Shown: positions 1 to 64,000 of the stretch, piece by piece | Position numbering within the stretch: position 1 is the stretch's first letter | How the letters are laid out: every line of letters starts with the position of its first letter | IMG/VR virus record: IMGVR_UViG_3300033069_001107 | Coordinates: 1 to 64,000 of that record | DNA: 64,000 nucleotides | Strand: one strand, 5' to 3' | Origin: an uncultured virus (IMG/VR IMGVR_UViG_3300033069_001107) | Lineage: Duplodnaviria > Heunggongvirae > Uroviricota > Caudoviricetes | Made by a program: the position numbers and the translations under genes | Notes under the pieces: model-generated | Databases searched by the model: none | What the model saw: the letters and a program-made list of their open reading frames with translations, nothing else | What the model was told of the DNA's origin: nothing

Positions 1-129
1 GGCTCCAGGGTCAGGGTCTCGATGTGCCGTACCATCCCGCTTCGTGCCACGTGCCTCACGATCAGCCAGATGGTCCGGATGTTCTTGGCCACGATCACCT
101 CTTGCAGGTGTTTGATCGCAGCGTCGCGC

Positions 130-492
130 TCAGACTTCGTGTGACTCATTCGACACCTTCCGCATGTTACGCAATATCTCTTCCGCCTTCTCCCTCGCCG
201 CCGTGACTCGGGCCGTGGCCTCCACCGCGCTCTCTTGCAGTCTCTTGACCAGCTCCTCGAAGTAATCCACCGCCGCGACGCGTGTCTCTCGACTAGCGTT
301 GATCAGGGGCGTGCTGCCTCCCTCGTGAATGACGGCCAAACACCAGTTCTTTCCGTACTTGCCGAAGCCCAGGAAACAGTCCCCCATGACCAGTTTCGCA
401 GAGGCACCCAGCCGCATCTCGACCAAGAGTTGCTCGAACTCCCGGATCTTCTGATTGAGCCGTTCGGTCTCTTCGTTCAGGCGAGAGGTCAT
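130..492 (-). CDS. hypothetical phage protein
   Basis: 120-aa ORF with GC3-rich codons; overlaps the upstream ORF stop (ATGA). Confidence 0.75.
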   Translation of the reverse strand: MTSRLNEETERLNQKIREFEQLLVEMRLGASAKLVMGDCFLGFGKYGKNWCLAVIHEGGSTPLINASRETRVAAVDYFEELVKRLQESAVEATARVTAAREKAEEILRNMRKVSNESHEV

Positions 493-773
493 GGCTTCCT
501 CTTCGGCGCCACTTCGTTCAGCATCTGACTCAGATCGTCCGGAGCCTCCTCCGCCTCCCCCAACAGCGCATCCGCCATCTCATCGAAGTCGCTCGCGTCC
601 AGGTCCCTCTCGTCTTGGCCGGTAGGCCACTCCGACCTGTCGTAGATGATCTCCAGGAATGGCTGCTCCACGAGATCCTGCCGCAGCTTCGAGGCCAGGA
701 ACCGCAGCGCCCCTACCAGGATGTCGATCTCATCATCCTCGAACTCGAAGACCCCATCTGATACTCTTCGCAT
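489..773 (-). CDS. acidic hypothetical protein
   Basis: 94-aa ORF preceded by GAGG; coupled to the next gene. Confidence 0.75.
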   Translation of the reverse strand: MRRVSDGVFEFEDDEIDILVGALRFLASKLRQDLVEQPFLEIIYDRSEWPTGQDERDLDASDFDEMADALLGEAEEAPDDLSQMLNEVAPKRKP

Positions 774-793
774 TCTTTTCCTCTTTTCTAGTC

Positions 794-829
794 AAAAGAA
801 AACCGGCGAGGGATGTGCAGTCCCTCGCC
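794..829 (-). terminator. intrinsic terminator
   Basis: GGCGAGGGA/TCCCTCGCC stem followed on the minus strand by TTTTCTTTT. Confidence 0.7.
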
Positions 830-845
830 TGTCTTCCGGTGCCCG

Positions 846-1040
846 CTACGCCTTGGCCCGACGACACGCCGGGCAGTTGCCCGTCGACAGATCAGAGATG
901 GTCAGCACCACCTCTGAATGACAGGCGCGACAGCGCGCCTTCCAGGAGTCGACACCCCGCCGCCGCACGGGGTATCGAACGACCAGCGAACCAACGATCT
1001 TGCCCAGGTAGATCTCAGTCACGGTTTTCTCCTGCAACAC
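846..1040 (-). CDS. small zinc-ribbon protein
   Basis: CRAC and CPAC pairs in 64 aa. Confidence 0.6.
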   Translation of the reverse strand: MLQEKTVTEIYLGKIVGSLVVRYPVRRRGVDSWKARCRACHSEVVLTISDLSTGNCPACRRAKA

Positions 1041-1088
1041 GAGCCTGCGTGCTCGCGTGCAGACCTTCTACCAGGAAGAGAAGGGAGT

Positions 1089-1349
1089 TTAGGGCCGGTA
1101 GTTCGCCTTCGTCGACAGATGAAGCACCCACAGCTTGTCTGAGTCACGCCGACACAGCCTCACGCTGTGCAATGCCTCCAGCTTGCTGTCGGGTCCTGCG
1201 ATGTACACGTTCAGATCCAGCGGCAGCTGATCCGCGTGATTGACGACTCGTGTCATCATCTCAAAGAGTGCCCGTGCCGTCAGGCACTCGCCTTCACTGG
1301 ATGCGACACGCTCGTCCCCGTCATCGCCGTGGCTGATGTACGTACTCAT
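1089..1349 (-). CDS. hypothetical protein
   Basis: Start re-called at ATG 1349 (MSTYISHG), overlapping the upstream stop. Confidence 0.65.
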   Translation of the reverse strand: MSTYISHGDDGDERVASSEGECLTARALFEMMTRVVNHADQLPLDLNVYIAGPDSKLEALHSVRLCRRDSDKLWVLHLSTKANYRP

Positions 1350-1564
1350 GCACTCCTCTTCTTCTTCGCCCTGTTCAGCTGGAGCTTCATCACATCCAAC
1401 CACCGATCCGCCTGTGTGGGCCGTCTTACGAACTTCGCTTCAAACGCCGCATCCCACTTCGCATCCGCGCGAGCGCTCTCGCACCCAGCGCAGATCCCGC
1501 CCTTGGGAGACTTGTAGACCGTTGTGCACCACCCGTGGTTGTGGCAGTAGAAGGCGGTGGTCAC
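1346..1564 (-). CDS. small Cys/His protein
   Basis: Start at GTG 1564; CHNH and CAGC motifs. Confidence 0.6.
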   Translation of the reverse strand: MTTAFYCHNHGWCTTVYKSPKGGICAGCESARADAKWDAAFEAKFVRRPTQADRWLDVMKLQLNRAKKKRSA

Positions 1565-1989
1565 TCTTCCCTCGGCGGCGCCTGCGGCACGCTGGCATCC
1601 CCAGGAAGCGCCCGCTCGATGGTGATCGACTCGTCGGTCCACTGGTCCCACTCCGCGACAGCCTCCCGGTAGTTCCCAGACTCCAGCAGCGTGCGGATCG
1701 CGTCCTGGGCGCGCAGCGACAGATCCGTCCACCACGTGATGATGATGTTGCACGCCGCGCGGTAGGCAGCGTCCTCGTCATCCAGGATGGAGGTGTCCGT
1801 GCCGTGTCGATGTGAGTGGTGCAGCGCGTACTTGACGCGCGTCGCCTCTACGTCTTGTCTCGACACCCACTTCCGAGTCGCTTCGCTCGCAGGCGCTCCC
1901 GTAGGTGCCGAGAGCAGACAGAACCCGGACTCGACTCGCAGGACCTCCCACACGCCCTGTGTCGTTTCGATGACATCCCCGACTTCCAT
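1561..1989 (-). CDS. hypothetical protein
   Basis: 142-aa ORF with GGAGG RBS. Confidence 0.75.
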   Translation of the reverse strand: MEVGDVIETTQGVWEVLRVESGFCLLSAPTGAPASEATRKWVSRQDVEATRVKYALHHSHRHGTDTSILDDEDAAYRAACNIIITWWTDLSLRAQDAIRTLLESGNYREAVAEWDQWTDESITIERALPGDASVPQAPPREE

Positions 1990-2000
1990 TCATTCCCTCC

Positions 2001-2067
2001 AAAAGAAAACCACGCCGTATGGACTACCACCCCCGACCCATTCGGTGGCGGTAGTCCATACGGCGTA
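2001..2067 (-). terminator. intrinsic terminator whose stem contains the TACGSCGTA motif
   Basis: 17-bp inverted repeat ACGCCGTATGGACTACC/GGTAGTCCATACGGCGT; minus-strand TTTTCTTTT tail. Confidence 0.7.
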
Positions 2068-2071
2068 TGCC

Positions 2072-2368
2072 TCACTTTCGCCCCACAAGTGCCGCGTGCA
2101 GCACTCGCAAGGCGTCCCACGGCCGCAGCGAGGTCTCCTCGCGAACGTACTCCTGAATCTGTCGATCCAGGAGCGCGAACCAGACCCCAGCCACGCCCGC
2201 TCCGAAGGTGATCACGCAGATGTTCCTGCGAAGGACCGCCGACTCCTCGGTCCAGATCGTGAGGCTCAGCGCCGCCACGACCCCAGCCGAGACCGCAAAC
2301 AAACTGGCGTAAAACGCCACGCTCTTGACCGCCGCGCGATGCGCAGGGTCGGACAGGTTGATTCCCAT
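2072..2368 (-). CDS. small membrane protein with two hydrophobic helices
   Basis: Two hydrophobic segments; AAGGAGGT RBS. Confidence 0.75.
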   Translation of the reverse strand: MGINLSDPAHRAAVKSVAFYASLFAVSAGVVAALSLTIWTEESAVLRRNICVITFGAGVAGVWFALLDRQIQEYVREETSLRPWDALRVLHAALVGRK

Positions 2369-2373
2369 ACCTC

Positions 2374-2402
2374 CTTATACCCGAAAAGGGTGGGAGGTTC
2401 GG
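2374..2402 (-). promoter_or_regulatory. class A phage promoter, copy 1
   Basis: CCGAA-N11-TTTCGGGTATAAG directly upstream of the RBS of 2072..2368. Confidence 0.7.
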
Positions 2403-2406
2403 GGAG

Positions 2407-2595
2407 CTACCTCTTGAGCCTTGTCGCAAACTCCTGCGCCTGGATTGCCAACTCCTCGTTGGTCAGGCGCCACTCGCTACCCGCAGGTACGCACTCGTCT
2501 TGGGCGATGATGAACTCCACCTTGTCTGGCGACACGTGGTCGCGCATGAGCTCGTACAAGAAGGCCGTCAGTGGATCTTTTGTTGGGAAGGGCAT
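2407..2595 (-). CDS. hypothetical protein
   Basis: Start re-called at ATG 2595 (MPFPTKDP). Confidence 0.65.
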   Translation of the reverse strand: MPFPTKDPLTAFLYELMRDHVSPDKVEFIIAQDECVPAGSEWRLTNEELAIQAQEFATRLKR

Positions 2596-2596
2596 G

Positions 2597-2971
2597 TCAG
2601 TCCTGTGGCTCGATCGGTTCAATGTCCCAGTCGAACACCTTGAGGATGTCGAGGACTCGGTCGAGGGTCTCATCGGAGAACTCTGTCTTGATGGGGTCAA
2701 GAGAGTAGACCGACCACTCGTTGTCTGGATCTCCCGACAGCAGCGTACAGAGCTCGATGGTCTCTTCCGTCTCCAGGTCTTCGCCCACGTAGTTGGACAG
2801 GTTCCCCGCCACGAGTGTCTGTCGCAGGACTGCGCGTGCGTCTTCTCGGGCGTACTTGCGTGCCGCAGCCTCTTCACGGAACAGCACTACTCGTCCGTAG
2901 GTATCCAGGCGGCACATGTTGTCGTCGGCGTCTTCTTCGAAGCAAGGCTCTTTGGCGAGGTACATCACCAC
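2597..2971 (-). CDS. acidic hypothetical protein
   Basis: 124-aa ORF within an operon. Confidence 0.7.
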   Translation of the reverse strand: MVMYLAKEPCFEEDADDNMCRLDTYGRVVLFREEAAARKYAREDARAVLRQTLVAGNLSNYVGEDLETEETIELCTLLSGDPDNEWSVYSLDPIKTEFSDETLDRVLDILKVFDWDIEPIEPQD

Positions 2972-3375
2972 ACCTCTTCCAGCCGCGTCTGACTAGGTGT
3001 GAGCTTGCCCTGAAGCTGCCGCGCATCTGCGTGAAGAAAGCCCGTTCCCATGCCCGTCGATTCAGCCACCCACCCGAAGTTATCGTTGTACACGAGCGCG
3101 TCCGTGTGGGCGATCGATGCCTCCAGGAGGATGTAGTAGAACGGAGGGGGAGAGGTCGGTTGCCTCTTACACCCCAGCAGCTCCAGGGTGCTGTTGAGCG
3201 TGTCTTGCTCGCCCTGCCATCGCACCGCGATCTCCAGGGCCTTGTTCACTTCGTGATCACGCGCTTCGTACCGATTGAGCTCCCACCTCTTCCTCCCATG
3301 GAGGTAGAACGCCAGCTCGGCGTCATCGATCTTGAACCCTGTGAAATCAGTACTTGAGACTCGCTTCGGTAGCAT
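2965..3375 (-). CDS. hypothetical protein
   Basis: 136-aa ORF within an operon. Confidence 0.65.
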   Translation of the reverse strand: MLPKRVSSTDFTGFKIDDAELAFYLHGRKRWELNRYEARDHEVNKALEIAVRWQGEQDTLNSTLELLGCKRQPTSPPPFYYILLEASIAHTDALVYNDNFGWVAESTGMGTGFLHADARQLQGKLTPSQTRLEEVW

Positions 3376-3739
3376 TGATCCACTCCTCTGCCTGTTGAAG
3401 TTCGAACACCAGTCGGTCCGGAAGGCGTGTGTTGTTCTCGGGGAGGAGGCAGGCGTATGCGTCCTCCATGCTGCGGAACTCCGAGCGCCGCCGCACCGCC
3501 ATCAGGTCGATCGCGCGAATCTCACAGATCAGTTTCACGGTCTTGTGGACTCGTCGTGCGTTCTTGACGCTCAGCGCTCGTTCGTAGGGGGCTCGCGCCA
3601 CGACAGTGTTGTAACGCGTCCCCGTACACACCTTCTGGTCGTAAAGCTCCAGCCGCAGGTGAAGGAAGGCAGCGAGCCGGAAGATGGTTCGCTCCTTCGG
3701 GTCCGAGGCGAACTCCCCCGTGAAGTCCGCCTTACTCAC
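3347..3739 (-). CDS. hypothetical protein
   Basis: 130-aa ORF with GGAGG RBS. Confidence 0.65.
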   Translation of the reverse strand: MSKADFTGEFASDPKERTIFRLAAFLHLRLELYDQKVCTGTRYNTVVARAPYERALSVKNARRVHKTVKLICEIRAIDLMAVRRRSEFRSMEDAYACLLPENNTRLPDRLVFELQQAEEWINATEASLKY

Positions 3740-4388
3740 CCACCCTCCTGATTCGCCCCTTGAACGCCTCCTCCACCCGGGCGTCGTTGTTGTAGTCCTT
3801 GTCCACGTACACCGTCTGAATCCCTCCGCTCAGCAGCGCCTTGGCGCAGTTCCAGCAGGGGTAGGTGTTCGTGTAAATGTCCGCGTCCTTGATCGATACG
3901 CCGTATAGCGCCGCCTGCGCCACCGCGTTCATCTCCGCGTGCACCGTCCGCACGCAGGTCTCCCGCCCGTTCGTGACCACGATGTCGTGCCCCACGTCGT
4001 CGCAGTGAGGCATCCCAGGGGGCGAGCCGTTGTACCCCGTCGCGATGATGCGCCGATCCCGCACGATCACCGCCCCCACATGCTTGCGGTCGCAGGTGGC
4101 GCGGGTGGCCACGACCTGGGCGATGTTCATGAAGTAGACGTGCGTGGAAGGTCGGAGATCCGTCGCCTTGTACAGGTGTTCGAGGGTGTCGTCAGGGAAC
4201 CCCGCGACCTCCGAAAGGTCACCGCCGATCGCGATCATGAGCGACTTGACGCTGCGATAGCGATTGACCTCGCCCCCGCAGTACGCGCGAGCCGCTGCCA
4301 TGGACCGCTCGATCATCTCCCGTGCTTCCTTCGGCGTCCTCATCCTCATCTTCATCTCATCCATCGACTCTTCTCCCTTCGCTGTCAT
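3732..4388 (-). CDS. dCMP deaminase (ComEB-like) with N-terminal extension
   Basis: TCDRKHVGAVIV, TGYNG, and the zinc-deaminase motifs HAEMNA and PCWNC; exact start uncertain. Confidence 0.92.
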   Translation of the reverse strand: MTAKGEESMDEMKMRMRTPKEAREMIERSMAAARAYCGGEVNRYRSVKSLMIAIGGDLSEVAGFPDDTLEHLYKATDLRPSTHVYFMNIAQVVATRATCDRKHVGAVIVRDRRIIATGYNGSPPGMPHCDDVGHDIVVTNGRETCVRTVHAEMNAVAQAALYGVSIKDADIYTNTYPCWNCAKALLSGGIQTVYVDKDYNNDARVEEAFKGRIRRVGE

Positions 4389-4614
4389 ACGACCACCCCA
4401 GCTTCATCCACGGGTGGTTGATCACGTACCCCACCAGATCGACCCGACGCTCCAGAATCTGGAACACGTCGGCTCGCATCTCCGCACCTTCGTACACCCA
4501 CCCCAGGCACTTGTGCCCCAGCCACACGCCCACCTGACTCCCGGAAGAGAGCTCCAGCCAGACTTCGCGCGGCGTTGCATCGCCTCGGACGTAGATCAGA
4601 AGATCTGGTTCCAT
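4357..4614 (-). CDS. hypothetical protein
   Basis: Start re-called at ATG 4614 (MEPDLLIY). Confidence 0.55.
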   Translation of the reverse strand: MEPDLLIYVRGDATPREVWLELSSGSQVGVWLGHKCLGWVYEGAEMRADVFQILERRVDLVGYVINHPWMKLGWSYDSEGRRVDG

Positions 4615-5396
4615 CGAAGGAACGCCCCCACGACTTCTTCCGACAGGGTGTCTCCGTACCACTGCCCGAGCAGCGCCCTGCCCTCTTTGATCGAGGCGCA
4701 GGGCATGTCCACGAATGACCCCGGCCGGTGGGGGTCGGGCATGCTCACACTCACTCCGAGGTCTTCGCGGGCCTCGAAGAAGTCTCGCACCCGGGCCTTC
4801 GCGTCCGCGAGCGCGCGCTTGTTGGGCACACTCTTCGCCAGATCCCACCCGCCCACAAGGGCTGAAGCCAGAAGCCCGTTCTCAGCGAAGTCACTGCCGA
4901 AGTAGCCGCAGACGGAGTCGATGGGCTCCTCCATGTCTCGGCCTTGGAAGATCTTGAAGCAGTAGATGTCGCCGGTCAGGAACTGGTCGTACGCTTTGAC
5001 CTCGGCCTCCAGGATCTTCTCCGCCTCCTCCTTGGTGCAGTTCGCATCATCGAACCCCATCGCGATCATCCGGCTCTTGCGGACGACGCCGAGGCCGAGA
5101 CAGCCAGAGTCCCACGCGTCCCAGTAGGGCTTGAGGCGGATGGTAATCCCTCCATGGTCGTGTCCGTAGATCTCACGTGCGATCAGAACGTCCGTGTCTC
5201 GCATCAACTCGGCGTACAGCCCCGTCGGGTTATTCTTGAAGTCCTCCGGGGGGTCCTTGTCCCCCAGCGTGTACCTCCGGTGAGACATCCACAGGTTCGC
5301 GATGTTCTCGTGCTCCCGAGGGTTCGTGGGGTCGTCGTCCTGGTAGACGAACACCAGCTTGTCGTTGAGTTCGTAGATCGCGTGCGCTTCTCGCAT
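4596..5396 (-). CDS. hypothetical protein of a phage/ICE-type family
   Basis: Start ATG 5396 with AGGAG RBS; motifs DHGGITI, WDSGCLG, EVKAYDQFLTGDIY and DSVCGYFG recalled from mobile-element proteins. Confidence 0.8.
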   Translation of the reverse strand: MREAHAIYELNDKLVFVYQDDDPTNPREHENIANLWMSHRRYTLGDKDPPEDFKNNPTGLYAELMRDTDVLIAREIYGHDHGGITIRLKPYWDAWDSGCLGLGVVRKSRMIAMGFDDANCTKEEAEKILEAEVKAYDQFLTGDIYCFKIFQGRDMEEPIDSVCGYFGSDFAENGLLASALVGGWDLAKSVPNKRALADAKARVRDFFEAREDLGVSVSMPDPHRPGSFVDMPCASIKEGRALLGQWYGDTLSEEVVGAFLRWNQIF

Positions 5397-5520
5397 GGGT
5401 CTCCTATACGGCGTATTCGTCCGCCGCCCGAACCCTCGACACGCAGGGGCTCGGGCGGAGGACGAAGTCGAGCGCACCCACAACATGTGGGTGCGCTCAT
5501 CCTTCTACCTGTGTTCTGGG

Positions 5521-5832
5521 CTACTTTCGCGAGGCGTCGATCAACGCCCGGACCCGGACCCCGAGATCGGAGGGGTCATCCCGCACCAGCTCGTAGATCT
5601 GCTCGATGAGCGTCGGCTCAGGGGGCAGCGGCGGCAGGCCGAGCCGCGCCCGCGTGTTCGCGCCGGTCACGTCATCCAGCGTAGCCCAACCACCCCCCTG
5701 TCGAGCATAAATCGCGTCCAGAGGCGCGGCGTCTTCAGCCGCGAGATGTTGCTGATCACGGATGTACGATCGTCCCGAGACTACCAGCTCACCCCACTTC
5801 TTGATCCAGACGTACTCCTCAGGCTTGGGCAT
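5521..5832 (-). CDS. hypothetical protein
   Basis: Start re-called at ATG 5832 (MPKPEEY). Confidence 0.65.
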   Translation of the reverse strand: MPKPEEYVWIKKWGELVVSGRSYIRDQQHLAAEDAAPLDAIYARQGGGWATLDDVTGANTRARLGLPPLPPEPTLIEQIYELVRDDPSDLGVRVRALIDASRK

Positions 5833-6064
5833 CGCGCTTCCCGTGCAGTTCTTCGTTGGCCCGATCCGCCAGATCACCCGCCGACGCGGAGTTGTTCGTG
5901 CCCCAGATCGCGTTAGCGATCGCGCGATAAGCATCCTTGGGCGGGGAACCGCCCTGGATGATGTACCACCCACGCGGCGTCTTCGTCGCGATCATCACGT
6001 CGTTGTAGTGGATGGCCTGATAGTGATCATCCCCACGGAACATCCCGCGCGGCTTTTCTTCCAT
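5819..6064 (-). CDS. hypothetical protein
   Basis: 81-aa ORF with GAGGAG RBS. Confidence 0.7.
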   Translation of the reverse strand: MEEKPRGMFRGDDHYQAIHYNDVMIATKTPRGWYIIQGGSPPKDAYRAIANAIWGTNNSASAGDLADRANEELHGKRDAQA

Positions 6065-6076
6065 CGCGAACTCCTC

Positions 6077-6292
6077 TCACGCCCCCGGCAGCGGGTGACC
6101 CTTCACCCACGTCTCGAAGTCCCCCTGCGACGCCCGGTACACGATCTCTCCCGGGCCCTTCTTGCCCTCCTCCTTGCGTCGCCCCACTTCCTGCGCCGCA
6201 CCGATCCCGACCAGCACCGTCATCAGGGCGTAGGCCACCTTCTGTTCGAGCTGGCACTTGGTCATCAGCTCCTTGATCGTGAACTCCATCAC
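6077..6292 (-). CDS. small protein, possibly winged helix
   Basis: 71 aa; helix-helix then beta-wing-like pattern (GKKGPGEIVY). Confidence 0.6.
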   Translation of the reverse strand: MMEFTIKELMTKCQLEQKVAYALMTVLVGIGAAQEVGRRKEEGKKGPGEIVYRASQGDFETWVKGHPLPGA

Positions 6293-6831
6293 TTCCCTCG
6301 CGTCGGCTTCTCGTTGTACTTGGACGTGTCGGCGTTGTTCTTCAGCGCCCAGATCTTCACCTCGCGCTCGTGGATGCCGCGAGACTCGCTCGTGTACTTG
6401 TAGCGGTTGTTGGTCTCCACGAGAACGCCCTCTCGCTTGAGGCGCTTGAACACCGCGCCCATCCAGTGCTCGGGACCCGAGTCGTCGCTGACCAGCCCCA
6501 CGTCGGCCATCTTCGCACGCACCTCTCGGCTGTGCACCGTGAGGTTCGCCTTCGCGATCTGCACCGCGTAGTAGCAGGCCCAGTTGATCAGGTCCGGGTA
6601 CTGCTTCTCCAGCTTGGCGAGGCTCTCGTTCGTCGCCGCGTGCGGGTTGCCGCTCAGCTTGCGCTTGGGCTGCGGGTCGAGCAGCACGGCACCGGCCGGG
6701 ATCTCGCAGTTCTCAGCGAGCGCGTCGTACTTGCCGTCCGCGAGCTTGTAGACCTTGACGAACTTCTTCTTGATCTCGGCGGGAGTCCAGCCCTCCCAGG
6801 CGCCTTCGGGTGTGTCACTCATCGTCCGCAT
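6289..6831 (-). CDS. hypothetical protein with possible C-terminal winged HTH
   Basis: Strong codon bias; WMGAVFKRLKREGVL...KIW pattern. Confidence 0.75.
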   Translation of the reverse strand: MRTMSDTPEGAWEGWTPAEIKKKFVKVYKLADGKYDALAENCEIPAGAVLLDPQPKRKLSGNPHAATNESLAKLEKQYPDLINWACYYAVQIAKANLTVHSREVRAKMADVGLVSDDSGPEHWMGAVFKRLKREGVLVETNNRYKYTSESRGIHEREVKIWALKNNADTSKYNEKPTRGK

Positions 6832-7207
6832 CCTCTTCGTCTTCGTCGTCCTCTTCGTCTTCGTCTTCTTCCTCGATGATCGCCTCTTCTTCCTCCGCCG
6901 CGAAGGCTTCGAACACGTCGGCGTCGCTCTGCGTGTCGACGAGGCGCCCGCCGCCCAGCAGCTTCACGGTCCTCACCTCCCAGTCGTACACGTCCTCGAT
7001 GCCCTCCAGGAAGAGTTCGACGTGATCTTCGTCTTCCGACTCCACCAGGAACGCGGCACTGAGCTGGGTCCAGGACCCATGCCCGTCGTGAACGCGAAGC
7101 ACTTGATGGAGCAGGACCCCCTTCGCCACGCGGCTGTGTGCGAAGAGCTCCTCCCCCTCGGGGATGGACGCCTCGATGTCGAGGCGCGCAGAAACCAGAA
7201 ACTTCAT
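6815..7207 (-). CDS. highly acidic protein
   Basis: 130 aa with an Asp/Glu-rich tail. Confidence 0.75.
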   Translation of the reverse strand: MKFLVSARLDIEASIPEGEELFAHSRVAKGVLLHQVLRVHDGHGSWTQLSAAFLVESEDEDHVELFLEGIEDVYDWEVRTVKLLGGGRLVDTQSDADVFEAFAAEEEEAIIEEEDEDEEDDEDEEDADDE

Positions 7208-7575
7208 GATGACCTCAGGTGTTGATGGTGGTTGAGAAGCAGTTCAGGTACCAGAACGCCGCACGTGTCGCAGAGTTCCGCAGAGACACCCTCCGTCAGG
7301 TAGAGCGTCTCAAGCATGGGATAGAGCACGAGGAGTGAGGTGGGTTCACCCAGGCGCTTCTTGAGAATGACGTGGAGATCGAGCGCGATGTCCCAGCACG
7401 CGTCGGACCGGAATCGAGCTTCATCTTGAAGTACTCGCTCCTGATACTCCTCCGGGTAGCCGAGATGAAACACCCCCTCGAAGACCTTGCGACAGGTCTC
7501 CACCTTGTTCGCGTCGAGCCATCGTTCGAGGCGGTCGACCCAGGGGGTGTAGGGTTCGATGGGGTAGAAGAGCAC
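7204..7575 (-). CDS. hypothetical protein
   Basis: 123-aa ORF coupled to the next gene. Confidence 0.65.
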   Translation of the reverse strand: MLFYPIEPYTPWVDRLERWLDANKVETCRKVFEGVFHLGYPEEYQERVLQDEARFRSDACWDIALDLHVILKKRLGEPTSLLVLYPMLETLYLTEGVSAELCDTCGVLVPELLLNHHQHLRSS

Positions 7576-7578
7576 GGG

Positions 7579-8205
7579 CTACTTGTCCTTGGGGGGTTCG
7601 AGGGGATCTGTCGAGATGGTCACCTTGTCGATCGCCCGGCCCCTCCCCGTCACGATCACATCCAAGGGGATCATGTGCCCCTTCACCATGTTCTCCTGAA
7701 GCTCCCGCACCAACCTCTCCCGCTCCGGCGCCGGGATCGCCGCACCCATCACGTGGATCGGCCCCTCCTCCTTCGACACGTCCGCGCCGAAGCTCCACCG
7801 CCCCGAGTCCCAGACGTGCTTGCAGTGGTAGCACCTGTGCGTGTGATGCGGCCGACGCCGCCCGTCGATCTCCAGGTTGTCGAAGCGCGCGCCCTCGATG
7901 TGCTGCTTGCCACACTTCGGACACGCGATGTACTCGCGCGGGAGGGCTTCATCGCACACCCGCTGAAACCGCGCCAGCTCCTTCGCCTGCTCGATGACCG
8001 TTCGGCAGAGCTCGGGGAGCTTGTTGATCGCGGTCACGATCAGCATTGCGTCGGAGTGCCCCTCCTCTGAGTGAGGGATCCTCGCGAGCTCCCCCTCGGC
8101 GTGCTCGATGATGTAGTCGTCGCCATCGTCGCTCATCCAGACGGGGCGAAGCAGGAACGCTTCGGCATCTTCGAGGATGGACTGGGCTTGGTCAGGGCTC
8201 ATCAC
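7579..8205 (-). CDS. hypothetical protein with a zinc-binding segment
   Basis: CPKCGKQH...HHTHRCYHC. Confidence 0.75.
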   Translation of the reverse strand: MMSPDQAQSILEDAEAFLLRPVWMSDDGDDYIIEHAEGELARIPHSEEGHSDAMLIVTAINKLPELCRTVIEQAKELARFQRVCDEALPREYIACPKCGKQHIEGARFDNLEIDGRRRPHHTHRCYHCKHVWDSGRWSFGADVSKEEGPIHVMGAAIPAPERERLVRELQENMVKGHMIPLDVIVTGRGRAIDKVTISTDPLEPPKDK

Positions 8206-8489
8206 TTGAGCATCTCCCGCACCTGATACACCCGCTCTTCCACCTTCACATCGAACGCGCGCAGCGCGTTGTCGAACGTAGAGCCTTCCCCATCCGCGAT
8301 GGCGCTACCGTCTTCGCAGAGCGAGACCCGCCACCCGCTCAGTCGGGCCTTCTTGATCGGGCAGAAGGCTCCCGGCAGTTCGATCGAGAAGACCACATTC
8401 TCCGGGGCCACGATCCGCCCAGGGCTCTCGGGCACTACCGTCTGGTACGCCACCAGCGCCCGTCGAAACACTTGCTCCAGCTCTCTCAT
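8202..8489 (-). CDS. hypothetical protein
   Basis: Start re-called at ATG 8489 with GGAGG RBS. Confidence 0.7.
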   Translation of the reverse strand: MRELEQVFRRALVAYQTVVPESPGRIVAPENVVFSIELPGAFCPIKKARLSGWRVSLCEDGSAIADGEGSTFDNALRAFDVKVEERVYQVREMLK

Positions 8490-8514
8490 GCTTCCTCCAT
8501 ACGCCGTATTGGCG

Positions 8515-8643
8515 TCAGTCCCCGTCATACGTCTTGCGGATCTTCTTGCCCGTGAGCTCTTCGGCGTGCTGGATGTACTGGGCGGCGCGGGGATAGTAAC
8601 AGCCTGAAGTGCTTTCGATGACCCTGAAGATCACCTTCGACAT
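8515..8643 (-). CDS. 42-aa ORF overlapping the 3' end of the methyltransferase-like gene
   Basis: MSKVIFRVIESTSGCYYPRAAQYIQHAEELTGKKIRKTYDGD; better GC3 codon use than the overlapping frame. Confidence 0.4.
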   Translation of the reverse strand: MSKVIFRVIESTSGCYYPRAAQYIQHAEELTGKKIRKTYDGD

Positions 8644-8959
8644 TCCGTTCGAGCCCCACGTAGACGATGGTCGTCACCCCACGCATCATGGCCTGCTGGA
8701 TCGTCAGCCACACGAAGTCTCCGTGGCACGGCCGACAGAGCATGACCGTCGTCGCCGCGATGAACGGGTAGCAGGTCCCGTCACCTCGGATGGTCTTGCT
8801 CTCAGGGAACAGGTCGAGTCCGACCCCCCCGATCCCGATCTCGCGCAGCCCCTCCGACGTGTGTCCGTCTCCCGCACCCACCTCGAACACGAACTGGTTG
8901 CGCAGGAACTTCTTCGCCCACGCAAAGAAAGCGGGGGTTGGTTCAAAGAACCTCGACAT
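8525..8959 (-). CDS. class I SAM-methyltransferase-like small protein
   Basis: VFEVGAGDG motif I, followed by GLD and RGDG. Confidence 0.6.
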   Translation of the reverse strand: MSRFFEPTPAFFAWAKKFLRNQFVFEVGAGDGHTSEGLREIGIGGVGLDLFPESKTIRGDGTCYPFIAATTVMLCRPCHGDFVWLTIQQAMMRGVTTIVYVGLERNVEGDLQGHRKHFRLLLSPRRPVHPARRRAHGQEDPQDV

Positions 8960-9500
8960 CTTCCACCCTCTCTCGGTACTCCACCGCCAGGAGGTAGGTG
9001 GGGTCGGCCTCGCTCGACTCGAACGACACCCCGATGGATTCGAACTCCTCCTCCGTCTTCTCCCGCCAGCGATCGTCGTCGTACGCCTCGTGAGAGCCCG
9101 TGCCGCCGCATCGCGAGCAGAGCGGGTCGATCCGCGCCAGCTTCTTGTTCAGGCGATCAGCAGCCGCCACGACGCGCTCGGGCCACTTGCCATCCGACCA
9201 GTCTCCGTACCTTTTGACCCACAGCCTCCGCCGCCGCCTGTTCTCGTTCTTCCACTTCCGGATGATCCGTCGCTTGAGTGGCGGCTTCGCGTCTCCCGTG
9301 CCCTGACACACCGGGCAGTCGTCCAGGTTGCCGCAGGCGAAGGGCATGTAGAACTTACCGCTGGGGTAGTTCTGGAACACGGATCCGAGGCCGATCGCTC
9401 GCGTCTCCCGCCCTGAGTCGTGATCGCAGACTTCCCACAGCTCACTGTCGAGCGCGGCGCGGATCTTGTCGAGATGCCAGCCGGTGACGACGGGCTTCAC
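8943..9500 (-). CDS. hypothetical protein with DnaJ-like CxxCxGxG zinc repeats
   Basis: CPVCQGTG and CSRCGGTG; start probably GTG 9500. Confidence 0.7.
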   Translation of the reverse strand: MKPVVTGWHLDKIRAALDSELWEVCDHDSGRETRAIGLGSVFQNYPSGKFYMPFACGNLDDCPVCQGTGDAKPPLKRRIIRKWKNENRRRRRLWVKRYGDWSDGKWPERVVAAADRLNKKLARIDPLCSRCGGTGSHEAYDDDRWREKTEEEFESIGVSFESSEADPTYLLAVEYRERVEDVEVL

Positions 9501-9682
9501 GCCCCCTCCTTGGGTAGGTCGCGATAGCTCATGCGGATCTCTCCGAACAGCCACAGGACGATCAAGACGACGATGGTCGTCTTGTACTCGCCCGCGTAGG
9601 TGACCACGGCCAGGAGTACCGCGCATGCGAGGTTGATACTATTGGCCCCCACCGCGACCATCACCCGCGTTAGTTTGTCCAC
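9497..9682 (-). CDS. small membrane protein
   Basis: Two hydrophobic stretches in 61 aa. Confidence 0.65.
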   Translation of the reverse strand: MDKLTRVMVAVGANSINLACAVLLAVVTYAGEYKTTIVVLIVLWLFGEIRMSYRDLPKEGA

Positions 9683-9717
9683 TTGACACCTTCTTCCGTT
9701 TCTTATCTACTTCTACC

Positions 9718-10002
9718 ATGGATGTCACCGGCCACCAGCTGGATGCGCTGATACGCCGTACGCGAGACTTCGCGCCGTGCGCCACCCTTCTCGCCATCCG
9801 TGACCACTACCGAACCACGGTCTGGGGGCGCTTCTGCTTCGCCCCCGACCGGCAAGCCCCGCTCTTCGAAGCCTACCATCGAAGATCCCTCGAACCCTTC
9901 TCCTATCCTGATCTCGACGCCGAGATCGACCGCACCAACACCATCACCATCACGCTGGAGGCCCCCTATGACACGCTGGCTCAGGAAGTCATTCGTCCGT
10001 GA
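9718..10002 (+). CDS. hypothetical protein
   Basis: First of three plus-strand ORFs. Confidence 0.6.
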   Translation: MDVTGHQLDALIRRTRDFAPCATLLAIRDHYRTTVWGRFCFAPDRQAPLFEAYHRRSLEPFSYPDLDAEIDRTNTITITLEAPYDTLAQEVIRP

Positions 10003-10336
10003 CACGATCGACAAGTCCATCGACCGCATCCGTGCGCAGAAGGCGTCGGTCGATGAGAAGATGGACCAAGCCCGTCTGCCTCACAACGAAGAGGCCCGCG
10101 CGATCGTGCGGTATCAAGTGCTCGAACAGATCGACCGTCACTGCAACGGGCTCCTGAGCGAGCGCGACTACTGGTGCGCGGGATGGTTCCCCTGGGTGGC
10201 GGTGCCGTTCGACGTGTGGCGCAACTGGCACCAGTCGGGTCAGCTGGGTATCGTCTATGCCCCGCCCAGCCTCATCGGCGGGCTCGACCCTTTCCTCATC
10301 CCGTCTTCGCGCGACTACACCAACCTCCCCTCATGA
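9968..10336 (+). CDS. hypothetical protein
   Basis: Start re-called at ATG 9968 after GGAGG. Confidence 0.65.
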   Translation: MTRWLRKSFVRDTIDKSIDRIRAQKASVDEKMDQARLPHNEEARAIVRYQVLEQIDRHCNGLLSERDYWCAGWFPWVAVPFDVWRNWHQSGQLGIVYAPPSLIGGLDPFLIPSSRDYTNLPS

Positions 10337-10620
10337 ACATCCGCAAGCTGATCAAGAGCCTCCCCACCGGCTTCGCCGACGAGGCGCACGCCATGGGCCC
10401 CGAAGAGCTCAAGGCTGCGGTCATCACCTGTGAGGCGAACATCGCCGAGAGCGAGCGGGCCAAAGAGAACGACGACGACCTGCGCGCCGCCCAGGAGCGA
10501 CTGAAGGACTTGAACGGCGCCTACGCCGATGCAGTCAAGGCCCAGCGTGCCAAGATCCGCTACCTCATGCTTCAGCTGGAGCAGAAGGGGTTGCTGCTGC
10601 ACGAGGGGGATGACGAGTAA
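10333..10620 (+). CDS. coiled-coil hypothetical protein
   Basis: Start ATG 10333 overlaps the upstream stop; strong codon bias. Confidence 0.75.
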   Translation: MNIRKLIKSLPTGFADEAHAMGPEELKAAVITCEANIAESERAKENDDDLRAAQERLKDLNGAYADAVKAQRAKIRYLMLQLEQKGLLLHEGDDE

Positions 10621-10671
10621 AGAAAGAGGGGAGCGGCGTACGGCGTACGACCGAAGTCGTACGCCGTACGC
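10619..10671 (-). terminator. terminator between convergent genes, stem built from two TACGSCGTA motifs
   Basis: GCGTACGGCGTACGAC-CGAA-GTCGTACGCCGTACGC; c(UUCG)g loop and TTTCTTT tail on the minus strand. Confidence 0.75.
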
Positions 10672-10680
10672 GAGAAGGGA

Positions 10681-11106
10681 TCAGAGGTGGGTGGTGTGTC
10701 CGGAGCGCGCGGCCTCGGCCTGGGCGTGCATGCGGTCGAACCGCTCCTGCTGCATGACGGCGCGCGCCTCCATGCGCAGCCGCGCCACCTGCGCGGCGTT
10801 CGGGCCGAGGTGCGCGCGCCGCTGCCACCGGGGGCGCGTGTCGCGCTCCTCGGGGAGGATCGAGACGACCCCCGCCTCGCGGTGGGTCTGGACGTACGTC
10901 GCCGTGGCGACGACGCGGGCGGCGAGCTCGGTCGGGAGCGGACGGCCCTTGAAGACGACCTTCAGCCCCACGCGCCCCTTCACCGAGGCGGGGAGCGTCG
11001 CGGGAACGAAGTGCGCGTTCGCGGCGAGGTGGGCGATGAGCGGGAGCCGGAGCTCGCCCGAACGGGGGGTGACGATCGACATGTCCTGCTTGATGAACTT
11101 CGCCAT
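10681..11106 (-). CDS. basic hypothetical protein, monocistronic
   Basis: AGGAGG RBS, own class A promoter and terminator, extreme GC3 bias. Confidence 0.8.
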   Translation of the reverse strand: MAKFIKQDMSIVTPRSGELRLPLIAHLAANAHFVPATLPASVKGRVGLKVVFKGRPLPTELAARVVATATYVQTHREAGVVSILPEERDTRPRWQRRAHLGPNAAQVARLRMEARAVMQQERFDRMHAQAEAARSGHTTHL

Positions 11107-11144
11107 GACTGCGTTCCTCCTGAGCCCACTTCACGGGCTCATGT

Positions 11145-11173
11145 CTTATACCTGAAAACCCCTTCACTTTTGG
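11145..11173 (-). promoter_or_regulatory. class A phage promoter, copy 2
   Basis: CCAAA-N11-TTTCAGGTATAAG. Confidence 0.7.
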
Positions 11174-11196
11174 GTTGCGTCTTGCACTACTTAGTG

Positions 11197-11208
11197 TAAC
11201 CTCTTCGC
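11197..11208 (+). promoter_or_regulatory. leaderless-type promoter (class B)
   Basis: TAACCT-N6-ATG(11209); no SD. Confidence 0.6.
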
Positions 11209-12039
11209 ATGCCCACCCCCCTCGTCATCTATCACGCCGACTGCATGGATGGCCTCGCTGCCGCCTGGGCGGTCAGCAAGGCGCACCACAACGGCGTCGA
11301 GCTCCACGCCGCACAGTACCCCGACCCCCCGCCGCCCAACTGCGCAGGCCGCGATGTGATCATCGTCGACTTCTCCTACCCCCGCGAGCAAGTCGAAGAG
11401 ATCCACCGGGTCGCCAAGTCGCTCATCATCCTCGACCACCACAAGACCGCTGAGGAGGCCCTCAAGGACCTTCCGTACGCCGTCTTCGACCCGAAACGTT
11501 CGGGGGCGGCGATGGCGTGGGATCACTTCAACCCGGGAAAGCCGCGCCCCTGGAAGATCAACTACGTCCAGGACCGCGACCTGTGGACCTGGGCGCTGCC
11601 GAACTCCAACGCGGTGAATGCGTACATCCGGACGCGGGTGCGAACCGTGGAGGACTTCGATGAGCTCTTCCCGCTCGACATGCCCACGCGGGAGATCGAC
11701 CTGGGGTCGATGGTGCTCGACGCGGAGGCGTCGTACGTTCGGGAGACGATGAAGCACGCGCGGGAAGGGATCCTCCGCCGTAGCTTCGCGGACACTGTCC
11801 GCCCGGTCCCCATCGTCAACGCAGGCACCTACTGCCACTCCGAACTCCTCGGCGAACTCGCCAAGGGCGCCGACTTCGCGGTCGGCTGGTTCGCCACCGC
11901 CAGGGGCACCTACCGCTACTCCCTGAGGTCGGATCCGCAGGGTCTCGATGTCTCCGCCATCGCCAAGCTCTTCGGCGGTGGCGGACACAAGCACGCAGCC
12001 GGATTCGAAGTCGATCAACCCGTTCACACCTACGTCTGA
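11209..12039 (+). CDS. DHH/DHHA1-family phosphoesterase
   Basis: YHADCMDG, IVDFS, LDHH, QDRDLW and GGGGHKHAAGF motifs. Confidence 0.92.
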   Translation: MPTPLVIYHADCMDGLAAAWAVSKAHHNGVELHAAQYPDPPPPNCAGRDVIIVDFSYPREQVEEIHRVAKSLIILDHHKTAEEALKDLPYAVFDPKRSGAAMAWDHFNPGKPRPWKINYVQDRDLWTWALPNSNAVNAYIRTRVRTVEDFDELFPLDMPTREIDLGSMVLDAEASYVRETMKHAREGILRRSFADTVRPVPIVNAGTYCHSELLGELAKGADFAVGWFATARGTYRYSLRSDPQGLDVSAIAKLFGGGGHKHAAGFEVDQPVHTYV

Positions 12040-12047
12040 GGTTTCAC

Positions 12048-12761
12048 ATGAAGTCACCCGTCGCCTTCTGCGGTCGCAAGAAGTCTGGCAAGTCCACCAT
12101 GGCCGCGTACCTCGTCTCCAAGGGGTACACCGAGCTCTCGCTCGCGGCTGAGCTCAAGACCCTCGCGGTCATGCTCTTCCCGAGCGTGCTCACCCCGGCC
12201 CGCGTCAACGCCACCTCCGACGCCAAGGATGCCGTGTTCACGCCCGCCGAGCGTCGGGCGTCGGCGAACAACTCCCTCGCAGCCACCACATCCATTCGCC
12301 ACGACCCCGATGTGCGCGCCGTGCTCACCAAGCTCTTCTCGGGCGCGGAGAAGCCGCCCACGAACTACGAGATGTCGGACCGCTTCGCCCGCGTCTTCGC
12401 GAACGTCGAGCGATCTCTCGCGAGCCCCCGCACCATCCTCCAGGTGCTCGGCACGGAGTGGGGGCGCTCTCTCTGGGAGGACGTGTGGCTGAACAGCGTA
12501 CGGCGTACGATCGTGGACAAGCCCGGCCTCTACGTGATCCCCGACGCGCGCTTCCCCAACGAGCTCACCTACCTCAAGCAGCGCCTGGGGGCCTCGTGTT
12601 ACTGGCTGGAGGCGGAGACGCGGCTGGGCCCCAACAAGGACGAGCACGCCTCGGAGCCCAAGCGCGAGGCGATGATCGGCCAGTGCGACGGCGAGGTCGA
12701 CACCAACGGCCCGGTGGGCGATTCGCACGCCCAGATCGAGCGTCTCATCCTCGCGACCTGA
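12048..12761 (+). CDS. deoxynucleoside monophosphate kinase
   Basis: P-loop GRKKSGKST; PRTILQVLGTEWGR, DARFPNE and HASE motifs. Confidence 0.9.
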   Translation: MKSPVAFCGRKKSGKSTMAAYLVSKGYTELSLAAELKTLAVMLFPSVLTPARVNATSDAKDAVFTPAERRASANNSLAATTSIRHDPDVRAVLTKLFSGAEKPPTNYEMSDRFARVFANVERSLASPRTILQVLGTEWGRSLWEDVWLNSVRRTIVDKPGLYVIPDARFPNELTYLKQRLGASCYWLEAETRLGPNKDEHASEPKREAMIGQCDGEVDTNGPVGDSHAQIERLILAT

Positions 12762-12762
12762 G

Positions 12763-14856
12763 CTACTTGTCCTTCACGTCCAGCTTCACCCGCTGCTTGA
12801 CTTCCTTCGGAGGGAGCAGCAGCGGGTGCTTGTTGCTGGCGACCATATCCTCGACACCCATGGGCTTGTAGGTAGACTTGCCGATGTGCCACCCGAGGGT
12901 GCCGCCGAGCAGCGGGGCACCGACCTGAGACGCGAAGAAGAGCGGTAGGGACAACACCCTCGCGGCGGTCGGATGTTTCGCACCGAGGGCGTTCACTGCC
13001 TTCAGCGTCACCGCAGGCGCCCCTGGGATGCCCAGGAATGTACCGGCCAGGGTCCCCCACATCGCTCCCTGCGCCGCCCGGTTGATCTGCTTCTTCTCGT
13101 TCACCTTCGCCACTTGCCCCAGCGAGGCGTAGCCCATGTTCAGCAGATCGTCCTGCATCTGCTGAGCCATCAGGCGCGGCTTGCCCTCGAACTTCTCGTG
13201 CAGCTGCTCGGTCGCGAAGCCGTGGTTGAACTCGCTGTCCAGAGTCACCCCGGCCGGGTGCATGTATCGCAGGAGCCGCTTGCGCTTCTGCTGGACGACC
13301 GTCACTCCGTCCATGGCCTTGACCACGTCGTCGAAGCTCGCTCGCTCGGCGCTGAGCTTCTGCCACAGTGGGCGCTTGAGTGGACCTCGGTCGCTCGCCT
13401 CTTGCAGCGCGCTCGCGATGTCCTTCGCGAGGATCCCCTTCTGCTCCGACGTGTGCGAGAGGTACTGCTCGATCGACTTCTTGGGCTTCATCCCGATCAG
13501 GAATGACGCCTTGTCGATCAAGTCTTCAGGGAGCTTCGAGTGATACTTCATCACTCGGACTTCCCGCTCTTCCTCGGGGAGGTGCTCGTGGCTCTTGTAC
13601 CGGATGCCACGCCCGATCACCTGCTCGATGCGCGAGGGATTCCAGTGCGGTTCCATCAGCTGAATCGAACGCGTGCCCTTCAGGTCGAGACCCTCCGACC
13701 CGGCGCCCGACAGCAGGAGTAGCGGGGTCTTCCCGGAGTTGTAGTCCTCGATCATGGTTCGACGCTGCGTGGGGGACACCGACCCGGTGAACACGTTGTG
13801 CGCGACGCCCTGCTGCGTCAGCGCACGGCTCAGCGGCAGGATCCCCGAGTCGAGGTAGTTCGAGTAAACCACGCCCCGATGGTTGGGGTTCTTCGAACGC
13901 ATCTCGTTGAGGTGCTGGAGCATCAAGTTGAGCTTGCGCGAGTCCTTGATCTCCTGCTCGTCGGTCATGGAAGGGTCGTATGCACGTGCGGTGTTCGACA
14001 CCTGACGCAGCGCCCCCTGGAACGCATTCAGATCCTTGGACTCGCTCTTGTCCAGCGGGAGCCCCGAGCGAATCTTGGCGCGCAAGTACCACGGCATGGA
14101 GCCCTCGTGGAACTTGTAGTACTCGTTTTGCTTGGACCCGAGAGGCACCTCATGCAGCTCATCGATCCGACGCGGGAAGCCCTCCCCGCCGCCCTGGTGT
14201 ACGTCCACGTAGCCGGTGGCCGCGTCCACGAGGCGCTGTCGATTCACGAGCGCGGGCACCGTGACGTTGTCCACTGGATGGCCGAGGAGCTGCCCCTTCA
14301 TGCGATCCCACAGCGGCGCCTGGATGGTCTTGGTCCCCACGAAGGTCTGACCGAACAGCTTTGGATCATCCGGCAACACCTTGCGTCCCGCAGCGGTGTT
14401 GAGCAGGATCGCGAGGTCGTGCGCCTGATTGTACACGGGAGTGCCGGTGAGGAGCAGCCGATCCTTCGCCTGGGCGACCTCCTGGGCGATGTGCTTCGCG
14501 ATGCCGGTGCCCGCGTTGCGCGCCTTGTGCGCCTCGTCCATCACGGCGAGGCCGTCCTTGCGTACGTCGCGCTCCTTGAGGGTTCGCTCGTAGGACCGCA
14601 CGCGCGCCCCATCGGGGATCCCTCCCGTGTGCTTGATCATCTCCTTCTGGTAGTTGGGGACCAGAGGGGCGGGGACGATGGCCTCGATGGGCTCATCCAG
14701 GGCGTCGCCTGCGGCGATGGAGGTCAGGGTCTTTCCGCTTCCCAAGCCATGCGCCACCAACACCCCATGCGACGCCTTCAGCTTGTCAATCACCCGCTGC
14801 TGGTGAGGCTGTAGCGGCGTGCGGAGGTCGGCGGTCTTCAGGTAGAGGGCGTGCAC
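12763..14856 (-). CDS. SNF2-family (SF2) helicase with hydrophobic C-terminal extension
   Basis: HGLGSGKT, DEAH, LLTGTP, SEGLDLK, EPHWNP and QVIGRGIR motifs. Confidence 0.92.
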   Translation of the reverse strand: MHALYLKTADLRTPLQPHQQRVIDKLKASHGVLVAHGLGSGKTLTSIAAGDALDEPIEAIVPAPLVPNYQKEMIKHTGGIPDGARVRSYERTLKERDVRKDGLAVMDEAHKARNAGTGIAKHIAQEVAQAKDRLLLTGTPVYNQAHDLAILLNTAAGRKVLPDDPKLFGQTFVGTKTIQAPLWDRMKGQLLGHPVDNVTVPALVNRQRLVDAATGYVDVHQGGGEGFPRRIDELHEVPLGSKQNEYYKFHEGSMPWYLRAKIRSGLPLDKSESKDLNAFQGALRQVSNTARAYDPSMTDEQEIKDSRKLNLMLQHLNEMRSKNPNHRGVVYSNYLDSGILPLSRALTQQGVAHNVFTGSVSPTQRRTMIEDYNSGKTPLLLLSGAGSEGLDLKGTRSIQLMEPHWNPSRIEQVIGRGIRYKSHEHLPEEEREVRVMKYHSKLPEDLIDKASFLIGMKPKKSIEQYLSHTSEQKGILAKDIASALQEASDRGPLKRPLWQKLSAERASFDDVVKAMDGVTVVQQKRKRLLRYMHPAGVTLDSEFNHGFATEQLHEKFEGKPRLMAQQMQDDLLNMGYASLGQVAKVNEKKQINRAAQGAMWGTLAGTFLGIPGAPAVTLKAVNALGAKHPTAARVLSLPLFFASQVGAPLLGGTLGWHIGKSTYKPMGVEDMVASNKHPLLLPPKEVKQRVKLDVKDK

Positions 14857-14868
14857 CCTCTTAGGATA
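14857..14868 (-). promoter_or_regulatory. leaderless-type promoter (class B)
   Basis: TATCCT-N6-GTG(14856). Confidence 0.55.
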
Positions 14869-14871
14869 GCC

Positions 14872-14927
14872 AAAAGAAGGGGTGTCCGTCTACGGCGTAC
14901 GCCCCAGGGCATGGGGCGTACGCCGTA
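14872..14927 (-). terminator. terminator, stem built from two TACGSCGTA motifs
   Basis: TACGGCGTACGCCCCA-GGGCA-TGGGGCGTACGCCGTA; TTCTTTT downstream on the minus strand. Confidence 0.65.
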
Positions 14928-14938
14928 TCGGCTGGTTG

Positions 14939-15601
14939 TCAGAGACCTGTTGTCCAGCGCTGCCCAGGGAGCTTGCGTCGAATGAGGTCGGCTAGGTCCG
15001 CGTCGCTCACGCCACAGAACACACGAGACAGATAGGCCAGTTCGAAGAGCGGCGGCGTGAACCCGTAGCAGGACAACGCCACGGCGTAGGTCGCTCGGCG
15101 TCGAGCATCCTCCACCGTGGTCGGGTCCCATGGCATGACCTCCCAGGTGCGCGCTACATGCACGCGCACAGTGGGAGACCCGTGGGTACGAGACACAAGG
15201 GCGTCATACGCACGCCCAGCGTCCGCACCCATCTTCTTGAGCAGGAACACGCCCAGCTCATAGAACAGAGAGTCGGGATGGGTCAGGTACTCTCGGCTGA
15301 GCACCCACAGCATGGCCTCTCCGCTGGGGCAGAGATCCCACGCAGCTTGAGGAGTATCCGCGTTCCACCACTCTGCGTCATCCTCCCAGGTCCGATGAAG
15401 GACACGCGATTCGATCGCCTCCTGCCAGCGAGCCTCCCAGGGGGCGGGTCGCCTGAAGAATGTTTCGAGTAGATCAGCCTCCGAGGGTCGATTCGTTATC
15501 CGTGTGATCCTAGCTTCTCCCCCTTTCGCCGCCGAGTAGACCAGCGCCCCCGACCAGAGATCCCACCCCCGCTCCGCAGGATGCTCAATGAGCAGCTCTA
15601 C
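14939..15601 (-). CDS. hypothetical protein, start uncertain
   Basis: Open frame filling the gap below 15598..16557. Confidence 0.55.
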   Translation of the reverse strand, partial: VELLIEHPAERGWDLWSGALVYSAAKGGEARITRITNRPSEADLLETFFRRPAPWEARWQEAIESRVLHRTWEDDAEWWNADTPQAAWDLCPSGEAMLWVLSREYLTHPDSLFYELGVFLLKKMGADAGRAYDALVSRTHGSPTVRVHVARTWEVMPWDPTTVEDARRRATYAVALSCYGFTPPLFELAYLSRVFCGVSDADLADLIRRKLPGQRWTTGL

Positions 15602-16557
15602 GTCACGGCACTCGCCCCCGATTGCTTGCGCCGCTCTCTCGATGATTCGTACTCGTGCTTCGCTTGACTGCCGCAATCCAACGCCCTTTCCATGATGTAG
15701 CGGAGCTCGTAGTCGCTCTCGATCCCCCAGATCCCATCGCTCGCGAGTACCCGATCGGAGTCGTACGTGTCGGGATCCTCCTCCAGCGGAAGCAGGTAGG
15801 TGACCACGCCCACCCACCCCAGGTCGCCACTTCCGTAGCGTTCCAGCCGCCCCTTGCGTGACTTGAACGCCTCTCGCGCCAGGGCGTCTGCCTCCGCCTT
15901 CGTGTGCCCATCCCGCCAGTAGTAGCTGCGGAGTTCGAAGTAGTTGTAGTTCGACACGACGCCGTAGTCGAACTCCCACCTGATGCTCTTGCCTTCGTTG
16001 CGGTGGTAGGCGCCCTCCATCCAGTAGTGGCGATGGGCGGGACCCCGGAGGGAGATGGGACGCATGCCGTGCTCAAGGGTGAGCTTGCACTCCCCGATGT
16101 CGCACTTCGCCTGCGTCCCCATTCGCAGACTCTTCCCGTGAACGGGGCAGGTCTTCTGGATCATCCACGGGACGTAGCTCGCCCAGTCGGGGGTCTCGTC
16201 GGTGAACTCCCCTTCGTGGTCAAACTGCCCGTCGTCGTCCGTGAGGATCTGCGCGGCGTAGCGATACACCCCATCGGACCAGCGCAAGGTCGGGACGCGC
16301 CCGTGCCTTCCATCGAAGTCCTCGAAGGCGTCCTCCTCGCCTTCCTCCATGTCAGCTTCTCTGGATCGCTTCTGCTCGCTGAGCCACCACTTGAAGGACT
16401 GCATTCGTCCCGTGTGATTCGAGGCAAGGGGTGTTCGTCGGCGTCCATGCTCCTGATCCGGCGTGCGATCGGTAAAGTACGTGGTGATGGAGTACTTGTG
16501 CAGCTCTCGCAGGTACTTGCGGTATGCGGAGAGAAGCTCAGGGTTCGGTGGGTTCAT
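15598..16557 (-). CDS. hypothetical protein
   Basis: 319-aa ORF with GAGGAGGG RBS. Confidence 0.75.
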   Translation of the reverse strand: MNPPNPELLSAYRKYLRELHKYSITTYFTDRTPDQEHGRRRTPLASNHTGRMQSFKWWLSEQKRSREADMEEGEEDAFEDFDGRHGRVPTLRWSDGVYRYAAQILTDDDGQFDHEGEFTDETPDWASYVPWMIQKTCPVHGKSLRMGTQAKCDIGECKLTLEHGMRPISLRGPAHRHYWMEGAYHRNEGKSIRWEFDYGVVSNYNYFELRSYYWRDGHTKAEADALAREAFKSRKGRLERYGSGDLGWVGVVTYLLPLEEDPDTYDSDRVLASDGIWGIESDYELRYIMERALDCGSQAKHEYESSRERRKQSGASAVT

Positions 16558-17335
16558 CGGTCCCCTCCTCTTCTTCCTCTTCCTCTTCCTCTTCCCCCTC
16601 TTCCTCCTCGCGCGCCTTCAGGATGGCGTCCATCTCCCGGATCACCACCTCCATCACATCCTCCTGCTTCGCGAAGGACGCCACGCTCTCCCAGTTGGGA
16701 GCGTCTTCACCCATCTGCTCCCAGTACGCCTCGTCGTTGTTCGAGATCAGGATGACCTTGTGGGCCTCCGACGTGTGGATGACCTCACCCTCCCGCACAC
16801 GATCTCGCGCCTCCTCCTCGTCCATCTCCCCCGACTTCACCGCTTCGAGGATCTCTTCTGCCTCCGAGCGAACCTCGGAGTAGTACGCGCGCCGAAGGAC
16901 ACCCATCGCGACATCCTCGACATCCCCGCTCCCGAGGATGATGGTGTGGTTCACCTTGAGCCACTCCTCCGCGAGGGTGTCGACGACCTTCGTCAGCTCG
17001 TAGGGCAGCACGCGCCGGGCCCTGATGAACGCCTCCCGGTAGTAGAGGCGCTCCACCTTGCGTCGCAGCTTCTCGACCGCATCGGTCTGAGAGACGCCTG
17101 TCTCGCGGCAGGTGTGCAGGATCGTGTTCACCGAGTACTCGTGCTCCTTCACGATGTTGTGCGGCGAGATGTACGCCACGTACTCGATGCCTTCGAGCAC
17201 GGAGTCCTGCTCCTCGATGTCGAGGGTCCACGTGCCGAAGTACTCCATCTTCTCGGCGTAGATGTACGCCAGCTGCCTGCGCATCGCGTCAGGGATCTCG
17301 TTCGTCTGCTTGGTCGGCTTGGTCTTGTTCATCAC
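16538..17335 (-). CDS. acidic protein, candidate DNA mimic
   Basis: Glu/Asp-rich helical C-terminal half and poly-Glu tail. Confidence 0.75.
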   Translation of the reverse strand: MMNKTKPTKQTNEIPDAMRRQLAYIYAEKMEYFGTWTLDIEEQDSVLEGIEYVAYISPHNIVKEHEYSVNTILHTCRETGVSQTDAVEKLRRKVERLYYREAFIRARRVLPYELTKVVDTLAEEWLKVNHTIILGSGDVEDVAMGVLRRAYYSEVRSEAEEILEAVKSGEMDEEEARDRVREGEVIHTSEAHKVILISNNDEAYWEQMGEDAPNWESVASFAKQEDVMEVVIREMDAILKAREEEEGEEEEEEEEEEGTDEPTEP

Positions 17336-17336
17336 T

Positions 17337-17555
17337 TCACTCCTGACAGTTGGGGCAGTAGCCGTTCTTCATGATCTGCTTGGGCGTCAGCGCGTCACAG
17401 TGGTCACAGAGCACGCTCGGCAGGCCGATGTCGGCGTAGAGAGAATCCAACGCGGCGTCCAAACGCCCAAGCGCTCGATCAGTCAAGTGCGGGTAAGTCG
17501 CGCTGAGAAGCGCCTGACCCGCTGCAAACACCGCTTCCGCTTCGTCGTCTGTCAT
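17337..17555 (-). CDS. small zinc-ribbon protein
   Basis: CDHC and CPNC; start ATG 17555. Confidence 0.65.
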   Translation of the reverse strand: MTDDEAEAVFAAGQALLSATYPHLTDRALGRLDAALDSLYADIGLPSVLCDHCDALTPKQIMKNGYCPNCQE

Positions 17556-18052
17556 TCGCGAACCTCCTTGTACTTCACTTCCGGATACCCCCCATTGCAC
17601 TTCGGACAACACATCCTGGGCACAGCCTCCGGGATGTCGAACCTCGGCAGCGGCACGCGGTCGCAGAAACGATGCGTGTCGCCGCAGTCACACTTCACGA
17701 GGTAGGTGTGGTGATCGTAGAGCAGCTTGATCGTCTCGGGGAGGCGCACGTCGAGCTTGGGGTCGGGCTCCCGTTCGCGCTTCACCGGCTTCTCCCGCTT
17801 GGGTGTCTCCACCGGAGGCGGTGCTTCGACCTTCGGCGGCGGAGGCGGAACCGCCTCAGGTACGCCGTGCTTGTTGCACCAGTAGCCGATCTTGTTGTCG
17901 ATCAGGCGTGCGTGCGTTGCCCGGTGCGCGCCCTTGCAGCACTGGAACGTTGACTCGCAGGGACACAGCGTTCGCCACTCGTCTTCGTTGTCGTCGAGAC
18001 CGGCCAGATAGACGGTCCCGCAGCTGGGGCAGGACTCTCGCAGACTACTCAT
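17552..18052 (-). CDS. Cys-rich, multi-zinc-finger hypothetical protein
   Basis: CPSC, CPC, CDC and CPKC; start ATG 18052. Confidence 0.65.
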   Translation of the reverse strand: MSSLRESCPSCGTVYLAGLDDNEDEWRTLCPCESTFQCCKGAHRATHARLIDNKIGYWCNKHGVPEAVPPPPPKVEAPPPVETPKREKPVKREREPDPKLDVRLPETIKLLYDHHTYLVKCDCGDTHRFCDRVPLPRFDIPEAVPRMCCPKCNGGYPEVKYKEVRE

Positions 18053-18407
18053 CCTTGATCCTCTTCTCTCTCGCCGCCGCCAGGGCTTCCGCCTTCGCAC
18101 GTGCTTTGGCGAGCATCTTCTCCAGCTCTTCAGCCTCCTCAGCCGCGTCTTGAATGGCCTCAAGTTGCTCGGCCTCTTCACGCGCCTCCTGGTCGGCGAT
18201 CTCCTTCTCGTACGCCTCCTCCTCTGCGCGCTTGCGCTCTTTCACAAGATGATCAGGCTCTTCGCCGAGGAGCCAGTCTCCGCAGACGACGCACTTGACC
18301 TCGGCGCTTTCAGAGCCTGCGAAGATGACGTAGCGAGTAGGTTTCGCACAGTCGATACATGCGTCTCCGTTCTCGTCTGCGTAACCTACGACATCATAGT
18401 CTTTCAT
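18045..18407 (-). CDS. zinc finger plus coiled-coil protein
   Basis: CIDC and CVVC, then an E/A/K-rich helix; start ATG 18407. Confidence 0.7.
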   Translation of the reverse strand: MKDYDVVGYADENGDACIDCAKPTRYVIFAGSESAEVKCVVCGDWLLGEEPDHLVKERKRAEEEAYEKEIADQEAREEAEQLEAIQDAAEEAEELEKMLAKARAKAEALAAAREKRIKDE

Positions 18408-18475
18408 CAAACCCTCCAACGCAGAACGCCCTCGACTCTCGTCGAGGGCGCCCTTTAGACCCAGCTGTTCTCGGC

Positions 18476-19294
18476 TCAGACCTTGTGGTAGGTCGGCACG
18501 GCGGTGTCGCCGTTGATCTCGAAGTCCCCGAAGAGCGTGGGGCACTCCTCCCGCAGGATGCACAGGATCTGCATCATCGGCCGTCGGATGCGCACGTCCG
18601 CGTGCGGCGAGCACCGCATCTCCAGCACGTGCCTCCAGGCGCGCACGTTCCCAGTGGTCAGGATGGGTGCCTCCACGTAGTTGCCGAGGACCGACCGCGC
18701 CGACCCCTGGATGCGCTTGCGGTAGTCCCGCGCCGACTCGCCCTCGGCCCTCGGGATGCGCGCCATCAGCTTGTCAATACGTCGTACGTACTGATCGTAG
18801 TTGATGTCGATGTCGGCCTCGAAGTCCTCCAGGGCCTCGGGGCTCGTCTGATCCTCGACGGGACAGACGAAGCGGAGGTAGTCCGAGTCGACGTAGCGCT
18901 GGCTGACCTGGGAGTACGCCATCCCGGTGCGGTGGCGCACCAGCTCGTGCGTCGTGGCCCGGTCGATCCCGAGGATCAGGAAGCCGTAGTTGATGTGTTC
19001 GAGCACAGAGCCGTGGGCCTGCGCCATGATGTTCTTGAGGTACTTCTCGTTCTCTGCGAACGGGGTGCGGTTCTTCGCCAGCGCCATGTAGCAGAGCTGG
19101 CCAGCGAACTGGAGGTACTCCTCGGGGCCGTCGGACCCATTCGTCTCGAAGTCCTCCAGGGCGTGGAGGAACTCTCCGTGCTCGTCGGCCATCGCGCTGA
19201 GCAGCTGGAGGGTCCGGGGGTGCGGTCGGCAGGCGAGCGCGACATCCGGCTGGGTCACATAGCGCACGCCGCGCTTGGTTGTTCCGTGGGTCAT
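18476..19294 (-). CDS. thyX: FAD-dependent thymidylate synthase
   Basis: HGSVLEH and the ThyX signature ELVRHRTGMAYSQVSQRY. Confidence 0.95.
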   Translation of the reverse strand: MTHGTTKRGVRYVTQPDVALACRPHPRTLQLLSAMADEHGEFLHALEDFETNGSDGPEEYLQFAGQLCYMALAKNRTPFAENEKYLKNIMAQAHGSVLEHINYGFLILGIDRATTHELVRHRTGMAYSQVSQRYVDSDYLRFVCPVEDQTSPEALEDFEADIDINYDQYVRRIDKLMARIPRAEGESARDYRKRIQGSARSVLGNYVEAPILTTGNVRAWRHVLEMRCSPHADVRIRRPMMQILCILREECPTLFGDFEINGDTAVPTYHKV

Positions 19295-19731
19295 TGAAAC
19301 CTTTCGTTGCACACCGCACACACGTGCGGAATGCCTTCGCTGAGGTGGTACTTGGTGGTCTTGACGAGGACGTTCCGCAGTTGGCCGAAGCAGTGAGGCC
19401 CGGGATGGACGAGCCTGCCGCCCTTGAGCTCGTAGCAGAGCGGGGCGGGGTAGGTCGAAGTGGGGAAGAGGGCCGCACGCACGAGGGAGAGGACCTTGTG
19501 CATGTGGGGGGAGGGGGTCTTGAATACGCCGTACGCGTAGACTTCACCCAGGAGGAGGAACGGGAAACGGCGGTAGCAGTAGTAGCCCTGCTTGTCGTTC
19601 CGCACGTAGGCGACGGGCTCCATCCCCGGGATGCGGATGCGCCCCTCCTCGACAGTCAGCGTAGGCGTCACACCCAGCTCCTGCCACTCGGCCTTGTCCT
19701 GATCCTTCATCACCACTTCGACCACTCTCAT
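19291..19731 (-). CDS. hypothetical protein
   Basis: Start ATG 19731; coupled to neighbours on both sides. Confidence 0.65.
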   Translation of the reverse strand: MRVVEVVMKDQDKAEWQELGVTPTLTVEEGRIRIPGMEPVAYVRNDKQGYYCYRRFPFLLLGEVYAYGVFKTPSPHMHKVLSLVRAALFPTSTYPAPLCYELKGGRLVHPGPHCFGQLRNVLVKTTKYHLSEGIPHVCAVCNERFQ

Positions 19732-20009
19732 GCCACTCGCTCCGGCCAGGGTTGATTCATGAAGTGCGCTTCGACACGTGGAGGGAGACACCCTCGCGCC
19801 TGAAAGACCTCCCGCTCGACCGCAGGCGTCAGCGCGAGGATGGAAACCAGCTGAGCCAGCCGCTCCGGGGAGATGCTACTCTTCCCCTTCTCCACGGCGC
19901 TGACGTAGGAGAGGTAGGTCCCGAGGGCGTCCCCGATCTCCTTGTACGTCAGACCCTTCCGCAGCCTCTCTCTGCGGAGGATCTCCCCTAACACACTACG
20001 ATCGTACAC
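19728..20009 (-). CDS. XRE-family HTH transcriptional regulator
   Basis: LGEILRRERLRKGLTYKEIGDALGTYLSYVSAVEKGK. Confidence 0.85.
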   Translation of the reverse strand: MYDRSVLGEILRRERLRKGLTYKEIGDALGTYLSYVSAVEKGKSSISPERLAQLVSILALTPAVEREVFQARGCLPPRVEAHFMNQPWPERVA

Positions 20010-20334
20010 GGGCCACCCAGTCGCTGAGGGGGATCAGCTCCAGGCCGTCGTCGGCTCCGAACATCCACCAGCCGTCACAAGTCTCCGCCAGTCGGAGGAA
20101 CTCGTGCGCCTCGGTCTCCTCCAGGTTCGACTCGGGGTCGTGAACCGCGCGCCAGAGCAGGCGAGGTAGGTCAACGTTGCGGGAGTCGCCCATCGCCTCC
20201 CGGCTCTTGGCCTCCATTCGCGTGAGCAGGAGCTCCGAGGCCAGGGTGCGCACGTCCTCGACGAGGCGCACGACATCCTGTTCGGAGTGCCAGCTGAGGG
20301 TCTGGAGGGTGTCCGGGAGGCTGAGGATCTTCAC
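19996..20334 (-). CDS. hypothetical protein
   Basis: 112-aa ORF. Confidence 0.65.
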   Translation of the reverse strand: MKILSLPDTLQTLSWHSEQDVVRLVEDVRTLASELLLTRMEAKSREAMGDSRNVDLPRLLWRAVHDPESNLEETEAHEFLRLAETCDGWWMFGADDGLELIPLSDWVARVRS

Positions 20335-20383
20335 AGGTAGAGTAATAGCTGTAAGAGCGGCCGGTGTAAAGGGGAAAGTGAGG

Positions 20384-20896
20384 TCAGAAGATTCGATCGA
20401 GGCTGTAGATCGGGCCCTCCTGTTGGAAGTCGGAAGTCACCCGGAGGAGGTCTTCGTAGTGCATAGTGCAGAGCCGTCGCCAACGGAACTTGCCAGTCCC
20501 CCTCCGTTGCCGCGCGAAGTGTGTGGCGGGACGAGGTGTTGCACACAGTTGACAGGTGGGCGCCATGCAGTCGGGGTCACCCCACGTCTGGATGGCTTCT
20601 CTCAGGTGTGGGAGCGACTCCGCAGGGTCTTCGTACACAGTGCTGGTGAGCCACTCCTCGCACAGGAGAAAGAGCTTCGCGATGCTGGACCCCAACTCCA
20701 GTGTGGATTCGAGGCGCATGTAGACCGACTCCTTGTCCCCCACTCGCCGAGAGAACTCGGCGATACGAATCCCGTACTTCTGATCCCACAGCACGACCTC
20801 TACTTCGCTCGGATTGGCGTCTTTTCCGAACAGAGGCTCGGCGATCAGCGCCGCCAGCTCTTTGCGGGCGGCTTCGATGCGCTTCTTCAGACCCAT
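20384..20896 (-). CDS. hypothetical protein with C-terminal Cys/His cluster
   Basis: Start ATG 20896 overlaps the helicase stop. Confidence 0.65.
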   Translation of the reverse strand: MGLKKRIEAARKELAALIAEPLFGKDANPSEVEVVLWDQKYGIRIAEFSRRVGDKESVYMRLESTLELGSSIAKLFLLCEEWLTSTVYEDPAESLPHLREAIQTWGDPDCMAPTCQLCATPRPATHFARQRRGTGKFRWRRLCTMHYEDLLRVTSDFQQEGPIYSLDRIF

Positions 20897-22389
20897 CAGA
20901 CATCTCCTTCCAACAGCCGCCGTGCGATCGACGGCGGGTACTCGCCCTTCTTGTTGGGCGTCTGGATCAGCCGGAGGTGTCCCGGATAATCCTTGGTCCA
21001 GAGCGTGCGCGTGATCGCCACGTAGTACAGGTTCTCGTTCTCCTCGCTGCTCAGGCGGAAGGTCCCTTCCATCACCCACACGTCTGTCCACTGGAGTCCC
21101 TTGGCCCGGTGGACGGAGCTGAGCAGGACGAATCCCTCTCCGCCTTCCTCGTCGGTGAAGAGCGCGTTGATCTTCTCGCGCAGCATCGCCACGTTGCGGG
21201 CGCCATCGCCCAGCTCCTTGAGCGCATCGACGATCTCCCCGAGCTCCTCGGCCTGCTCGTCCATCCCGGCGGCGACGAGCCGCTCCCCCTCGTTCTTGCG
21301 GTACTCCAGCGCCCAGTCGTAGAAGGCCGTGATGGAGGTGCCTCGGAACGCGTCGATGACGTTGTTGAACTTCTCGACGTACTCACGGCCCATCACCTTG
21401 GCCCGCACGCCGCGCTTGAGGAGCTGCATGCACACGCGGGTGAGCGCATAGTTCGAGCGGGCGATGACGACGTGCCCAGGGCGGATCATCCCATAGGATT
21501 CCTCCTCCTCCACCCACGTGACCTCGCCCTCCGGGGCGTCCTCGCAGGCCACGTAGTCGTCCACGATACCCTTCGCGATGTCCACGACGATCCGGGGGCA
21601 GCGGAAGGTGACCGTCAGGGGCAGGATCTCGGCCTTGAGGTCGTCGTTCACCAATCCCCGGATGTCGTCTGGGCTGGCCCCCCGGAACTGGTAGATGCAC
21701 TGCCGGTCGTCGAACACCACGATCATTCGCCCCCGGTTGCTGACGGCGCTGGTGATCAGCGCGCGCATCAGGGGGTTGCCGTCCTGGGCCTCGTCGTAGA
21801 GGACGTTGTCGTAGTACCCCGCGCGGATCCCGCGCATGACGGGTTGGTACATCATCTCGTCGAAGGTGATGTCGTTGGTGGGGAGCATGAGCGCCTTGAG
21901 GGTGTCCACCACCCACTCGGCGTACATGTCGTCGGTGTACCCCGCCTGCGGCAATACGCCGTACTGCCGCAGCAGCCCACGGATCTCCTCGGGGGTCTTC
22001 GCGAGGTGGTTCATGGCGTGCTGCGTGAGCTTGGAGACCGCGCCGTACACTCCCTTGGGGTGGACGCCGGGGATGACGCCCTGGACCACCTTGCGCAGCC
22101 GCGTGGAGTCCGGGGCCAGCGTCCACTGGTTGAGGCCCCGCTTCAGCGCGCGGAATCCCAGGCTGTGCGCCGTCATCACGTCCACGTGCTTCGGTACCTG
22201 GGGTCGCGTGTCGTCCGCGTTCTGCTTGTTGAACATCACGATCACGGACTTTTGCCGCTTGGGGATGGCCTCCACCATCTTCTTGATCGTGTAGGACTTG
22301 CCGGTCCCGGCGCGAGCCTGGACCGCGAGGTGATGCGTGGTTGTTCGCGCGCGTTCGATCGCGTGTAGTTGCTGTTCGGTCTCAGCCAT
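20896..22389 (-). CDS. UvrD/Rep-family (SF1) helicase
   Basis: ARAGTGKS, DEAQD, DDRQCIYQFRGA, TFRCP, SVHRAKGLQW and YVAITR motifs. Confidence 0.93.
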   Translation of the reverse strand: MAETEQQLHAIERARTTTHHLAVQARAGTGKSYTIKKMVEAIPKRQKSVIVMFNKQNADDTRPQVPKHVDVMTAHSLGFRALKRGLNQWTLAPDSTRLRKVVQGVIPGVHPKGVYGAVSKLTQHAMNHLAKTPEEIRGLLRQYGVLPQAGYTDDMYAEWVVDTLKALMLPTNDITFDEMMYQPVMRGIRAGYYDNVLYDEAQDGNPLMRALITSAVSNRGRMIVVFDDRQCIYQFRGASPDDIRGLVNDDLKAEILPLTVTFRCPRIVVDIAKGIVDDYVACEDAPEGEVTWVEEEESYGMIRPGHVVIARSNYALTRVCMQLLKRGVRAKVMGREYVEKFNNVIDAFRGTSITAFYDWALEYRKNEGERLVAAGMDEQAEELGEIVDALKELGDGARNVAMLREKINALFTDEEGGEGFVLLSSVHRAKGLQWTDVWVMEGTFRLSSEENENLYYVAITRTLWTKDYPGHLRLIQTPNKKGEYPPSIARRLLEGDV

Positions 22390-22930
22390 CAGTCTCTCCG
22401 ATTGGGATGTTGTCCACGGACATGAGTAGGAGCGTCTGGTTCGCACACTTGCGGCGCTGGGTGGCTTCGTCGTAGGGGGTGTAGTCGTCGGTGTAGTAGC
22501 GCGCCGAGTTGTACGCCCTGGGCTTCTCGCTGCCGGGAGCCGTCTCGATCACGCTGGTCCAGTACGCCGTAATGCCGCTGAGGTGGACACGCGCCAGATG
22601 CGGCGCCACGTACCCAACGAAGCGACGCACGGCGACCACTCGGCAACCACGCACCTTCCCTACGAAGAACCCGTGATCCCCCGAGGCCCAGCGCAGACTC
22701 TCAGGGAGCCCCCAAAGGGCACCCTCGTGGGTTTCTTGGTGGGATACGACTACGACTTCCGCCCCCGCCTTGAGGCGTCCGATGTGCCTGAGGATTCGCT
22801 GTTCACTGGCGGCGTACCAGTGGGCGGTCTCCGCGTCCAGCCAGCGGTCTTCGGCGGTGTACCTTCCGGCAGGACTCCTGAGCGTCCCGTCTGCGTTCTT
22901 GATGGCGAGGCTGAAGGAGGTCTTTGACAT
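22382..22930 (-). CDS. hypothetical protein
   Basis: Start ATG 22930 with AGGAG RBS. Confidence 0.7.
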   Translation of the reverse strand: MSKTSFSLAIKNADGTLRSPAGRYTAEDRWLDAETAHWYAASEQRILRHIGRLKAGAEVVVVSHQETHEGALWGLPESLRWASGDHGFFVGKVRGCRVVAVRRFVGYVAPHLARVHLSGITAYWTSVIETAPGSEKPRAYNSARYYTDDYTPYDEATQRRKCANQTLLLMSVDNIPIGETDG

Positions 22931-22946
22931 GGGTGCTCCTGGGCAC

Positions 22947-22983
22947 AAAAGAAAAGGCGCCTGGAGTTTCCTCCAGGCGCCTT
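22947..22983 (-). terminator. intrinsic terminator
   Basis: AAGGCGCCTGGAG/CTCCAGGCGCCTT stem plus TTTTCTTTT on the minus strand. Confidence 0.8.
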
Positions 22984-23017
22984 CTCAGTTCTCAGTCGGG
23001 GTGAGCTTCGCTGCCGA

Positions 23018-23281
23018 TCACTCGGCGGCGGGGGCCTCGCCGGTCGCGGCGGGGGCCTCGGTCTCGGCTTCCTCCTTGACGATCAGCGACACCTCGGCGG
23101 CGGTCGCCTCGGCGGGGTAGCGCTTGATCGAGCTGTTGAGCTGCTTCACCGCGAGGCGCCGCTGCGCGCGGATGTTCTTCACGGACTCGCGGAGGTACTC
23201 GATCTCGTTGTCGGCGCTGACGATGGTGGCCGACGTCTTCTTCATGTTCTCGATGATGAGGGGGTTCAGCTGCTGGGACAT
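23018..23281 (-). CDS. small coiled-coil protein
   Basis: 87 aa, extreme codon bias, own terminator. Confidence 0.8.
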   Translation of the reverse strand: MSQQLNPLIIENMKKTSATIVSADNEIEYLRESVKNIRAQRRLAVKQLNSSIKRYPAEATAAEVSLIVKEEAETEAPAATGEAPAAE

Positions 23282-23289
23282 GGGGGACC

Positions 23290-23301
23290 TACCTTTGGGT
23301 G
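23290..23301 (+). promoter_or_regulatory. leaderless-type promoter (class B)
   Basis: TACCTT-N6-ATG(23302). Confidence 0.5.
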
Positions 23302-23991
23302 ATGAGAGTGATCGATCTGGCCTTAGTCAACCATGACTCGGGCCTCTTGCCAACTGAACTGCGCCAGTTTTCCTACGCCCTCGAAGAACAACTTCGGGAA
23401 GACGTGGCCCCCGTCTGGGGGCGCTGCGCCAACCCGTGGGTCGCGGGGGGCGTCGAAAACCTGCCGTCGAGAGTGTGGCAACTCCACTTCTGGTCGACCC
23501 CCCGGGACGCTCACGTGAGCGGCGCCTTGGGGTACCACCAGACTCAGGGGAATCAACATGTACCTGTGGGCCACGTCTTCGTCAAGACGATTCGTGCACA
23601 TGGTGAAGAATGGTCGGTGATCGCCTCCCACGAGGCGATCGAGATGCTGGGGAACGAGTGGATCAACCTGGAGGTGTCCAGGGTTCGGGGGAACGGGGCG
23701 AAGGAGCTCTGGCCGAGAGAACTTTGCGACGCCTGTCAAGGACTTTCCTACCAAAGAAAAGGTGTCGCCCTCTCGGACTTCGTCTACCCCGAGTGGTTCA
23801 TTGAGGGGTCGGACGGCCCCTTCGACCACCTGAGGCAGTTGAAGGAGCCGTTCGCGATTCACGAGAGTGGGTACGCGGCGATCAGGAAGATCGTGGGAGG
23901 CACGATCACGGAGCGGAACGTCTACGGGGCCGCGTATCCCCGGTGGCGCAAGAAGCCCCGCCCTGAGTCGAGAAAAGGTCGGCGGGGGTAG
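23302..23991 (+). CDS. zincin-like metallohydrolase/peptidase
   Basis: GALGYH, SHEAIEML, ELCDAC and LSDFVYPEWF motifs. Confidence 0.65.
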   Translation: MRVIDLALVNHDSGLLPTELRQFSYALEEQLREDVAPVWGRCANPWVAGGVENLPSRVWQLHFWSTPRDAHVSGALGYHQTQGNQHVPVGHVFVKTIRAHGEEWSVIASHEAIEMLGNEWINLEVSRVRGNGAKELWPRELCDACQGLSYQRKGVALSDFVYPEWFIEGSDGPFDHLRQLKEPFAIHESGYAAIRKIVGGTITERNVYGAAYPRWRKKPRPESRKGRRG

Positions 23992-23994
23992 CAG

Positions 23995-24330
23995 TTACTT
24001 GAAACTGTCTTCGTCCAGCCAGGAGAGCGCCTCTGCCGCGCGCTTGTAGGGCGCCGAGGCTGCGAGAAGCGGAAAGAGTGTGTCCGCGATCTTCACCAGC
24101 GCCGCGTCCAATACCTCTTCCCGCACATTAGCCGGGATGAGCGTGCAGTAACTCGCGCTCTCAACGCCGTCCCAACCGCACAGGTTGGGGTCTTCGGACG
24201 CAACATCCACGTAGTAGCGCAGGTGGACGTAGTCCCCGGGGGTGTTTGGGTTGTACGTGCCGTCTACGCCTTCATTGGTTTCGTCCGTGAGGACTACGCG
24301 ATACGCCCCGCGTTCCAGGGTTCGCTCCAT
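23995..24330 (-). CDS. hypothetical protein
   Basis: Start ATG 24330 with AGGAGGT RBS. Confidence 0.7.
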   Translation of the reverse strand: MERTLERGAYRVVLTDETNEGVDGTYNPNTPGDYVHLRYYVDVASEDPNLCGWDGVESASYCTLIPANVREEVLDAALVKIADTLFPLLAASAPYKRAAEALSWLDEDSFK

Positions 24331-24341
24331 GGCGTCACCTC

Positions 24342-24758
24342 CTATACGCCGTACGCCATCTCGATCTGATGGATGACCTCTCGATGCCAGCTGAGAGGCG
24401 CCTCGCGTGTCAGGGCGGGGCACAGGATCCTCGGGAGGTCGGTGGCGTCCGGAGGTACGGGGACACCCATCTCCTTGAGGATGTACTTGACGGTGTCTCG
24501 ATCGACCCCAGGCTCTCGCCTGAAGTGGTCTTCCAGCTTCTTGATCAGCGTCCCGTACATGGCACCCACGACACCCAGGCGCCAGAGATCCATGTACGCG
24601 TCGAACTGCCGCTCGGCCGACTCCAGGGCTTGGATGTCGATCTCCATCGGCATGTCGTCGTTGCTGATGTCGGCGGAGATCCTGGCGGTATGCCTCTCCA
24701 CCAGCTTCGTGATCGCGTTGGCGTTGTCGACCATACGCGCCAGCTTCGAGCTACTCAT
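24342..24758 (-). CDS. hypothetical protein
   Basis: 138-aa ORF coupled to the upstream gene. Confidence 0.75.
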   Translation of the reverse strand: MSSSKLARMVDNANAITKLVERHTARISADISNDDMPMEIDIQALESAERQFDAYMDLWRLGVVGAMYGTLIKKLEDHFRREPGVDRDTVKYILKEMGVPVPPDATDLPRILCPALTREAPLSWHREVIHQIEMAYGV

Positions 24759-25075
24759 CGCGGCCTCAAGTTGCTCGGGACCGCGTGCATCAGGCTGTCC
24801 GCCCGCTCGGACAGCTCCTCCGCGAAGCCCACGACCGTGGTGCGCAGGTCGAGGAGCTGCTCCTCCAGGCTCTTGATCTGGTTCGTCAGGTCCGTGTAGC
24901 CCTGGACGCTGATGGCGTCCATGGGCGTCGCCAGGATGCGCTCGATGGACGCGGACACGTCGGTGGGAGGGCGCAAGCCGAGCGTGGCGTAGATGCTCTT
25001 GAGCGTGCGGGCGAGGGTCTGGGTCGCCTCCCAGTAATCCCTGAGGGGCCAGTCTTTGGGTACTTCGGGGTGCAT
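24755..25075 (-). CDS. hypothetical protein
   Basis: AGGAGG RBS, downstream of a class A promoter. Confidence 0.75.
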   Translation of the reverse strand: MHPEVPKDWPLRDYWEATQTLARTLKSIYATLGLRPPTDVSASIERILATPMDAISVQGYTDLTNQIKSLEEQLLDLRTTVVGFAEELSERADSLMHAVPSNLRPR

Positions 25076-25106
25076 GAGTCCTCCTGGCTACATGTGGGTA
25101 GCGTGT

Positions 25107-25135
25107 CTTCTACCAGAATGCGCGGGACTTTTCGG
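25107..25135 (-). promoter_or_regulatory. class A phage promoter, copy 3 (variant)
   Basis: CCGAA-N11-ATTCTGGTAGAAG. Confidence 0.6.
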
Positions 25136-25146
25136 CGCCCCTCGGC

Positions 25147-25158
25147 TAGCCTCTTGAC
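25147..25158 (+). promoter_or_regulatory. leaderless-type promoter (class B)
   Basis: TAGCCT-N6-ATG(25159). Confidence 0.6.
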
Positions 25159-25581
25159 ATGAACCGTCTCATCACCATCGTCGTCCTGTCGTTCTCCCTC
25201 CTGCTCCCCGGCTGCGCCTCCTGGGCCCAGCGCTACCGGGACACCCCCGTGGCCGCGTTCACGCAGGACGTAGCCTACATGAACCTCGCCGTGGGCGTCG
25301 CCCGCGCGGCGGTCGCCAGCACGGGCGACACCGACGCCATGCGCCAGTTCGACCAGATCGCGGGTCAGGTCCAGCGTGGCCTCGCCCTCGCCACCGACGG
25401 CGTGCGCATCGCCGCCAACGCGGGCAGCAGCCAGCCCGACTACGGGGCCCTCCTGCGCGACTCCAAGTCGGCCATGGGGAGCCTGAACGAGTTCATCCGT
25501 GGGTTCACCACGGGCCCGGGGCAGGCCGCGAACCCGATGATGCGCGAGGCGGCGCTGATGACCGAGAGGGCGGCGCAGTAG
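25159..25581 (+). CDS. lipoprotein
   Basis: Signal peptide MNRLITIVVLSFSLLLPG-C with lipobox-like LPGC. Confidence 0.8.
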   Translation: MNRLITIVVLSFSLLLPGCASWAQRYRDTPVAAFTQDVAYMNLAVGVARAAVASTGDTDAMRQFDQIAGQVQRGLALATDGVRIAANAGSSQPDYGALLRDSKSAMGSLNEFIRGFTTGPGQAANPMMREAALMTERAAQ

Positions 25582-25606
25582 TCGGACCGTATACGGCGTA
25601 CGGGGC

Positions 25607-25650
25607 AAAAGAAAGGCCGAACGCCCCACGGCTCCGAAGAGCCGTGGGGT
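25607..25650 (-). terminator. terminator between convergent genes
   Basis: CCCCACGGCTC-CGAA-GAGCCGTGGGG (UUCG loop on minus) and TTTCTTTT tail. Confidence 0.75.
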
Positions 25651-25659
25651 GGGAGTGGG

Positions 25660-26157
25660 TCAGTCGTCGGTCGCCGGGTAGGGGGTGTACTCAGGCCCCG
25701 CTCCGAGCGGGTAGACCCAGCTGCCCGTCTCCGGCCCGCTCTGGAACACGAGCTTCCCATCGAACATCACAGAGGTCCTGTAGACCCCCGGGCGGGCCCA
25801 CTCGCAGGCCCACGACCAGCCGTAACCATCCTGCTCTTCGCGCCACTCGGTGCGCGCGAGGGCCTCGCAGAACTTCTCCGCGAGGTCGCAAGCATCGCGA
25901 CGCTCTCGCTCCGCGATTCCCAGCAGCGCACAGAGATCCCTACGCTCCTCGGAGCGCGCAGCCTTCCCCTTCTCCGTCGAAGGTTCCGGGCGGTAGTCGA
26001 GGCCGCCTTCCCCCCAGATCTTCTTCCACGCCCGCCCCTCCCGCCCCTTCGGAGTGCTCGTCACCCCCAGCAAGGGCACCGCCTCGTCGGTGTCCCCCAC
26101 CACGAGGTGGAGGAGGCTCAGCATGATCCCGGACACGTCGCGAGTAGTATGCAGCAT
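25660..26157 (-). CDS. hypothetical protein (cassette-like gene)
   Basis: Start ATG 26157, just downstream of repeat copy 1. Confidence 0.7.
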   Translation of the reverse strand: MLHTTRDVSGIMLSLLHLVVGDTDEAVPLLGVTSTPKGREGRAWKKIWGEGGLDYRPEPSTEKGKAARSEERRDLCALLGIAERERRDACDLAEKFCEALARTEWREEQDGYGWSWACEWARPGVYRTSVMFDGKLVFQSGPETGSWVYPLGAGPEYTPYPATDD

Positions 26158-26168
26158 CGTCTCATCTC

Positions 26169-26267
26169 CCGACCCCTCTACGGTGGGGTCCAGCGGCATC
26201 GTACAGCCGCCCGTCGGAACGCCCTATGCGTTACCGATGATCTCCCCTCTAACGCGGGGGAGTTGCG
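26169..26267. repeat. four-hairpin intergenic element, copy 1
   Basis: 64-nt core (26204-26267) identical to copy 2; about 99 nt shared with copy 3. Confidence 0.9.
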
Positions 26268-26273
26268 TTGAGC

Positions 26274-26723
26274 TCAGCCCAGCGGGCGACATTCGCCGCC
26301 GACGGTCTTCAGCTCATGGCCGAAGACCCCCAGCTGGGCTTCCCAGGTACCCTTCACTACACGGTGTCCCGTGTAGTGAAGGGGCGGGTGGTAGCCCTCG
26401 GCGACGTACGCGTCGAGGGCCTTTGCCAGCGCCCCGAGCGCTTGCGGGTCTTCGACGATCCGCTCACGCCCAAGCCCAGTGATTCGCCACTTGGTAGGCG
26501 CGCTCAGACGCGCCCGATCCACGACGCCGAACGCGCCGTAGATCTTCACCCCCGTCTCGGGGTCTTCCGAGATGGGGTATCCGACGGTCACCACGTAGGT
26601 GCCGTCACGCTCGCACAGGACCTCCCCCTCCAGCAGCGCCTCGGGGGGCACATCGGGGAGGGCCTCGAAACGTACGCCCGTGTGCTCTTCCGCACGGGCC
26701 TTGAATGACTCAGTCGATTCCAT
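26274..26723 (-). CDS. hypothetical protein
   Basis: 149-aa ORF ending 6 nt before the repeat. Confidence 0.7.
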   Translation of the reverse strand: MESTESFKARAEEHTGVRFEALPDVPPEALLEGEVLCERDGTYVVTVGYPISEDPETGVKIYGAFGVVDRARLSAPTKWRITGLGRERIVEDPQALGALAKALDAYVAEGYHPPLHYTGHRVVKGTWEAQLGVFGHELKTVGGECRPLG

Positions 26724-26785
26724 TCGTCCACCGATCTCCCGGAGAACTCCGGGTCAACAAACAGACCACCTATCGGGAAGCGTGC

Positions 26786-27454
26786 TCAGCCGTAGCTGGG
26801 TGATACGCACGCAGCGTAGATCTCCGACCACAGGGGGAGATCGTCGTCGCAGAACACCACAGGCACGTCCGCGCGAAACTCCGGGTAGACCCCCGAGAGC
26901 CTCGCGATCGCCACCCCAGCCAGCGCAGCGATCCATCGCCGCGTCCGCCGATATGAACTGGGCCAGTCGGGGTTGATGCTCTCGGAGTCGTCTCCGGTGA
27001 GGACCTCCGTCGACCACACTTGGTCTCTCACCCCGCCCAGTTCGGCGAGGACGAGGATGGTGTCCTCGCTGCGGTGAAGCCGCACCAGCAGAGGTCCCGC
27101 ACACGCCTCGGCGCGCAGACGCCCCGCCTCGATCGCCGCAGTCCACGCGGGCCCCGCTCCGCTCTGCTTCGTAGCAGCACCGAGGCGCTGCCACAGCGGG
27201 TGCCGCTCCGTGCCACAGCCTCCGACGCCTTGGGGGCCTCCGACCCCGACGCTGTCGAGGATGCAGTGAAACACCACAGCGCAGCTGGGGGCCTTGAGGT
27301 ACTCCACGTCGCACGCCGCCATCACGGCGGCGACTCGCGCCTCGTGTCGCTCCTTCGCCGTCAGCTTGACGAGAAGGTCGGCTGCGGGGCCAGTCACTCG
27401 CAGCGCGCTCAGGTTGGCCCGGAGATCACGGGCCGTAGGGGTCATCGTCTTCAT
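26786..27454 (-). CDS. hypothetical protein
   Basis: Start ATG 27454, just downstream of repeat copy 2. Confidence 0.7.
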   Translation of the reverse strand: MKTMTPTARDLRANLSALRVTGPAADLLVKLTAKERHEARVAAVMAACDVEYLKAPSCAVVFHCILDSVGVGGPQGVGGCGTERHPLWQRLGAATKQSGAGPAWTAAIEAGRLRAEACAGPLLVRLHRSEDTILVLAELGGVRDQVWSTEVLTGDDSESINPDWPSSYRRTRRWIAALAGVAIARLSGVYPEFRADVPVVFCDDDLPLWSEIYAACVSPSYG

Positions 27455-27468
27455 TGTCGCATCCTGTT

Positions 27469-27565
27469 CGGGACTTTCGGCTCCCGCTCGCGGCATCCAT
27501 GCAGCCGCCCGTCGGAACGCCCTATGCGTTACCGATGATCTCCCCTCTAACGCGGGGGAGTTGCG
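27469..27565. repeat. four-hairpin intergenic element, copy 2
   Basis: Core 27502-27565; first hairpin replaced by CGGGACTTTCGGCTCCCG. Confidence 0.9.
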
Positions 27566-27577
27566 TCGGTGCTCAGT

Positions 27578-27955
27578 TCAGCTCGGGAGCCTTCCCGTGG
27601 CTACCACCACGTAGCCGGGGAAGTCGCGCTTCATCATCGCATCGAACTCCTCGCCCGCCTTGGCGATGGCCGCGAGCTCCTTGCGCCGCTTCTGCACGGC
27701 GAGGGCCAAGGTCCACATGTGGGCCTCATCTCCCAACGGGATCAGAATCTGGTAGAGCTTCTCCAGTTCCCCGCGATCGAAGATAGCGGTGAATACGCGA
27801 CCAAGACCCTCGCGGTACTCTGCCAGGGGGCGCTTCCCCAGTTCGCGCAGCGTCGCGCGGAGCAGCGGGCCTTCGGACCCGACCCATTCCTGCCGAAGCA
27901 GCAGGAGGCAGTCGTACGCCGTGGGACCATCCCCGGCGCTCTTGTCGTGAGTCAT
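27578..27955 (-). CDS. hypothetical protein
   Basis: Start ATG 27955; flanked by repeat copies 2 and 3. Confidence 0.7.
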   Translation of the reverse strand: MTHDKSAGDGPTAYDCLLLLRQEWVGSEGPLLRATLRELGKRPLAEYREGLGRVFTAIFDRGELEKLYQILIPLGDEAHMWTLALAVQKRRKELAAIAKAGEEFDAMMKRDFPGYVVVATGRLPS

Positions 27956-27966
27956 CGTCGAACCCT

Positions 27967-28065
27967 CCGACCCCTCTACGGTGGGGTCCAGCGGCATCGG
28001 ACAGCCGCCCGTCGGAACGCCCTATGCGTTATCGATGATCTCCCCTCTAACGCGGGGGAGTTGCG
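27967..28065. repeat. four-hairpin intergenic element, copy 3
   Basis: Core 28002-28065 with one C>T change relative to copies 1 and 2. Confidence 0.9.
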
Positions 28066-28066
28066 C

Positions 28067-28495
28067 TCAATCCTCTCGGCAGTCCGAGCAGACTCCCGAC
28101 ACCTTCTTGGAGAACACCACCCCGATCAGGTAGGGGTGCTTCTCCCAGAAGGCTTGGCCGATCTCTTCATCGGTGTGGTTTCGAGGCGAGAGCCTGGGCG
28201 TGGTGCCCGGCTCGACCTTCTCGACCCACACTCCGCTCCCGAGCGGAGCTCCACACGCCTCACACTCCCGCTCGCACAGGATGTGTCCCGGGTTGGTAGG
28301 CATGTCGAGCCCCTTCAGGGTGGCCATACGCTCCGCCCGGACGTAGCGGAGCTTGGCCTCGACTTCCTCGCACTCCTGGTGGAGCTTCCGGCGCTCCCAG
28401 AATGGAACACTATTGAACTGAGACATAAGGCGTCCGTGCTCGTAGGCGAGCTCCTCGATCTGCTCATCGAGAACCTGGATAGACTTCATACGCAT
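28067..28495 (-). CDS. hypothetical protein, coiled coil plus zinc ribbon
   Basis: CEAC and CSDC; AGGAG RBS; stop lies 1 nt before the repeat. Confidence 0.7.
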   Translation of the reverse strand: MRMKSIQVLDEQIEELAYEHGRLMSQFNSVPFWERRKLHQECEEVEAKLRYVRAERMATLKGLDMPTNPGHILCERECEACGAPLGSGVWVEKVEPGTTPRLSPRNHTDEEIGQAFWEKHPYLIGVVFSKKVSGVCSDCRED

Positions 28496-28545
28496 TCTCC
28501 TGACGATTACCCCGAGGACGTGGGGAGGGTTTAGTCCTCTACCTC

Positions 28546-28574
28546 CTTATACCAGAAAGCGCCTACCCCTTCGG
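28546..28574 (-). promoter_or_regulatory. class A phage promoter, copy 4
   Basis: CCGAA-N11-TTTCTGGTATAAG. Confidence 0.7.
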
Positions 28575-28579
28575 GACCC

Positions 28580-28627
28580 AAAGAAACCCACTCTCCGACC
28601 CCCTACCCATCGCTGGATAGGGGGTCG
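28580..28627 (-). terminator. probable terminator
   Basis: CGACCCCCTA/TAGGGGGTCG stem; TTTCTTT downstream on the minus strand. Confidence 0.5.
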
Positions 28628-28644
28628 AAGCAGGGCGATTCCGG

Positions 28645-28920
28645 TCACTTCTTGAGCAGCTTCAAGAGCTCCTTCCCCAGCTGAAGCCCAGCCACCGCGA
28701 CAGGGATCAGGTTGGGGGCGGGGGAGCTGGGGTGGATCTGGGCCTGTTCGTCCGGGGTCAGATCCGCGTACGCCGTATGGGCGGCTTGGATGAGCTGGTC
28801 GGCGTCACGGGTGCCGTTCATGCTGGCGAGCATCGCCGCCTGCATGAGGGCGTGTACATGGGGGGTGCGGGCCTCGACGAGGGCGCGCATACGGGACTGA
28901 GAGGGGAACTCGATAATCAT
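28645..28920 (-). CDS. hypothetical protein
   Basis: Start ATG 28920 or 28953. Confidence 0.6.
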   Translation of the reverse strand: MIIEFPSQSRMRALVEARTPHVHALMQAAMLASMNGTRDADQLIQAAHTAYADLTPDEQAQIHPSSPAPNLIPVAVAGLQLGKELLKLLKK

Positions 28921-29039
28921 GGGGTGCTGACTCCCAGAGGAGAGAACGACCATCCAACGCGGCTATGCGCAACAGTGTCAGCACGTTACTGAAACAGGTC
29001 TCTCCAAGACCTGTGAGAAGGAAGCGCGAGGCTAAGATC

Positions 29040-29084
29040 AAAAGAAGGGGTGCGCGCGCCGCCCCCTTCGCAGGGGGCGGCGCG
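29040..29084 (-). terminator. intrinsic terminator
   Basis: CGCGCCGCCCCCT/AGGGGGCGGCGCG stem plus TTCTTTT. Confidence 0.7.
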
Positions 29085-29089
29085 GGCGG

Positions 29090-29797
29090 TCAGGAGGGCT
29101 GGGCGGCGGGGGAGGCGGGGGCGGCGGGCTGGGCGGCGGGGGCGGCGGGCGTGGTGGCGGGCGCGTCCACGGGCTTGGCGGAGGTGATCACGACGCCCTC
29201 GCTGCTGTGCGGCGGAGGCGCCCCGAGCAGGGCGTTGAGGGCGTTGGCCGTGGCCGCCGCCGCCGCCCGCTGGGGCGAGTCGGACGGAGTCGACGCAGCG
29301 GCGAAGGCCACCATGGTGGTGGCCGCGTGCGCGACCACCTTGACCCCGGCGCTCAGCTCGCTCACGACCTCCGTGAGACGGCCGAGCTCGAACCGGAGGC
29401 GCCGCGCCTCCAGGAGGGTCCGCGACTCCTTCTCGGCCTCCAGGGCCTCCGAGGGGACGGAGGATCCGAAGAGCGAGGCGCGGGCGAGCGCCCACCGCCA
29501 GTAGCCGACCTCGGCCGCTTCCATCGCGTGGCGCTTCCGCCACGCGATGCCCGCCTCTCCCCCGACGAACCCCGCCATGCAGAGCGCGTAGAGGCGCCGA
29601 TCTTCGAGGGTCTTGATCTCCTTCGGGAACGCCAGCTTCGCGGGGTCCACCTCCGTGGTCACCGTCGCGCTGACCAGCGCCGCGATCAGCGGGGCGTTGA
29701 ACAGGTTGACCGGCGAGGCCGGGGCGGCGGCGGCGGTCGTGGTCGTGGTGGTGGTGGTCGAGGGGGCGGGGGTGGTGGCGGTCTTGGCGAGGGTCAT
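29090..29797 (-). CDS. Ala/Thr/Pro-rich protein with a helical core, monocistronic
   Basis: AGGAG RBS, ATG 29797, own promoter and terminator, extreme GC3. Confidence 0.8.
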   Translation of the reverse strand: MTLAKTATTPAPSTTTTTTTTAAAAPASPVNLFNAPLIAALVSATVTTEVDPAKLAFPKEIKTLEDRRLYALCMAGFVGGEAGIAWRKRHAMEAAEVGYWRWALARASLFGSSVPSEALEAEKESRTLLEARRLRFELGRLTEVVSELSAGVKVVAHAATTMVAFAAASTPSDSPQRAAAAATANALNALLGAPPPHSSEGVVITSAKPVDAPATTPAAPAAQPAAPASPAAQPS

Positions 29798-29841
29798 GGC
29801 GATTCTCCTGGTGGCGTAAGAGCCCACTGCTCCTACACCTT

Positions 29842-29871
29842 CTTATACCCGAAAAGACCCCCTGTTTTCGG
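29842..29871 (-). promoter_or_regulatory. class A phage promoter, copy 5
   Basis: CCGAA-N12-TTTCGGGTATAAG. Confidence 0.7.
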
Positions 29872-29894
29872 ACCCCTATACGGCGTATTCGACC

Positions 29895-29906
29895 TACCCT
29901 TCTGGC
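29895..29906 (+). promoter_or_regulatory. leaderless-type promoter (class B)
   Basis: TACCCT-N6-ATG(29907). Confidence 0.6.
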
Positions 29907-30275
29907 ATGAACCCCATCATCGCCTTCCTCACCCAGAACTGGCAGTGGCTGTTCTGGCCCATCGTCAGCGCCACCCTGGCCGTCCTCTCTCGCAAGAAGA
30001 CGGCCCAGGAGTGGGAGACCTGGGCCCTGGAGAGCCCGGTCCTGGCCTTCCTGATCGAGATCGCCCGTGCGGCCGGTTTCGACATCGTCAAGATGATGTC
30101 CGCCTTCAAGCGGTACGCCGACCGCCGCGCCGGGGCCATCCCCAACGAGATCTGGGAGCGGCTCCCGGTGAGCAACGCCCTGAAGGCGCACCTCGCCGAC
30201 CCCGCCAAGCGCCGCCAGCTGGAGGCGCTCGTGCAGGAGTTCAGCCAGACGCCCTCTACGCCTTCGACTCCCTGA
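29907..30275 (+). CDS. membrane protein, holin-like
   Basis: N-terminal hydrophobic helix followed by a basic patch; 122 aa. Confidence 0.6.
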   Translation: MNPIIAFLTQNWQWLFWPIVSATLAVLSRKKTAQEWETWALESPVLAFLIEIARAAGFDIVKMMSAFKRYADRRAGAIPNEIWERLPVSNALKAHLADPAKRRQLEALVQEFSQTPSTPSTP

Positions 30276-31566
30276 CCACCCCCCGCTTCCAGAGCAGATC
30301 CAGGGCGGCTTCCATCAGCTTGTGGATGTTGTCCACGTGGCCGATGGTACCGTCATCGGACCCGTCCAGGTGCGCCGCCTCGTGGATGTACACCCCCAGC
30401 GCCTTCCCGAAGGATGCCAGCGTACTGCGCGCGAGGAACACCTGCCCATCGCGCATCAGCCCCTCCGTCGTGGCGCCCTTGAAGTCGACGACCGAAGGCA
30501 GCACGTCGATCTTGAGCGATTCCCCGACCTCCAGCAGGCCGCGAACGATCTCGCGCTCCCGCGCTTCGAGGTCTTCCACGGCGTAGGTCTTGGTGATCTT
30601 CCTCCGAGTCTCCTGGAGGATCGTTGTGATCGAGGGCAGCGGGCTGCGCACCAGGGCGCAGAGGCTGGTGGGCAGGCTCACCGGGACCATCCCGCTGTGC
30701 TCCAGCTGGACGCCCTCTCCGACAGAGCTCACGGGGTAGGCGTTCTCGCCGTGCTTCTCTCGGAACACGGCCAGGAGCTTGCCCGAGAGCCCCGGCGTGT
30801 ACATGTGCTCCAGCCCCGAGAACTCCCCCGCGCCCCGCGCCATGGCGTTGTAGCACGCCTTCGCGTTGTCGGGGTCACGCGCCGCTTCCGCCCACATCTC
30901 GCCGATGCGCCGTGTGGCCTCGTCCTGCCGGTAGGACTTGCGATCCCGGCCAATGTCCAGGTCGATGAAGTCGTACCCGAACTTGCTGTCTCGGACCATG
31001 TCCACGAACACACCCCTGGAGAAGCGGCGCCCCGCGTACTCCTGGTCCAGGAGGATGGTACCCTTTGTGGTCTGGATCTTCTCCACGGGGGGCATGAGGC
31101 GCAGAAACAGCTGCTGAATCTGGTACCACGCGTCGTCGTCCAGTCCGGGGATCTCCACGGACACCATGCCACGAGACTTGATGCTTCGCGTAGTGATGAC
31201 GAAGGAGGAGAGGTCGTTGGCGTCCTTCTCGAAGGATGGCGTCCAGGTCTCGTCGTCATTGACGACACGAACGGGGATCTGAAGCCGTGCGAAGATGAGG
31301 AGCGCCAGCTTGAGCCCCTCGCCGAACTGACCGATCAGCCCGCCGCCGCCGCCGCGCTTCGACGTACCGCCGAAGTAGAGCGCTTCAGGGGGCATCTTGA
31401 CGCCCTGGTTCTCGACGTAGAGGGTGCCCTGTGCGAAGCGGATCACGCAGGGTGACTTGCGCTGAGCCTCGGCATCGAGTCCGTTTGCGATGATCTCGCG
31501 GATGCCGTCGAACAGCGTCCACCCATGGACGTACTCTGCCAATGCCATGTACCGATAGACGGCCAT
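30256..31566 (-). CDS. GHKL (Hsp90/MORC-like) ATPase with C-terminal HExxH metallopeptidase-like domain
   Basis: REIIANGLDA, NQG and IGQFGEGLKLA (Bergerat fold); IHEAAH near the C-terminus. Confidence 0.85.
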   Translation of the reverse strand: MAVYRYMALAEYVHGWTLFDGIREIIANGLDAEAQRKSPCVIRFAQGTLYVENQGVKMPPEALYFGGTSKRGGGGGLIGQFGEGLKLALLIFARLQIPVRVVNDDETWTPSFEKDANDLSSFVITTRSIKSRGMVSVEIPGLDDDAWYQIQQLFLRLMPPVEKIQTTKGTILLDQEYAGRRFSRGVFVDMVRDSKFGYDFIDLDIGRDRKSYRQDEATRRIGEMWAEAARDPDNAKACYNAMARGAGEFSGLEHMYTPGLSGKLLAVFREKHGENAYPVSSVGEGVQLEHSGMVPVSLPTSLCALVRSPLPSITTILQETRRKITKTYAVEDLEAREREIVRGLLEVGESLKIDVLPSVVDFKGATTEGLMRDGQVFLARSTLASFGKALGVYIHEAAHLDGSDDGTIGHVDNIHKLMEAALDLLWKRGVVRESKA

Positions 31567-31609
31567 AGTGCCTACTTTCAGACGGGAGTTGTTGAGGATT
31601 GGGGATGAA

Positions 31610-32044
31610 CTACTGAGACAGTGCCCGGCGAATGCGGGCACGGTAGCCGAGGACTTGCTCGGCGTATGCCGCGCCGTGACCGGCGCGACAAGCAGGATCA
31701 GGACCGCAGACCCACGAGGTCAGGTAGCTGCGCAAGGCAGGAATACGCCGTACGACGCCGATGGTGCGTGCGGTGTAGTTGGCCTGGGCGGAGTAGTCGC
31801 GGACCACGCAGAGCCCTCGGCGCCTACGCCTCTCCGTGCTATCGGGGGCGCAGGTTTCGTAGATCTGGACCCCGCAGAGCAGGTGCCGCACGTGGACGGT
31901 GCCCACTTGCGACTCCTTGACCGCGATGGCCACCACCGTAGCCAGATCAGCTCCGTGGGTGTGCACCGCGTCTTGCAGGGTGTTGAGCGTAGCCGGGTCA
32001 GCGTGGATTCCGAACAGGGTGATCAGTACTTGAGCGAGGGTCAT
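31610..32044 (-). CDS. lytic transglycosylase (SLT)-like protein
   Basis: AIAVKES catalytic-Glu motif, GVQI, terminal YAEQVL. Confidence 0.55.
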   Translation of the reverse strand: MTLAQVLITLFGIHADPATLNTLQDAVHTHGADLATVVAIAVKESQVGTVHVRHLLCGVQIYETCAPDSTERRRRRGLCVVRDYSAQANYTARTIGVVRRIPALRSYLTSWVCGPDPACRAGHGAAYAEQVLGYRARIRRALSQ

Positions 32045-32384
32045 GCGGAGGATGCTCCGGGGCGAAGGGGCTCACGCCGAGGTGGCCGTGGCCTCGATGA
32101 ACCTTCCAGCCGTTCACCAGCTGAGCTTCCTCGCGTAGGAACTCAGACTCGAAGAACGCCCGGAAGGCTCCTGAGATACGTTCGTCGCACTCGACCGTCT
32201 CAGGGTGACGTAGGTAGAGAGTGGCTTGGTCTCCTTCGTGTTGGACGTAGCCCTCGACCGCGTGTCCGAGGGGGGTGTAGGGGGAGAGCGTGTGCAGCAC
32301 CTCTCCCGACTTGCGCGCTCGCTCGACCGCTTCATTCAAAGCAGCCGCGCGGAAGAGGAGATAGAGGCGCTGGGCGTGTGTCAT
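31998..32384 (-). CDS. hypothetical protein
   Basis: Start ATG 32384 (MTHAQRLY) overlaps the upstream stop. Confidence 0.6.
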   Translation of the reverse strand: MTHAQRLYLLFRAAALNEAVERARKSGEVLHTLSPYTPLGHAVEGYVQHEGDQATLYLRHPETVECDERISGAFRAFFESEFLREEAQLVNGWKVHRGHGHLGVSPFAPEHPPHDPRSSTDHPVRNPR

Positions 32385-32728
32385 CGGTTCTGCGAGTAGT
32401 ACGCGAACGCAGCCTTGCGCGCCTTGGCGATCTGAGCAGGCGCCTCGGGCACGTCGGCGAGGTTGAAGGTGTTCAGCGCCATCAGCTCCTGCGCGTAAGC
32501 CACCTCCACGGGCGTGAGGCCCGACTCCAGACGCAGGAGGTTCAGGAACTTGATGAGGTCCTCCGTGATCTTCTTGGCTCGACCCCAGGGGTCCTTGGGG
32601 TCGGGCACGTACGGCGTATCGAACCCCCACGGATCCTTCACGTCGCGCTCCGCGAGGCTCTCGTCTGGTGCGAGCGTCGCGAGTCCCGCCCACTGCTCCT
32701 GCCTCTTCAGGCGAGCTTCGTCGCTCAC
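32381..32728 (-). CDS. hypothetical protein
   Basis: 115-aa ORF with strong codon bias. Confidence 0.75.
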   Translation of the reverse strand: MSDEARLKRQEQWAGLATLAPDESLAERDVKDPWGFDTPYVPDPKDPWGRAKKITEDLIKFLNLLRLESGLTPVEVAYAQELMALNTFNLADVPEAPAQIAKARKAAFAYYSQNR

Positions 32729-32955
32729 GGATCCCTCCGCTGCTGACAGCCGCGCACGATCTGATCAGGGTAGACGATCATGGGCTCCGCCAGAGGGCCC
32801 TTCACGACGCGCGCGCCCTCAGGACGGTCGGGATCCCCCTGGAGGTATCCCGACTTGGCCGCGCACCACCCGTAGGGCGCGCTACGTTCCCGCACACCCC
32901 CCTGCACCTTGCGGTCTTGATAGTGGAGACATTCAGAGCAGGGAGCGTCGTTCAT
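32725..32955 (-). CDS. small Cys-containing protein
   Basis: CSECLHY, GWC and a C-terminal Cys. Confidence 0.65.
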   Translation of the reverse strand: MNDAPCSECLHYQDRKVQGGVRERSAPYGWCAAKSGYLQGDPDRPEGARVVKGPLAEPMIVYPDQIVRGCQQRRDP

Positions 32956-33416
32956 GCGATCCTCAGGATGTTCAATCGGTAGGTGGACAGCGCGGCCTTA
33001 CAGCGTGGGTCGGATACTACCAGGGTGCTCAAGGCCAGCGCAAGTCGATCGATCGCCATCGCTCGGGCGAGGCGTTCGTCGGTGGAAGACGCCACCGCGT
33101 AGAGGGTGAGAACCCCCAGATCGAGTTCGACGCAGGGACTCAGGGGGCGTTGATCGAAGGTGATCTTCTGCTTCTGGAGGAGCTGCACGCAGAGGGGCGT
33201 GATCTCCCGCAGTTCATTCAGACACTCGCCCAGGGTTTGTGTCGCGATGCCAAGGGCCTTCTCCTCGTCCTTCAGGCGGAAGGGTAGCGCCACGACCAGT
33301 GCGTACGCACGTCCGTTGAAGCGGACAGGCTGGGTGCCTGCCGTCGCGTTCTCCAGCGGGTTCTCTTCGGGCTGTGCCCGCTCGACCCAGGGGGAGATGA
33401 TGCCGCCGCGACTCAC
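32952..33416 (-). CDS. hypothetical protein
   Basis: 154-aa ORF coupled to neighbours. Confidence 0.65.
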   Translation of the reverse strand: MSRGGIISPWVERAQPEENPLENATAGTQPVRFNGRAYALVVALPFRLKDEEKALGIATQTLGECLNELREITPLCVQLLQKQKITFDQRPLSPCVELDLGVLTLYAVASSTDERLARAMAIDRLALALSTLVVSDPRCKAALSTYRLNILRIA

Positions 33417-33835
33417 AGGATGATCCTTGTCCGGTCGACACCCTTGGAACCGTCACGGTCGTCACAGCGGATGTGTGCGTACTCCGCCTCCTCCTTGACC
33501 TTGACGTTGGGATGTCCCGCCACCGGGTCGTGATCGATCTCTTGTACTCGAAGGACTTCCCCGAGGAGGTCCCCTCTGCGGAACGGCTCTCCACACTTCA
33601 GACACTGGTAGCTCGGTGCTGTCGGCATGACCAATCCTAGCCTTTCTACCTTGAGGCGTCCCGGGTTGAGCTGCTTGTGAACCCAGGGCAGCTTCGGGTT
33701 CCCGCAGTCTGTGTGGTAGGCCAGCGGAGCGTCCTGACCTTGTGGACGCCCGTTGCGCATGTGAGAGAAGCGGTGGGCCTGCCCCACCTTGTCTTCTTTC
33801 GCCAGCCGCTGTCCGCAGAAGGGGCAGTCCATCAC
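33413..33835 (-). CDS. double zinc-finger protein
   Basis: CPFC..HTDC and CLKC..HIRC. Confidence 0.75.
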   Translation of the reverse strand: MMDCPFCGQRLAKEDKVGQAHRFSHMRNGRPQGQDAPLAYHTDCGNPKLPWVHKQLNPGRLKVERLGLVMPTAPSYQCLKCGEPFRRGDLLGEVLRVQEIDHDPVAGHPNVKVKEEAEYAHIRCDDRDGSKGVDRTRIIL

Positions 33836-35817
33836 GCCCCCGTAGCCTGCGCCCCCAGGGCACGCAGGATGTTCAGGACCATGGCCTTGTCTTGCAGGTA
33901 CGGGTGGGGGAGCGACCCCCTCACCCGTCCCGCGTATGCCTTGGCCTTGGCGGGCGCCGGGGGCTTGGAGTGGGCCCTCAGGTCGAGGAGCGCCACCACG
34001 CCACGGTCGTCCTCGGTGCGGATCAAGCGTCCGCCGCCCTGCTTGAGGTCCATCACGGCCTCCTGAAGATCGAACGCCTCCCAGGAGCGGATCTCAGCCG
34101 TCTTCTGCGCGATCCCGTTGGCCACCATCGCATTGATGTACACCTCCTTCCGAGCACCCAGGAGGATGTCGGCACGGTTCGGGAACGGGAGGCGTGGGAT
34201 GATCACGAGGCGCAAGGTGTCGCCCGGAATGTCGACGCCCTCCCAGAAGGTCTTCAGCCCCATGAGGACGTTGTTCTTGGCGGACTTGAACCAGTTGATC
34301 GTGTCTTCGAACGAGACGCCAGGGCGCTGATGCGTCAGCGTGTAGGGCAGCGGGTAGTACATCTTCCGGATGGCCTCGTAGAGCTCGCGCATGTCATCCG
34401 TGGAGGAGCAGAGCACGAACGCGCCGCCGTTCGATGCGACGAGAAGCTCGTGGATGCACGTCGCCATCTTCCGGTAGTAGTCCCCGCCGCGTTCCGCAGG
34501 GTCCGGGGAGTCCGCTGCGACGTAGAGCGCGGACTTGGTCTTGTAGTCGAAGGGCGACGGCAGGATCACCGAGTGCTTGATCTGCGAGGGCGCCAGACCA
34601 TACTCGCGCGCCATGTAGTCCATGCGATCGAAGACGGACAGCGTGGCGCTGGTCACCACGACGCGACCGATGCCGAGGAGCGCCGGAGCGACGAGGGGGC
34701 CGATCTCGACCGGACATGTCACGATGTTCCACTCATCGCGCGCGCCCTTCTCGATGTACTTGACCCAATCCACCCGATCGCCCAACGGGTGCTGGTATTC
34801 GCCGAGCGTGACCTCGGCGAGCGTGCGCATCTGCGTGAGCATCTGCGAGGCGCTCCGCAGCTGCGCCTTGATGCGGGCGCTGGTTTCGTCGCCGCCCATG
34901 AAGCCCTCGTCGTCGTCGATCATGTCCGCGCGTTGCATGCCCGAGAGCGCCTTGCCCGCGAGGTCCCGCAGCTGGACGAAGTGCGAGGCGAGGGGGCCGC
35001 TCATCCCCAGGTGTTGGTTGCGCTTCGGAACCTCCGCGAAGATCGCGTCGTAGATCGCGAACAGACGCGTCCCAGGGTCGTACTGCGTGTCCTTCAGCAG
35101 TCGAGCGAGGTGCTCCGGCTGGCGCGGCGTCAGGCGGAGGGAGTAGGCATCGCGGAAGAACTTCGGGGCTTGGTGGGCCTCGTCGATGATCAATACGTCG
35201 TACGGGCCGAGGATCTTGCCCCCGCCGATCGCGAGGTCCTGGGCGAGCAGGGCGTGGTTGACCACGAGCACCTGCGCGAAGGTGCCCTTGTTGCGCGACT
35301 TGAGGTAGCCACATCCTTCGGCGTACGGGCACGCGCTGCGCACACACTCGCTGACACGCGCGTGGTGCAGCCACTTGTAGTCGGGCAGGCCGCTCATGTC
35401 GGCGTCTTCGGACTGATCCAGCCACGCCTGGAAGATCTTCGCCTCCTCCGGGTTGACATCTTGAAAGGCGGTCGTGGATGCGAGGTCGGCCCAGCGGAGA
35501 CGGCAGGCGTGGTTGCCCTTGCCCTTCATGCTCGCGTAGGGCCGCGCGTTGATGAGCGAGGCGACGTGAGGGAGGTCCGCGCCGATCAGCTGTTGCTGGA
35601 GGGCCTTCTTGGCGGTGGAGATCACCACACGCTTGTCCGACGCCATCGCAGGCACCGAGTAGGCGAAGCTCTTGCCGGTGCCCGTACCGGCCTCGATGAA
35701 GGCGATGCCGCCGTTCTGGATGATGTCATCGACGGTCTTCGCCATGGTGACTTGGGCGGGTCGCACAGAGCGAACGAGCCCCTTCGCGGGATCAGTGAAC
35801 CAGTCTTCGATTGCCAT
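33832..35817 (-). CDS. DinG/YoaA-family Fe-S helicase
   Basis: RPAQ, EAGTGTGKS, KGKGNHAC plus a Cys cluster, IDEAH, SATL, FWEGVDIPG and QGGGRLIR. Confidence 0.93.
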   Translation of the reverse strand: MAIEDWFTDPAKGLVRSVRPAQVTMAKTVDDIIQNGGIAFIEAGTGTGKSFAYSVPAMASDKRVVISTAKKALQQQLIGADLPHVASLINARPYASMKGKGNHACRLRWADLASTTAFQDVNPEEAKIFQAWLDQSEDADMSGLPDYKWLHHARVSECVRSACPYAEGCGYLKSRNKGTFAQVLVVNHALLAQDLAIGGGKILGPYDVLIIDEAHQAPKFFRDAYSLRLTPRQPEHLARLLKDTQYDPGTRLFAIYDAIFAEVPKRNQHLGMSGPLASHFVQLRDLAGKALSGMQRADMIDDDEGFMGGDETSARIKAQLRSASQMLTQMRTLAEVTLGEYQHPLGDRVDWVKYIEKGARDEWNIVTCPVEIGPLVAPALLGIGRVVVTSATLSVFDRMDYMAREYGLAPSQIKHSVILPSPFDYKTKSALYVAADSPDPAERGGDYYRKMATCIHELLVASNGGAFVLCSSTDDMRELYEAIRKMYYPLPYTLTHQRPGVSFEDTINWFKSAKNNVLMGLKTFWEGVDIPGDTLRLVIIPRLPFPNRADILLGARKEVYINAMVANGIAQKTAEIRSWEAFDLQEAVMDLKQGGGRLIRTEDDRGVVALLDLRAHSKPPAPAKAKAYAGRVRGSLPHPYLQDKAMVLNILRALGAQATGA

Positions 35818-35871
35818 TCAGAGCCTCCGGGGGTAAAGACAGACACTTCTACCACGAAAGGTGGCGTTTTC

Positions 35872-36441
35872 ATGGCAATCCAAGCACCGGGCAAGTATGA
35901 CATCGACGAGATCGAGGCGGGCGTACGCGGTACGCCTTCCGACACCCTGGTGGCCGACGTGGCACCTCCGGTGAAGGAGGAGAAGCCGATCACCTGGGAG
36001 GATCGACTCAAGGCCGTTGGGATCTCGGTCGATCAGGCCCATGAGATCCTGACACAGATGCTCACGAAGGGCTACTTCGAGAAGACCTTCCAGATCTACG
36101 GAGGGAAGCTCTCGGTGACGCTGCGCTCGCGACTCGCGTGGCACCGCACGCGACACAACGAGGCCCTCGACGCGCTGCGGTCGAATGACCCCAACGTGCA
36201 CGCCGAGCTGGCCTTCCGCTACGCGCTCGCTGGCTCGCTCGTGCGGATCGGCTCCACCACGTTCCCCGTCGTGGAACGTTCGGACGAGCCTGCCGTCGCG
36301 TCGAAGAAGCTCGATCAGGCGTTCGCGCAGATCGCACAGATTCAGGACTCGCTCCTGGGGCAGGCGCTCTACCCCCTGGTGTCTCGCTTCGATGCGGCGG
36401 TCTACGCGGCGCTCTCGCAAGACGCGCCCTCAAGTTTCTGA
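35872..36441 (+). CDS. probable tail assembly chaperone (gpG-like)
   Basis: Start ATG 35872; lies two ORFs upstream of the tape measure gene. Confidence 0.65.
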   Translation: MAIQAPGKYDIDEIEAGVRGTPSDTLVADVAPPVKEEKPITWEDRLKAVGISVDQAHEILTQMLTKGYFEKTFQIYGGKLSVTLRSRLAWHRTRHNEALDALRSNDPNVHAELAFRYALAGSLVRIGSTTFPVVERSDEPAVASKKLDQAFAQIAQIQDSLLGQALYPLVSRFDAAVYAALSQDAPSSF

Positions 36442-36857
36442 GCCGCCCGGCGGGTGCAATCCGGGGGAAGGCTCTGGCGTCCGGAGTGCCTCTCCCGCCC
36501 CCGGGCAGTTTCCAGGACGTGATCATGCAGGAGATGCTCTTCAGAGAGCGCAACCGGGAGTACATCAAGCAGGTAACCACCCTCTCTGCCTTCGAGATCC
36601 TCACACAAGAGGTGACGGCGTTGCTGTGGCCGCGCGACGTGGACGACACCGTACGCAAGGAGGCGTACAACCACATCAAGGCCCGCTTTGCACGTCTCAC
36701 CAAACTGGTGGAAGACGAGATCTTCGAGGAAGCCTACATGCCCGAGCGCATCCGAGAGGAGGAGCGCATGTCAAGAGAGAAGCGGATGGCCGAGATCCGC
36801 AGGCAGGCTGAGCAAGCCGAACTCGTGAAGCGCGTCGCAGGTTTCACGGACAGGTAG
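36435..36857 (+). CDS. probable gpT-like segment reached by -1 frameshift (or started at GTG 36486)
   Basis: The -1 frame is open across the upstream stop: F-L-S-R-P-A-G-A-I-R-G-K. Confidence 0.6.
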   Translation, partial: FLSRPAGAIRGKALASGVPLPPPGSFQDVIMQEMLFRERNREYIKQVTTLSAFEILTQEVTALLWPRDVDDTVRKEAYNHIKARFARLTKLVEDEIFEEAYMPERIREEERMSREKRMAEIRRQAEQAELVKRVAGFTDR

Positions 36858-36864
36858 TTTGACG

Positions 36865-36876
36865 TAGACTACCTAC
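36865..36876 (+). promoter_or_regulatory. leaderless-type promoter (class B)
   Basis: TAGACT-N6-GTG(36877). Confidence 0.55.
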
Positions 36877-39800
36877 GTGCCGGATTACAACTCGATGCAG
36901 GCGCAAGCGGGGCTCATGCCCAGCTCCGGCGCTCCTCCCGCCCCTCAGATGATCTTCCCTGGGCAGTTCGCGGCCATGATCGCGATGCAAGGGAACCAGA
37001 TGCTGAACGGGGGCGGGATGTTCCCCACGAACACCTACACGCCTGGGTTCGGCACGTCTCCGCTCTTCCAAGGGCCCACGGGGTTCATCACGCCGATGGG
37101 CGCCGGGGCGCCGTTCAACCCCTACGCGCCCGCGAGCCCCTATTCGAACATGCTCTCGTACGGGAGCCCGATGGGGCGCCCGTCCCCCTTCGCGGCCTTC
37201 GCGCCTACGCCACCCCCTGCGTACGCGGGTCTCCAGGGTCTCGGGGCCGCGCCCTACGCGCCTCCCCCCATCCAGCCTGCCTTCGATACGCCGTACGGGT
37301 CCCGCGTCGCCCAGATGCAGGCCAACCACATGCGCGGGTGGGCGTTGGGCCAAGCCAACATGGGCTCGGCCATCCACGCTGGCACCACGCTGGGGATGGC
37401 CGCGATCGGCGGCATGATGGGAGGGCCTATCGGCGCTGCCGGGGGCGCGCTCCTCTCAGAGTCGATGGGCATCGGGCGCGGCGCGCAGAACATGTACGGC
37501 AGCTACGTCAGCGCGCCGCGTCTGGCGATCCAGGGCGCCGCGCAAGGTCTCGAACACCTCTCGCAATCGTTCGTCCACTCTGGCACGAACCTGCATCCGA
37601 GCGGGGCTGGGTTCTCCCACCATGCGTCGCTTGAGGCGGCGCAGGGCTTGGGGAACATGGCGAATGACTCCAGCTTTCGGCGGGAGACGTTCAACCGATT
37701 CAACCAGCAGGACGTGTTCAAGATCACGCAGTCCTCGGCGGAGAACGGACTTCTCTCGGGTACGACCTCACCGCAGAACCTCACGTCGCGTGTGCGCGAG
37801 ATCGCCAAGAGCGTGTCTGCATTCATGGAGCTGGCACGCGAGCCTGACATCCAGCGAGCAATCCAGACGATGGGTTCTCTTCGGAACTCGGGCCTGAACC
37901 TGCAAGAGACCATGTCGGCGGTGTCAGCAGGGCGCACCTTCGCACGCATGGCAGGCACCTCGTTTCAGGGTCTGTCGGAGATCGGTGGCGCGCTCGGTTC
38001 GCAGATGTATCAGAGCATGGGCCTCAGCCAGGGCCTCGGTGTTCAGGTCGGCATGGGGGCCTACGGACAGGCTTCGTCTTCCATCAACCAGGGCGCCCTC
38101 TCGCCTCAACTCGCTTCGCTGGTTGGCGGACGTGAGGGACTCTCGATGCTGAACTCGACGTTCTCCGCGTCGCAGTTGCAGCTGCCCATGACCGCGATGG
38201 GGCTCATGGGCGCCAGTGGCGGTCTCAGCGGCGGTGCAGTCCAGTCCTATCTGCGCGGCGGAACCGACGTGTTTGGCCTCACCAGCCGAGGCCCCGGGAC
38301 GCTCAGTGGCATCGCGGGGCGTCTCGGTGTGGGCGGCATGGGCATGGCCGTGGGCATGCAGCCGATGATCCAAGATACCGTGGGGCGTCTCATCGAACAG
38401 CAGGGCCCGTTCGCACGCCGCAACCTCGAAGACCGCTCGATCATGAACATTTCCCGACAGATGGGGATGGGCGGCGCGGAAGGCTTCATGACTGCGGCGC
38501 AGATGAGTGGCATGCAGGGAACCGCCGCGCTCGCGCGCCTCAATGAACTCCAGTCGGGATCCTACTGGGAGACGCAGCAAGATCAGTTGCGCACTGAGCA
38601 GCGTGAGTCGCGCGCCAACGCTGACCGCAACCGCCGTATGCGTGCGCCGCGCACGATCGACACCATGCTTCGCAACACCGCGCTGGGAGGCATTGGCGGC
38701 GCTGTCGGCCACGCGTTCCACCACGCAGAGGTCGGGCTGAGCCGCGCCTTCGGCGGTGAAGAGACCATGGATGGTGACGGGGCACCGACCACCGACGCCG
38801 GTCGCCGTCGCCTGGATGAAGTGGTGCGTAGCTCTGAGTTTCGCCAGTATCTCGATGGGCGATCTGGCGGAGCACGTGGGCTACCGGGCGGCGTGGCCGG
38901 TGTCGGCTACGGCACCAACCTCGCCTGGGCCGGTGGTTCTCGTGGCGCGCTCGCCGCGATTGACGGGCTCTTCATGGGCAGCGACGCCTTCCGCAACCGA
39001 GCCGCCCGCGACTACGCAGCAGGCGGCGACTACGCGAGCGGCATGCTCAGTACCACGTCCGCAGAGCAGCGCCGTGCGATGGGTCGCGTCAACGAGACCT
39101 TCGGTGGGATGGAGGGGCTCTCGCAGTTCTCGCAGCGCGCGTCCGAACTCGCACAGAACGCCAACGGCGCGGGACGTGTGGCGCTCGGGAACCTCACCGG
39201 GATGGTGGGGTCTCGCGCCATCGCGGGCTCTTCGTTGGAGCGCGTCTTTCGCGATACGCTCCGAGCGCAGGGCGTCGGCGACACCGAGATCAGCCGTCGC
39301 TGGCAGTCGGAGCAGTCGAGCATTCGAGCGCAGCACTCAGTCATGCGCCGGATGTACGGTGAGACGGACGCAGAGCGGGAAGCCTGGGAGACCACAGGCG
39401 AAGGCGCCTCGCGCTTCGGGCAGGCTGGGGCTCCCATGCGCCGGATGCGCGACGACGCCGAGTCCGGGTACCGCCGACTCATGGGTGACGTTGGTCGAGA
39501 AGGCCAAGCCGCATTCCGCACGATCTCAGATGAATCGGAAGGGCTGGGGGCCGAGGGGTCGACTCGTAACCGGCTGACGCGACAGTTGACCACGGGGATG
39601 GCGCTCGCCCAGATCGGGAACATGCAACGGGACGGGTCCCTGGGACGCGCGGGTAGACATTCGATCGATCGAATGGTGCGACAGGCCCTCGATCAGGGCA
39701 TGTCTCGGGAAGATCTCGCAGTCATCACCGAACGCGCCTCTGGGATCAGTCGGCGTCACCTCAACACGGACGGAGCGCAAGAAGCTGCGCGCGGGTTCAT

Positions 39801-40452
39801 CGGGCGCGGCTCAGGGCTCACGGACATTGGTGAGACCGAGCAGGCCCGCCTTCGTGATGTTGGCGGGCGGCGCGTCCTGGCGGGCTTCGCGGGGCTCAGG
39901 GGCGCAGGCGGCGAGATCGGAGACGCCTTCAGCGGCTTGACCGAGTCGAACTTCAGCGAGGCCCGCCTGCGAGAGATCGCCAACGGTCTCTCCCCCGATG
40001 CCATCAGGCGCATGCGGCAGCAGCGCGGAGGCGAGGGCTACGCGCGGGCGCTCGAACAGATCCGTAGTGGCGACCAGCGCGGCTTCGCGAACATCTACTC
40101 GCGCGCCGAGCGCGATGGGCGCGACACCGAGCGCCTGGAGTCCGAGTACAACTCCACCGACGGCCTCGGCAAGGGGGCTGGCGCATGGTTCCGCCGCATG
40201 GTCGGCAGCGAGGACAACGCCCGCGCGCGCTGGGTGGCAGAGCAGCTGCGCACGTCGAGCCCTGAGGAGCGGGAGGCACGGATGCGACGCGGTGAGAGCC
40301 GCGACACTGAGGGCGTGGTTCGTGGCGCAGGCATCGGGCAGGCGGGGGACGCCCTGTTGGAAGCGTCGCGGGAGCTCAACGACGTTGCGCGTAACCTAAG
40401 GGAAGTGGCGAGCGGCAACAACATCTCCTCGCTCGTTGGGAGGCCCATGTGA
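36877..40452 (+). CDS. tape measure protein-like
   Basis: 1191 aa, Gly/Ala/Met-rich helical protein with glycine-zipper segments; position in the tail module. Confidence 0.75.
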   Translation: MPDYNSMQAQAGLMPSSGAPPAPQMIFPGQFAAMIAMQGNQMLNGGGMFPTNTYTPGFGTSPLFQGPTGFITPMGAGAPFNPYAPASPYSNMLSYGSPMGRPSPFAAFAPTPPPAYAGLQGLGAAPYAPPPIQPAFDTPYGSRVAQMQANHMRGWALGQANMGSAIHAGTTLGMAAIGGMMGGPIGAAGGALLSESMGIGRGAQNMYGSYVSAPRLAIQGAAQGLEHLSQSFVHSGTNLHPSGAGFSHHASLEAAQGLGNMANDSSFRRETFNRFNQQDVFKITQSSAENGLLSGTTSPQNLTSRVREIAKSVSAFMELAREPDIQRAIQTMGSLRNSGLNLQETMSAVSAGRTFARMAGTSFQGLSEIGGALGSQMYQSMGLSQGLGVQVGMGAYGQASSSINQGALSPQLASLVGGREGLSMLNSTFSASQLQLPMTAMGLMGASGGLSGGAVQSYLRGGTDVFGLTSRGPGTLSGIAGRLGVGGMGMAVGMQPMIQDTVGRLIEQQGPFARRNLEDRSIMNISRQMGMGGAEGFMTAAQMSGMQGTAALARLNELQSGSYWETQQDQLRTEQRESRANADRNRRMRAPRTIDTMLRNTALGGIGGAVGHAFHHAEVGLSRAFGGEETMDGDGAPTTDAGRRRLDEVVRSSEFRQYLDGRSGGARGLPGGVAGVGYGTNLAWAGGSRGALAAIDGLFMGSDAFRNRAARDYAAGGDYASGMLSTTSAEQRRAMGRVNETFGGMEGLSQFSQRASELAQNANGAGRVALGNLTGMVGSRAIAGSSLERVFRDTLRAQGVGDTEISRRWQSEQSSIRAQHSVMRRMYGETDAEREAWETTGEGASRFGQAGAPMRRMRDDAESGYRRLMGDVGREGQAAFRTISDESEGLGAEGSTRNRLTRQLTTGMALAQIGNMQRDGSLGRAGRHSIDRMVRQALDQGMSREDLAVITERASGISRRHLNTDGAQEAARGFIGRGSGLTDIGETEQARLRDVGGRRVLAGFAGLRGAGGEIGDAFSGLTESNFSEARLREIANGLSPDAIRRMRQQRGGEGYARALEQIRSGDQRGFANIYSRAERDGRDTERLESEYNSTDGLGKGAGAWFRRMVGSEDNARARWVAEQLRTSSPEEREARMRRGESRDTEGVVRGAGIGQAGDALLEASRELNDVARNLREVASGNNISSLVGRPM

Positions 40453-40640
40453 GTCTCGAAACTCCCGTACGCCGTATTCCGGCCTCCACGACGATCCTGC
40501 TCACCTCTCGGCACGAGGCGCTCGTCTCCGCGTATCTCGCCGACCGCACCCCCGCGAGCGATCTCCCTTCGGTGTACCGACTGGCGCGCGAGGTCGTGCG
40601 GCGCCAGGGGCACCTTGAGCTCTACCAGAGCACGAGCTGA
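40449..40640 (+). CDS. small hypothetical protein
   Basis: GTG overlaps the upstream stop; fills the gap before 40643. Confidence 0.55.
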   Translation: MSLETPVRRIPASTTILLTSRHEALVSAYLADRTPASDLPSVYRLAREVVRRQGHLELYQSTS

Positions 40641-40642
40641 GC

Positions 40643-41845
40643 ATGTCACGACTTCTTCCGGGTGGCGATGGCCCTGGCGGCTCCAGCGCCAAGGGGGTGT
40701 TCGCGCGTGACTTCCAGGGGATGACCCCCAAGTACGCCAAGAACAACGGCGACGGGCGCCCCGACAACTTCCGCGACACCCTGTGTCGGTTCTTCATTCG
40801 GGTTGACCCCAACGAGATCGATCTGTTCAAGAGCTCGGTGTCGGACCCGGTGATCGCGCGCGACGCGGTGCTCAATCGATTGATCGGGGACCCTCGCGGC
40901 TCCAAGGGCTACGTCGACTTCGTCCTCCAGGGTGCAGGACTCCCCTTCCAGGAACTGATCCAGGTTGGTCAGGCGCTCTCTGGCAACTACGTCGCCTACG
41001 CCTTCGATCAGGCCCCGGTGTCCGTGCCGCTTCAGGGGTTCTTCATCAACAGCGTCCAGGACGATCAGGCGACGTACTTCGTGCGCCTCTACCTGAACCT
41101 GCTGCGCGCAACGGCCCTGGCGCGGCGCCAGAAGGTCGTCAGCCTCAAGGTGGATTCGTTCATCCTGACGGGCGCGCTGACTTCGCTGAACATCAACCTC
41201 GAATCCAAGTTCGAGGTGATGGTTCCATTCCAGATGACGCTGCTCCTCAAGCGGCTGACCATCGTGGAATACACCTCATCCTGGATCCCGACCTCCGTCG
41301 GTACACCATTCGCGACGGATCTCAACGCAGTCCCGATGGACTCCCGAGTGGTGGTGGAGCGCCCTATCCACACGTCCACTGTGCGCACGCCGAACGACCT
41401 GGACGAGCAGATCGAGCGCGGGGAGACAGACGCACGCGTCGCCGAGACGCCTGCGGCGCCCTCGGATCTGGTTGTGTCGCCGGAGGAGGCGGCAGGGGTG
41501 ACGGATGCGCAGAGTGCGTTGAGGATGGCTCAGTCGCAGCTTGCGGTCACTGAGGGGCGGGTGAATGACCTGGATCGACGCGCCAACACGCTCCTGTCGG
41601 ATGCGGGACGTGGGGGTGATCTCACCGCGTATCTCGCGACGACAGCAGAACGGGATGTCGCACGCGCGGATCTCGCGCGGGCCCGTACTGCGGTCGCCGC
41701 TGCCCAGACTGAGTTGACCGCCGCCAACGGGCGCATGGCCCGTCCCGCGCCTCAGACCAACGTTGCCCCGACCCCCACCCCGACCCAGCTGCCGCCCGCT
41801 GTCCGTAGCGCACCCAACCCTGAGACGACAGGGCACGGAACATGA
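40643..41845 (+). CDS. probable tail tube initiator/baseplate protein
   Basis: Follows the tape measure; beta-rich N-half, coiled-coil C-half. Confidence 0.6.
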   Translation: MSRLLPGGDGPGGSSAKGVFARDFQGMTPKYAKNNGDGRPDNFRDTLCRFFIRVDPNEIDLFKSSVSDPVIARDAVLNRLIGDPRGSKGYVDFVLQGAGLPFQELIQVGQALSGNYVAYAFDQAPVSVPLQGFFINSVQDDQATYFVRLYLNLLRATALARRQKVVSLKVDSFILTGALTSLNINLESKFEVMVPFQMTLLLKRLTIVEYTSSWIPTSVGTPFATDLNAVPMDSRVVVERPIHTSTVRTPNDLDEQIERGETDARVAETPAAPSDLVVSPEEAAGVTDAQSALRMAQSQLAVTEGRVNDLDRRANTLLSDAGRGGDLTAYLATTAERDVARADLARARTAVAAAQTELTAANGRMARPAPQTNVAPTPTPTQLPPAVRSAPNPETTGHGT

Positions 41846-42888
41846 GGTCAACGCTTCAGTCCACCTCCCCCGAATATCGGGCGGTTGTCGCCGCCAACAC
41901 GCCGATCGTCGCTGTGTTCTCGATCGAGCTCAACGCGAGTGGGCGTTCGCTGGCGATGAAGGTCGGCGGCGTGACGGTCCTCGCGTGGGATGGAACGACT
42001 ACGACGATCTCGTCCGGGTACGGGGGCTCCGTGACTCTCAGCGGCGACACACTCACCGCCACGCTGACGAAGACGGGAGGTTGGACACACGCGGCGGGCG
42101 TCGTGTGGTCGGTGAGCTACACCGACAGCGTGACGAACAGCATTCAGCGCGACGGCGCGCACGTCTATCTCACGGAGACGCTGGAGAACGCCGAGCCCAC
42201 AGCCGGATCCCGGGACGTGGCACGCAGGCCCTGGGTTCTCACCGAAGCCAGCGTTGACGGCGGGACCGTCGTCGGTATGGACCTCCAGGTGAACGGGGAG
42301 AACGCCATCGAAGAGGGTGTCATCAACAGCCCCAACTACGAGGGCTTCACTGGCGTGATCGACGCCAAGGGCTACGCCATCGTACGCCCGCGTCGCTTCT
42401 ACCAGTACAACCAGAGTGTGGTCATTCGCGCACGGCTCCGCGTCAGCGTCAGCTCGATCGTCTATCGCGGATCCCTCTCGCGAACCCTGGTTGTCGGTGA
42501 GCGCCCGCTGCGGATCGGCGCGCTGCCCGACATCACCCCGACCAGTCATCCACTCCTGGAGGCCGCGCGTAGGCTCGTCGAGGGCGCGCTCCGTCCCTCC
42601 TCTGACGGCCCCAACCTCGCCTCCCTGATGCCGTATTACGTACGGCGTACGGAGATCGGCGGGCTCATCCGTTGGTACGGCGAGAACACCCCGGATCCGG
42701 CCTCCGCCGACCTCCCAAGCTACGCGACGCTGATCGAACTCGTGGCAGATGTGCGCCCCCTGGCGGTCCCGCTGTTCAACGAGTGCGCGCACCCGGCCGA
42801 ACTGGATTCCCTGCTCGCGGCGTGGCGTTCTGACTCTGTGGTGGAGCAAGTTGGCGCGCTCTGTGTTCTACTCGTGTCTCACCGCTGA
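41842..42888 (+). CDS. probable virion structural protein
   Basis: Beta-rich, Thr/Val/Ser-rich N-terminus; in the tail operon. Confidence 0.6.
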   Translation: MRSTLQSTSPEYRAVVAANTPIVAVFSIELNASGRSLAMKVGGVTVLAWDGTTTTISSGYGGSVTLSGDTLTATLTKTGGWTHAAGVVWSVSYTDSVTNSIQRDGAHVYLTETLENAEPTAGSRDVARRPWVLTEASVDGGTVVGMDLQVNGENAIEEGVINSPNYEGFTGVIDAKGYAIVRPRRFYQYNQSVVIRARLRVSVSSIVYRGSLSRTLVVGERPLRIGALPDITPTSHPLLEAARRLVEGALRPSSDGPNLASLMPYYVRRTEIGGLIRWYGENTPDPASADLPSYATLIELVADVRPLAVPLFNECAHPAELDSLLAAWRSDSVVEQVGALCVLLVSHR

Positions 42889-42896
42889 GGAGCACC

Positions 42897-45800
42897 ATGG
42901 CTTTCGACCCCAACGCCGCCCGCTCTGGGTCGGTCCTCTCGACTAATCCGCTCTACCTCGCCGCCTGGGTTTGCTACATCAACGGCCTCTACACCCCGAT
43001 CATCGGCTTCGATGTCGATTACGGCGTATGGGCGTTCCCGACCTTCCGTATCCACCTCCTCCCGGACCCGTCCATCGAGCGCCTGGGGGCCGAGGACCGC
43101 GTTCAGGTAGCGATCTTCTACCTGGATCACTGGTACGATCCGAGCAAGCCGGAGCCCCGACTCCTGGTTGATGGCGAGATCACCTCGTGGGGCTTCACGA
43201 ACGTGGGCGGCGGTCGCGCGATCACGTTCAACTGCGTCGCGCACGCGCGCATCTTTGAGCAGCTCTACTTCTATTACATGACCAATGTCGACGACATCGT
43301 CGCCTCGCGGTCACCAGATGTTGCGGCCACTTCCGTCGCGACGACCCCGGGCCCCTTCTACCCCTACGGACTCTTCCACCAGGGGCTTACACCCACCGCA
43401 GAACAAGCGGCATCTGAGACCGCTGGCTACTCCGGCGCTGCGCCTGCGTCGAGTGCGGAGGTGTCTCCGTCCACGCCGATCCAGGCGCCCTACGAGTTCG
43501 TCACGAACGTGATTCGTGGCTGCATCTCTTCTGAGGTGCCCGACTCTCGACGCTCGGCGCCGATGATGAACTTCTTCGCGCGATGGATTCGAACCACCAG
43601 CTTCCACAACCGATGGGTGCGCCTGCCCATGCTGGAAGACCCAGCCAACCTGAGCCAGCGGATCGGGGTGTTCCCGATCTTCAACGCGGCCAGGAACTCC
43701 GAAGCGCTGACGGCCATGCAGCGCCACGTGAGCTCTCAGGTCGGGAACTCGGGCAACATCTGGAATCTCTTTCAGCAAGTGCTCGGGCTTGTGAACATGG
43801 AGATCGGGATGATCCCGAACCCGTGCTCCGTGATGGTGCAGCTGAATGACACCAGCGGCGGTGCCACCTCCAACCCCACCGATGGTCGAATCATCGAGGC
43901 GCCGCGCTACGCCACGCCCCTACGCGACCAGAGGTCGATCTCGGAGCGCGCTCCTCTGCCCGAGTTCAACCCCGCACCTGTGGGTCCGACTCCGCTCCCC
44001 TCGATCGAGGCGGATCTCTATCGCGCCTCTCAGCCTGGAGACAGCGTTCGCATGCCTGCGAACTCTCAGGGCGGCGTTGAGCAGGGCATAAACCCCACCA
44101 CGCCCATCCGACTGGCGCAATACTTCGTCAAGCCGCAGAACTTCTTCGGGGAGCCGCCTGCCTGCAACATCATCTTCCCCAGCATGATCAGTGAAGGCTG
44201 GGGGTTCAACGAGGACTTCGCAGGCCAGCCGACGCGCAGCCTCGTGAACGATTCCGTGATGACCAACCTCCTGCGCGCGACCGGCCCCAACCGCGAGTTC
44301 ATGCTGCACGCGCTGTCGGTGGGGTACCCCGAAGAGGTCAACGCGATCCTGCATCACCGAGTCGGATCGGACAACCAGACGGCCAGTGGCCCCTCGGAGT
44401 CTGGGAAGAATCTCCTCATCTGGCCGGAGGAGTTCTTCAAGGGGCCCGTGGTCACGAAGGTGGATCTGCCTGCGTGGTTTCAGATGCTGCGGCAGTTCTC
44501 GAATGCGCAGGCGGACCCGGTTACAGGCGAGCCCGCGCCCACCACCAACAACCCCCGGGAACCTCAGGCCACTCCGGTTAGTACCACTCCCGTAGCATCT
44601 GTCCTTCAGGGGCTTACCGCTGAAGCTACTGCAAGCGCATCTCCACCCATCGCGCAAGACCGACGCGGAGGGCGTGCGCGCGGTGGAGAGGTACGTGCTG
44701 AGGAGAGCCCCTCGTACCCCTACCGATGGCTACTGCCTGATGAAATCGAGGCCACTGGGCGGGAACAACGTACGACGTATACCCGGGTACGTAAGTCCGC
44801 CAGCGGTGACGGGTTGACCCAGCAGAGCACCGACTTCGTGGAGCCGCATCGTGGTACGAAGGCGTTTCGCGACTACCTCTACACGAGGTTCCCGGATGTC
44901 TTCTCACGGCGGGAGCAGCGCCCCAACAGGACGATTGGGTTGGTGAGTCCGCGTGATCGACGACCCGTGCTCGCGGTGGGCGCCAACGTCGATGACCACA
45001 ATGCCGGAATGGCGCTTGACCTGACCGTTCCGCCGATTCAAGGACGCCCCAACCTGGAAGTCGGTACCCGCGTTGCGAACTGGCTGGTCCAGAACGCGCA
45101 GGCGCTGGGTATTGCGTATATTGTGTATGCTCGAACAATCTGGGGCGCTGGGAGGCCCTCTCGTCACTACACCTCTCCAGGTGCGTCCATGGATCACTTC
45201 GATCACATCCACGTGACCCTGGAGAGAGAGGTGGCGCTTGGGCGTGGCGGTATTCTCTCTCGGAACAACCCGCTACCGTACCCCTCTACTGCTGTGACGA
45301 ACGTGGTTCGTAGAGCCCCTACGGTGGCGGTACATCCGGGGGCTCCCGGTACGTCCACGCAGACAACCACGCAGAACGTGACGAGTCGCCCTGATACCAC
45401 GACCACGACGGGAGAAGCCCAGAGCGGCGACTCCTTCGCCGACCTCTTCGGCATCTACGCGCAGTTCGAGTACATCAGGTCCCGCTACTCCAAGCGCAAC
45501 GCCAGCGCACAGCTCTTCTTCAACCCCTACATCATCCCAGGCTTCCCGGGGATGATCTTCGATTCGATGGCGACGGGAATCCACTGCGTGGGCTACGTCC
45601 AGCGCGTGACGCACTCTGCCTCCATCTCCACGGGCGGAGCGCGCTGGGGCACGTCTGTGCAGTTCGGCTACGCACGCACGTTCTACGAGATGCTCACCGA
45701 CATCAAGGCGGACGCGTACCGCTTTGCGGCCCGCGTGACCAGCGCACCTGCGGACATCATTCCGGAGTTGCGCGAGGTCTTTCAGGATGAGACAGCGGCC

Positions 45801-46568
45801 GAGGAGTTCTACAGCAAGCTGCTGTACGGCTCGCGCAACCTCAACCCGGTGACGATCAACAACCCGACGACCGCTGCGGCGTACAGCGACAGCCAGCGAC
45901 GCCGAGCCACCGCGTTCCGCTGGGCCGACGCCATTGGATACGCCGAGGCGAATGGGCGCGTGTCCGAGATCGTGATCGAGGGGCGTTCGACGCAGGCCCA
46001 GGTTCGGGCGGAGCGCGACGGGACAGACCTGACCACGACGCAAACCTTCTCCGAAGGGATCGACCCGAATCGAGTGCTCGCCGCGCGTGAAAACGGGTAC
46101 GCCGAAGCGTTCGCGAGCTACGACGTGGCCATGCAGTACGCCGCGCGTCCGTGCTGCACGCTCGACGAGTACATCCGCTTCTGGCACGGCGGGAAGCAGA
46201 TCGGCTTGCTCCAGTCGGAAGCAGGCGGGTTCCAGGTTGGTCCCGTGCGGAATGACTTCTCGTACACCGGAGAGAACGTCCCGGACGTGCTCAAGTCGAC
46301 ACGTACCAGCGCCACGGGCTTCAGCCTCACCAGCGGTGAGCGGCGGCGTGAGACGGCGGCATTCTACGACCACATCTACGTACTTCGGCCGGGCCCTGGG
46401 CCTGAGCCAACCGCAGAGCAGCGCGGGTACACTTCCCCGCCCGACATCCAGCCTACGGGGACGGTCTCGGGCCTCCCTGCGGATTACCCACAGACGCGCG
46501 CCGACTGGACGGTCGCGCTACGCTACTATCGCGACAAGATCCGTAACCGAGTGAGTCCTTCCGTATGA
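42897..46568 (+). CDS. baseplate hub-like protein with an inserted M15/LAS-type zinc peptidase domain
   Basis: 1223 aa; internal DHNAGMALD...HFDHIHV motifs; FNPYIIPGFPG hub-like C-terminal part. Confidence 0.7.
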   Translation: MAFDPNAARSGSVLSTNPLYLAAWVCYINGLYTPIIGFDVDYGVWAFPTFRIHLLPDPSIERLGAEDRVQVAIFYLDHWYDPSKPEPRLLVDGEITSWGFTNVGGGRAITFNCVAHARIFEQLYFYYMTNVDDIVASRSPDVAATSVATTPGPFYPYGLFHQGLTPTAEQAASETAGYSGAAPASSAEVSPSTPIQAPYEFVTNVIRGCISSEVPDSRRSAPMMNFFARWIRTTSFHNRWVRLPMLEDPANLSQRIGVFPIFNAARNSEALTAMQRHVSSQVGNSGNIWNLFQQVLGLVNMEIGMIPNPCSVMVQLNDTSGGATSNPTDGRIIEAPRYATPLRDQRSISERAPLPEFNPAPVGPTPLPSIEADLYRASQPGDSVRMPANSQGGVEQGINPTTPIRLAQYFVKPQNFFGEPPACNIIFPSMISEGWGFNEDFAGQPTRSLVNDSVMTNLLRATGPNREFMLHALSVGYPEEVNAILHHRVGSDNQTASGPSESGKNLLIWPEEFFKGPVVTKVDLPAWFQMLRQFSNAQADPVTGEPAPTTNNPREPQATPVSTTPVASVLQGLTAEATASASPPIAQDRRGGRARGGEVRAEESPSYPYRWLLPDEIEATGREQRTTYTRVRKSASGDGLTQQSTDFVEPHRGTKAFRDYLYTRFPDVFSRREQRPNRTIGLVSPRDRRPVLAVGANVDDHNAGMALDLTVPPIQGRPNLEVGTRVANWLVQNAQALGIAYIVYARTIWGAGRPSRHYTSPGASMDHFDHIHVTLEREVALGRGGILSRNNPLPYPSTAVTNVVRRAPTVAVHPGAPGTSTQTTTQNVTSRPDTTTTTGEAQSGDSFADLFGIYAQFEYIRSRYSKRNASAQLFFNPYIIPGFPGMIFDSMATGIHCVGYVQRVTHSASISTGGARWGTSVQFGYARTFYEMLTDIKADAYRFAARVTSAPADIIPELREVFQDETAAEEFYSKLLYGSRNLNPVTINNPTTAAAYSDSQRRRATAFRWADAIGYAEANGRVSEIVIEGRSTQAQVRAERDGTDLTTTQTFSEGIDPNRVLAARENGYAEAFASYDVAMQYAARPCCTLDEYIRFWHGGKQIGLLQSEAGGFQVGPVRNDFSYTGENVPDVLKSTRTSATGFSLTSGERRRETAAFYDHIYVLRPGPGPEPTAEQRGYTSPPDIQPTGTVSGLPADYPQTRADWTVALRYYRDKIRNRVSPSV

Positions 46569-47260
46569 GTGAGCTTCGCGCGCGCGATCAGATCCTGTGG
46601 GAGCAGTGGAACCGGACGCGGAGCAACGCGGACCTCGACGCGTTGGTCAAGCAGCTCAACCCGCTCATCCAGCAGAAGGTGAACCAGTGGGCCAGCGTCG
46701 CCCCGCGCTTCCTGCTGGAGAACGAGGCGAAGGCGCTGGCCATCAAGGCCATCAGCACCTACCGACCCGGCGCGTCGCAGCTCTCGACGCACGTGACGAG
46801 TCACCTGATGAAGCTGTCGCGTACGGCGTACGCAAGACAATCTACGTTGGCAGTCCCCGAGGCCACTCGCCTCTCATTCAACAGCATCAACGGCGCGAAG
46901 ACACGACTCGCCGATCAGCTGGGGCGCCCGCCATCCCTGGATGAACTGTCGGACCACCTTCGCCTTCCGCCCGCGCGCATCCAGAAGCTGATGCAGGAAG
47001 TGGGCAAGCGCGAGCTGATGGAATCCGGCGAAGGGCCCTCCTTCGTGCAGCACTTCGACGACCCGGAGGTCCTGCACCTCGCGTGGCACGACATGCCTCC
47101 GATCCAACGCAAGGTGTTCGAGATGCGTACGGGGTATAACGGCACCCCCGTCGCGACCGGCGCTCAGATCATGAAGGCGACGAACCTCACGCAGGGCCAA
47201 CTGTCGCACCAGCTCGGCAAGATCAAGACGCTCCTCGATCAGGCACAGAAACTCCGATGA
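46565..47260 (+). CDS. sigma-70-family RNA polymerase sigma factor (FliA/SigB-like architecture, divergent)
   Basis: Region 2-like AIKAISTYRP...LSTHV, region 3 LGRPPSLDELSDHL, region 4-like PPIQRKVFEMRTG..HTH. Confidence 0.85.
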   Translation: MSELRARDQILWEQWNRTRSNADLDALVKQLNPLIQQKVNQWASVAPRFLLENEAKALAIKAISTYRPGASQLSTHVTSHLMKLSRTAYARQSTLAVPEATRLSFNSINGAKTRLADQLGRPPSLDELSDHLRLPPARIQKLMQEVGKRELMESGEGPSFVQHFDDPEVLHLAWHDMPPIQRKVFEMRTGYNGTPVATGAQIMKATNLTQGQLSHQLGKIKTLLDQAQKLR

Positions 47261-48384
47261 CGCGCCCGTCCGAAGTGCTGAGAAACGCGCACACCCAGAT
47301 CGCGAGCACGCGCCGCGAGGGGGCTGTTCGTTATCTCAACCGGGCTGCGCCTGCGGGACAAGCCTCGGGCGGTTGGTTGTCGGATGTGGGGTTCTACGTC
47401 GCGCGCCCCTTTGCCTATGCACGCGCCGACACGTCGAACCTCATGCCCACGCCGGAGGATCCGCGCGAGGTGACCGAGATCGAGTTTGTCTTGTACGGTG
47501 TGAAGCGCGACGCGGAACGCTTGGCGTCCTCCGCACCTCTCCGCACGACCCGTGCCTCCGGCGCGACCGGGATCGCCCCATTCCCCACCGACGCCGAGTA
47601 CGTGGGGGCGGCGGACCTGGGCGATGACACGACCGTTGCGGAGAAGACGACTTCGCTCTTGGCGCGTATTCGTAGCGCAGGCTCCGGTGACGCTTACCAC
47701 GTTGTCGTGACGCGTAATGGCGCGGTCTACGTCGCGGCGTCCGTTGCGCAAGAGGTCGCGTCGGAGGGTGCCGTTGGCAAGGTGCGTGTGGCGGTAGAGG
47801 GCGCAGCGTATCGCCTCCGAACAGCTACGGAGATCCTGGACGTGCCTCCCACCCAGGCGCAGCTTGAGTCCCTCGCGGTGGCGGTCGCAAAGCTGCGGGC
47901 CATCTACCCCGGAGTCCCTCTCACCTATCAGATTCGCGCCGAAGAACCTGTCGCTTCGATCACTGCGCTCTGGTGGGACCGTGTCGAATCAGCGCAGACT
48001 GACTTCGAAGCTCTCGTGACCAATGAGGGTGTGTACGACGCTTCCGCCGAGGTGTTTCGCGCTTCGCCGCCCGCGCAGTCGCATCGCGCAGAAGCGCAGA
48101 TTGTGCTCGGGCACCTGGAGACGCTGGGCGAGTCTTCTCTGGTCATGGCGGCGTATGCCGACATCGCCGCCGCTGATCGATCCGAGCAGATGCAACAGCC
48201 GGGGCGTGTGCGACACTTCGTGCAACGCGCCCGTGCTTCTCTCCAAGACGCCGACCACTCTGGGGAGGCGGCGGGACATGTGGCCGCTGCGGATAGCTTC
48301 ACTCCCGTGATCGCACCGGCCACCAACAGTGGGCCGTTCGTCTACAACTATCGTACAGGTCGGTGGGGTGACAATGAGCGTTGA
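47257..48384 (+). CDS. virion protein with a degenerate amidase_2-like domain
   Basis: AYHVVVTRNGAVY and PTQAQLESLAVAVAKL resemble amidase_2; other zinc ligands not evident. Confidence 0.55.
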   Translation: MTRPSEVLRNAHTQIASTRREGAVRYLNRAAPAGQASGGWLSDVGFYVARPFAYARADTSNLMPTPEDPREVTEIEFVLYGVKRDAERLASSAPLRTTRASGATGIAPFPTDAEYVGAADLGDDTTVAEKTTSLLARIRSAGSGDAYHVVVTRNGAVYVAASVAQEVASEGAVGKVRVAVEGAAYRLRTATEILDVPPTQAQLESLAVAVAKLRAIYPGVPLTYQIRAEEPVASITALWWDRVESAQTDFEALVTNEGVYDASAEVFRASPPAQSHRAEAQIVLGHLETLGESSLVMAAYADIAAADRSEQMQQPGRVRHFVQRARASLQDADHSGEAAGHVAAADSFTPVIAPATNSGPFVYNYRTGRWGDNER

Positions 48385-48814
48385 TCTGCACATCCAGCTG
48401 AAGGATCCCTCACGTCAGCGCCCACGCGCCGTGTTCACCCTGGACACGACCAACCCACAGATCGTGGAAGGGCTTCAGAAGCTGATCAACCGCTGGCTCA
48501 AGCTGTTCCTGACGAAGAAGGGGTCGCATCCCGTACGGCGTACGGAGGGGACTATCTTCTCGAACCTCGTCGGGGGCAACATCGCGGACCTGCGTGGCAC
48601 CGAAGTCTACGTGATCGAGGCCATCGAAGACGCCAACGATCAGATCTTCGTGTACGACCGTCTCAACGTCACAGCGCCAGCCGAGGAGCGTCTCGGCAGC
48701 GCGGCCCTCGCGCAGTTCGTAGAGGTCCCACCGTCCGGGATCGAGTTCTGGGTCACGCTGCGCAACGCGGCGGGTGACAGCGCGCAGGTGGTTCTGCCTT
48801 ACGCTTACGCCTGA
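48374..48814 (+). CDS. baseplate wedge protein, gp25/gpW-like
   Basis: GLQKLINRWLKLFLTKKGS...EGT pattern; precedes the J-like gene. Confidence 0.7.
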   Translation: MSVDLHIQLKDPSRQRPRAVFTLDTTNPQIVEGLQKLINRWLKLFLTKKGSHPVRRTEGTIFSNLVGGNIADLRGTEVYVIEAIEDANDQIFVYDRLNVTAPAEERLGSAALAQFVEVPPSGIEFWVTLRNAAGDSAQVVLPYAYA

Positions 48815-48836
48815 GGACGCGTATCCTTTCTGTGCG

Positions 48837-50873
48837 ATGACCGCACCTACGCTTCCGGAGATCTCCGCCACCGCCGAACGGCTACGCGACATCCTCCAGA
48901 CACAGACGACGGGGGACTACTCCCCGTCGTCGGTTCTGGGCGACTTGGTCGTCGACCCTCACGCGATCGTGATGTCGGATCTGCACGCCCAGATCCGAGG
49001 GTTGCGGACCCGCCAGTCTCTCGCGGATCTCCGGGGACTCCCCGCCAGCCCCGAGGCGAACGACGCAGTCGACGCGCTCCTTGCGAACCTGTTCGTCGCT
49101 CGCAGCGTCGGCACCTTCGCGCGCGGCTGGGCGACGCTTCACTTCACGCAACGTGTGGACACGCTCCTCCCGAGGAACACGCGTCTGGTGAAGGCGGGCG
49201 GGCTCGTCTATTACCCGAACATCGCGGAGAACCGTCTGATCGAAGCGCGCGAGCTCCGGCCCCGCTACGATGATCGCGGGGTCGTCACGTCGTGGACCAT
49301 CGACATCAGTGTCATCGCGTCCCGCACGGGTTCCGCCTACCGAGTCGCGCGTGGCCGCTTTCAATCGATCGATGCGATCAGCCCATACCTCGCCTACGCC
49401 GAGAACGTGGAGGACTTCGTCGCCGGGGAAGATCCGGACACGAACGAGAGCGCGGTCGCGAACGCCGAGACCGCGCTCTCTCTGCGCGCGCTGGTCAACG
49501 CTCGCTCGAACGACGCCACGCTACGCAACCGATTCACGGAGATTACTCGCGTCCGTTCGGTGGGCATGGGCGAGCCCGAGATGCGACGAGACCTGATCCT
49601 CCCGGGCATCTTTGGTGCTCCGGTGCATCGCGGCGGACATGTCGACCTCTATGTGGATCTGCCGATCCAAACGGTCACTGAGCGCCTCGTCGTAGGGGAG
49701 CCTACGCGCCGTGCCGATGGGCGGGTGATCACCCTGGCGGACAGCGCCCCCACGGGCAGCACATTCATCGGAGCAGGTGTCGTTCCGGGGGACATTCTGA
49801 ACGTCACCTCAGGCATCCCCGAGGCTCCGATGACGTTCCGTATCGCCGCCGTGCGCGCGTACGAACTGGACGTGGTGGCTGACGTTCCGTTCTCGATCGC
49901 CACGGACGAAAACGGGTCCCCCGCCCTCACCTACTCCATCGGATACAACTACCCCGCATTCGACAACCGTACGGCGGCGCACGTCGCAGCGGGGGCTACG
50001 ACCACGCGCCTCTTCTCGATCGAGAACGCAGTCGTACTCCCCGCAGGCCCCCTGGGGAACATCCTGCGCGTCGAGGTGCCCGATCCACCTGCGTCGCTCA
50101 CTCCTTTCTTGGACTCTACGACGGGGGCAGCGGCCTACACGGTGCGGCGGAACAGCCCGCTCACACGTGCGCCTGTGGCGGGGGAGCCGCTGTCGTTCCA
50201 GACGATCGTCCAGGCCCCCTCCGAGTCACAGTCGCTGCTGGCTGTTCAGTACCTGGACCTGGGCTGGCCCGGCGCCTCTCTCGCAGGCACCGAGGTCCTC
50301 GTGACCTACGAAACGATGCTCGGCTTCGATGTGATCGATGCCCTGGTCCGTTCGGATTCGGAGCGCGTTCTAAACGCGAACTACCTGACGCGCGCGGCCT
50401 TCCTGGTCTATGTGAGCTGCACGATTCCGTACCGGCAGCGCACCATTCCCCAGCTCGACGCGGCGGGGAACCTTCGTACCGACAGCACCCAAGCCATCGC
50501 AGCGGTGAATGAAGTAGCTGTAGTCGCCGCCGTCGTCGCTGCGGTGGAAAGCGCTTCGGTCAACGGCCTCTCTACCAGCGACATCACGGCTGCGGTGCTG
50601 CGGAGCGACCCCAACATCTCCAGCGTTTACCCGGTGACGCTTCGGTACAACGTGACCCTGCCTGACGGTCGTGTGGTCTACTACGAGAGCGATGATCGAG
50701 TGGAGCTGATTCCAGGCTCAGACACCAGTGCGCGCATCACCAACTACCTGGACCTGGGGCTGGCGCAAGGCGACGTTCAGGGGTTCGCGCGCCTGCTGCG
50801 AACGCTCGGTCTGTCGACGCGAATCGCTCGCTTTCGTACCACGTCTGACCTGATCTCCATGGAGCTTCGCTGA
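48837..50873 (+). CDS. baseplate J-like wedge protein
   Basis: GSAYRV, GEDPDTN and GGHVDLYV motifs; start re-called at ATG 48837. Confidence 0.75.
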   Translation: MTAPTLPEISATAERLRDILQTQTTGDYSPSSVLGDLVVDPHAIVMSDLHAQIRGLRTRQSLADLRGLPASPEANDAVDALLANLFVARSVGTFARGWATLHFTQRVDTLLPRNTRLVKAGGLVYYPNIAENRLIEARELRPRYDDRGVVTSWTIDISVIASRTGSAYRVARGRFQSIDAISPYLAYAENVEDFVAGEDPDTNESAVANAETALSLRALVNARSNDATLRNRFTEITRVRSVGMGEPEMRRDLILPGIFGAPVHRGGHVDLYVDLPIQTVTERLVVGEPTRRADGRVITLADSAPTGSTFIGAGVVPGDILNVTSGIPEAPMTFRIAAVRAYELDVVADVPFSIATDENGSPALTYSIGYNYPAFDNRTAAHVAAGATTTRLFSIENAVVLPAGPLGNILRVEVPDPPASLTPFLDSTTGAAAYTVRRNSPLTRAPVAGEPLSFQTIVQAPSESQSLLAVQYLDLGWPGASLAGTEVLVTYETMLGFDVIDALVRSDSERVLNANYLTRAAFLVYVSCTIPYRQRTIPQLDAAGNLRTDSTQAIAAVNEVAVVAAVVAAVESASVNGLSTSDITAAVLRSDPNISSVYPVTLRYNVTLPDGRVVYYESDDRVELIPGSDTSARITNYLDLGLAQGDVQGFARLLRTLGLSTRIARFRTTSDLISMELR

Positions 50874-53800
50874 TGCCTCTCACGCCGCAGAACAGCGCCA
50901 CGTTCTTGAAGGCGCTCTCCGACTTCTGGCCTATGTACTTCCAGGACCAGGGGTTGCTGAAGGCGTACGCGAACGGCATCTCCGTGAACGTGGCGCAAGC
51001 CTATCAGCTGTTTCTGGAGACGGTGCTCGGCACGAGCCTCCGGGACATCCCATTGTTCCAGCGCGAGTTCTACCGGCCGTACTACGTGCGTGAAGACCTT
51101 GTCCGGTACCGCGAGGGCGCCTCCGCTGAGGATGACCGCTACGAGTTTCTTGCGGGGGACTCCGTCCAATCTATTCGATTCCTGGCTAACCGCGTGCTCA
51201 GTCCTACAGCGTCCCTCCTGGAACTGCGGGACTTCACCGTGCGCCCTGGCGTGATCCAGTTCTTCACAAACCCCTTCGCGGGGGCGCTCGAATCGTTTCC
51301 GAGTCGCACCATCCAGGGGGTATCTCCTGCGGTTTGGCGGAACCCACTCCAGCAGACTTTCTCCTCAGTGCGCCCCGGCGACACTCTCCGCTGGCGCGTT
51401 GGGAACAGCGTTGTGACCTCGACCATCACCGGGGTAGACGGCGCGACGCTTCACCTGAACGACGCACCTCCTGGGGTCACCCAGGAGATTGCACGGAGAG
51501 GCGGCGTTGCCTACGTGACGCGTACGCCGTACGACAACACCGCGACCAATCGGCCCCTCTTCGATCACCCTACGCGCGTCACCCGACTCTCTGCGGACGC
51601 ATCCGACGGGATCACGATCGCGAGCAGCCGCGAGATGAACGTGAGCGGTCTCGCGAACTACCGTGGCGCTTGGGCCATCGCTACTACCTACGCCGTGGGC
51701 GACCTCGTCTGGCAGTCGGGCCGGGTGTGGCGCGCTCTGTCTGCCCACGTCTCGGGGGGCAGCTTCGACGCTGCTCTCTGGGACGACCTCGCCACCGGGT
51801 ACGTCTACATCCAGTGCCCGGCCCGCCCCCGTTACGCGCAGCTGGTTGCCCTCGAAACGCCCAGCGCCGCAGGGCGTATCAAACTCGCGCTCGGTGAGTT
51901 CAGCGAGGCCACGTCCACCTTCGTCTACCGGGTGACGTACGTCGCAACGACGGGGGATCGCCCCACCCTCCCGCTGGAGCACAAGCACATCACTCCCGGG
52001 ACCGTCTCCGTTCAAGCCCGACGCAAGCTCGCGCACACCACGGTCGACGTGCTGGGCGCCGCCACCACCTACCCCGCTGGGGAGGTGGTTCGGGAGGGTG
52101 TGGACTTCACCCTGGACTACACCGAGGGGCGCCTGACGGTGCTGACGGCGTGGGACCCCCTACTCCCCGCCCGCCTGGGGTACGAGTGGTCCCTGGAGGT
52201 CGCCCGCCAGCAGTACCGCTGGAGGGGCGCCTACGCCAATGCTACAGCATACCTGCGGGGGGATCTGGTGACCAGCGCCTCCGTGGTGTACGTCGTGACG
52301 CGCGACCACACCTCGGATGGAGTCCTCGCCTCCGACACCTACGTCCGTCTGGTGGAGCCGGTGACCCTCGATGTCTCACGCACCGTTCGTGAGTACGCCG
52401 TATGGGCGACCGACGCGCTGGTGGACGAGAAGCGCCTCGCGAAGAACTTCGGTGACCTCCTCCTGCGGGAGGCAGAGTCGAGCGAGGCGCAGCGCGCCTT
52501 CTTGCAGGCCGTCTCGCGCCTCTTCCTCGCGGGACCGAGCTTCTCGCTGATGACCTCGGCCGTCAACGCGATCCTGGGACTCCCGCTCACGCGAGAGGCC
52601 AACGAACTGCTCCTCGGGTACGACAGCGGGCTCCCGTACAACGGCAGCGGGGCGCGCGTCTTCGACACGCAGCAGGGCACTACGGGCGCGCTGTCCCACA
52701 TCACAGGGCGCTTCAGCGCGGCCGGAGCCCTGTTCCTCGCGTCGGACGTTGGTGGGTCGCTACTGGTGTTCGAAGACGGGGCCACCACGCCGTACGTGAT
52801 CACCGGCTACGTCTCAGCGACGACCGTGGCCGTCTCGCCCGCACCTGCGGTCAGCTCTTCGGATCTTCAGTGGGAGAGCCGTCACCGCGTCTACACGAGC
52901 CGTCTGCGCGTGAACCCGTCGGACTACGCCTTCAGCGCGGCCGACGTGGGGGCCTGGATCAAGCTCAGTGGCGCGATCGCCCGCAACCAGGGAACGTTCC
53001 GTATCGTCGGCGTGGACGACCCCACTACCATCGAACTGGATACGCCGTACGCGTTGATCGACGCGGGAGGGATCTCTTGGTCCCTGTCTCCGCGCGGTAC
53101 GCAGCGCGTCACCACCCATCGCGGCGTCTACGACCTTCCGCTCAACGTGCCTGTGCGCGGGGACCTGCGCAACAGCGCTAACTGGGGGCGCCTCCGTTTG
53201 CCTGCTCTCGACCCCATCTCTGAGGCGGTGCAGATCGATGACTACCTCACCGACCCTACGTGGTGGCACCACATCCAGATCCCCGAGGAGCTCTTCGAGG
53301 GCACCCCCGCGCAGCGAACCGTCACTCCAGCGCTGATCGAGCACGTCTACGGCGCGCTCGACGACGCGCACATCGGTGACGCAGGCATCTACATCGGCGC
53401 AGATGACCACTCAAGAGAGAGCACGCCGCGCCCCTTCACCGCTGTCTGGTACGGCGGCACTGCCATCAACTTGGTTGTGACCGCTCCAGGGCCTGCGCTG
53501 ACCGCGAAGGACAGCGGTACCTACGTGACTCTGGAGACCGAGGGGTTCGCAGGTGCGTTCAAGATCCTCCAGGTTCACTCCGACAATCGCACTGTCACGC
53601 TGGAGAACTTCCCACCTCCGGAAGCCCGGGGACGCGTAGCCCCACGCGCGATCACGGGACGCCTCCCCCCGCTGGTATTCCGACGCTCCGTCGCGTTCAT
53701 CTTGATGGATCAGGCCCTCAAGTACCACTGCGCGCGTCTCCGGATTGACCCCAGTGTGGACTTCTCTCGTGGCGTCATCTCGGACGTGTCGAGCATTGTT

Positions 53801-54391
53801 CGGGCGTCGAAGCCCTCGCATGTGTTCGTGTTCGTGGAGGCTGGGACGACGTTCGCGGACACGTTGGAGGTGGACGAAGAGCTGACGATCGACCTGGGCC
53901 TCTCGCGTCCCGAGCTGATTCAGATCATCGACAGCCTCGCGTACATCTCACCGAGCATGTTGCTGCGGACGGGCGACGCCTTCCGCTTCGAAGCGCTCAC
54001 GACAACGATCACCCCCGCTGCGGGTACTTCCTACACACTCCCGGTGACACTCCCGTCAGGGACTGCGGTCGTGGCCACGCTCGTGAAGGTGGGGTTCGAA
54101 GACGCAGCTCGTGTCGGCAGTCGAAAGCCTGCGGAGGGTGTCGACTACACGGTCGACTACAACGCGGGGGTGCTGACGATCCACGGGTCTACCACGATCA
54201 CCCCAAGCCCCGTTGATGTGGAGTACCTCGTGTGCATCCGCCGCAGCGTGACCTATGGGGACCCTCTCGATGCAGGTGAGGGCTACGTCGCCTATGGCGG
54301 TAGCGACCCCACGATCGTGCGGGCGCTCGGCCAAGCCCCCACCACTGCGGGCTTGATCGATCGGGCGGTACAACTTACCTTTGGTCCGTGA
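50873..54391 (+). CDS. large baseplate wedge/structural protein with two carbohydrate-binding-like repeats
   Basis: YRGAW..TTYAVGDLV and WRGAY..TAYLRGDLV repeats; KPSHV motif; EGVDF/YT repeats. Confidence 0.7.
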   Translation: MPLTPQNSATFLKALSDFWPMYFQDQGLLKAYANGISVNVAQAYQLFLETVLGTSLRDIPLFQREFYRPYYVREDLVRYREGASAEDDRYEFLAGDSVQSIRFLANRVLSPTASLLELRDFTVRPGVIQFFTNPFAGALESFPSRTIQGVSPAVWRNPLQQTFSSVRPGDTLRWRVGNSVVTSTITGVDGATLHLNDAPPGVTQEIARRGGVAYVTRTPYDNTATNRPLFDHPTRVTRLSADASDGITIASSREMNVSGLANYRGAWAIATTYAVGDLVWQSGRVWRALSAHVSGGSFDAALWDDLATGYVYIQCPARPRYAQLVALETPSAAGRIKLALGEFSEATSTFVYRVTYVATTGDRPTLPLEHKHITPGTVSVQARRKLAHTTVDVLGAATTYPAGEVVREGVDFTLDYTEGRLTVLTAWDPLLPARLGYEWSLEVARQQYRWRGAYANATAYLRGDLVTSASVVYVVTRDHTSDGVLASDTYVRLVEPVTLDVSRTVREYAVWATDALVDEKRLAKNFGDLLLREAESSEAQRAFLQAVSRLFLAGPSFSLMTSAVNAILGLPLTREANELLLGYDSGLPYNGSGARVFDTQQGTTGALSHITGRFSAAGALFLASDVGGSLLVFEDGATTPYVITGYVSATTVAVSPAPAVSSSDLQWESRHRVYTSRLRVNPSDYAFSAADVGAWIKLSGAIARNQGTFRIVGVDDPTTIELDTPYALIDAGGISWSLSPRGTQRVTTHRGVYDLPLNVPVRGDLRNSANWGRLRLPALDPISEAVQIDDYLTDPTWWHHIQIPEELFEGTPAQRTVTPALIEHVYGALDDAHIGDAGIYIGADDHSRESTPRPFTAVWYGGTAINLVVTAPGPALTAKDSGTYVTLETEGFAGAFKILQVHSDNRTVTLENFPPPEARGRVAPRAITGRLPPLVFRRSVAFILMDQALKYHCARLRIDPSVDFSRGVISDVSSIVRASKPSHVFVFVEAGTTFADTLEVDEELTIDLGLSRPELIQIIDSLAYISPSMLLRTGDAFRFEALTTTITPAAGTSYTLPVTLPSGTAVVATLVKVGFEDAARVGSRKPAEGVDYTVDYNAGVLTIHGSTTITPSPVDVEYLVCIRRSVTYGDPLDAGEGYVAYGGSDPTIVRALGQAPTTAGLIDRAVQLTFGP

Positions 54392-54876
54392 GGAAACTAC
54401 GCGTCAGCCGCCGCAACAAGCTCCCCCTCCGTGGTGAGATCTCGCTCACAATACGGCGTACGGACGGGCCCACCACTCGCTTGACCGTGCGTAACACCAT
54501 CACCTACGTCGGAATGAACGCCCTCCTGGCGCTCTTCGCGCAGGTCGGTATCACGGCGAGCGACTACGCCCCCAGCAAGCTGGTGCCCGGGACCAACGGG
54601 ACTCCCCCCACACCCGGCGACATCGCGATGGGCGCCCCGGTGGGCGGTCCGGATCAAGTCACGCTCAACGGCGCCAGCTTCTCCCACAACACAGCGGCGC
54701 GCGAGCTGGTGATCACGGGGACCCTCGCGACCACCCAGGCGAACGGGCAGACTCTCGCGGAGGTGGGGCTGGTGTTGGCCAACGGGACCCTCTTCGCTCG
54801 CCAAGTACACCCGGCCTTTCTGAAGGACGGAACGATGTCCGTGACCTACACGTGGCGCATCAGCACCACAGCGTGA
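54388..54876 (+). CDS. tail collar/fibre attachment-like protein
   Basis: NTITYVG, ANGQTLAEVGL...LFAR...K...YTWRI pattern. Confidence 0.7.
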   Translation: MRKLRVSRRNKLPLRGEISLTIRRTDGPTTRLTVRNTITYVGMNALLALFAQVGITASDYAPSKLVPGTNGTPPTPGDIAMGAPVGGPDQVTLNGASFSHNTAARELVITGTLATTQANGQTLAEVGLVLANGTLFARQVHPAFLKDGTMSVTYTWRISTTA

Positions 54877-54880
54877 ACCC

Positions 54881-57523
54881 ATGAAGAACTACGACCAACA
54901 GATCACGTTCCGCCAGGGCGGGGACAGCGGGCAGGCTGACAACACCTCGATCCAGCCGTACGCGACAGAGCCGTTCGTGCCTGACGTGTCCAACCGCCCT
55001 CCCAACAACCTGCGCGCCAGGACCGAGACGCTCCGGCGCGCGCTGGAGGACCTCAACTACCTCGCGGACTACGACCGATCGCTGATCCTGCGCGCGGACA
55101 GTGCGTTCACGTTCAGTGAGCCTTCCAGCGGTCAGTACGCCCTCACGATCGCTTCGGGGAACCTGTGGATCTACCCCGCGCTCACGCCGGGTCGACAGAG
55201 CGGCGGGCGCAACGAAGGTGGGCGTGTCTACTGTGCGAATGCCTCCGCATCCGGGGCGTGGACCCCGTACTCGGGTACACCTACGGTCGATGATCTCGTC
55301 CTGACCGCCCATCGGCAGTACACCGGACAGCGGGGGTACTTCGATGCGGACAGCCTCACAACCACCGCAGGCGGGCGCTCGCTCGGCGCCAATCGGATCC
55401 AGGTCGATCTCATCGCAGATCCTGCGGTGGTGGGCGGTGTGGGTACGATCACCGCAACGATCACCCAGGCCCCGCGCACCAAGATTCGCATCGTCTACGG
55501 CACGCTGACTACCGCAACGACGCTCGCGAACCTCATCGCGTTCATCAACGGAGACCGCACGTCGCAGGGCGCGTACGGTGTCGCGGACTTCCTGCGTGCG
55601 TCTTCCACGGGCACGACGACGAACGTGCCAGTTCCGTTCACCGGGGGTGAGGTGCAAGGTGCCTATGACGCCGAGGCACACCAGATCACCAAGGCGCAGA
55701 TCGATGCGTTCTTCGCGATCCAGGACGGGAGCGGGGCTTACGTCAACCGTCTGCGTGAGGGCGAAGGGCTTGCCATCGCGTACCCGATCGGGCTCGTGGA
55801 TCGGACCAGCGTCGGCCTCAACGGCGGGAAGCGTCAGGCGCTGTGGGACCTACCCACGGACCGCATCGGTACGCGCAGCCAGAACACGACGCCTGCCTCG
55901 GGGTACCTCCTCTTTTCGACGGGACGTGAGCCGGAGAAGATCCCGGGCGCGCTGCCGATCGGCAAGGTGATCGAGGGTGAGTTCGTGTTCACCGAGGGGA
56001 CGCGCCTCGCGGCGGGTGAGACCCTGGAACTGGGCGAGAGTCGCATTATGCGCAACGCCCTCTCAGCCACGACGAGCGGCGCAGATGGCTCGCGTCGCGT
56101 GGGGTACGAAGGCAGCGGCTCGTGGCATTCCGACGCATCCGCCACCTCGAACCCGAACCTCGCGGCGGGTACGGTCAACGCGGCCCTGAGCGCCATCGTG
56201 TCGCAGCTGGCGAACTCGACCACGAACCAGTCTGCCTCTCGACGCGTCGGCGTCGAGGCAGTCACGGGGACTCCTGCAAGCGGTAACTCAGCGCTCTCGG
56301 TGGCATCTGGCTCGCTGCGACAGGCCATCGACAAGCTGCTGAACGGCCTCGACGGTGCGAGCCAGCTCATCGGCATCAACGGGCGCGTGTCGGAGCTCGG
56401 GCACCGGCTGCGCGGGCTGCTCCCGATCCGCAAGGAGTTCGAAGCGGCAGGCATGCCCAGCGCGGGCGCGGTGATGACGCTCGCCGACCTCCACGCGGCC
56501 AGCAACACGCTCTCTGCGACACCGGCTGGTGTGCGCGAAGAGGCGCACATGGTGATGCAGCCCCTGGCGTTCGACGATGGTGGTGGCGGCTACCTGACCG
56601 TCGAAGAGGACATCGAGGATGGCGGTGGCGGAGAGGTGCTTCTGCCGATTGCCTCCATGTCGAACGCACGCTTCATCAAGGTGGTCGCGTCCTTCCCCGT
56701 GGCTTCGGACGGCTTGAGCGGCACCGTGCCGCTGATCTACGCCAAGGTCAGCGGACTCACAGGTGCGGCAGACGCAGAGGATGGGTGGTACACCGTCAAG
56801 TCGTGCAACACCGGCACGAACAAGGTGACGCTGCTGAACCTCGATGGCACCAACCCGGATTTCACGGGGATGGACCCGGCGACCATCACGTTCTACTCAG
56901 GCGTGATCACCGGCAACGACCGGCGCCACACGCGCTTCCGCGCCTACCACCACAGCACGGCGAACGCGGCACCCCTGGGTGTGATCGGCGTCGGCGCAGA
57001 CACGCAGCAGATCCTCGACGTGGTGGTGCCCAACGGCAACACCGGCACGGTGACGCTGCGTGTGAAGCCCAAGAGCATCGCGTTCGAGGGCGTGGAGATG
57101 AACGCTGCGAAGGTGGGGGCGATCCAGTCGTTCGCCCTGAACGAGGTCGCGCACGACAGTGCTTTGGCGTTGAACTTCACCAGCCCGCGCACGATCGCGG
57201 TAGGCGCCGCCGCAGGCGGGAGGACACTCGTTGGGGTGTTCCTGCACATCAGCGCGACAGTCGTGTCGAACGCCGCAGGTACTGTCGAGTATGAACTGGT
57301 GTTGAGCCGCAGCGGTGCCGCAGTGACGACGTTCGCACTGCGAACGGCCTGGGTGGCTGCGGGAGCCGATGAGGCCCGCACGATCTCGGCTTCGGGTTTC
57401 GTACCTCTGAATGGCACGACGAACGTGGTGCTTACGCGCCTCACCAATACCAATACGAAGCCGGGGCATGCCTCGGCCCGGATTGATATCATCGAAGTGG
57501 GGCGCCTCCTCGGCTTCAGCTGA
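54881..57523 (+). CDS. tail fibre/appendage protein
   Basis: 880 aa, Thr/Gly/Ala-rich, SRRVG repeats; last gene of the tail operon. Confidence 0.65.
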   Translation: MKNYDQQITFRQGGDSGQADNTSIQPYATEPFVPDVSNRPPNNLRARTETLRRALEDLNYLADYDRSLILRADSAFTFSEPSSGQYALTIASGNLWIYPALTPGRQSGGRNEGGRVYCANASASGAWTPYSGTPTVDDLVLTAHRQYTGQRGYFDADSLTTTAGGRSLGANRIQVDLIADPAVVGGVGTITATITQAPRTKIRIVYGTLTTATTLANLIAFINGDRTSQGAYGVADFLRASSTGTTTNVPVPFTGGEVQGAYDAEAHQITKAQIDAFFAIQDGSGAYVNRLREGEGLAIAYPIGLVDRTSVGLNGGKRQALWDLPTDRIGTRSQNTTPASGYLLFSTGREPEKIPGALPIGKVIEGEFVFTEGTRLAAGETLELGESRIMRNALSATTSGADGSRRVGYEGSGSWHSDASATSNPNLAAGTVNAALSAIVSQLANSTTNQSASRRVGVEAVTGTPASGNSALSVASGSLRQAIDKLLNGLDGASQLIGINGRVSELGHRLRGLLPIRKEFEAAGMPSAGAVMTLADLHAASNTLSATPAGVREEAHMVMQPLAFDDGGGGYLTVEEDIEDGGGGEVLLPIASMSNARFIKVVASFPVASDGLSGTVPLIYAKVSGLTGAADAEDGWYTVKSCNTGTNKVTLLNLDGTNPDFTGMDPATITFYSGVITGNDRRHTRFRAYHHSTANAAPLGVIGVGADTQQILDVVVPNGNTGTVTLRVKPKSIAFEGVEMNAAKVGAIQSFALNEVAHDSALALNFTSPRTIAVGAAAGGRTLVGVFLHISATVVSNAAGTVEYELVLSRSGAAVTTFALRTAWVAAGADEARTISASGFVPLNGTTNVVLTRLTNTNTKPGHASARIDIIEVGRLLGFS

Positions 57524-57527
57524 CAGC

Positions 57528-57566
57528 CAAAGAAAAGGCCCAGGGTCCTCACCGGACCCTGGGCCT
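57528..57566 (-). terminator. terminator between convergent operons
   Basis: AGGCCCAGGGTCC/GGACCCTGGGCCT stem plus TTTTCTTT on the minus strand. Confidence 0.8.
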
Positions 57567-57592
57567 CCTCTCAGACCTTCCTCAGATCCCTC

Positions 57593-60358
57593 TCAGCCGC
57601 AGCCGCCGCTCGCTCCGCACGACGGGCACGTGTAGCACGCCCCCGTACGCACCATGATCGTGCCGCAAACGCGGCAGGCGGGCGAGTCGTTGGACTGCAT
57701 CGCGGCCTGAGCGCTGGGCGACAGGAGCGTGATGACCTGGGCACGCTGAGGCACTTCCTCCTCGACCTCCCCCTGCACGTGCTGGAGGTCCGTGCGCTTG
57801 AGGTAGTGCACCGCCAGCACGCGCATCACGAGGTCGACGATCGAGGTCGATCGGCGGATCGTGTCGTGCTTCTGGACCGTGCCCGAGGGCTCGAAGCGGG
57901 TGAAGGTGAACGCCTCGACGAAGGTCGCCAGCGGTACGCCGTATTGCAAGCCGAGGCTCAGCGCCTTGGCCCACATGCCGACGAGACCGCCCAGGGTCGA
58001 GCCCTGCTTGGCGAGGTCCACGAAGACCTCACCGAGGGCGCCGTCCTCGAACTCCCCCGAGCGGATGTAGATCTTGTGGCCGTCGAGGTTGACGGCCCAG
58101 GTCAGCCCGCGACGGACCGTGGGGAGCTTGTGACGCTGGCCTTCGCGGAGGGGGCGCTCGACGCTGAACTCCTCCAGAGCCTCGACGAGACTCGGGCCCT
58201 CGGCCTTTGTCTCCTCCACGCCCTTCGCCTTGGTCGTCACAGGCTGGCTGTTCTTGCACCCATCCCGATAGACCGCGAGCGCCTTGATGCCGCTCGACCA
58301 CGCCTGGAGGTAGTAGCTCCCGATCTCCTCTGCCGTGGTGTCGTTGGGCAGGTTGACCGTCTTGGAGATGGCGCCGCTGAGGAACGGCTGGACCGCCGCC
58401 ATCATCGCGAGGTGGCCGTGGGCCGAGATCACGCGACCTCCCGGCGTCGGTGCGAGGGCGGTGTCGAACACCGGGAGGTGCTTGGGGTCCAGCCCCGGAG
58501 CACCCTCCACGGAGCCCGTCTGTTCGAGATGCTGGAGGATGCTGGCCACCGCCTCCGGCGCGTACCGCAGCGCCTCCAGCGTCATGCGCGTCAGCGGCGA
58601 CGCGATGCGCACGTCGCCGCCGCCCGCGAGCTGCTTGTACTGCACGTGACTCAGGAGCGGCTCAATCCCCGTGGTCGTACAGTCCATCAGGAAGCTGATG
58701 GTTCCCGTCGGCGCGAGGAGCGTGAGCTGTGCGTTGCGCAGTCCGTAGGTCTGGATGAGGTCCGCCGCCAGATCCCAGGTAAGGTGCCCGCCGCCGTGCA
58801 GGTGCTTGGTGTGCTTCTGGAACACGTGCCACACCCCCTCCTTGTCGGCCTCGTACCCCGCGAACGGCCCCATCCGCGCCGCCAGCTGGGCGCTGGTCAG
58901 GAACGCTGCGCCCATCATCGACGCCGTGATGTTCTGGGCGAACGCGCGGCCCTGGTCGCTGTCGTAGGCCATTCCCCGGATCGCGAGGAGCGCGCCCAGG
59001 TTGGCGTAGCCGAGGCCCAGCTGGCGGTACTTGTTGGCACCTTCCGCGATGGCCTTGGTGGGGTAGCTGGAGAAGGACACCAGGATGTCCTGGGCGATGA
59101 TGAACACGCGCGCTGCGGCCTGGAGCTTGTCGTGGTCGAAGTACCCCTGATCGAGGAACTTCACGAGATTCAGGCTCGCGAGGTTGCACGCGGAGTTGTC
59201 CAGGTGGGCGTACTCCGAACAGGGGTTGGTCGCGTTGATCCGCCCACCGTTCGGGGTGGGGTTCCAGGCGTTGAACGTGTCGTCGAAGTGGATGCCGGGG
59301 TCGGCGCAGAACCACGCGGCGTACGCGAGCTTGTCCCACAGCGCGCGGGCCCTCACCGTCTTGACGACGCGCCCATCGACGCGCGACGTGAGGTTGAACT
59401 CCGCGTTGTCCACGACTGCACGCATGAACTTGTCAGACACGCGCACCGAGTTGTTGGCGTTCTGACCATCCACGGTCTTGTACGCCTCCCCCTCCATGTC
59501 CCCGCTCCATCCGGCCGCGATGAGGTCTCGCGCCTTCTTCTCCTCCTTCACCTTCCAGTCGATGAACTCCTCGATCTCGGGGTGATCGACATCCAGCACG
59601 ACCATCTTGGCCGCACGACGGCTGGTGCCGCCCGAGGCCACGGAGCCCGCCGCCCGGTCGAACACCGGGAGGAACGACATCAGGCCCGAGGCGCGGCCCC
59701 CGGGCGAGAGCTTGGCGTCCTTCTCCCGGAGCTTGGAGAAGTTTGCGCCCGAACCCGATCCGAACTTGAAGAGGCGCATCTCCGCCTTGACGAAGTCCGC
59801 GATCCCTCCCGGCTCGACGAGGGAGTCGTCGATCGTGTGGATGAAGCAGGCCGAGCACTGCGGGCGCTTGTAGGCGGCGTCCACCTGCTCGACTTCGCCG
59901 TTCTCGTTCACGGCCCAGTTGCCCGGACCTCCGGGGATCTTGTAGGCGTGCCAGCGGCGCACGTTGAACCAGACCGGGGAGTTGAAGGCGCCGTACTGGT
60001 GGATGAGCAGGTAGGCGAGGTCGTTCTCGAAGGCGATGCGCTCATTCGTGTGCCTGAAGTACCCGAACGTGTGCCCTGCCATGCCGATCGTCTTCACCAC
60101 GCCTTCGATCATCGCGAAGACGCTGTCCTCCGTAACCGCCTCGGTGTGGATGAAGTACTTCTGCGCCGCGAAGTTGACGGCGGTGTCAGACCAGAAGTCG
60201 GGCGCTTCGACGTTCTCCTGCTTGAAGATGACCTCGCCGTTCATCCGGGCGATCCGAGCCGTCCGTCGCGTACGGTGGATCGCACTGAAGGGGGAGTCGG
60301 TCTTGCAGAAGTAGGGCTCGTAGGTCCAGGACTGTGTCTTGCTCTTTGTTTCTGTCAT
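57593..60358 (-). CDS. nrdJ: class II (adenosylcobalamin-dependent) ribonucleotide reductase
   Basis: FNSPVWFN, CSACFI, NPCSE, CNLASLNL, APTGTIS and YRDG motifs; TSCPD-like domain and terminal Cys cluster; start ATG 60358. Confidence 0.93.
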   Translation of the reverse strand: MTETKSKTQSWTYEPYFCKTDSPFSAIHRTRRTARIARMNGEVIFKQENVEAPDFWSDTAVNFAAQKYFIHTEAVTEDSVFAMIEGVVKTIGMAGHTFGYFRHTNERIAFENDLAYLLIHQYGAFNSPVWFNVRRWHAYKIPGGPGNWAVNENGEVEQVDAAYKRPQCSACFIHTIDDSLVEPGGIADFVKAEMRLFKFGSGSGANFSKLREKDAKLSPGGRASGLMSFLPVFDRAAGSVASGGTSRRAAKMVVLDVDHPEIEEFIDWKVKEEKKARDLIAAGWSGDMEGEAYKTVDGQNANNSVRVSDKFMRAVVDNAEFNLTSRVDGRVVKTVRARALWDKLAYAAWFCADPGIHFDDTFNAWNPTPNGGRINATNPCSEYAHLDNSACNLASLNLVKFLDQGYFDHDKLQAAARVFIIAQDILVSFSSYPTKAIAEGANKYRQLGLGYANLGALLAIRGMAYDSDQGRAFAQNITASMMGAAFLTSAQLAARMGPFAGYEADKEGVWHVFQKHTKHLHGGGHLTWDLAADLIQTYGLRNAQLTLLAPTGTISFLMDCTTTGIEPLLSHVQYKQLAGGGDVRIASPLTRMTLEALRYAPEAVASILQHLEQTGSVEGAPGLDPKHLPVFDTALAPTPGGRVISAHGHLAMMAAVQPFLSGAISKTVNLPNDTTAEEIGSYYLQAWSSGIKALAVYRDGCKNSQPVTTKAKGVEETKAEGPSLVEALEEFSVERPLREGQRHKLPTVRRGLTWAVNLDGHKIYIRSGEFEDGALGEVFVDLAKQGSTLGGLVGMWAKALSLGLQYGVPLATFVEAFTFTRFEPSGTVQKHDTIRRSTSIVDLVMRVLAVHYLKRTDLQHVQGEVEEEVPQRAQVITLLSPSAQAAMQSNDSPACRVCGTIMVRTGACYTCPSCGASGGCG

Positions 60359-60365
60359 GGGTCCT

Positions 60366-60932
60366 TCAGATGCTGGGTGTGAGGCGCACGCGCGGGGCCC
60401 TCTTGGGGGGCGGCGTGCGCAGTTGCTTGAGCACTTCGGCGGCGTGCCTTGTGCTCGGGAGACACTTTGTTGTGAAGCTGTAAGCAAGGTGCGCGAGGAT
60501 CGCCGCGTCAGCGGCGTCGTCATCATCTTCGCCAACCTCGGCGCGTAGCTTCCGTACGGCGTATTGGATCATGTCCGCCTTCTCCGCCGCACCATTGCCA
60601 GTGGCGTACTTCTTCAGTGAAGAGGGAGGGACAACGAGGGCCTCGACGCCGTATCGCTCATGAATGAGTTGCCGGAGCACTCCCGAAGCCTCGCCCATGT
60701 CGTACTCTCGATGGGTGCTGGCGAGGCTCGGACCTTCGATCGCAGCGGAGTGTGCCTCCGGGAACTCTTGAAGCACCGCCAGGGCTTCCGCGCGGATCTT
60801 GCTAAGTCGAGCTGCCCCTCGTATGGTAGATCCTATGCTAAGGGTGACCGCGCGACGGGGCTCTCCGTCTACCGCTACTGACAGCGCAGGCGCTCGCAAA
60901 CCCGGATCGACCCCAACCGACACATGAGCCAC
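60366..60932 (-). CDS. RuvC-like Holliday junction resolvase
   Basis: GVDPG, AIEG, PSSLKKYATGNGAAEK and DDAADA motifs. Confidence 0.88.
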   Translation of the reverse strand: MAHVSVGVDPGLRAPALSVAVDGEPRRAVTLSIGSTIRGAARLSKIRAEALAVLQEFPEAHSAAIEGPSLASTHREYDMGEASGVLRQLIHERYGVEALVVPPSSLKKYATGNGAAEKADMIQYAVRKLRAEVGEDDDDAADAAILAHLAYSFTTKCLPSTRHAAEVLKQLRTPPPKRAPRVRLTPSI

Positions 60933-61847
60933 GACGTAACACTCCGGATCAGGCAACAAGGGTACGTTCGCTCGAACGGCTATCAGGCGGTCCAGTGGGC
61001 GGTCACTGTGCCGGTGGTCGACCCCATCGGGACTCCGGCCATCGCCACCGACCCGGGCAGCTACGCCCCGCTCTACGTGATCGACACCGCTGGAGAGCGC
61101 GAGACATTACGGCGTATTGCCACCCTCCAGGACTATCAGGCGCTCCCCCGCTCCGAGCTGAAGTACTTCGACGTGCGGACGCTGGGTGCTGAAGGGCTCT
61201 CATGGTTCACCGATATGCAACTTGGCGACACGTTGCGCATCTTGGGACAGCCGCCCCACTGGGTACAGGATCAGGTTCCGTACACCGACTGGGACTTTGT
61301 CATTGATGACGTATCGTATCGCACCACAGGCGGGTCACCAAGCGTTCAAGTCGGAAAGACCATCACGCTGCCTGGGTACACCTTCACACCGGATGACATC
61401 GGACGCTGGGTGGAGCTGGTCGGGTTCGCAACCACGCAGTACAACGGGTTGACGCAGATCCTGAGCTACACCGGCAACGTCGCCACCGTGGACAAGAACT
61501 TCACCACCAATCAGTCTGGGTCAACGTGGCGATTCCCCTGGGTCCGCGTCCAGGAGGTGTTCTCTGGTCAGGAACCGCGCTACTTCCCTACGCGGATGAA
61601 GAACCTGTCCTGGGCTCGCATTCGCGACGGCCTCACCATCTGCTCTGGCGTGGGCGGCGGCGCTACCTGCCGCGAGACCTCCGGAGCGCTCGTGAGGTCA
61701 GTCCGCTACACGGAACTCGCCCCCACACTTGAGGAGGGGCTTGCTCTCCTCGAATATTCGTACGCCGAAGTCCAGCGCCTCCAGCGCCAAGCTGTCCTCA
61801 GCGTCGACAGCTTCCTCCCCCTCACCACGCGAACGGTGGGCCCGTGA
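60924..61847 (+). CDS. probable virion structural protein
   Basis: 307 aa; FTPDDIGRWVEL resembles FSAADVGAWIKL in 50873..54391. Confidence 0.65.
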   Translation: MSHDVTLRIRQQGYVRSNGYQAVQWAVTVPVVDPIGTPAIATDPGSYAPLYVIDTAGERETLRRIATLQDYQALPRSELKYFDVRTLGAEGLSWFTDMQLGDTLRILGQPPHWVQDQVPYTDWDFVIDDVSYRTTGGSPSVQVGKTITLPGYTFTPDDIGRWVELVGFATTQYNGLTQILSYTGNVATVDKNFTTNQSGSTWRFPWVRVQEVFSGQEPRYFPTRMKNLSWARIRDGLTICSGVGGGATCRETSGALVRSVRYTELAPTLEEGLALLEYSYAEVQRLQRQAVLSVDSFLPLTTRTVGP

Positions 61848-62224
61848 CCGCACCCTGGGTAGAGATTCGTGAAGCGCGTGATCGGGACGGAGACCTCTAC
61901 CGCGTCACGCTCACGATCGCGCAAGCACGTGAGATCCCCGACTGTCTGTTTGTGCTGGAGCGAGAGACTGACGCGTTCAATCGAGTCGCTTCCGTTCCGG
62001 ACCTGGAGGTACTGCCGCGCACGAGCGAAGACGCCTTCTCGCAGCACCAGCCGCGCTACCTGAGCGCGACCGCCACCAAGAGCTTCGAGCGCCCCGGGGC
62101 CCTGGTGGAGTTCCTCAGTCACGTCAGGCTGCGTATCACCGACCTGACCCAGGTGTGGGCGGGTGAGGTCGATCTGGATATCCCCGGGCTGTCCGTGTAC
62201 ACTCTTCCGTCGGAGCCCATGTGA
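61844..62224 (+). CDS. hypothetical protein, partial paralogue of 62221..63189
   Basis: IPDCLFV..DAFNRVASVPDL versus LPTASLFV..DALARVASPIDL. Confidence 0.7.
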   Translation: MTAPWVEIREARDRDGDLYRVTLTIAQAREIPDCLFVLERETDAFNRVASVPDLEVLPRTSEDAFSQHQPRYLSATATKSFERPGALVEFLSHVRLRITDLTQVWAGEVDLDIPGLSVYTLPSEPM

Positions 62225-63189
62225 CCACCCCTATTGCGATCCAGACGCGCCGTGTCGCCCCACAAGCTGACGGCAGTACGGCGTATGAGGTCACGACCCG
62301 GGTAACGGAGAAGCACGACCTACCCACGGCGAGCCTCTTCGTCGTGTCGATCACGGACCCGCTGAACCCCAAGTCGGACGCCCTCGCACGCGTCGCGTCC
62401 CCGATCGACTTGCGACGGCTGTCGGGGCTGCTCTATGTCCGAGTTGACGCGGCCTCGATCAACTACATCAACGCGGACCCCTTCGCCCGCGTCGCCAACG
62501 TCGACGACCTCACGGCCTACCAGACCGACCGGGCAGAGGCGGTGAGGCGTGGGCAAGGATTCTACCTCACGGACGCGTTCAGCGCGCTCTACACGGATCC
62601 GGCCACGGCCGACGCCGCCTACCGGCAGATCATCGCTCGCCTCTCTGAGCTGGTGACCAACTGGCGCGCGTACACGGCAGGGTTCGAGACCAATCCCACG
62701 CAGAGCTACCCGCTCCCATCTACGCCGCTCTCCGTGGAGGACCTGCGGCGCGCGGCGTACAGCGATGCAGTCACGATTCGGCAGCGCGCGGAAGCTGTTC
62801 ACGAGGCAGCACAGGCCGCGTACGAGCACTGCGTCACCGACTGCGCCCTCGATCGCGCAGTCCACGCGATCTTGCTGAGGGATGTGACCTTTCTGGAGCG
62901 CGCTCGGGCCCGAGTCGTTGCGATCACCGAGACCGACACCACGAACGCCAAGGACTTCGTGCTGAAGATCGGAGCGTTCGCCTCTGACTCGGAGAGCTAC
63001 GAGAACCTTCTCACGCAGAAGCGCACAGATCTGAACACGTACGCCGTACGCGTCCAAGCCTGCCAGGACACCTGCGCACAGTTGCAAGTGTCTCGCGACA
63101 GCGCCCAGGCTGACGTGCGCCGCGCCCTGGCTGATGAACAACGGGCGCTCGCCGACGTGCGTGCCGTCTGTCCCACTTTCGTCCCCTGA
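62221..63189 (+). CDS. hypothetical protein with C-terminal coiled coil
   Basis: 322-aa ORF coupled to the upstream gene. Confidence 0.75.
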   Translation: MTTPIAIQTRRVAPQADGSTAYEVTTRVTEKHDLPTASLFVVSITDPLNPKSDALARVASPIDLRRLSGLLYVRVDAASINYINADPFARVANVDDLTAYQTDRAEAVRRGQGFYLTDAFSALYTDPATADAAYRQIIARLSELVTNWRAYTAGFETNPTQSYPLPSTPLSVEDLRRAAYSDAVTIRQRAEAVHEAAQAAYEHCVTDCALDRAVHAILLRDVTFLERARARVVAITETDTTNAKDFVLKIGAFASDSESYENLLTQKRTDLNTYAVRVQACQDTCAQLQVSRDSAQADVRRALADEQRALADVRAVCPTFVP

Positions 63190-63196
63190 GGAACCC

Positions 63197-64000
63197 ATGA
63201 TCGACTTCTACAGCGACGCCGCCCACGCACACCTCCGCAAGCTCCTGGACCAGTTCCCCGGCACGCACGGGCTCCTGAAGAACGCCGAGTTCGAAGACAC
63301 CCGGGAAGAGATCCCTGTGAGCGCCTTCGCCGACTTGTCGGCGCAGCGCTTCCCCACGCACACCCCGGAGCATGCCGTGGTGTCGTTCCTCTACGCCCAC
63401 GACCAGGGGGCGCCTGCGGGGGTCATGCACAAGATCGCGGAAGCGCTCTACGCCTACGGGGTCGATGCCAGCATCTTCGTCCCCGTCGAGAACGTGAAGG
63501 TCGCCTCGGCGTCGCGCAGCATCTTCGAGGATGGTACCTACCCCGTCAACACGGTGGAGCAGGTCAAGATGGCCGAGATGCGCCTCTTCGAGGAGGCGCA
63601 CAAGATCAACCTGGACGCACGTGCCCGGGTGTTCAACAAGCTCGCGCACGCTGCCGAGGAGCTCGGGGTGGAGCTCACGCCACGCGCCCAGGCGTGGGGC
63701 ATGGCCGCGTACTGCAACCCGGAGGATCTGGCCCAGGCGGTGGAGGCCAGGAGCGCCCTGTGCAAGACCGCAGAGCTGAAGGTCGCGTACCGGGACCTCG
63801 CGAACAGCATCCACGAAGACCCCCACGCTGTGCGCGAATACGCCGTACGGGTCAAGGTCGCGGAGACCCTGGCGGAGATGGATCAGCGGGCGGGCCTGGA
63901 CGCCTACTACGAGCGGGCGATCCCCGACCCGCTGTGCAGCGTGTTCAACCGCCCCGCCAAGCTGGGCGAACAGCTGATGCACCTGGGCCCGAACACCTAC
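63197..64000 (+). CDS. partial ORF running off the window; K-x-A-rich probable head-associated protein
   Basis: GAGG RBS, ATG 63197, open to 64000, strong codon bias; absent from the ORF track because it is incomplete. Confidence 0.85.
   Translation, partial: MIDFYSDAAHAHLRKLLDQFPGTHGLLKNAEFEDTREEIPVSAFADLSAQRFPTHTPEHAVVSFLYAHDQGAPAGVMHKIAEALYAYGVDASIFVPVENVKVASASRSIFEDGTYPVNTVEQVKMAEMRLFEEAHKINLDARARVFNKLAHAAEELGVELTPRAQAWGMAAYCNPEDLAQAVEARSALCKTAELKVAYRDLANSIHEDPHAVREYAVRVKVAETLAEMDQRAGLDAYYERAIPDPLCSVFNRPAKLGEQLMHLGPNTY

Follow-up and report, generated by a model that had tools for sequence, protein, structure and literature searches.

The window is a stretch of 64,000 nucleotides from an uncultured 173-kb member of a myovirus-type phage clade, recovered mainly from aquatic and wastewater metagenomes. 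About 85% of the phage's open reading frames (ORFs) are without annotation. The 64-kb window contains exactly 35 copies of TACGSCGTA between positions 2059 and 63847, the number given in a preliminary description of this DNA, compared with a mean of 0.16 and a maximum of 1 in 100 dinucleotide-preserving shuffles, and this is the most frequent 9-mer in the window's record. GC content is 64.6%, below the 66% or so first estimated. The full site is R-TACGSCGTA-Y with weaker dyad flanks, an odd palindrome whose central base is free; 31 of the 35 window copies have the RTACGSCGTAY form, as first described. The copies are listed below, with strand signs referring to the genes. Frames and peptides were read on crude gene calls, on which the four peptides reported earlier (at 43020, 37287, 54452 and 61108) were confirmed.

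2059 to 2067: intergenic, between ORFs 1561-1989 and 2072-2368 (both -)
3897 to 3905: within the dCMP deaminase gene (3732-4388, -), Y-G-V
5407 to 5415: 5' end of ORF 4596-5486 (-); followed on the - strand by TAGGAGACCC-ATG (ribosome site and start)
8500 to 8508: 5' end of ORF 8202-8528 (-); followed on the - strand by TGGAGGAAGC-ATG
9752 to 9760: ORF 9718-10002 (+), I-R-R-T
10639 to 10668: two copies (10639, 10660), arms of a perfect hairpin with a 16-bp stem between convergent ORFs; DNA fold -22.8 kcal/mol, z -7.0
12499 to 12507: dNMP kinase gene (12048-12761, +), V-R-R-T; same codon in relative G039
14891 to 14927: two copies (14891, 14919), arms of a hairpin with a 16-bp stem upstream of the SNF2 helicase gene (12763-14856, -); -25.1 kcal/mol, z -6.6
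19525 to 19533: ORF 19291-19791 (-), Y-G-V
21955 to 21963: UvrD-like helicase gene (20896-22446, -), Y-G-V
22563 to 22571: intergenic
24345 to 24353: overlaps the stop codon of ORF 24342-24758 (-); followed on the - strand by TAGGAGGTGA
25592 to 25600: intergenic, 11 nt past ORF 25159-25581 (+)
28769 to 28777: ORF 28645-28953 (-), T-A-Y
29879 to 29887: intergenic, 20 nt upstream of ORF 29907-30275 (+)
31744 to 31752: ORF 31610-32044 (-), V-R-R-I
32610 to 32618: ORF 32381-32728 (-), T-P-Y
37287 to 37295: 1191-aa ORF 36877-40452 (+), T-P-Y; same codon in G039
40468 to 40476: ORF 40449-40640 (+), V-R-R-I
42641 to 42649: ORF 41842-42888 (+), V-R-R-T
43020 to 43028: 1223-aa ORF 42897-46568 (+), Y-G-V
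46822 to 46830: ORF 46565-47260 (+; weak Sigma70_r3 match), T-A-Y
48534 to 48542: ORF 48329-48814 (+), V-R-R-T
51523 to 51531: 1172-aa ORF 50873-54391 (+), T-P-Y
52394 to 52402: ORF 50873-54391 (+), Y-A-V
53041 to 53049: ORF 50873-54391 (+), T-P-Y; same codon in G039
54452 to 54460: ORF 54388-54876 (+), I-R-R-T
57935 to 57943: class II ribonucleotide reductase gene (57593-60535, -), Y-G-V
60555 to 60563: intergenic, 20 nt upstream of the class II ribonucleotide reductase gene start
61108 to 61116: ORF 60924-61847 (+), L-R-R-I
62277 to 62285: ORF 62221-63189 (+), T-A-Y
63040 to 63048: ORF 62221-63189 (+), Y-A-V
63839 to 63847: ORF 63134-64198 (+), Y-A-V

The array exists, is selected at the DNA level, is evenly spaced and is a trait of the whole clade. 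The complete genome of the same phage (G001, 172,885 bp) holds 92 copies, and its relatives G002, G039 and G183 hold 20, 71 and 22. Seventy of the 92 are genic, several of them in single large genes. Synonymous-codon shuffling, which preserves all proteins and per-gene codon usage, left 2.93 ± 1.47 copies in the coding sequence (maximum 7, 100 shuffles) compared with the 70 observed; the enrichment survives the codon shuffle that the preliminary description had named as a possible refutation. Its claim that the motif forces rare codons holds for GTA: this codon makes up 5.8% of the codons for Val, yet TAC-GSC-GTA encodes 35 of 51 Y-[G/A]-V tripeptides (0.97 expected). One-mismatch neighbours number at most 13 copies each, against 92 and 71 perfect sites in G001 and G039.

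Spacing regularity and conservation in relatives, both put forward earlier as checks, bear the array out, and the even spacing is new relative to the earlier observation. The coefficient of variation (CV) of spacing is 0.68 in the window (P = 0.009), 0.58 in G001 and 0.59 in G039; random placement gives 0.99, and the two genome values were reached by 0 of 20,000 and 0 of 5,000 simulations, respectively. Density is about one site per 1.9 kb, with a widest gap of 5.2 kb. When a relative of 80% identity is compared, all 18 G1 sites and 18 of the 19 G2 sites prove conserved, with the central S flipped in three. The eight outer positions are intact at all 19 alignable sites at this nucleotide identity, compared with 21.8% of 34,139 control 9-mers (P = 2.7e-13). 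Between G001 and G039, whose proteins are 48% identical, just 8 of 40 sites fall at the same codon, yet number and evenness are maintained. That places turn over while number and evenness persist suggests that coverage is needed, rather than particular positions.

A candidate reader of the sites is encoded about 3 kb past the end of the window's record (G001, 48324-49508, -). This 394-aa ParB-like protein matches HTH_ParB in Pfam and a ParB-like partition protein in PHROGs, as well as Noc and ParB in a sequence search against solved structures. Among the matches listed by Foldseek for its AlphaFold model (pLDDT 70.9), entries down to E ~0.04 are exclusively ParB, Noc and KorB, the last including 8qa9 and 1r71. 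TM-scores, taken by target, are 0.63–0.71 against full proteins; against DNA-bound domains they are 0.84 (Noc DNA-binding domain with its site) and 0.72 (KorB domain with its operator). An orthologue occupies the same locus in 8 of 8 clade members examined, and in G001, G039 and G046 one motif copy precedes the gene by ~380 bp, heading its small-ORF operon. The GxxRxxA and ENxxR motifs are present, with GRRRVRA in G039 and GERRYRA in G187. The protein of the window's phage itself has GRCRTRA as its phosphate-binding motif, in which Cys replaces the Arg of ParB and KorB, so nucleotide binding and sliding may be impaired. The ParA-type ATPase family was not found in three complete genomes.

Sister phages carry variant sites. 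TTCACGNCGTGAA, with 14 copies in G184 and 4 in G185, looks like parS, and G185, G46 and G186 carry TTTACGNCGTAAA or yACGSCGTAAAG. The variants include the half-site TTCAC/GTGAA of parS, TGTTTCAC-GTGAAACA (PMC7383237). Three motif classes go with three DNA-binding-domain variants; in our reading, residues aligned to known ParB specificity positions show no simple correspondence with these classes. The protein–site link is drawn from co-occurrence, architecture and a phylogenetically confounded covariation over three sub-clades of one phage family.

We judge it about an even chance that the TACGSCGTA copies are nucleation or loading (docking) sites that tile the chromosome for the phage's partner-less ParB/KorB-type protein. 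A dimer would nucleate at each palindrome through its ParB-type helix-turn-helix domain and, provided that it has an intact nucleotide switch like ParB, Noc and KorB, would close to a clamp and slide 1–2 kb. Selection would keep docking sites at ~2-kb intervals over the whole chromosome, and from ~90 evenly spaced sites the protein could cover the entire genome. We infer that the ParB-like protein reads the sites, spreads and acts as a coat, which may condense the genome, protect and self-mark it, or control transcription genome-wide as KorB, VirB and BisD do. KorB, a CTP clamp, can slide as far as 1.5 kb from its operator ATTTTAGCGGCTAAAAG, likewise an odd palindrome whose central base is free (PMC11790492), and the IncP plasmid RK2 has twelve OB sites on ~60 kb (PMC13768133); we take this range and density as support in scale for docking sites. 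The preliminary description had proposed a DNA signal bound by a dimeric phage protein. That reading is the best supported and now has a candidate of ParB/KorB fold, with its binding to the sites putative.

The strict core of 9–11 bp is shorter than the 14–16 bp of parS, NBS and OB, which counts against a ParB-type reader. So does the room that ~85% unannotated ORFs, mostly of unassigned function, leave for another one. The sites could be operators of a different dimeric phage protein hidden there, one that represses globally or forms roadblocks as at stoperators and phiC31 repressor sites, and about 30% of copies are indeed intergenic or at gene starts, compared with ~11–15% non-coding DNA, several directly 5' of ribosome-binding sites. 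In G046, 9 of 10 such copies share one orientation relative to the downstream gene (our own tally), but genic copies of this asymmetric variant lack strand bias, with 18 on the gene's strand and 21 opposite. The genic majority, with multiple copies per large gene, and the turnover of places with spacing kept fit gene-specific operators poorly, and no further sequence-specific DNA-binding fold was detected among the annotated phage proteins; we consider such operators quite unlikely. That the sites serve the multisubunit RNA polymerase of the phage as promoters or other transcription signals is scarcely credible: RNA-polymerase-like subunits are encoded by the clade and some copies lie 8–20 nt 5' of start codons, but the site is a palindrome, genic in 70 of 92 copies, and the asymmetric variant is indifferent to gene strand. 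A covalent transaction by a phage enzyme, either base modification (self-marking) or site-specific nicking, would suit an all-or-nothing motif whose perfect copies far outnumber their one-mismatch neighbours, as at enzyme recognition sites, and dCMP deaminase, ThyX, dNMP kinase, thymidine kinase and an SP-15-like helicase hint at modified bases. We nevertheless hold it very unlikely: the C5 and N6/N4 methyltransferase families were not found in three complete genomes and one 37-kb fragment, which leaves the self-marking modification suggested earlier without support, a protective mark requires neither enrichment nor even spacing, and nicking at a palindromic site leads to double-strand breaks.

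The same 9-mer is enriched 10–60-fold in Kribbella-type chromosomes, so the preliminary view of a phage-only motif stands in part. All four named Kribbella genomes have 245–587 copies against 10–22 of a reversed control. In a sample of 121 genomes of the order, those of 7.3–9.8 Mb mostly have 220–850 copies and those of 2.3–5 Mb mostly lie near control level. A DNA-level drive acts there too, with TAC-GSC-GTA in 14 of 65 Y-[G/A]-V tripeptides of a 400-kb Kribbella sample (1.1 expected). These chromosomes encode only canonical ParB, and a homologue of the phage protein was not found in them, so the word can be driven by something else, a point against the ParB-like reading. A host-lineage palindrome, produced or recognised by a host factor (a nucleoid protein, biased repair or a Chi-like anti-exonuclease signal, with which even spacing is compatible), might have been amplified by the phage, the ParB-like protein being unrelated. 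This is unlikely in our view. Known Chi sites are asymmetric. Among bacterial genomes the highest density is one site per 10 kb, at least fivefold sparser than in the phage, whose density is reached by 0 of ~570 genomes examined; equal abundance in the host chromosome had been named earlier as a refutation. Among 401 actinobacterial genomes, the Kribbella centre (548) is the sole outlier, followed by 69 and 58. Of 32 host sites, 10 have GG...CC flanks, and three phage genomes contain 0 copies of this form. Half-sites fall within palindromes in 54 of 630 host cases (both strands counted), the half-site alone being abundant, against 184 of 267 in the phage. Host sites are kept at 0 of 6 places at ~80% identity and 3 of 4 at 86%, compared with 18 of 18 in the phage. 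In 121 of 121 genomes of the order, the copies of ACGSCGTAAAG, the variant from G046, stay at control level, and an aquatic or wastewater origin poorly fits a soil genus.

The Kribbella enrichment looks like that of cyanobacterial HIP1 (GCGATCGC), which is tied to methyltransferases. The phage array shares with HIP1 a hyper-abundant short palindrome that genes carry at the expense of codon choice, but its sites keep their places and are evenly spaced, and the methyltransferase families searched were not found in the phages. Chromosomal ParB and Noc share the fold of the phage protein; the parS sites of ParB are few and clustered near the origin, and Noc has many sites around the chromosome. 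The parS sites are even-length 16-bp palindromes that act together with ParA, and the window's motif has lost their TT/AA flanks, although sister-phage sites contain the parS half-site (PMC7383237). Mycobacteriophage L5 stoperators likewise repeat one short repressor site dozens of times across a genome, but are asymmetric and oriented with transcription (PMC4351075), whereas the phage sites are palindromic and mostly genic.

The nearest published cases are the KorB OB sites and the repeats of Cluster O mycobacteriophages. KorB has a ParA partner, IncC, whereas none was found in three complete phage genomes, and it has locking partners, KorA and TrbA. Its half-site differs in sequence, and the twelve RK2 sites per 60 kb are at promoters with positions kept, whereas the phage has 92 per 173 kb, mostly genic, even and turning over. 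The systems share a ParB-family protein, many replicon-wide odd palindromes with a free central G/C and one site at the operon of the reader, here the candidate reader (PMC11790492, PMC13768133). Cluster O repeats, TGTTCGGNNNCCGAACA, are 17-bp dyads (Cresawn et al. 2015, PMC4351075) that differ in sequence and length and have a 3-bp spacer; that paper neither ties them to a ParB-like protein nor reports a spacing test, and gives their function as not known. Their carriers belong to an unrelated family, siphoviruses with prolate heads. These are nonetheless actinophages with more than 30 invariant dyad sites genome-wide, many in or beside ORFs (34 in Corndog, ~1 per 2 kb), and their genome encodes a protein with a ParB-like domain (PMC4351075).

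The palindrome TACGSCGTA (S, G or C) is the most frequent 9-mer in G000, the parent record of the window. All 35 copies that a preliminary description had placed in the window were recovered at exactly the same positions, against a mean of 0.16 and a maximum of 1 in 100 dinucleotide-preserving shuffles. As that description had stated, most take the longer form RTACGSCGTAY (31 of 35), and the four peptide contexts it had named agree with our gene calls. Its GC content of about 66% needs correction to a measured 64.6%. The gene calls are crude, with ORFs picked by GC3 and given the start that makes them longest, and the labels genic and intergenic are therefore approximate close to gene starts. 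The window has two close pairs of copies, at 10639/10660 and at 14891/14919, and in both cases the two copies are the arms of a hairpin with a perfect 16-bp stem.

The parent record (74,140 bp, CheckV completeness 43%) carries 39 copies, while G001, the complete 172,885-bp genome (CheckV 100%), carries 92, or one per 1.88 kb. G001 is the same phage in a different circular permutation: G000 29084-74140 matches G001 1-45057 at 100%, and G000 3331-29103 matches G001 147093-172882 at 99.5%. Window positions 1-3330 diverge from G001, with 77-87% identity in patches and no alignment otherwise, compared with 99.5-100% over the remainder, and are a region in which two strains of one phage vary. Secondary BLAST matches also marked dispersed 64-99 bp copies of one sequence within 2 kb (window 26169-26267, 27490-27576 and 27967-28065).

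Synonymous shuffling within genes, which keeps both proteins and codon usage, left 2.93 ± 1.47 copies (maximum 7 in 100 shuffles) versus 70 coding copies observed, and the enrichment thus withstands the codon-shuffle control that had been proposed for it. The triplet series TAC-GSC-GTA spells 35 of the 51 Y-[G/A]-V tripeptides, where 0.97 are expected, and GTA is indeed rare, at 5.8% of valine codons. The protein sequence is also shifted, with 51 Y-[G/A]-V tripeptides seen versus 18.7 expected and 34 T-[A/P]-Y versus 14.6. The motif is all-or-nothing: its one-mismatch neighbours have 0-13 copies each, compared with 92 perfect copies in G001 and 71 in the related phage G039. A central A/T is the only mismatch somewhat tolerated (9 and 19 copies, respectively).

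Conservation in relatives and regular spacing had both been suggested as checks, and both bear the array out. Every G001 site that could be aligned (18 of 18) is preserved in G002, a relative at 80% nucleotide identity; in the reverse comparison, G001 preserves 18 of 19 G002 sites, the remaining one carrying A at its centre. In 3 sites the centre switches between G and C, and the eight outer positions are kept in 19 of 19 sites versus 21.8% of 34,139 control 9-mers (P = 2.7e-13). Compared with G039, which is syntenic at 48% mean protein identity, 8 of 40 G001 sites lie at the same codon, and the peptide is usually different where the site is missing. In another relative, G046, ACGSCGTA was found by eye at 3 of 35 site places. 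The gaps in G001 have a coefficient of variation (CV) of 0.58 versus 0.99 for random placement, a value reached in 0 of 20,000 simulations. The largest gap is 5,166 bp versus 9,604 bp expected (P = 5e-5), and the smallest, with four close pairs set aside, is 379 bp. The 71 copies of G039 are spaced as evenly (gap CV 0.59, reached in 0 of 5,000 simulations). Evenness and number therefore persist while most individual places change, which points to a function requiring coverage of the entire chromosome. In four public runs, all consisting of contigs, 40 of 962 differences were listed and none of these falls in a motif, with 12 at 37194-37342 and 0 at 37287-37295, a listing too partial to weigh.

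The array is real, under selection and common to a clade. A motif-pair scan of IMG/VR returned 73 stretches, and the motif was counted in 50 of the 70 other records; among these 50, arrays occur only in G039 and G046, and the other 48 have 2-6 copies each. The same scan of the genome collection returned at least 121 stretches. Further syntenic members were found by searching with the ParB-like protein encoded in G001.

Related phages of the clade and their forms of the motif
G039: 186,803 bp, complete, terminal repeats; 71 TACGSCGTA
G046: 172,374 bp, complete, terminal repeats; 40 copies of the scanned motif; iterated word asymmetric, yACGSCGTAAAG
G183: 34.7 kb; TACGSCGTA, 22 copies
G184: 51.7 kb; TTCACGNCGTGAA, 14 copies
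G185: 22.8 kb; TTCACGNCGTGAA, 4 copies, and TTTACGNCGTAAA, 3 copies
G186: 59.2 kb; TACGSCGTA, 10 copies, with an AAA flank in 5
G187: 69.3 kb; TTTACnnnGTAAA, 6 copies

G046 has 62 copies of CGSCGTAAAG, the left half often being CTT[G/C]ACG. At 65639-65917, G187 also repeats CCAAGTGAACTGC five times, every 56-80 bp, in a local iteron-like cluster separate from the genome-wide array. Among cultured phages the phage has no close kin: no near DNA match to it was found in the phage collection, and its best protein matches to cultured phages, among them SP-15, Listeria phages, Streptomyces phages and Arash, are 25-30% identical.

At one shared locus, all the clade genomes listed (G001, G039, G046 and G183-G187) carry a gene for a protein of about 360-400 aa, which is our candidate for the reader of the motif.

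Locus of the candidate reader
G001 48324-49508, minus strand: ParB-like gene, past the end of the window's record G000
G001 49509-49900, minus strand: short stretch upstream of the ParB-like gene, conserved in two overlapping frames and found at the same place in G039 and G046

The protein matches HTH_ParB (PF17762, E = 8.6e-7) and phrog_6218, annotated in PHROG as 'ParB-like partition protein', and a sequence search of structures returned Noc and ParB. Matches to PF02195 in the orthologues fall below its cut-off. With an AlphaFold model (pLDDT 70.9) as query, the Foldseek matches listed to E of about 0.04 comprise only ParB, Noc and KorB entries, among them KorB in complex with KorA and DNA, and the site-bound DNA-binding domains of Noc and KorB. 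The ParB phosphate motif (GxxRxxA) and ENxxR, motifs by which ParB-type clamps bind CTP so as to close and slide, align in the ParB-like proteins. ENxxR is invariant; the phosphate motif reads GRCRTRA in the window's phage, GRRRVRA in G039, GRQRVRA in G184 and G185, and GERRYRA in G187. Three variants of the DNA-binding domain covary with three motif classes, a covariation confounded by phylogeny, and the residues aligned to the Caulobacter ParB specificity positions gave no simple rule. In G001, G039 and G046, a small-ORF operon is headed by a motif copy that lies about 380 bp upstream of the gene for the ParB-like protein. In the doubly conserved stretch at 49509-49900, one frame ends an ORF of about 37 aa with a CxxC...CxxC zinc ribbon and the other begins an ORF of about 100 aa with a CYRHL-EGG motif; the stretch could represent genes that overlap, a site of frameshifting or a nucleic-acid element.

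The same 9-mer is enriched in some bacterial chromosomes. Four named Kribbella genomes contain 587, 485, 390 and 245 copies, versus 10-22 for the reversed control. Among 121 genomes of the order, including one unpublished genome (G120), those of 7.3-9.8 Mb mostly have 220-850 copies and those of 2.3-5 Mb are mostly at about control level. Only the Kribbella centre stands out among 401 actinobacterial genomes (548, the next being 69 and 58), a sample with 10 unpublished genomes in it, whose counts are all low; 46 further named genomes reach at most 169 copies, in 4.4 Mb. In Kribbella, TAC-GSC-GTA lies at 14 of 65 Y-[G/A]-V tripeptides (1.1 expected), and the drive likewise acts at the DNA level. 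The Kribbella-type density is at least 5 times below that of the phage, the copies are flanked by GG...CC, a form counted 0 times in three phage genomes, and the half-site is abundant by itself. Between Kribbella species at about 80% identity, 0 of 6 sites are preserved; at 86%, 3 of 4 are. Kribbella-type genomes have canonical ParB only, and a homologue of the phage ParB-like protein was not found in them. In each of the 121 genomes of the order, the count of the G046 variant equals control level. Public runs containing the phage are metagenomes of aquatic, wastewater, freshwater and marine-plankton origin, and three metatranscriptomes contain 42-44% of the sampled phage words. These sources fit Kribbella poorly, so Kribbella was not adopted as the host of the phage and no host is assigned; 'Kribbella phage' is absent from the taxonomy, and none of the publications listed by a search was relevant.

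Several details of these bacterial copies were recorded separately. In the Kribbella genomes G054, G155, G178 and G179 (L126, L157, L128 and L172) the form is mostly GGTACGSCGTACC, Kribbella-type counts being 245-850 versus 5-33 for the reversed control, and the copies run through genes using the rare GTA codon. Four copies at G054:C1:478499-478603 have an exact 32-bp spacing in a tandem repeat of the Kribbella chromosome. An uncultured Prevotella MAG of an unrelated low-GC lineage (G057, L178) has the 9-mer 276 times in 3.3 Mb, versus 35 for the reversed control.

The array was compared with several known systems. A ParABS partition system needs a ParA-type ATPase, and a six-frame search of G001, G039 and G046 with positive controls found neither PF13614 nor PF01656. 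For a HIP1-type palindrome, the genome should also encode a cognate DNA methyltransferase; the C5 and N6/N4 families (PF00145, PF01555) were not found in G001, G039, G046 or G002. L5-type stoperators are asymmetric, oriented with transcription and mostly intergenic; the word here is a palindrome with 70 of 92 copies coding, and genic copies of the asymmetric G046 variant ignore gene strand, 18 being on the strand of the gene and 21 on the other, with 23 further copies between genes. A Chi-like hotspot would be an asymmetric word, enriched in the host at a density to match its use; the present word is enriched in Kribbella-type genomes, though just at 1 per 10-35 kb, and as a palindrome it has no orientation to compare. 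An array of the ParB/KorB type has a ParB-family protein on the same replicon as its sites, and here the gene lies in G001. Its sites are palindromes with half-sites like those of parS, the ParB site, or OB, the KorB operator of plasmid RK2, and here they are dyads with a free centre. The sister-phage forms TTCACGNCGTGAA and TTTACGNCGTAAA are comparable to the parS consensus TGTTTCAC-GTGAAACA and to OB TTTTAGCGGCTAAAA (PMC7383237, PMC11790492), while the window's motif retains only the inner TACG/CGTA. The consensus of NBS, the Noc site, is TATTTCCC-GGGAAATA (PMC7383237), and the KorB operator core is ATTTTAGCGGCTAAAAG (PMC11790492).

KorB acts as a CTP clamp and slides as far as 1.5 kb (PMC11790492), twelve OB sites lie on the roughly 60 kb of RK2, and VirB and BisD are further regulators of the ParB family (PMC13768133). 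The phage sites have the odd-palindrome build of OB, sister-phage sites contain the parS half-site, and the KorB sliding range agrees with the 2-kb lattice of the phage. On these three comparisons we rank first the reading that the sites are loading or docking sites of the candidate ParB-like reader, and we give it about an even chance. Genome-wide dyad arrays and multi-site ParB-family operators are already known kinds. Phage dyad repeats of this extent have been recorded since at least 2015, when Cluster O mycobacteriophages were described with 34 invariant TGTTCGGNNNCCGAACA copies genome-wide, along with a protein that has a ParB-like domain; in its passages on these repeats, that report names no reader and assigns no function (PMC4351075). 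Orphan proteins with the ParB-CTPase fold are numerous in phages and mobile elements according to a 2025 survey (PMC12704722). Among the publications listed by our literature search, none describes the TACGSCGTA motif and none names a reader for such phage arrays. The present clade is set apart by unusually clear evidence of selection on coverage and by natural specificity variants, which open the reader hypothesis to direct test.

A broader, joint reading seems to us possible, though somewhat short of an even chance: an apparently lytic clade of large phages may have its whole chromosome tiled about every 2 kb with loading sites of an orphan ParB-type clamp and its genome coated, with the Kribbella-type word possibly a host-side counterpart. 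Sliding-clamp 'chromatin' would then coat the entire phage genome and mark, organise or transcriptionally control the phage DNA. Selection would act on coverage, that is number and spacing, and not on single sites, strongly enough to alter codons and amino acids of essential genes. The Kribbella-type enrichment might reflect decoy sites, for example, or a shared mutational source. If confirmed, the pairing of reader and array would widen the known roles of ParB-CTPase clamps, now segregation and the silencing of plasmid genes, to the coating of whole genomes in lytic phages, and would explain how a DNA word can prevail over the choice of codons and over the protein sequence itself (Y-[G/A]-V, 51 versus 18.7). 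The clade offers a testable pairing of one recombinant protein with a 9-13-bp site, and its natural variants (TACG, TACG+AAAG and CACG forms) permit a cross-specificity experiment. Short orthogonal ParB-site pairs are of use in DNA-labelling tools, on which publications exist, and the Kribbella-type enrichment is a second lead.

The phage encodes a family A DNA polymerase, several helicases, class II ribonucleotide reductase, ThyX, dCMP deaminase, dNMP kinase and thymidine kinase, as well as a terminase, a tail sheath and RNA-polymerase-like subunits. The nucleotide-metabolism set (dCMP deaminase, DHH phosphoesterase, dNMP kinase, ThyX and thymidine kinase; window 3732-4388, 11209-12761 and 18476-19321, G001 95516-96082), with one helicase whose best cultured match is in Bacillus phage SP-15, hints at non-canonical thymidine chemistry. 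The best conserved proteins of the clade, at 62-76% identity, are a 2,428-aa ORF and a 599-aa ORF (G001 54611-61897 and 63890-65689); the latter matches RNA polymerase Rpb1 domain 5 and the beta-subunit, which suggests a phage-encoded multisubunit RNA polymerase. Nine ORFs matching DUF6197 lie at G001 111713-113649 and 133733-136983, six of them in one small-gene run (133733-136983).

Follow-up and report, generated by a model that had tools for sequence, protein, structure and literature searches.

A promoter-less four-hairpin linker repeated between unrelated small genes in one operon of an uncultured phage

RESULTS

Three linker copies in a single operon

Three copies of a structured linker are located in a single operon of small ORFan genes, behind one host-type promoter, in an uncultured phage of ~173 kb. 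With moderate confidence, we interpret the linker as a promoter-less intercistronic RNA leader and end-hairpin module whose copies double as homology for cassette exchange. It is PeSL-like in consequence and unlike a PeSL in composition. The DNA analysed was a stretch of 64,000 nucleotides of this phage (the window), in which the copies lie as direct repeats on the minus strand (Table 1). Each copy makes up the entire gap between the TGA of one gene and the ATG of the next (111 to 123 nt) and is on the sense strand.

Repeat detection returned one family with three members of 113 nt each (26155-26267, 27453-27565 and 27953-28065), with ungapped identities to copy 1 of 94% (copy 3) and 68%. A 28-mer of the core had three minus-strand matches, versus none in 100 shuffles. 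Both searches bore out the sequence-only reading that had first described three intergenic minus-strand copies, and alignments supported its 64-nt core, whose single variable base, G or A, lies in the H2 5' arm. The same reading had placed the copies 1 to 12 nt past a stop codon and about 11 to 14 nt before the next ATG. The measured distances agree, being 6, 12 and 1 nt from the TGA of genes D, B and A, respectively, and 13 to 14 nt from the end of H4 to the ATG of genes E, C and B.

The array had also been assigned one promoter and one terminator, and both assignments held. In this region, the phage's own TTCTGGTATAAGGAG motif was matched by the promoter module of the operon at 28543-28557 alone, and the sole terminator-like site of the operon was found at 25613-25649. 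Prediction of promoter-like sites in 25400-28800 returned none. No T-run follows the linker hairpins, and no terminal inverted repeat was seen at the linker ends on reading the sequence. Genes A to E had no match in Pfam and PHROGs, or matched families of unknown function at E of ~0.005. The flanking genes had been described as unrelated, and paralogy was rejected: no pair among A to E and their neighbours aligned better than E = 0.05. The AlphaFold model of gene B was all-helical, with a pLDDT of 60, and of 73 with eight sequences; the PDB gave no match (E ≤ 0.001) and the Atlas none that was usable, and the candidate role of gene B as an RNA-binding autoregulator was dropped.

Two other segments of the operon resemble the ends of the linker. 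The tail of the C-D spacer, GGGAGATC..GACGAATG, reads as similar to the linker 3' end, and CACTCCCACCCC (25646-25657, operon end) is similar to the linker start.

Table 1. Features of the operon, in transcript order, with covariance-model scores of the linker copies
Feature	Coordinates	Strand	Description
Promoter module	28496..28644	-	17-bp-arm hairpin 28593-28630; extended -10 TGgTATAAG 28543-28557; leader hairpin; SD
Gene A	28067..28495	-	142 aa, CxxC pairs; without family; missing from relative
Linker copy 3	27956..28066	-	H1 28040-28060, H2 28012-28035, H3 27991-28008, H4 27969-27988, SD GGAGG 27964-27968; 140.6 bits
Gene B	27578..27955	-	125 aa, all-helical, without family
Linker copy 2	27455..27577	-	H1 27540-27560, H2 27512-27535, H3 27490-27508 (loop +1 nt), H4' 27469-27486, SD AGGA 27462-27465; 134 bits
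Gene C	26786..27454	-	222 aa; without family; missing from relative
C-D spacer without linker element	26724..26785	-	own hairpin CCCGGA-GUUC-UCCGGG 26738-26753, overlaps SD GGGAG
Gene D	26274..26723	-	149 aa; without family; missing from relative
Linker copy 1	26158..26273	-	H1 26242-26262, H2 26214-26237, H3 26193-26210, H4 26171-26190, SD GGGAG 26166-26170; 146.2 bits
Gene E	25660..26157	-	165 aa; without family; missing from relative
Operon end	25606..25659	-	terminator hairpin CCCCACGGCUC-UUCG-GAGCCGUGGGG 25624-25649, then T-run

Hairpin structure of the linker

The four hairpins reported earlier are present in every copy and are numbered here in transcript order. The stem of H1 is CUCCCC/GGGGAG, that of H2 is UCGGUAACGC/GCGUUCCGA with a bulged U, that of H3 is GCGGC/GCCGC, and that of H4 is GACCCC/GGGGUC. 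The variable loop already noticed belongs to H3, and the hairpin exchanged in copy 2 is H4, replaced by CGGGA/UCCCG with its shape unchanged. The H2 of copy 3 contains an A.C mismatch, and the longest helix of the linker is 9 bp with one bulge. H2-H3-H4 end 0 to 1 nt ahead of the SD. H1 is a look-alike of H4, and the conserved H4 loop is also found in it. GAUCAUC, between H1 and H2, is the sole longer unpaired stretch of the linker.

Structural conservation was counted over four sequence-distinct copies from two phage lineages (three in the window and one in a relative), of which copies 1 and 3 have nearly the same sequence; 96% of the cells were paired, compared to 35 to 54% when the partners were slid. 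In H4, five of the six pairs were altered on both sides, resulting in three different stems around a retained loop, RCCGWAGA/GCCGAAAG. H2 and H3 never covaried across the four copies, and their pairing thus lacks covariation support. The folding energies of the copies were unexceptional for G+C-rich RNA when compared with dinucleotide shuffles (z = -2.0, -1.2 and -1.1). Genome-wide, the segment from -50 to -7 of gene starts was less structured than intragenic DNA (-9.6 vs -12.0 kcal/mol, p = 4e-8). Of the 199 starts, 59 had a hairpin of at least 6 bp; copies 3 and 1, at -19.3 and -16.4 kcal/mol in this segment, ranked 5th and 9th in that set. An H4-type hairpin was found upstream of no other start codon in the genome.

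Gene content differs from a relative at linker sub-borders

The relative (L015) has a single orthologous copy of the linker (79 bits) upstream of its gene B homologue, and copy 3 is orthologous to L015:6643-6729 from H2 onward. Gene B is the sole cassette gene that the two phages have in common (61% amino acid identity), and two other ORFs take the place of gene A in the relative. The H2 and H3 stems of the two phages are 27/28 identical, and the loop bases of these hairpins differ at 2/5 and 3/8. The flanking genes have 69 to 89% nucleotide identity, and the promoter modules are 88.5% identical. The H4 stem of the relative is rewritten through compensatory changes with the loop retained, and H1 is not conserved. 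The B homologue P0006 differs from gene B at 14 of its first 41 residues, and its ORF call starts with 14 residues identical to an in-frame reading of the H3 loop, H4 and SD stretch of copy 3.

BLAST blocks against the relative begin exactly at H2 and stop in the H1 5' arm of copy 2. An indel of 1.9 kb takes in genes C, D and E together with copy 1 and the remainder of copy 2, and lies at the microhomology CCCC(A/G)CG, with the operon end as its right joint. The sequence at the indel joint shares a short microhomology with the stretch ahead of the terminator, and the joint does not represent a crossover of two full copies. The two joints with the relative differ in position, one being at the H1/H2 border and the other in the H1 5' arm. 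Gene content, whose comparison between the repeats of relatives had been proposed earlier, differs in this one relative precisely at the linker sub-borders. Since H2 is where homology with the relative begins and the 5' arm of H1 is where it stops, the linker unit appears from sequence comparison to be composite, with H1 going with the upstream gene and H2-H4 and the SD with the downstream gene.

Distribution of the linker

We ran the Rfam and covariance-model searches that the sequence-only reading had recommended. Rfam gave no match in the window at the gathering score, and at E ≤ 1 it gave nothing on the element in window positions 25500-28700 or in L019, which agrees with the earlier statement that no known riboswitch or ribozyme family was recognised. 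The covariance model matched the three copies in the window and in the complete 172,885-nt genome, with no others even at E ≤ 10, and the copy of the relative. In a genome self-BLAST the linkers were the longest non-coding repeat family. ARAGORN found no tRNA genes. No recombinase, integrase, transposase or HUH/Y1 enzyme was detected by Pfam among 151 scanned ORFs of the ~193 to 199 called (49 + 102 ORFs, E ≤ 1e-3 and 1e-5; ORFs below 60 aa and ~40 more called ORFs were excluded).

Among cultured phages, there was no DNA match and no match to gene B, and the best identity of the phage's helicase was 29%. Searches of IMG/VR with the helicase, gene B and the downstream protein, and with four exact or degenerate DNA patterns, retrieved only the same phage (..005251) and one relative (..005835). 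Four additional loci were hit by a less strict hairpin pattern and were rejected as chance matches (at most 18 bits, preselected by the pattern). The gene B query yielded 95 candidate stretches in the metagenome collection, none of which was confirmed. The permissive pattern TTCCGACGGGCGGCN{7,10}GCCGC occurred at at least 119 and at least 120 loci in metagenome and genome contigs; none of the 239 listed matches extended past the pattern, and the best local score among them was 29/116.

Parts of the stretch occur in 20 runs from 10 studies, and further gene B homologues (P0003-P0008) are encoded on short contigs. The contigs of four runs break at the repeats. No copy-to-copy joint, deletion or circle was present in them, and contigs cannot reveal rare forms. 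In the X6 contigs, a B allele that had diverged at 45 of 257 nt lay between near-identical element parts, with one H4 change, C to U, that preserves a G-U pair. The loose ends of run X7 suggest a hybrid copy, with window-type H2/H3 and relative-type H4, in a different upstream context.

Comparison with known systems

The PeSLs of T4-type phages are described as 'mobile regulatory cassettes' that consist of a strong sigma70-like promoter and a terminator stem-loop and occur in ~50 copies per genome (Arbiol et al. 2010, PMC2839356; Comeau et al. 2014, PMC4122927). Like a PeSL as described there, the linker is an intergenic repeat with stem-loops inside that covers the interval from one gene's stop codon up to the SD and start codon of the gene after it; it is also situated beside ORFans in a variable early region, with differences between close relatives at the repeats. 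Unlike a PeSL in these accounts, however, it has no promoter and no U-tract terminator, and its three copies, each with four hairpins, are confined to one operon. A counterpart of the PeSL mini-circles reported for T4-type phages was not seen in the contigs of the four runs, which cannot show rare forms. In this phage lineage it is the separate hairpin-plus-promoter module (28496-28644) that truly corresponds to a PeSL, and in L015 two such modules in tandem flank ORFans.

The SAS of Cluster K mycobacteriophages are 13-bp motifs with ~10 to 20 sites per genome, and the associated ESAS hairpins have, according to the authors, little compensatory support and a suspected but unproven role in translation (Pope et al. 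2011, PMC3203893). As far as that report describes them, SAS/ESAS resemble the linker in being conserved in one orientation directly upstream of the starts of unrelated non-structural genes and in including the SD, and the ESAS upstream inverted repeat likewise has a variable spacer. The linker differs from them in its length (~115 nt), its restriction to one operon and the covariation of its H4. The SAS consensus GGGATAGGAGCCC, which is located 3 to 7 bp before many starts, had no match in the window with up to two mismatches.

H4 is reminiscent of phage translational operators such as those of T4/RB69 gp43 and RegA/RegB, which a review presents as short hairpins with a sequence-specific loop at or overlapping the ribosome-binding site (PMC3014915). 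In the T4/RB69 gp43 operators, by the same account, the loop bases are identical and the stems differ in length (PMC3014915). In contrast to the operators covered there, which serve one autoregulated gene, the linker provides the same leader to three unrelated ORFs, has two extra invariant hairpins and has no known cognate protein.

The linker was also compared with several repeated intergenic sequences and intercistronic hairpins. REP/BIME elements are dispersed in hundreds of copies, and terminal inverted repeats and target duplications are further marks of dispersed repeats of the REP/BIME or MITE type. A T7 RNase III site is one long, irregular hairpin, a helix of about two turns that lies between cistrons and is cut by RNase III. 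Unlike REP/BIME or a MITE, the linker has three copies at one locus in 173 kb and no terminal inverted repeat, and its longest helix (9 bp with a bulge) sets it apart from the T7 sites. It resembles these elements and the intergenic repeats of halovirus HF2, which as described are repeated sequences between genes or intercistronic hairpins with an effect on expression or mRNA stability in operons. Promoters are part of the HF2 repeats (PMC8707807), whereas the linker has none.

DISCUSSION

In the interpretation that we favour, the linker would be transcribed within the polycistronic mRNA and act as RNA. H1 would serve as the 3' hairpin of the upstream ORF, and H2-H3-H4 as a three-hairpin leader of the downstream ORF. 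Such a pre-folded leader would set, and probably regulate, ribosome access to whichever ORF comes next. H4, together with its look-alike H1, is a putative loop-specific recognition hairpin by the SD, comparable to a translational operator. GAUCAUC is the likely processing point, and after a cut there each cistron would begin with a structured 5' end and carry a hairpin that protects its 3' end. In the DNA, ORF cassettes could have been replaced, gained and lost by ordinary homologous or microhomology recombination, without a dedicated recombinase, the homology being provided by the near-identical copies and the CAACTCCCCC motif.

The sequence-only reading had left the choice between a recombination site and an RNA processing or regulatory module. 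The RNA alternative is supported indirectly: H4 covaries around a kept loop, the H2 and H3 stems are kept as their loops drift, and the element is on the sense strand and abuts the SD. As for the recombination site, PeSL-like, homology-driven exchange is supported by the gene content, which differs at the sub-borders from that of the sole relative. The integron-like version was not supported, and we consider a site-specific, integron-like or single-stranded-DNA recombination site for cassette capture highly improbable. The resemblance to attC arrays is that conserved folded elements separate promoter-less, unrelated ORFs behind one promoter and that the element is where this phage and the relative diverge in gene content. 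However, no tyrosine or serine recombinase, HUH/Y1 enzyme or transposase was found among the 151 scanned ORFs, and the joints with the relative are not at one fixed crossover point. Furthermore, the four short hairpins are not the single long, imperfect, bulged attC hairpin with paired R''/R' core sites (RYYYAAC/GTTRRRY). In H1, the CGCAAC box is separated by 8 nt from the GTTAGAG box and, as read from the sequence, the two pair at AAC/GTT only; the element also contains an SD and a start codon. Weak evidence to the same effect is that the contigs of the four runs held no circular or deleted form.

A passive duplication scar, in which the linker was copied along with ORF insertion by illegitimate or homologous recombination and merely supplies an SD, with the hairpins as baggage, is an unlikely alternative. 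The confinement of the three copies to 1.9 kb, with none elsewhere in the genome, the 94% identity of copies 1 and 3, as expected of young duplicates, and the weak folding z-scores are all consistent with it. It is opposed by the fully compensatory changes between H4 stems with a retained loop, and by the H2/H3 stems, which are conserved despite the lower identity of the flanking genes as their loops drift. In addition, the leader reading is unchanged upstream of a B allele that differs at 14/41 residues, and the borders are stop and start codons in 3/3 copies. We give somewhat less credence to a new cis-regulatory RNA, a riboswitch or protein-operated translational switch, in which the H2-H4 junction is closed when the SD pairs with an upstream pyrimidine tract (window, CUCCC; relative, UUCC) and a ligand or protein shifts the equilibrium. 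The minimum-free-energy folds of copy 1 and L015 do close the junction (CUCCC/GGGAG and UUCC/GGAG, respectively), the conserved H4 loop adjoins the SD, and the 370-nt leader of L015 has a folding z of -4.4. SD pairing exceeded that with shuffled flanks in two of the four copies, namely copies 3 and 1 (1/60, 3/60), but copy 2 (24/60) and L015 (14/60) were no better than the shuffles. The closing helix is thus not conserved; moreover, H1 competes with it in the window copies only, Rfam gave no match, and the served genes are unrelated ORFans, which offers no metabolic logic for a ligand. A broader form of the same idea, which we regard as just as doubtful, is that H2-H4 with the SD in a closing helix form an undescribed portable cis-regulatory RNA whose conserved H4 loop is recognised by a factor of the phage or the host or by a small ligand. 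Several unrelated early ORFan cassettes would then be under one post-transcriptional switch, and the same unit would be the recombination joint that lets new ORFs plug in, a homologous-recombination analogue of an integron array.

The remaining alternatives are less probable still. The invariant arms and variable spacers of H2 and H3 are also compatible with double-stranded DNA operators, and an array of such palindromes could bind a dimeric regulator as a roadblock or silencer inside the operon. We think this very unlikely, since in H4 the arms vary and the centre is conserved, a reversal that demands a hairpin; there is also no promoter in or near the copies, and the sites are absent from the rest of the genome. 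Small ribozymes are common in phage DNA, and a compact multi-hairpin unit repeated between cistrons could be a catalytic RNA, such as a self-cleaving ribozyme, and cut the operon transcript apart. The empty Rfam search at E ≤ 1, the lack of conservation of H1 in the relative and the few invariant unpaired nucleotides besides the stems leave little room for this. The least probable of all is a coding N-terminal extension, with translation starting at an AUG in the H3 loop to give a shared leader peptide, MPLDPTVEGS.... This AUG is in frame with the ORF in 4/4 copies, with no stop between, and was chosen by gene callers in 2/9 B-family clusters. However, the 64-nt core is upstream of the AUG and its frame is not constant, and coding of the core was ruled out because copies 1 and 3 have a TAG in frame 0 and copy 2 is frame-shifted by a 1-nt indel in a loop. 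The peptide is also wholly different between the H4 variants, in which base-pairing is kept, and a canonical SD lies 8 nt before the downstream ATG, whereas none precedes the loop AUG.

The early regions of large phages have the fastest turnover of anti-host and anti-defence ORFans. To our knowledge, the capture and immediate expression of new early ORFs are understood for a few model groups only, such as the T4 PeSLs. The value of the present locus is limited by the tiny size of the family (two lineages). It represents a promoter-less variant, in which a standard structured stop-to-start linker recurs ahead of unrelated ORFs, and the linker sub-borders are where relatives have gained or lost genes. 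If the RNA function is true, the linker would be a natural plug-in module for expression and insulation in polycistronic mRNAs, and H4, with its variable stem and fixed loop by the SD, would be a bait for an RNA-binding regulator.

Operon layout and repeat units

The 74,140-nt virus record (64% G+C) to which the window belongs and the complete 172,885-nt IMG/VR contig ..005251 are one phage. Positions 20001 and 40001 of the record correspond to 163780 and 10918 of the contig, so the genome is circularly permuted. None of 50,697 phage records matched the phage at the DNA level, and its UvrD-like helicase reached no more than 29% identity with them. It encodes a DNA polymerase A, a GpA-type terminase, an RNA-polymerase beta'-like protein, a sigma-like factor, ThyX, ribonucleotide reductase and further enzymes of nucleotide metabolism. 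Public runs containing the stretch are mostly labelled wastewater. Elsewhere in the genome, eight small DUF6197 (PF19698) paralogues lie within ~3.3 kb, seven of the eight back to back, with repeats also visible in the genome self-BLAST; a ninth copy is fused in a larger protein.

The sequence-only reading had described a minus-strand gene array under one promoter and one terminator, with three repeats between genes, and this layout was borne out. The element occupies three of the four gaps (A-B, B-C and D-E) between the small ORFs A to E. Alignment of the copies confirmed a 64-nt core that is identical but for one base, and all four predicted hairpins (H1 to H4 in transcript order) were found in each copy. 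A 28-mer from the element occurs three times, compared with none in 100 shuffles. The similarity between copies begins at the stop codon (TGAGC..CGCAAC) and continues up to the start codon (GAC[G/A]ATG), and therefore the repeated unit is the entire intercistronic spacer of 111-123 nt, here called the linker. The copies folded only marginally better than shuffles (z = -2.0, -1.2 and -1.1), so it is comparison, and not folding energy, that argues for structure.

When all three copies were used to build a covariance model (R1), its only matches in the record and in the complete genome were those same copies, also at E <= 10; the element is not scattered over the genome. It was the longest non-coding repeat family in the self-BLAST, the remaining repeats being coding paralogues or promoter modules. 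The C-D gap, the only one without the element, has its own 6-bp hairpin overlapping the Shine-Dalgarno site (SD). Its tail (GGGAGATC..GACGAATG) is similar to the linker 3' end, and the gap may be a reduced version of the linker.

Coordinates of features in the window and in the relative (locus L015)
Feature	Window	L015	Remarks
Promoter module	28496-28644; also near 2371-2385, 29839-29853	5190-5338, 5846-5995, 6395-6450	
Extended -10 TGgTATAAG	28543-28557		minus; then genes A, B, C, D, E
Terminator, strong hairpin	25606-25649		minus; closes array
Linker copies 1, 2, 3	26158-26273, 27455-27577, 27956-28066		minus
C-D gap	26724-26785		
Block 1	30250-28495	3590-5332	minus; ends at start codon of A
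Block 2	28036-27551	6643-7132	minus; from one base before copy 3 H2, across B, into copy 2 H1 5' arm
Block 3	25649-24754	7126-8017	minus; starts at terminator stem
Gene B end	27578-27590	7095-7110	
Structured non-coding stretch		6376-6745	
Run X7 contig	26192-26229		
TACGSCGTA examples	25592-25600, 28769-28777, 21955-21963		
DUF6197 array			complete contig, about 133700-137000 (L269:13733-16983); listed with it, L268:11713-12507

Structure conservation in a related phage

IMG/VR contig ..005835 carries a related locus, L015. Protein identity between the two phages is 84% for the helicase and 86% for a lipoprotein-like gene downstream. The element occurs in L015 a single time (79 bits, E = 9e-26), directly upstream of a gene B homologue with 61% protein identity. 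Checked for covariation over related phages, with this one relative, the H4 stems covary and the H2 and H3 stems are kept. Across two lineages and four distinct copies, standard pairs made up 96% of the pair cells, compared with 35-54% when partners were slid by 1-3 columns. The H4 stem occurs in three versions (GACCCC/GGGGUC, CGGGA/UCCCG and GCACGC/GCGUGC) with both sides changed in five of six pairs, and its loop is kept (ACCGUAGA, GCCGAAAG, GCCGUAGA). The H2 and H3 stems are identical between the two phages at 27 of 28 positions and their loops differ at 2/5 and 3/8 positions; for comparison, nucleotide identity is 69% in B and 71-89% in the neighbouring genes. Aligned sequences thus establish both H4 covariation and H2/H3 stem conservation. 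As read from the sequence, H1 is similar to H4 in both its loop (CGCGUUAGA) and its stem (CUCCCC/GGGGAG).

Two further sets of sequences point the same way. P0006, a B homologue with 70% identity overall, has 14 differences in its first 41 residues, and its ORF call opens with the 14 residues obtained when the H3 loop-H4-SD stretch of copy 3 is read in frame. In contigs from run X6, 45 differences in 257 nt set the B allele apart, and the parts of the element on its flanks are almost unchanged. One of the few changes in them gives the H3 loop the sequence it has in copy 1, and a C to U change in H4 keeps a G-U pair.

Several side observations concern the same region. A contig from run X7 joins a window-type H2 loop and H3 to a relative-type H4 (GCACGC..GCGUGC); its upstream sequence differs, and the 30-nt loose ends seen suggest further mosaic leader versions in public data. 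P0003, another B homologue, looks mosaic, with a window-type 5' half, a relative-type 3' half and a 28-residue insertion. Gene B in the window ends in ..RLPS*, two codons short of the ..RLPERN or ..RLPELN of its homologues, and a 1-nt difference immediately ahead of the stop seems to account for this. Between the third promoter module and the B homologue, L015 has ~340 non-coding nt with an H2-H4 leader at its end; the fold of this stretch is far more stable than those of its shuffles (-174 kcal/mol, z = -4.4), and Rfam gave no match.

Gene-content joints and alternative identities

BLAST of the window with L015 gave three collinear blocks. On the left side, gene A and H1 correspond in the relative to two other ORFs, each with its own hairpin-plus-promoter module, followed by ~220 nt of structured non-coding RNA. 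On the right side, the relative lacks 1.9 kb, comprising the remainder of copy 2 together with C, D, copy 1 and E; in the relative, CAACTCCCCC continues directly into the terminator stem. Blocks 2 and 3 overlap by 7 nt, CCCC(A/G)CG, and the window has a similar CACTCCCACCCC just upstream of its own terminator. Gene content between repeats differs at element borders (H1/H2 and the copy 2 H1 5' arm). The element is thus composite: H1 goes with the gene before it, and H2-H4 and the SD go with the gene after it. As read from the alignment of these two genomes, the phage differences are indels or replacements at element borders. The position, strand, copy number and composite borders of the element are established.

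Of the idea that the element is a recombination site, the consequence resembling the PeSL of T4-type phages was supported, and the integron-like part was not. The linker does not qualify as an attC site on three counts, namely integrase, architecture and the position of the crossover. A scan of 151 ORFs found no recombinase, including integrases and transposases. PMC2839356 describes the PeSL as a mobile regulatory cassette with stem-loops that reaches from a stop codon to an SD and start, flanks ORFans and marks indels between relatives. In consequence it is the nearest match to the linker, sharing its span, stem-loops, ORFan neighbours and indels at repeats. The linker does not qualify as a PeSL: the defining promoter is absent from it, and none of its hairpins is followed by the T-run of a terminator. 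A close analogue of the PeSL is the promoter module, which comprises a hairpin, the extended -10, a leader-hairpin and an SD and is repeated in the genome. By analogy, this separate module, duplicated around two ORFans in the relative, is the true PeSL counterpart in the lineage. Its two copies there are 94% alike and the ORFans stand in for gene A; a third copy is degenerate, with compensatory changes in a 14-bp hairpin. The SAS/ESAS of Cluster K mycobacteriophages share a start-associated position with the linker but, according to PMC3203893, are another kind of motif: much shorter, present in greater number and lacking hairpin covariation.

The element was correctly taken to belong to no known RNA family, as Rfam gave no match at gathering score or at E <= 1; no tRNA was found at it. 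The flanking genes are not paralogous to one another and have no Pfam or PHROG assignment, and the gene B structure model gave no fold match. A coding core was rejected: TAG in the H2 loop closes the frame of the downstream gene in copies 1 and 3, and a 1-nt H3-loop indel shifts the copy 2 core to another frame. All four copies have an AUG in the H3 loop that shares the frame of the downstream ORF, and gene callers sometimes choose it. Initiation there is disfavoured by a canonical SD 8 nt before the downstream ATG, and the resulting 'peptide' changes completely between H4 variants though base-pairing is kept.

A 9-bp quasi-palindrome, TACGSCGTA, has 35 sites in the window (0.16 expected); there are 92 in the complete genome (173 kb) and 20 in the relative (37 kb), and the consensus extends to a 15-bp palindrome, CCR-TACGSCGTA-YGG. 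Sites are within genes in 68 of 92 cases, in all three codon phases, and spaced more evenly than random (CV 0.58). This looks like a dispersed DNA-level signal, such as sites for a phage DNA-binding protein. The phage also encodes a ParB-HTH protein.

Leader structure and proposed function

At 199 called gene starts, positions -50 to -7 were less structured than intragenic sequence (mean -9.6 vs -12.0 kcal/mol, p = 4e-8). Copies 3 and 1 reached -19.3 and -16.4 kcal/mol there and ranked 5th and 9th among 59 starts with a hairpin of at least 6 bp; the structured leader is special in this genome. No H4-type hairpin with the same loop was found upstream of other genes in the genome. SD sequestration, with an upstream pyrimidine tract closing a three-hairpin junction, was compared with 60 flank shuffles per copy. 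Native SD pairing exceeded the controls in copies 3 and 1 (reached by 1/60 and 3/60 shuffles) and was not above them in copy 2 and L015 (24/60 and 14/60).

At the DNA level, the copies show near-identity over 64-113 nt in direct orientation, on which both unequal crossing-over and homologous exchange between relatives infecting together can readily act; the sole joint examined closely has a microhomology shorter than the copy length. The linker itself probably acts in the mRNA. The one longer stretch left unpaired, GAUCAUC between H1 and H2, falls on the evolutionary border between the linker halves and would be a natural candidate for endonucleolytic separation; each resulting unit would have a hairpin at its 3' end and structure at its 5' end. 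H4 and its look-alike H1 may represent a loop-specific recognition hairpin adjoining the SD. The nearest worked example of such recognition is the T4/RB69 gp43 operator, in which, according to PMC3014915, the loop is conserved and the stem varies. The three-hairpin leader would supply one pre-folded initiation context to whatever ORF sits behind it.
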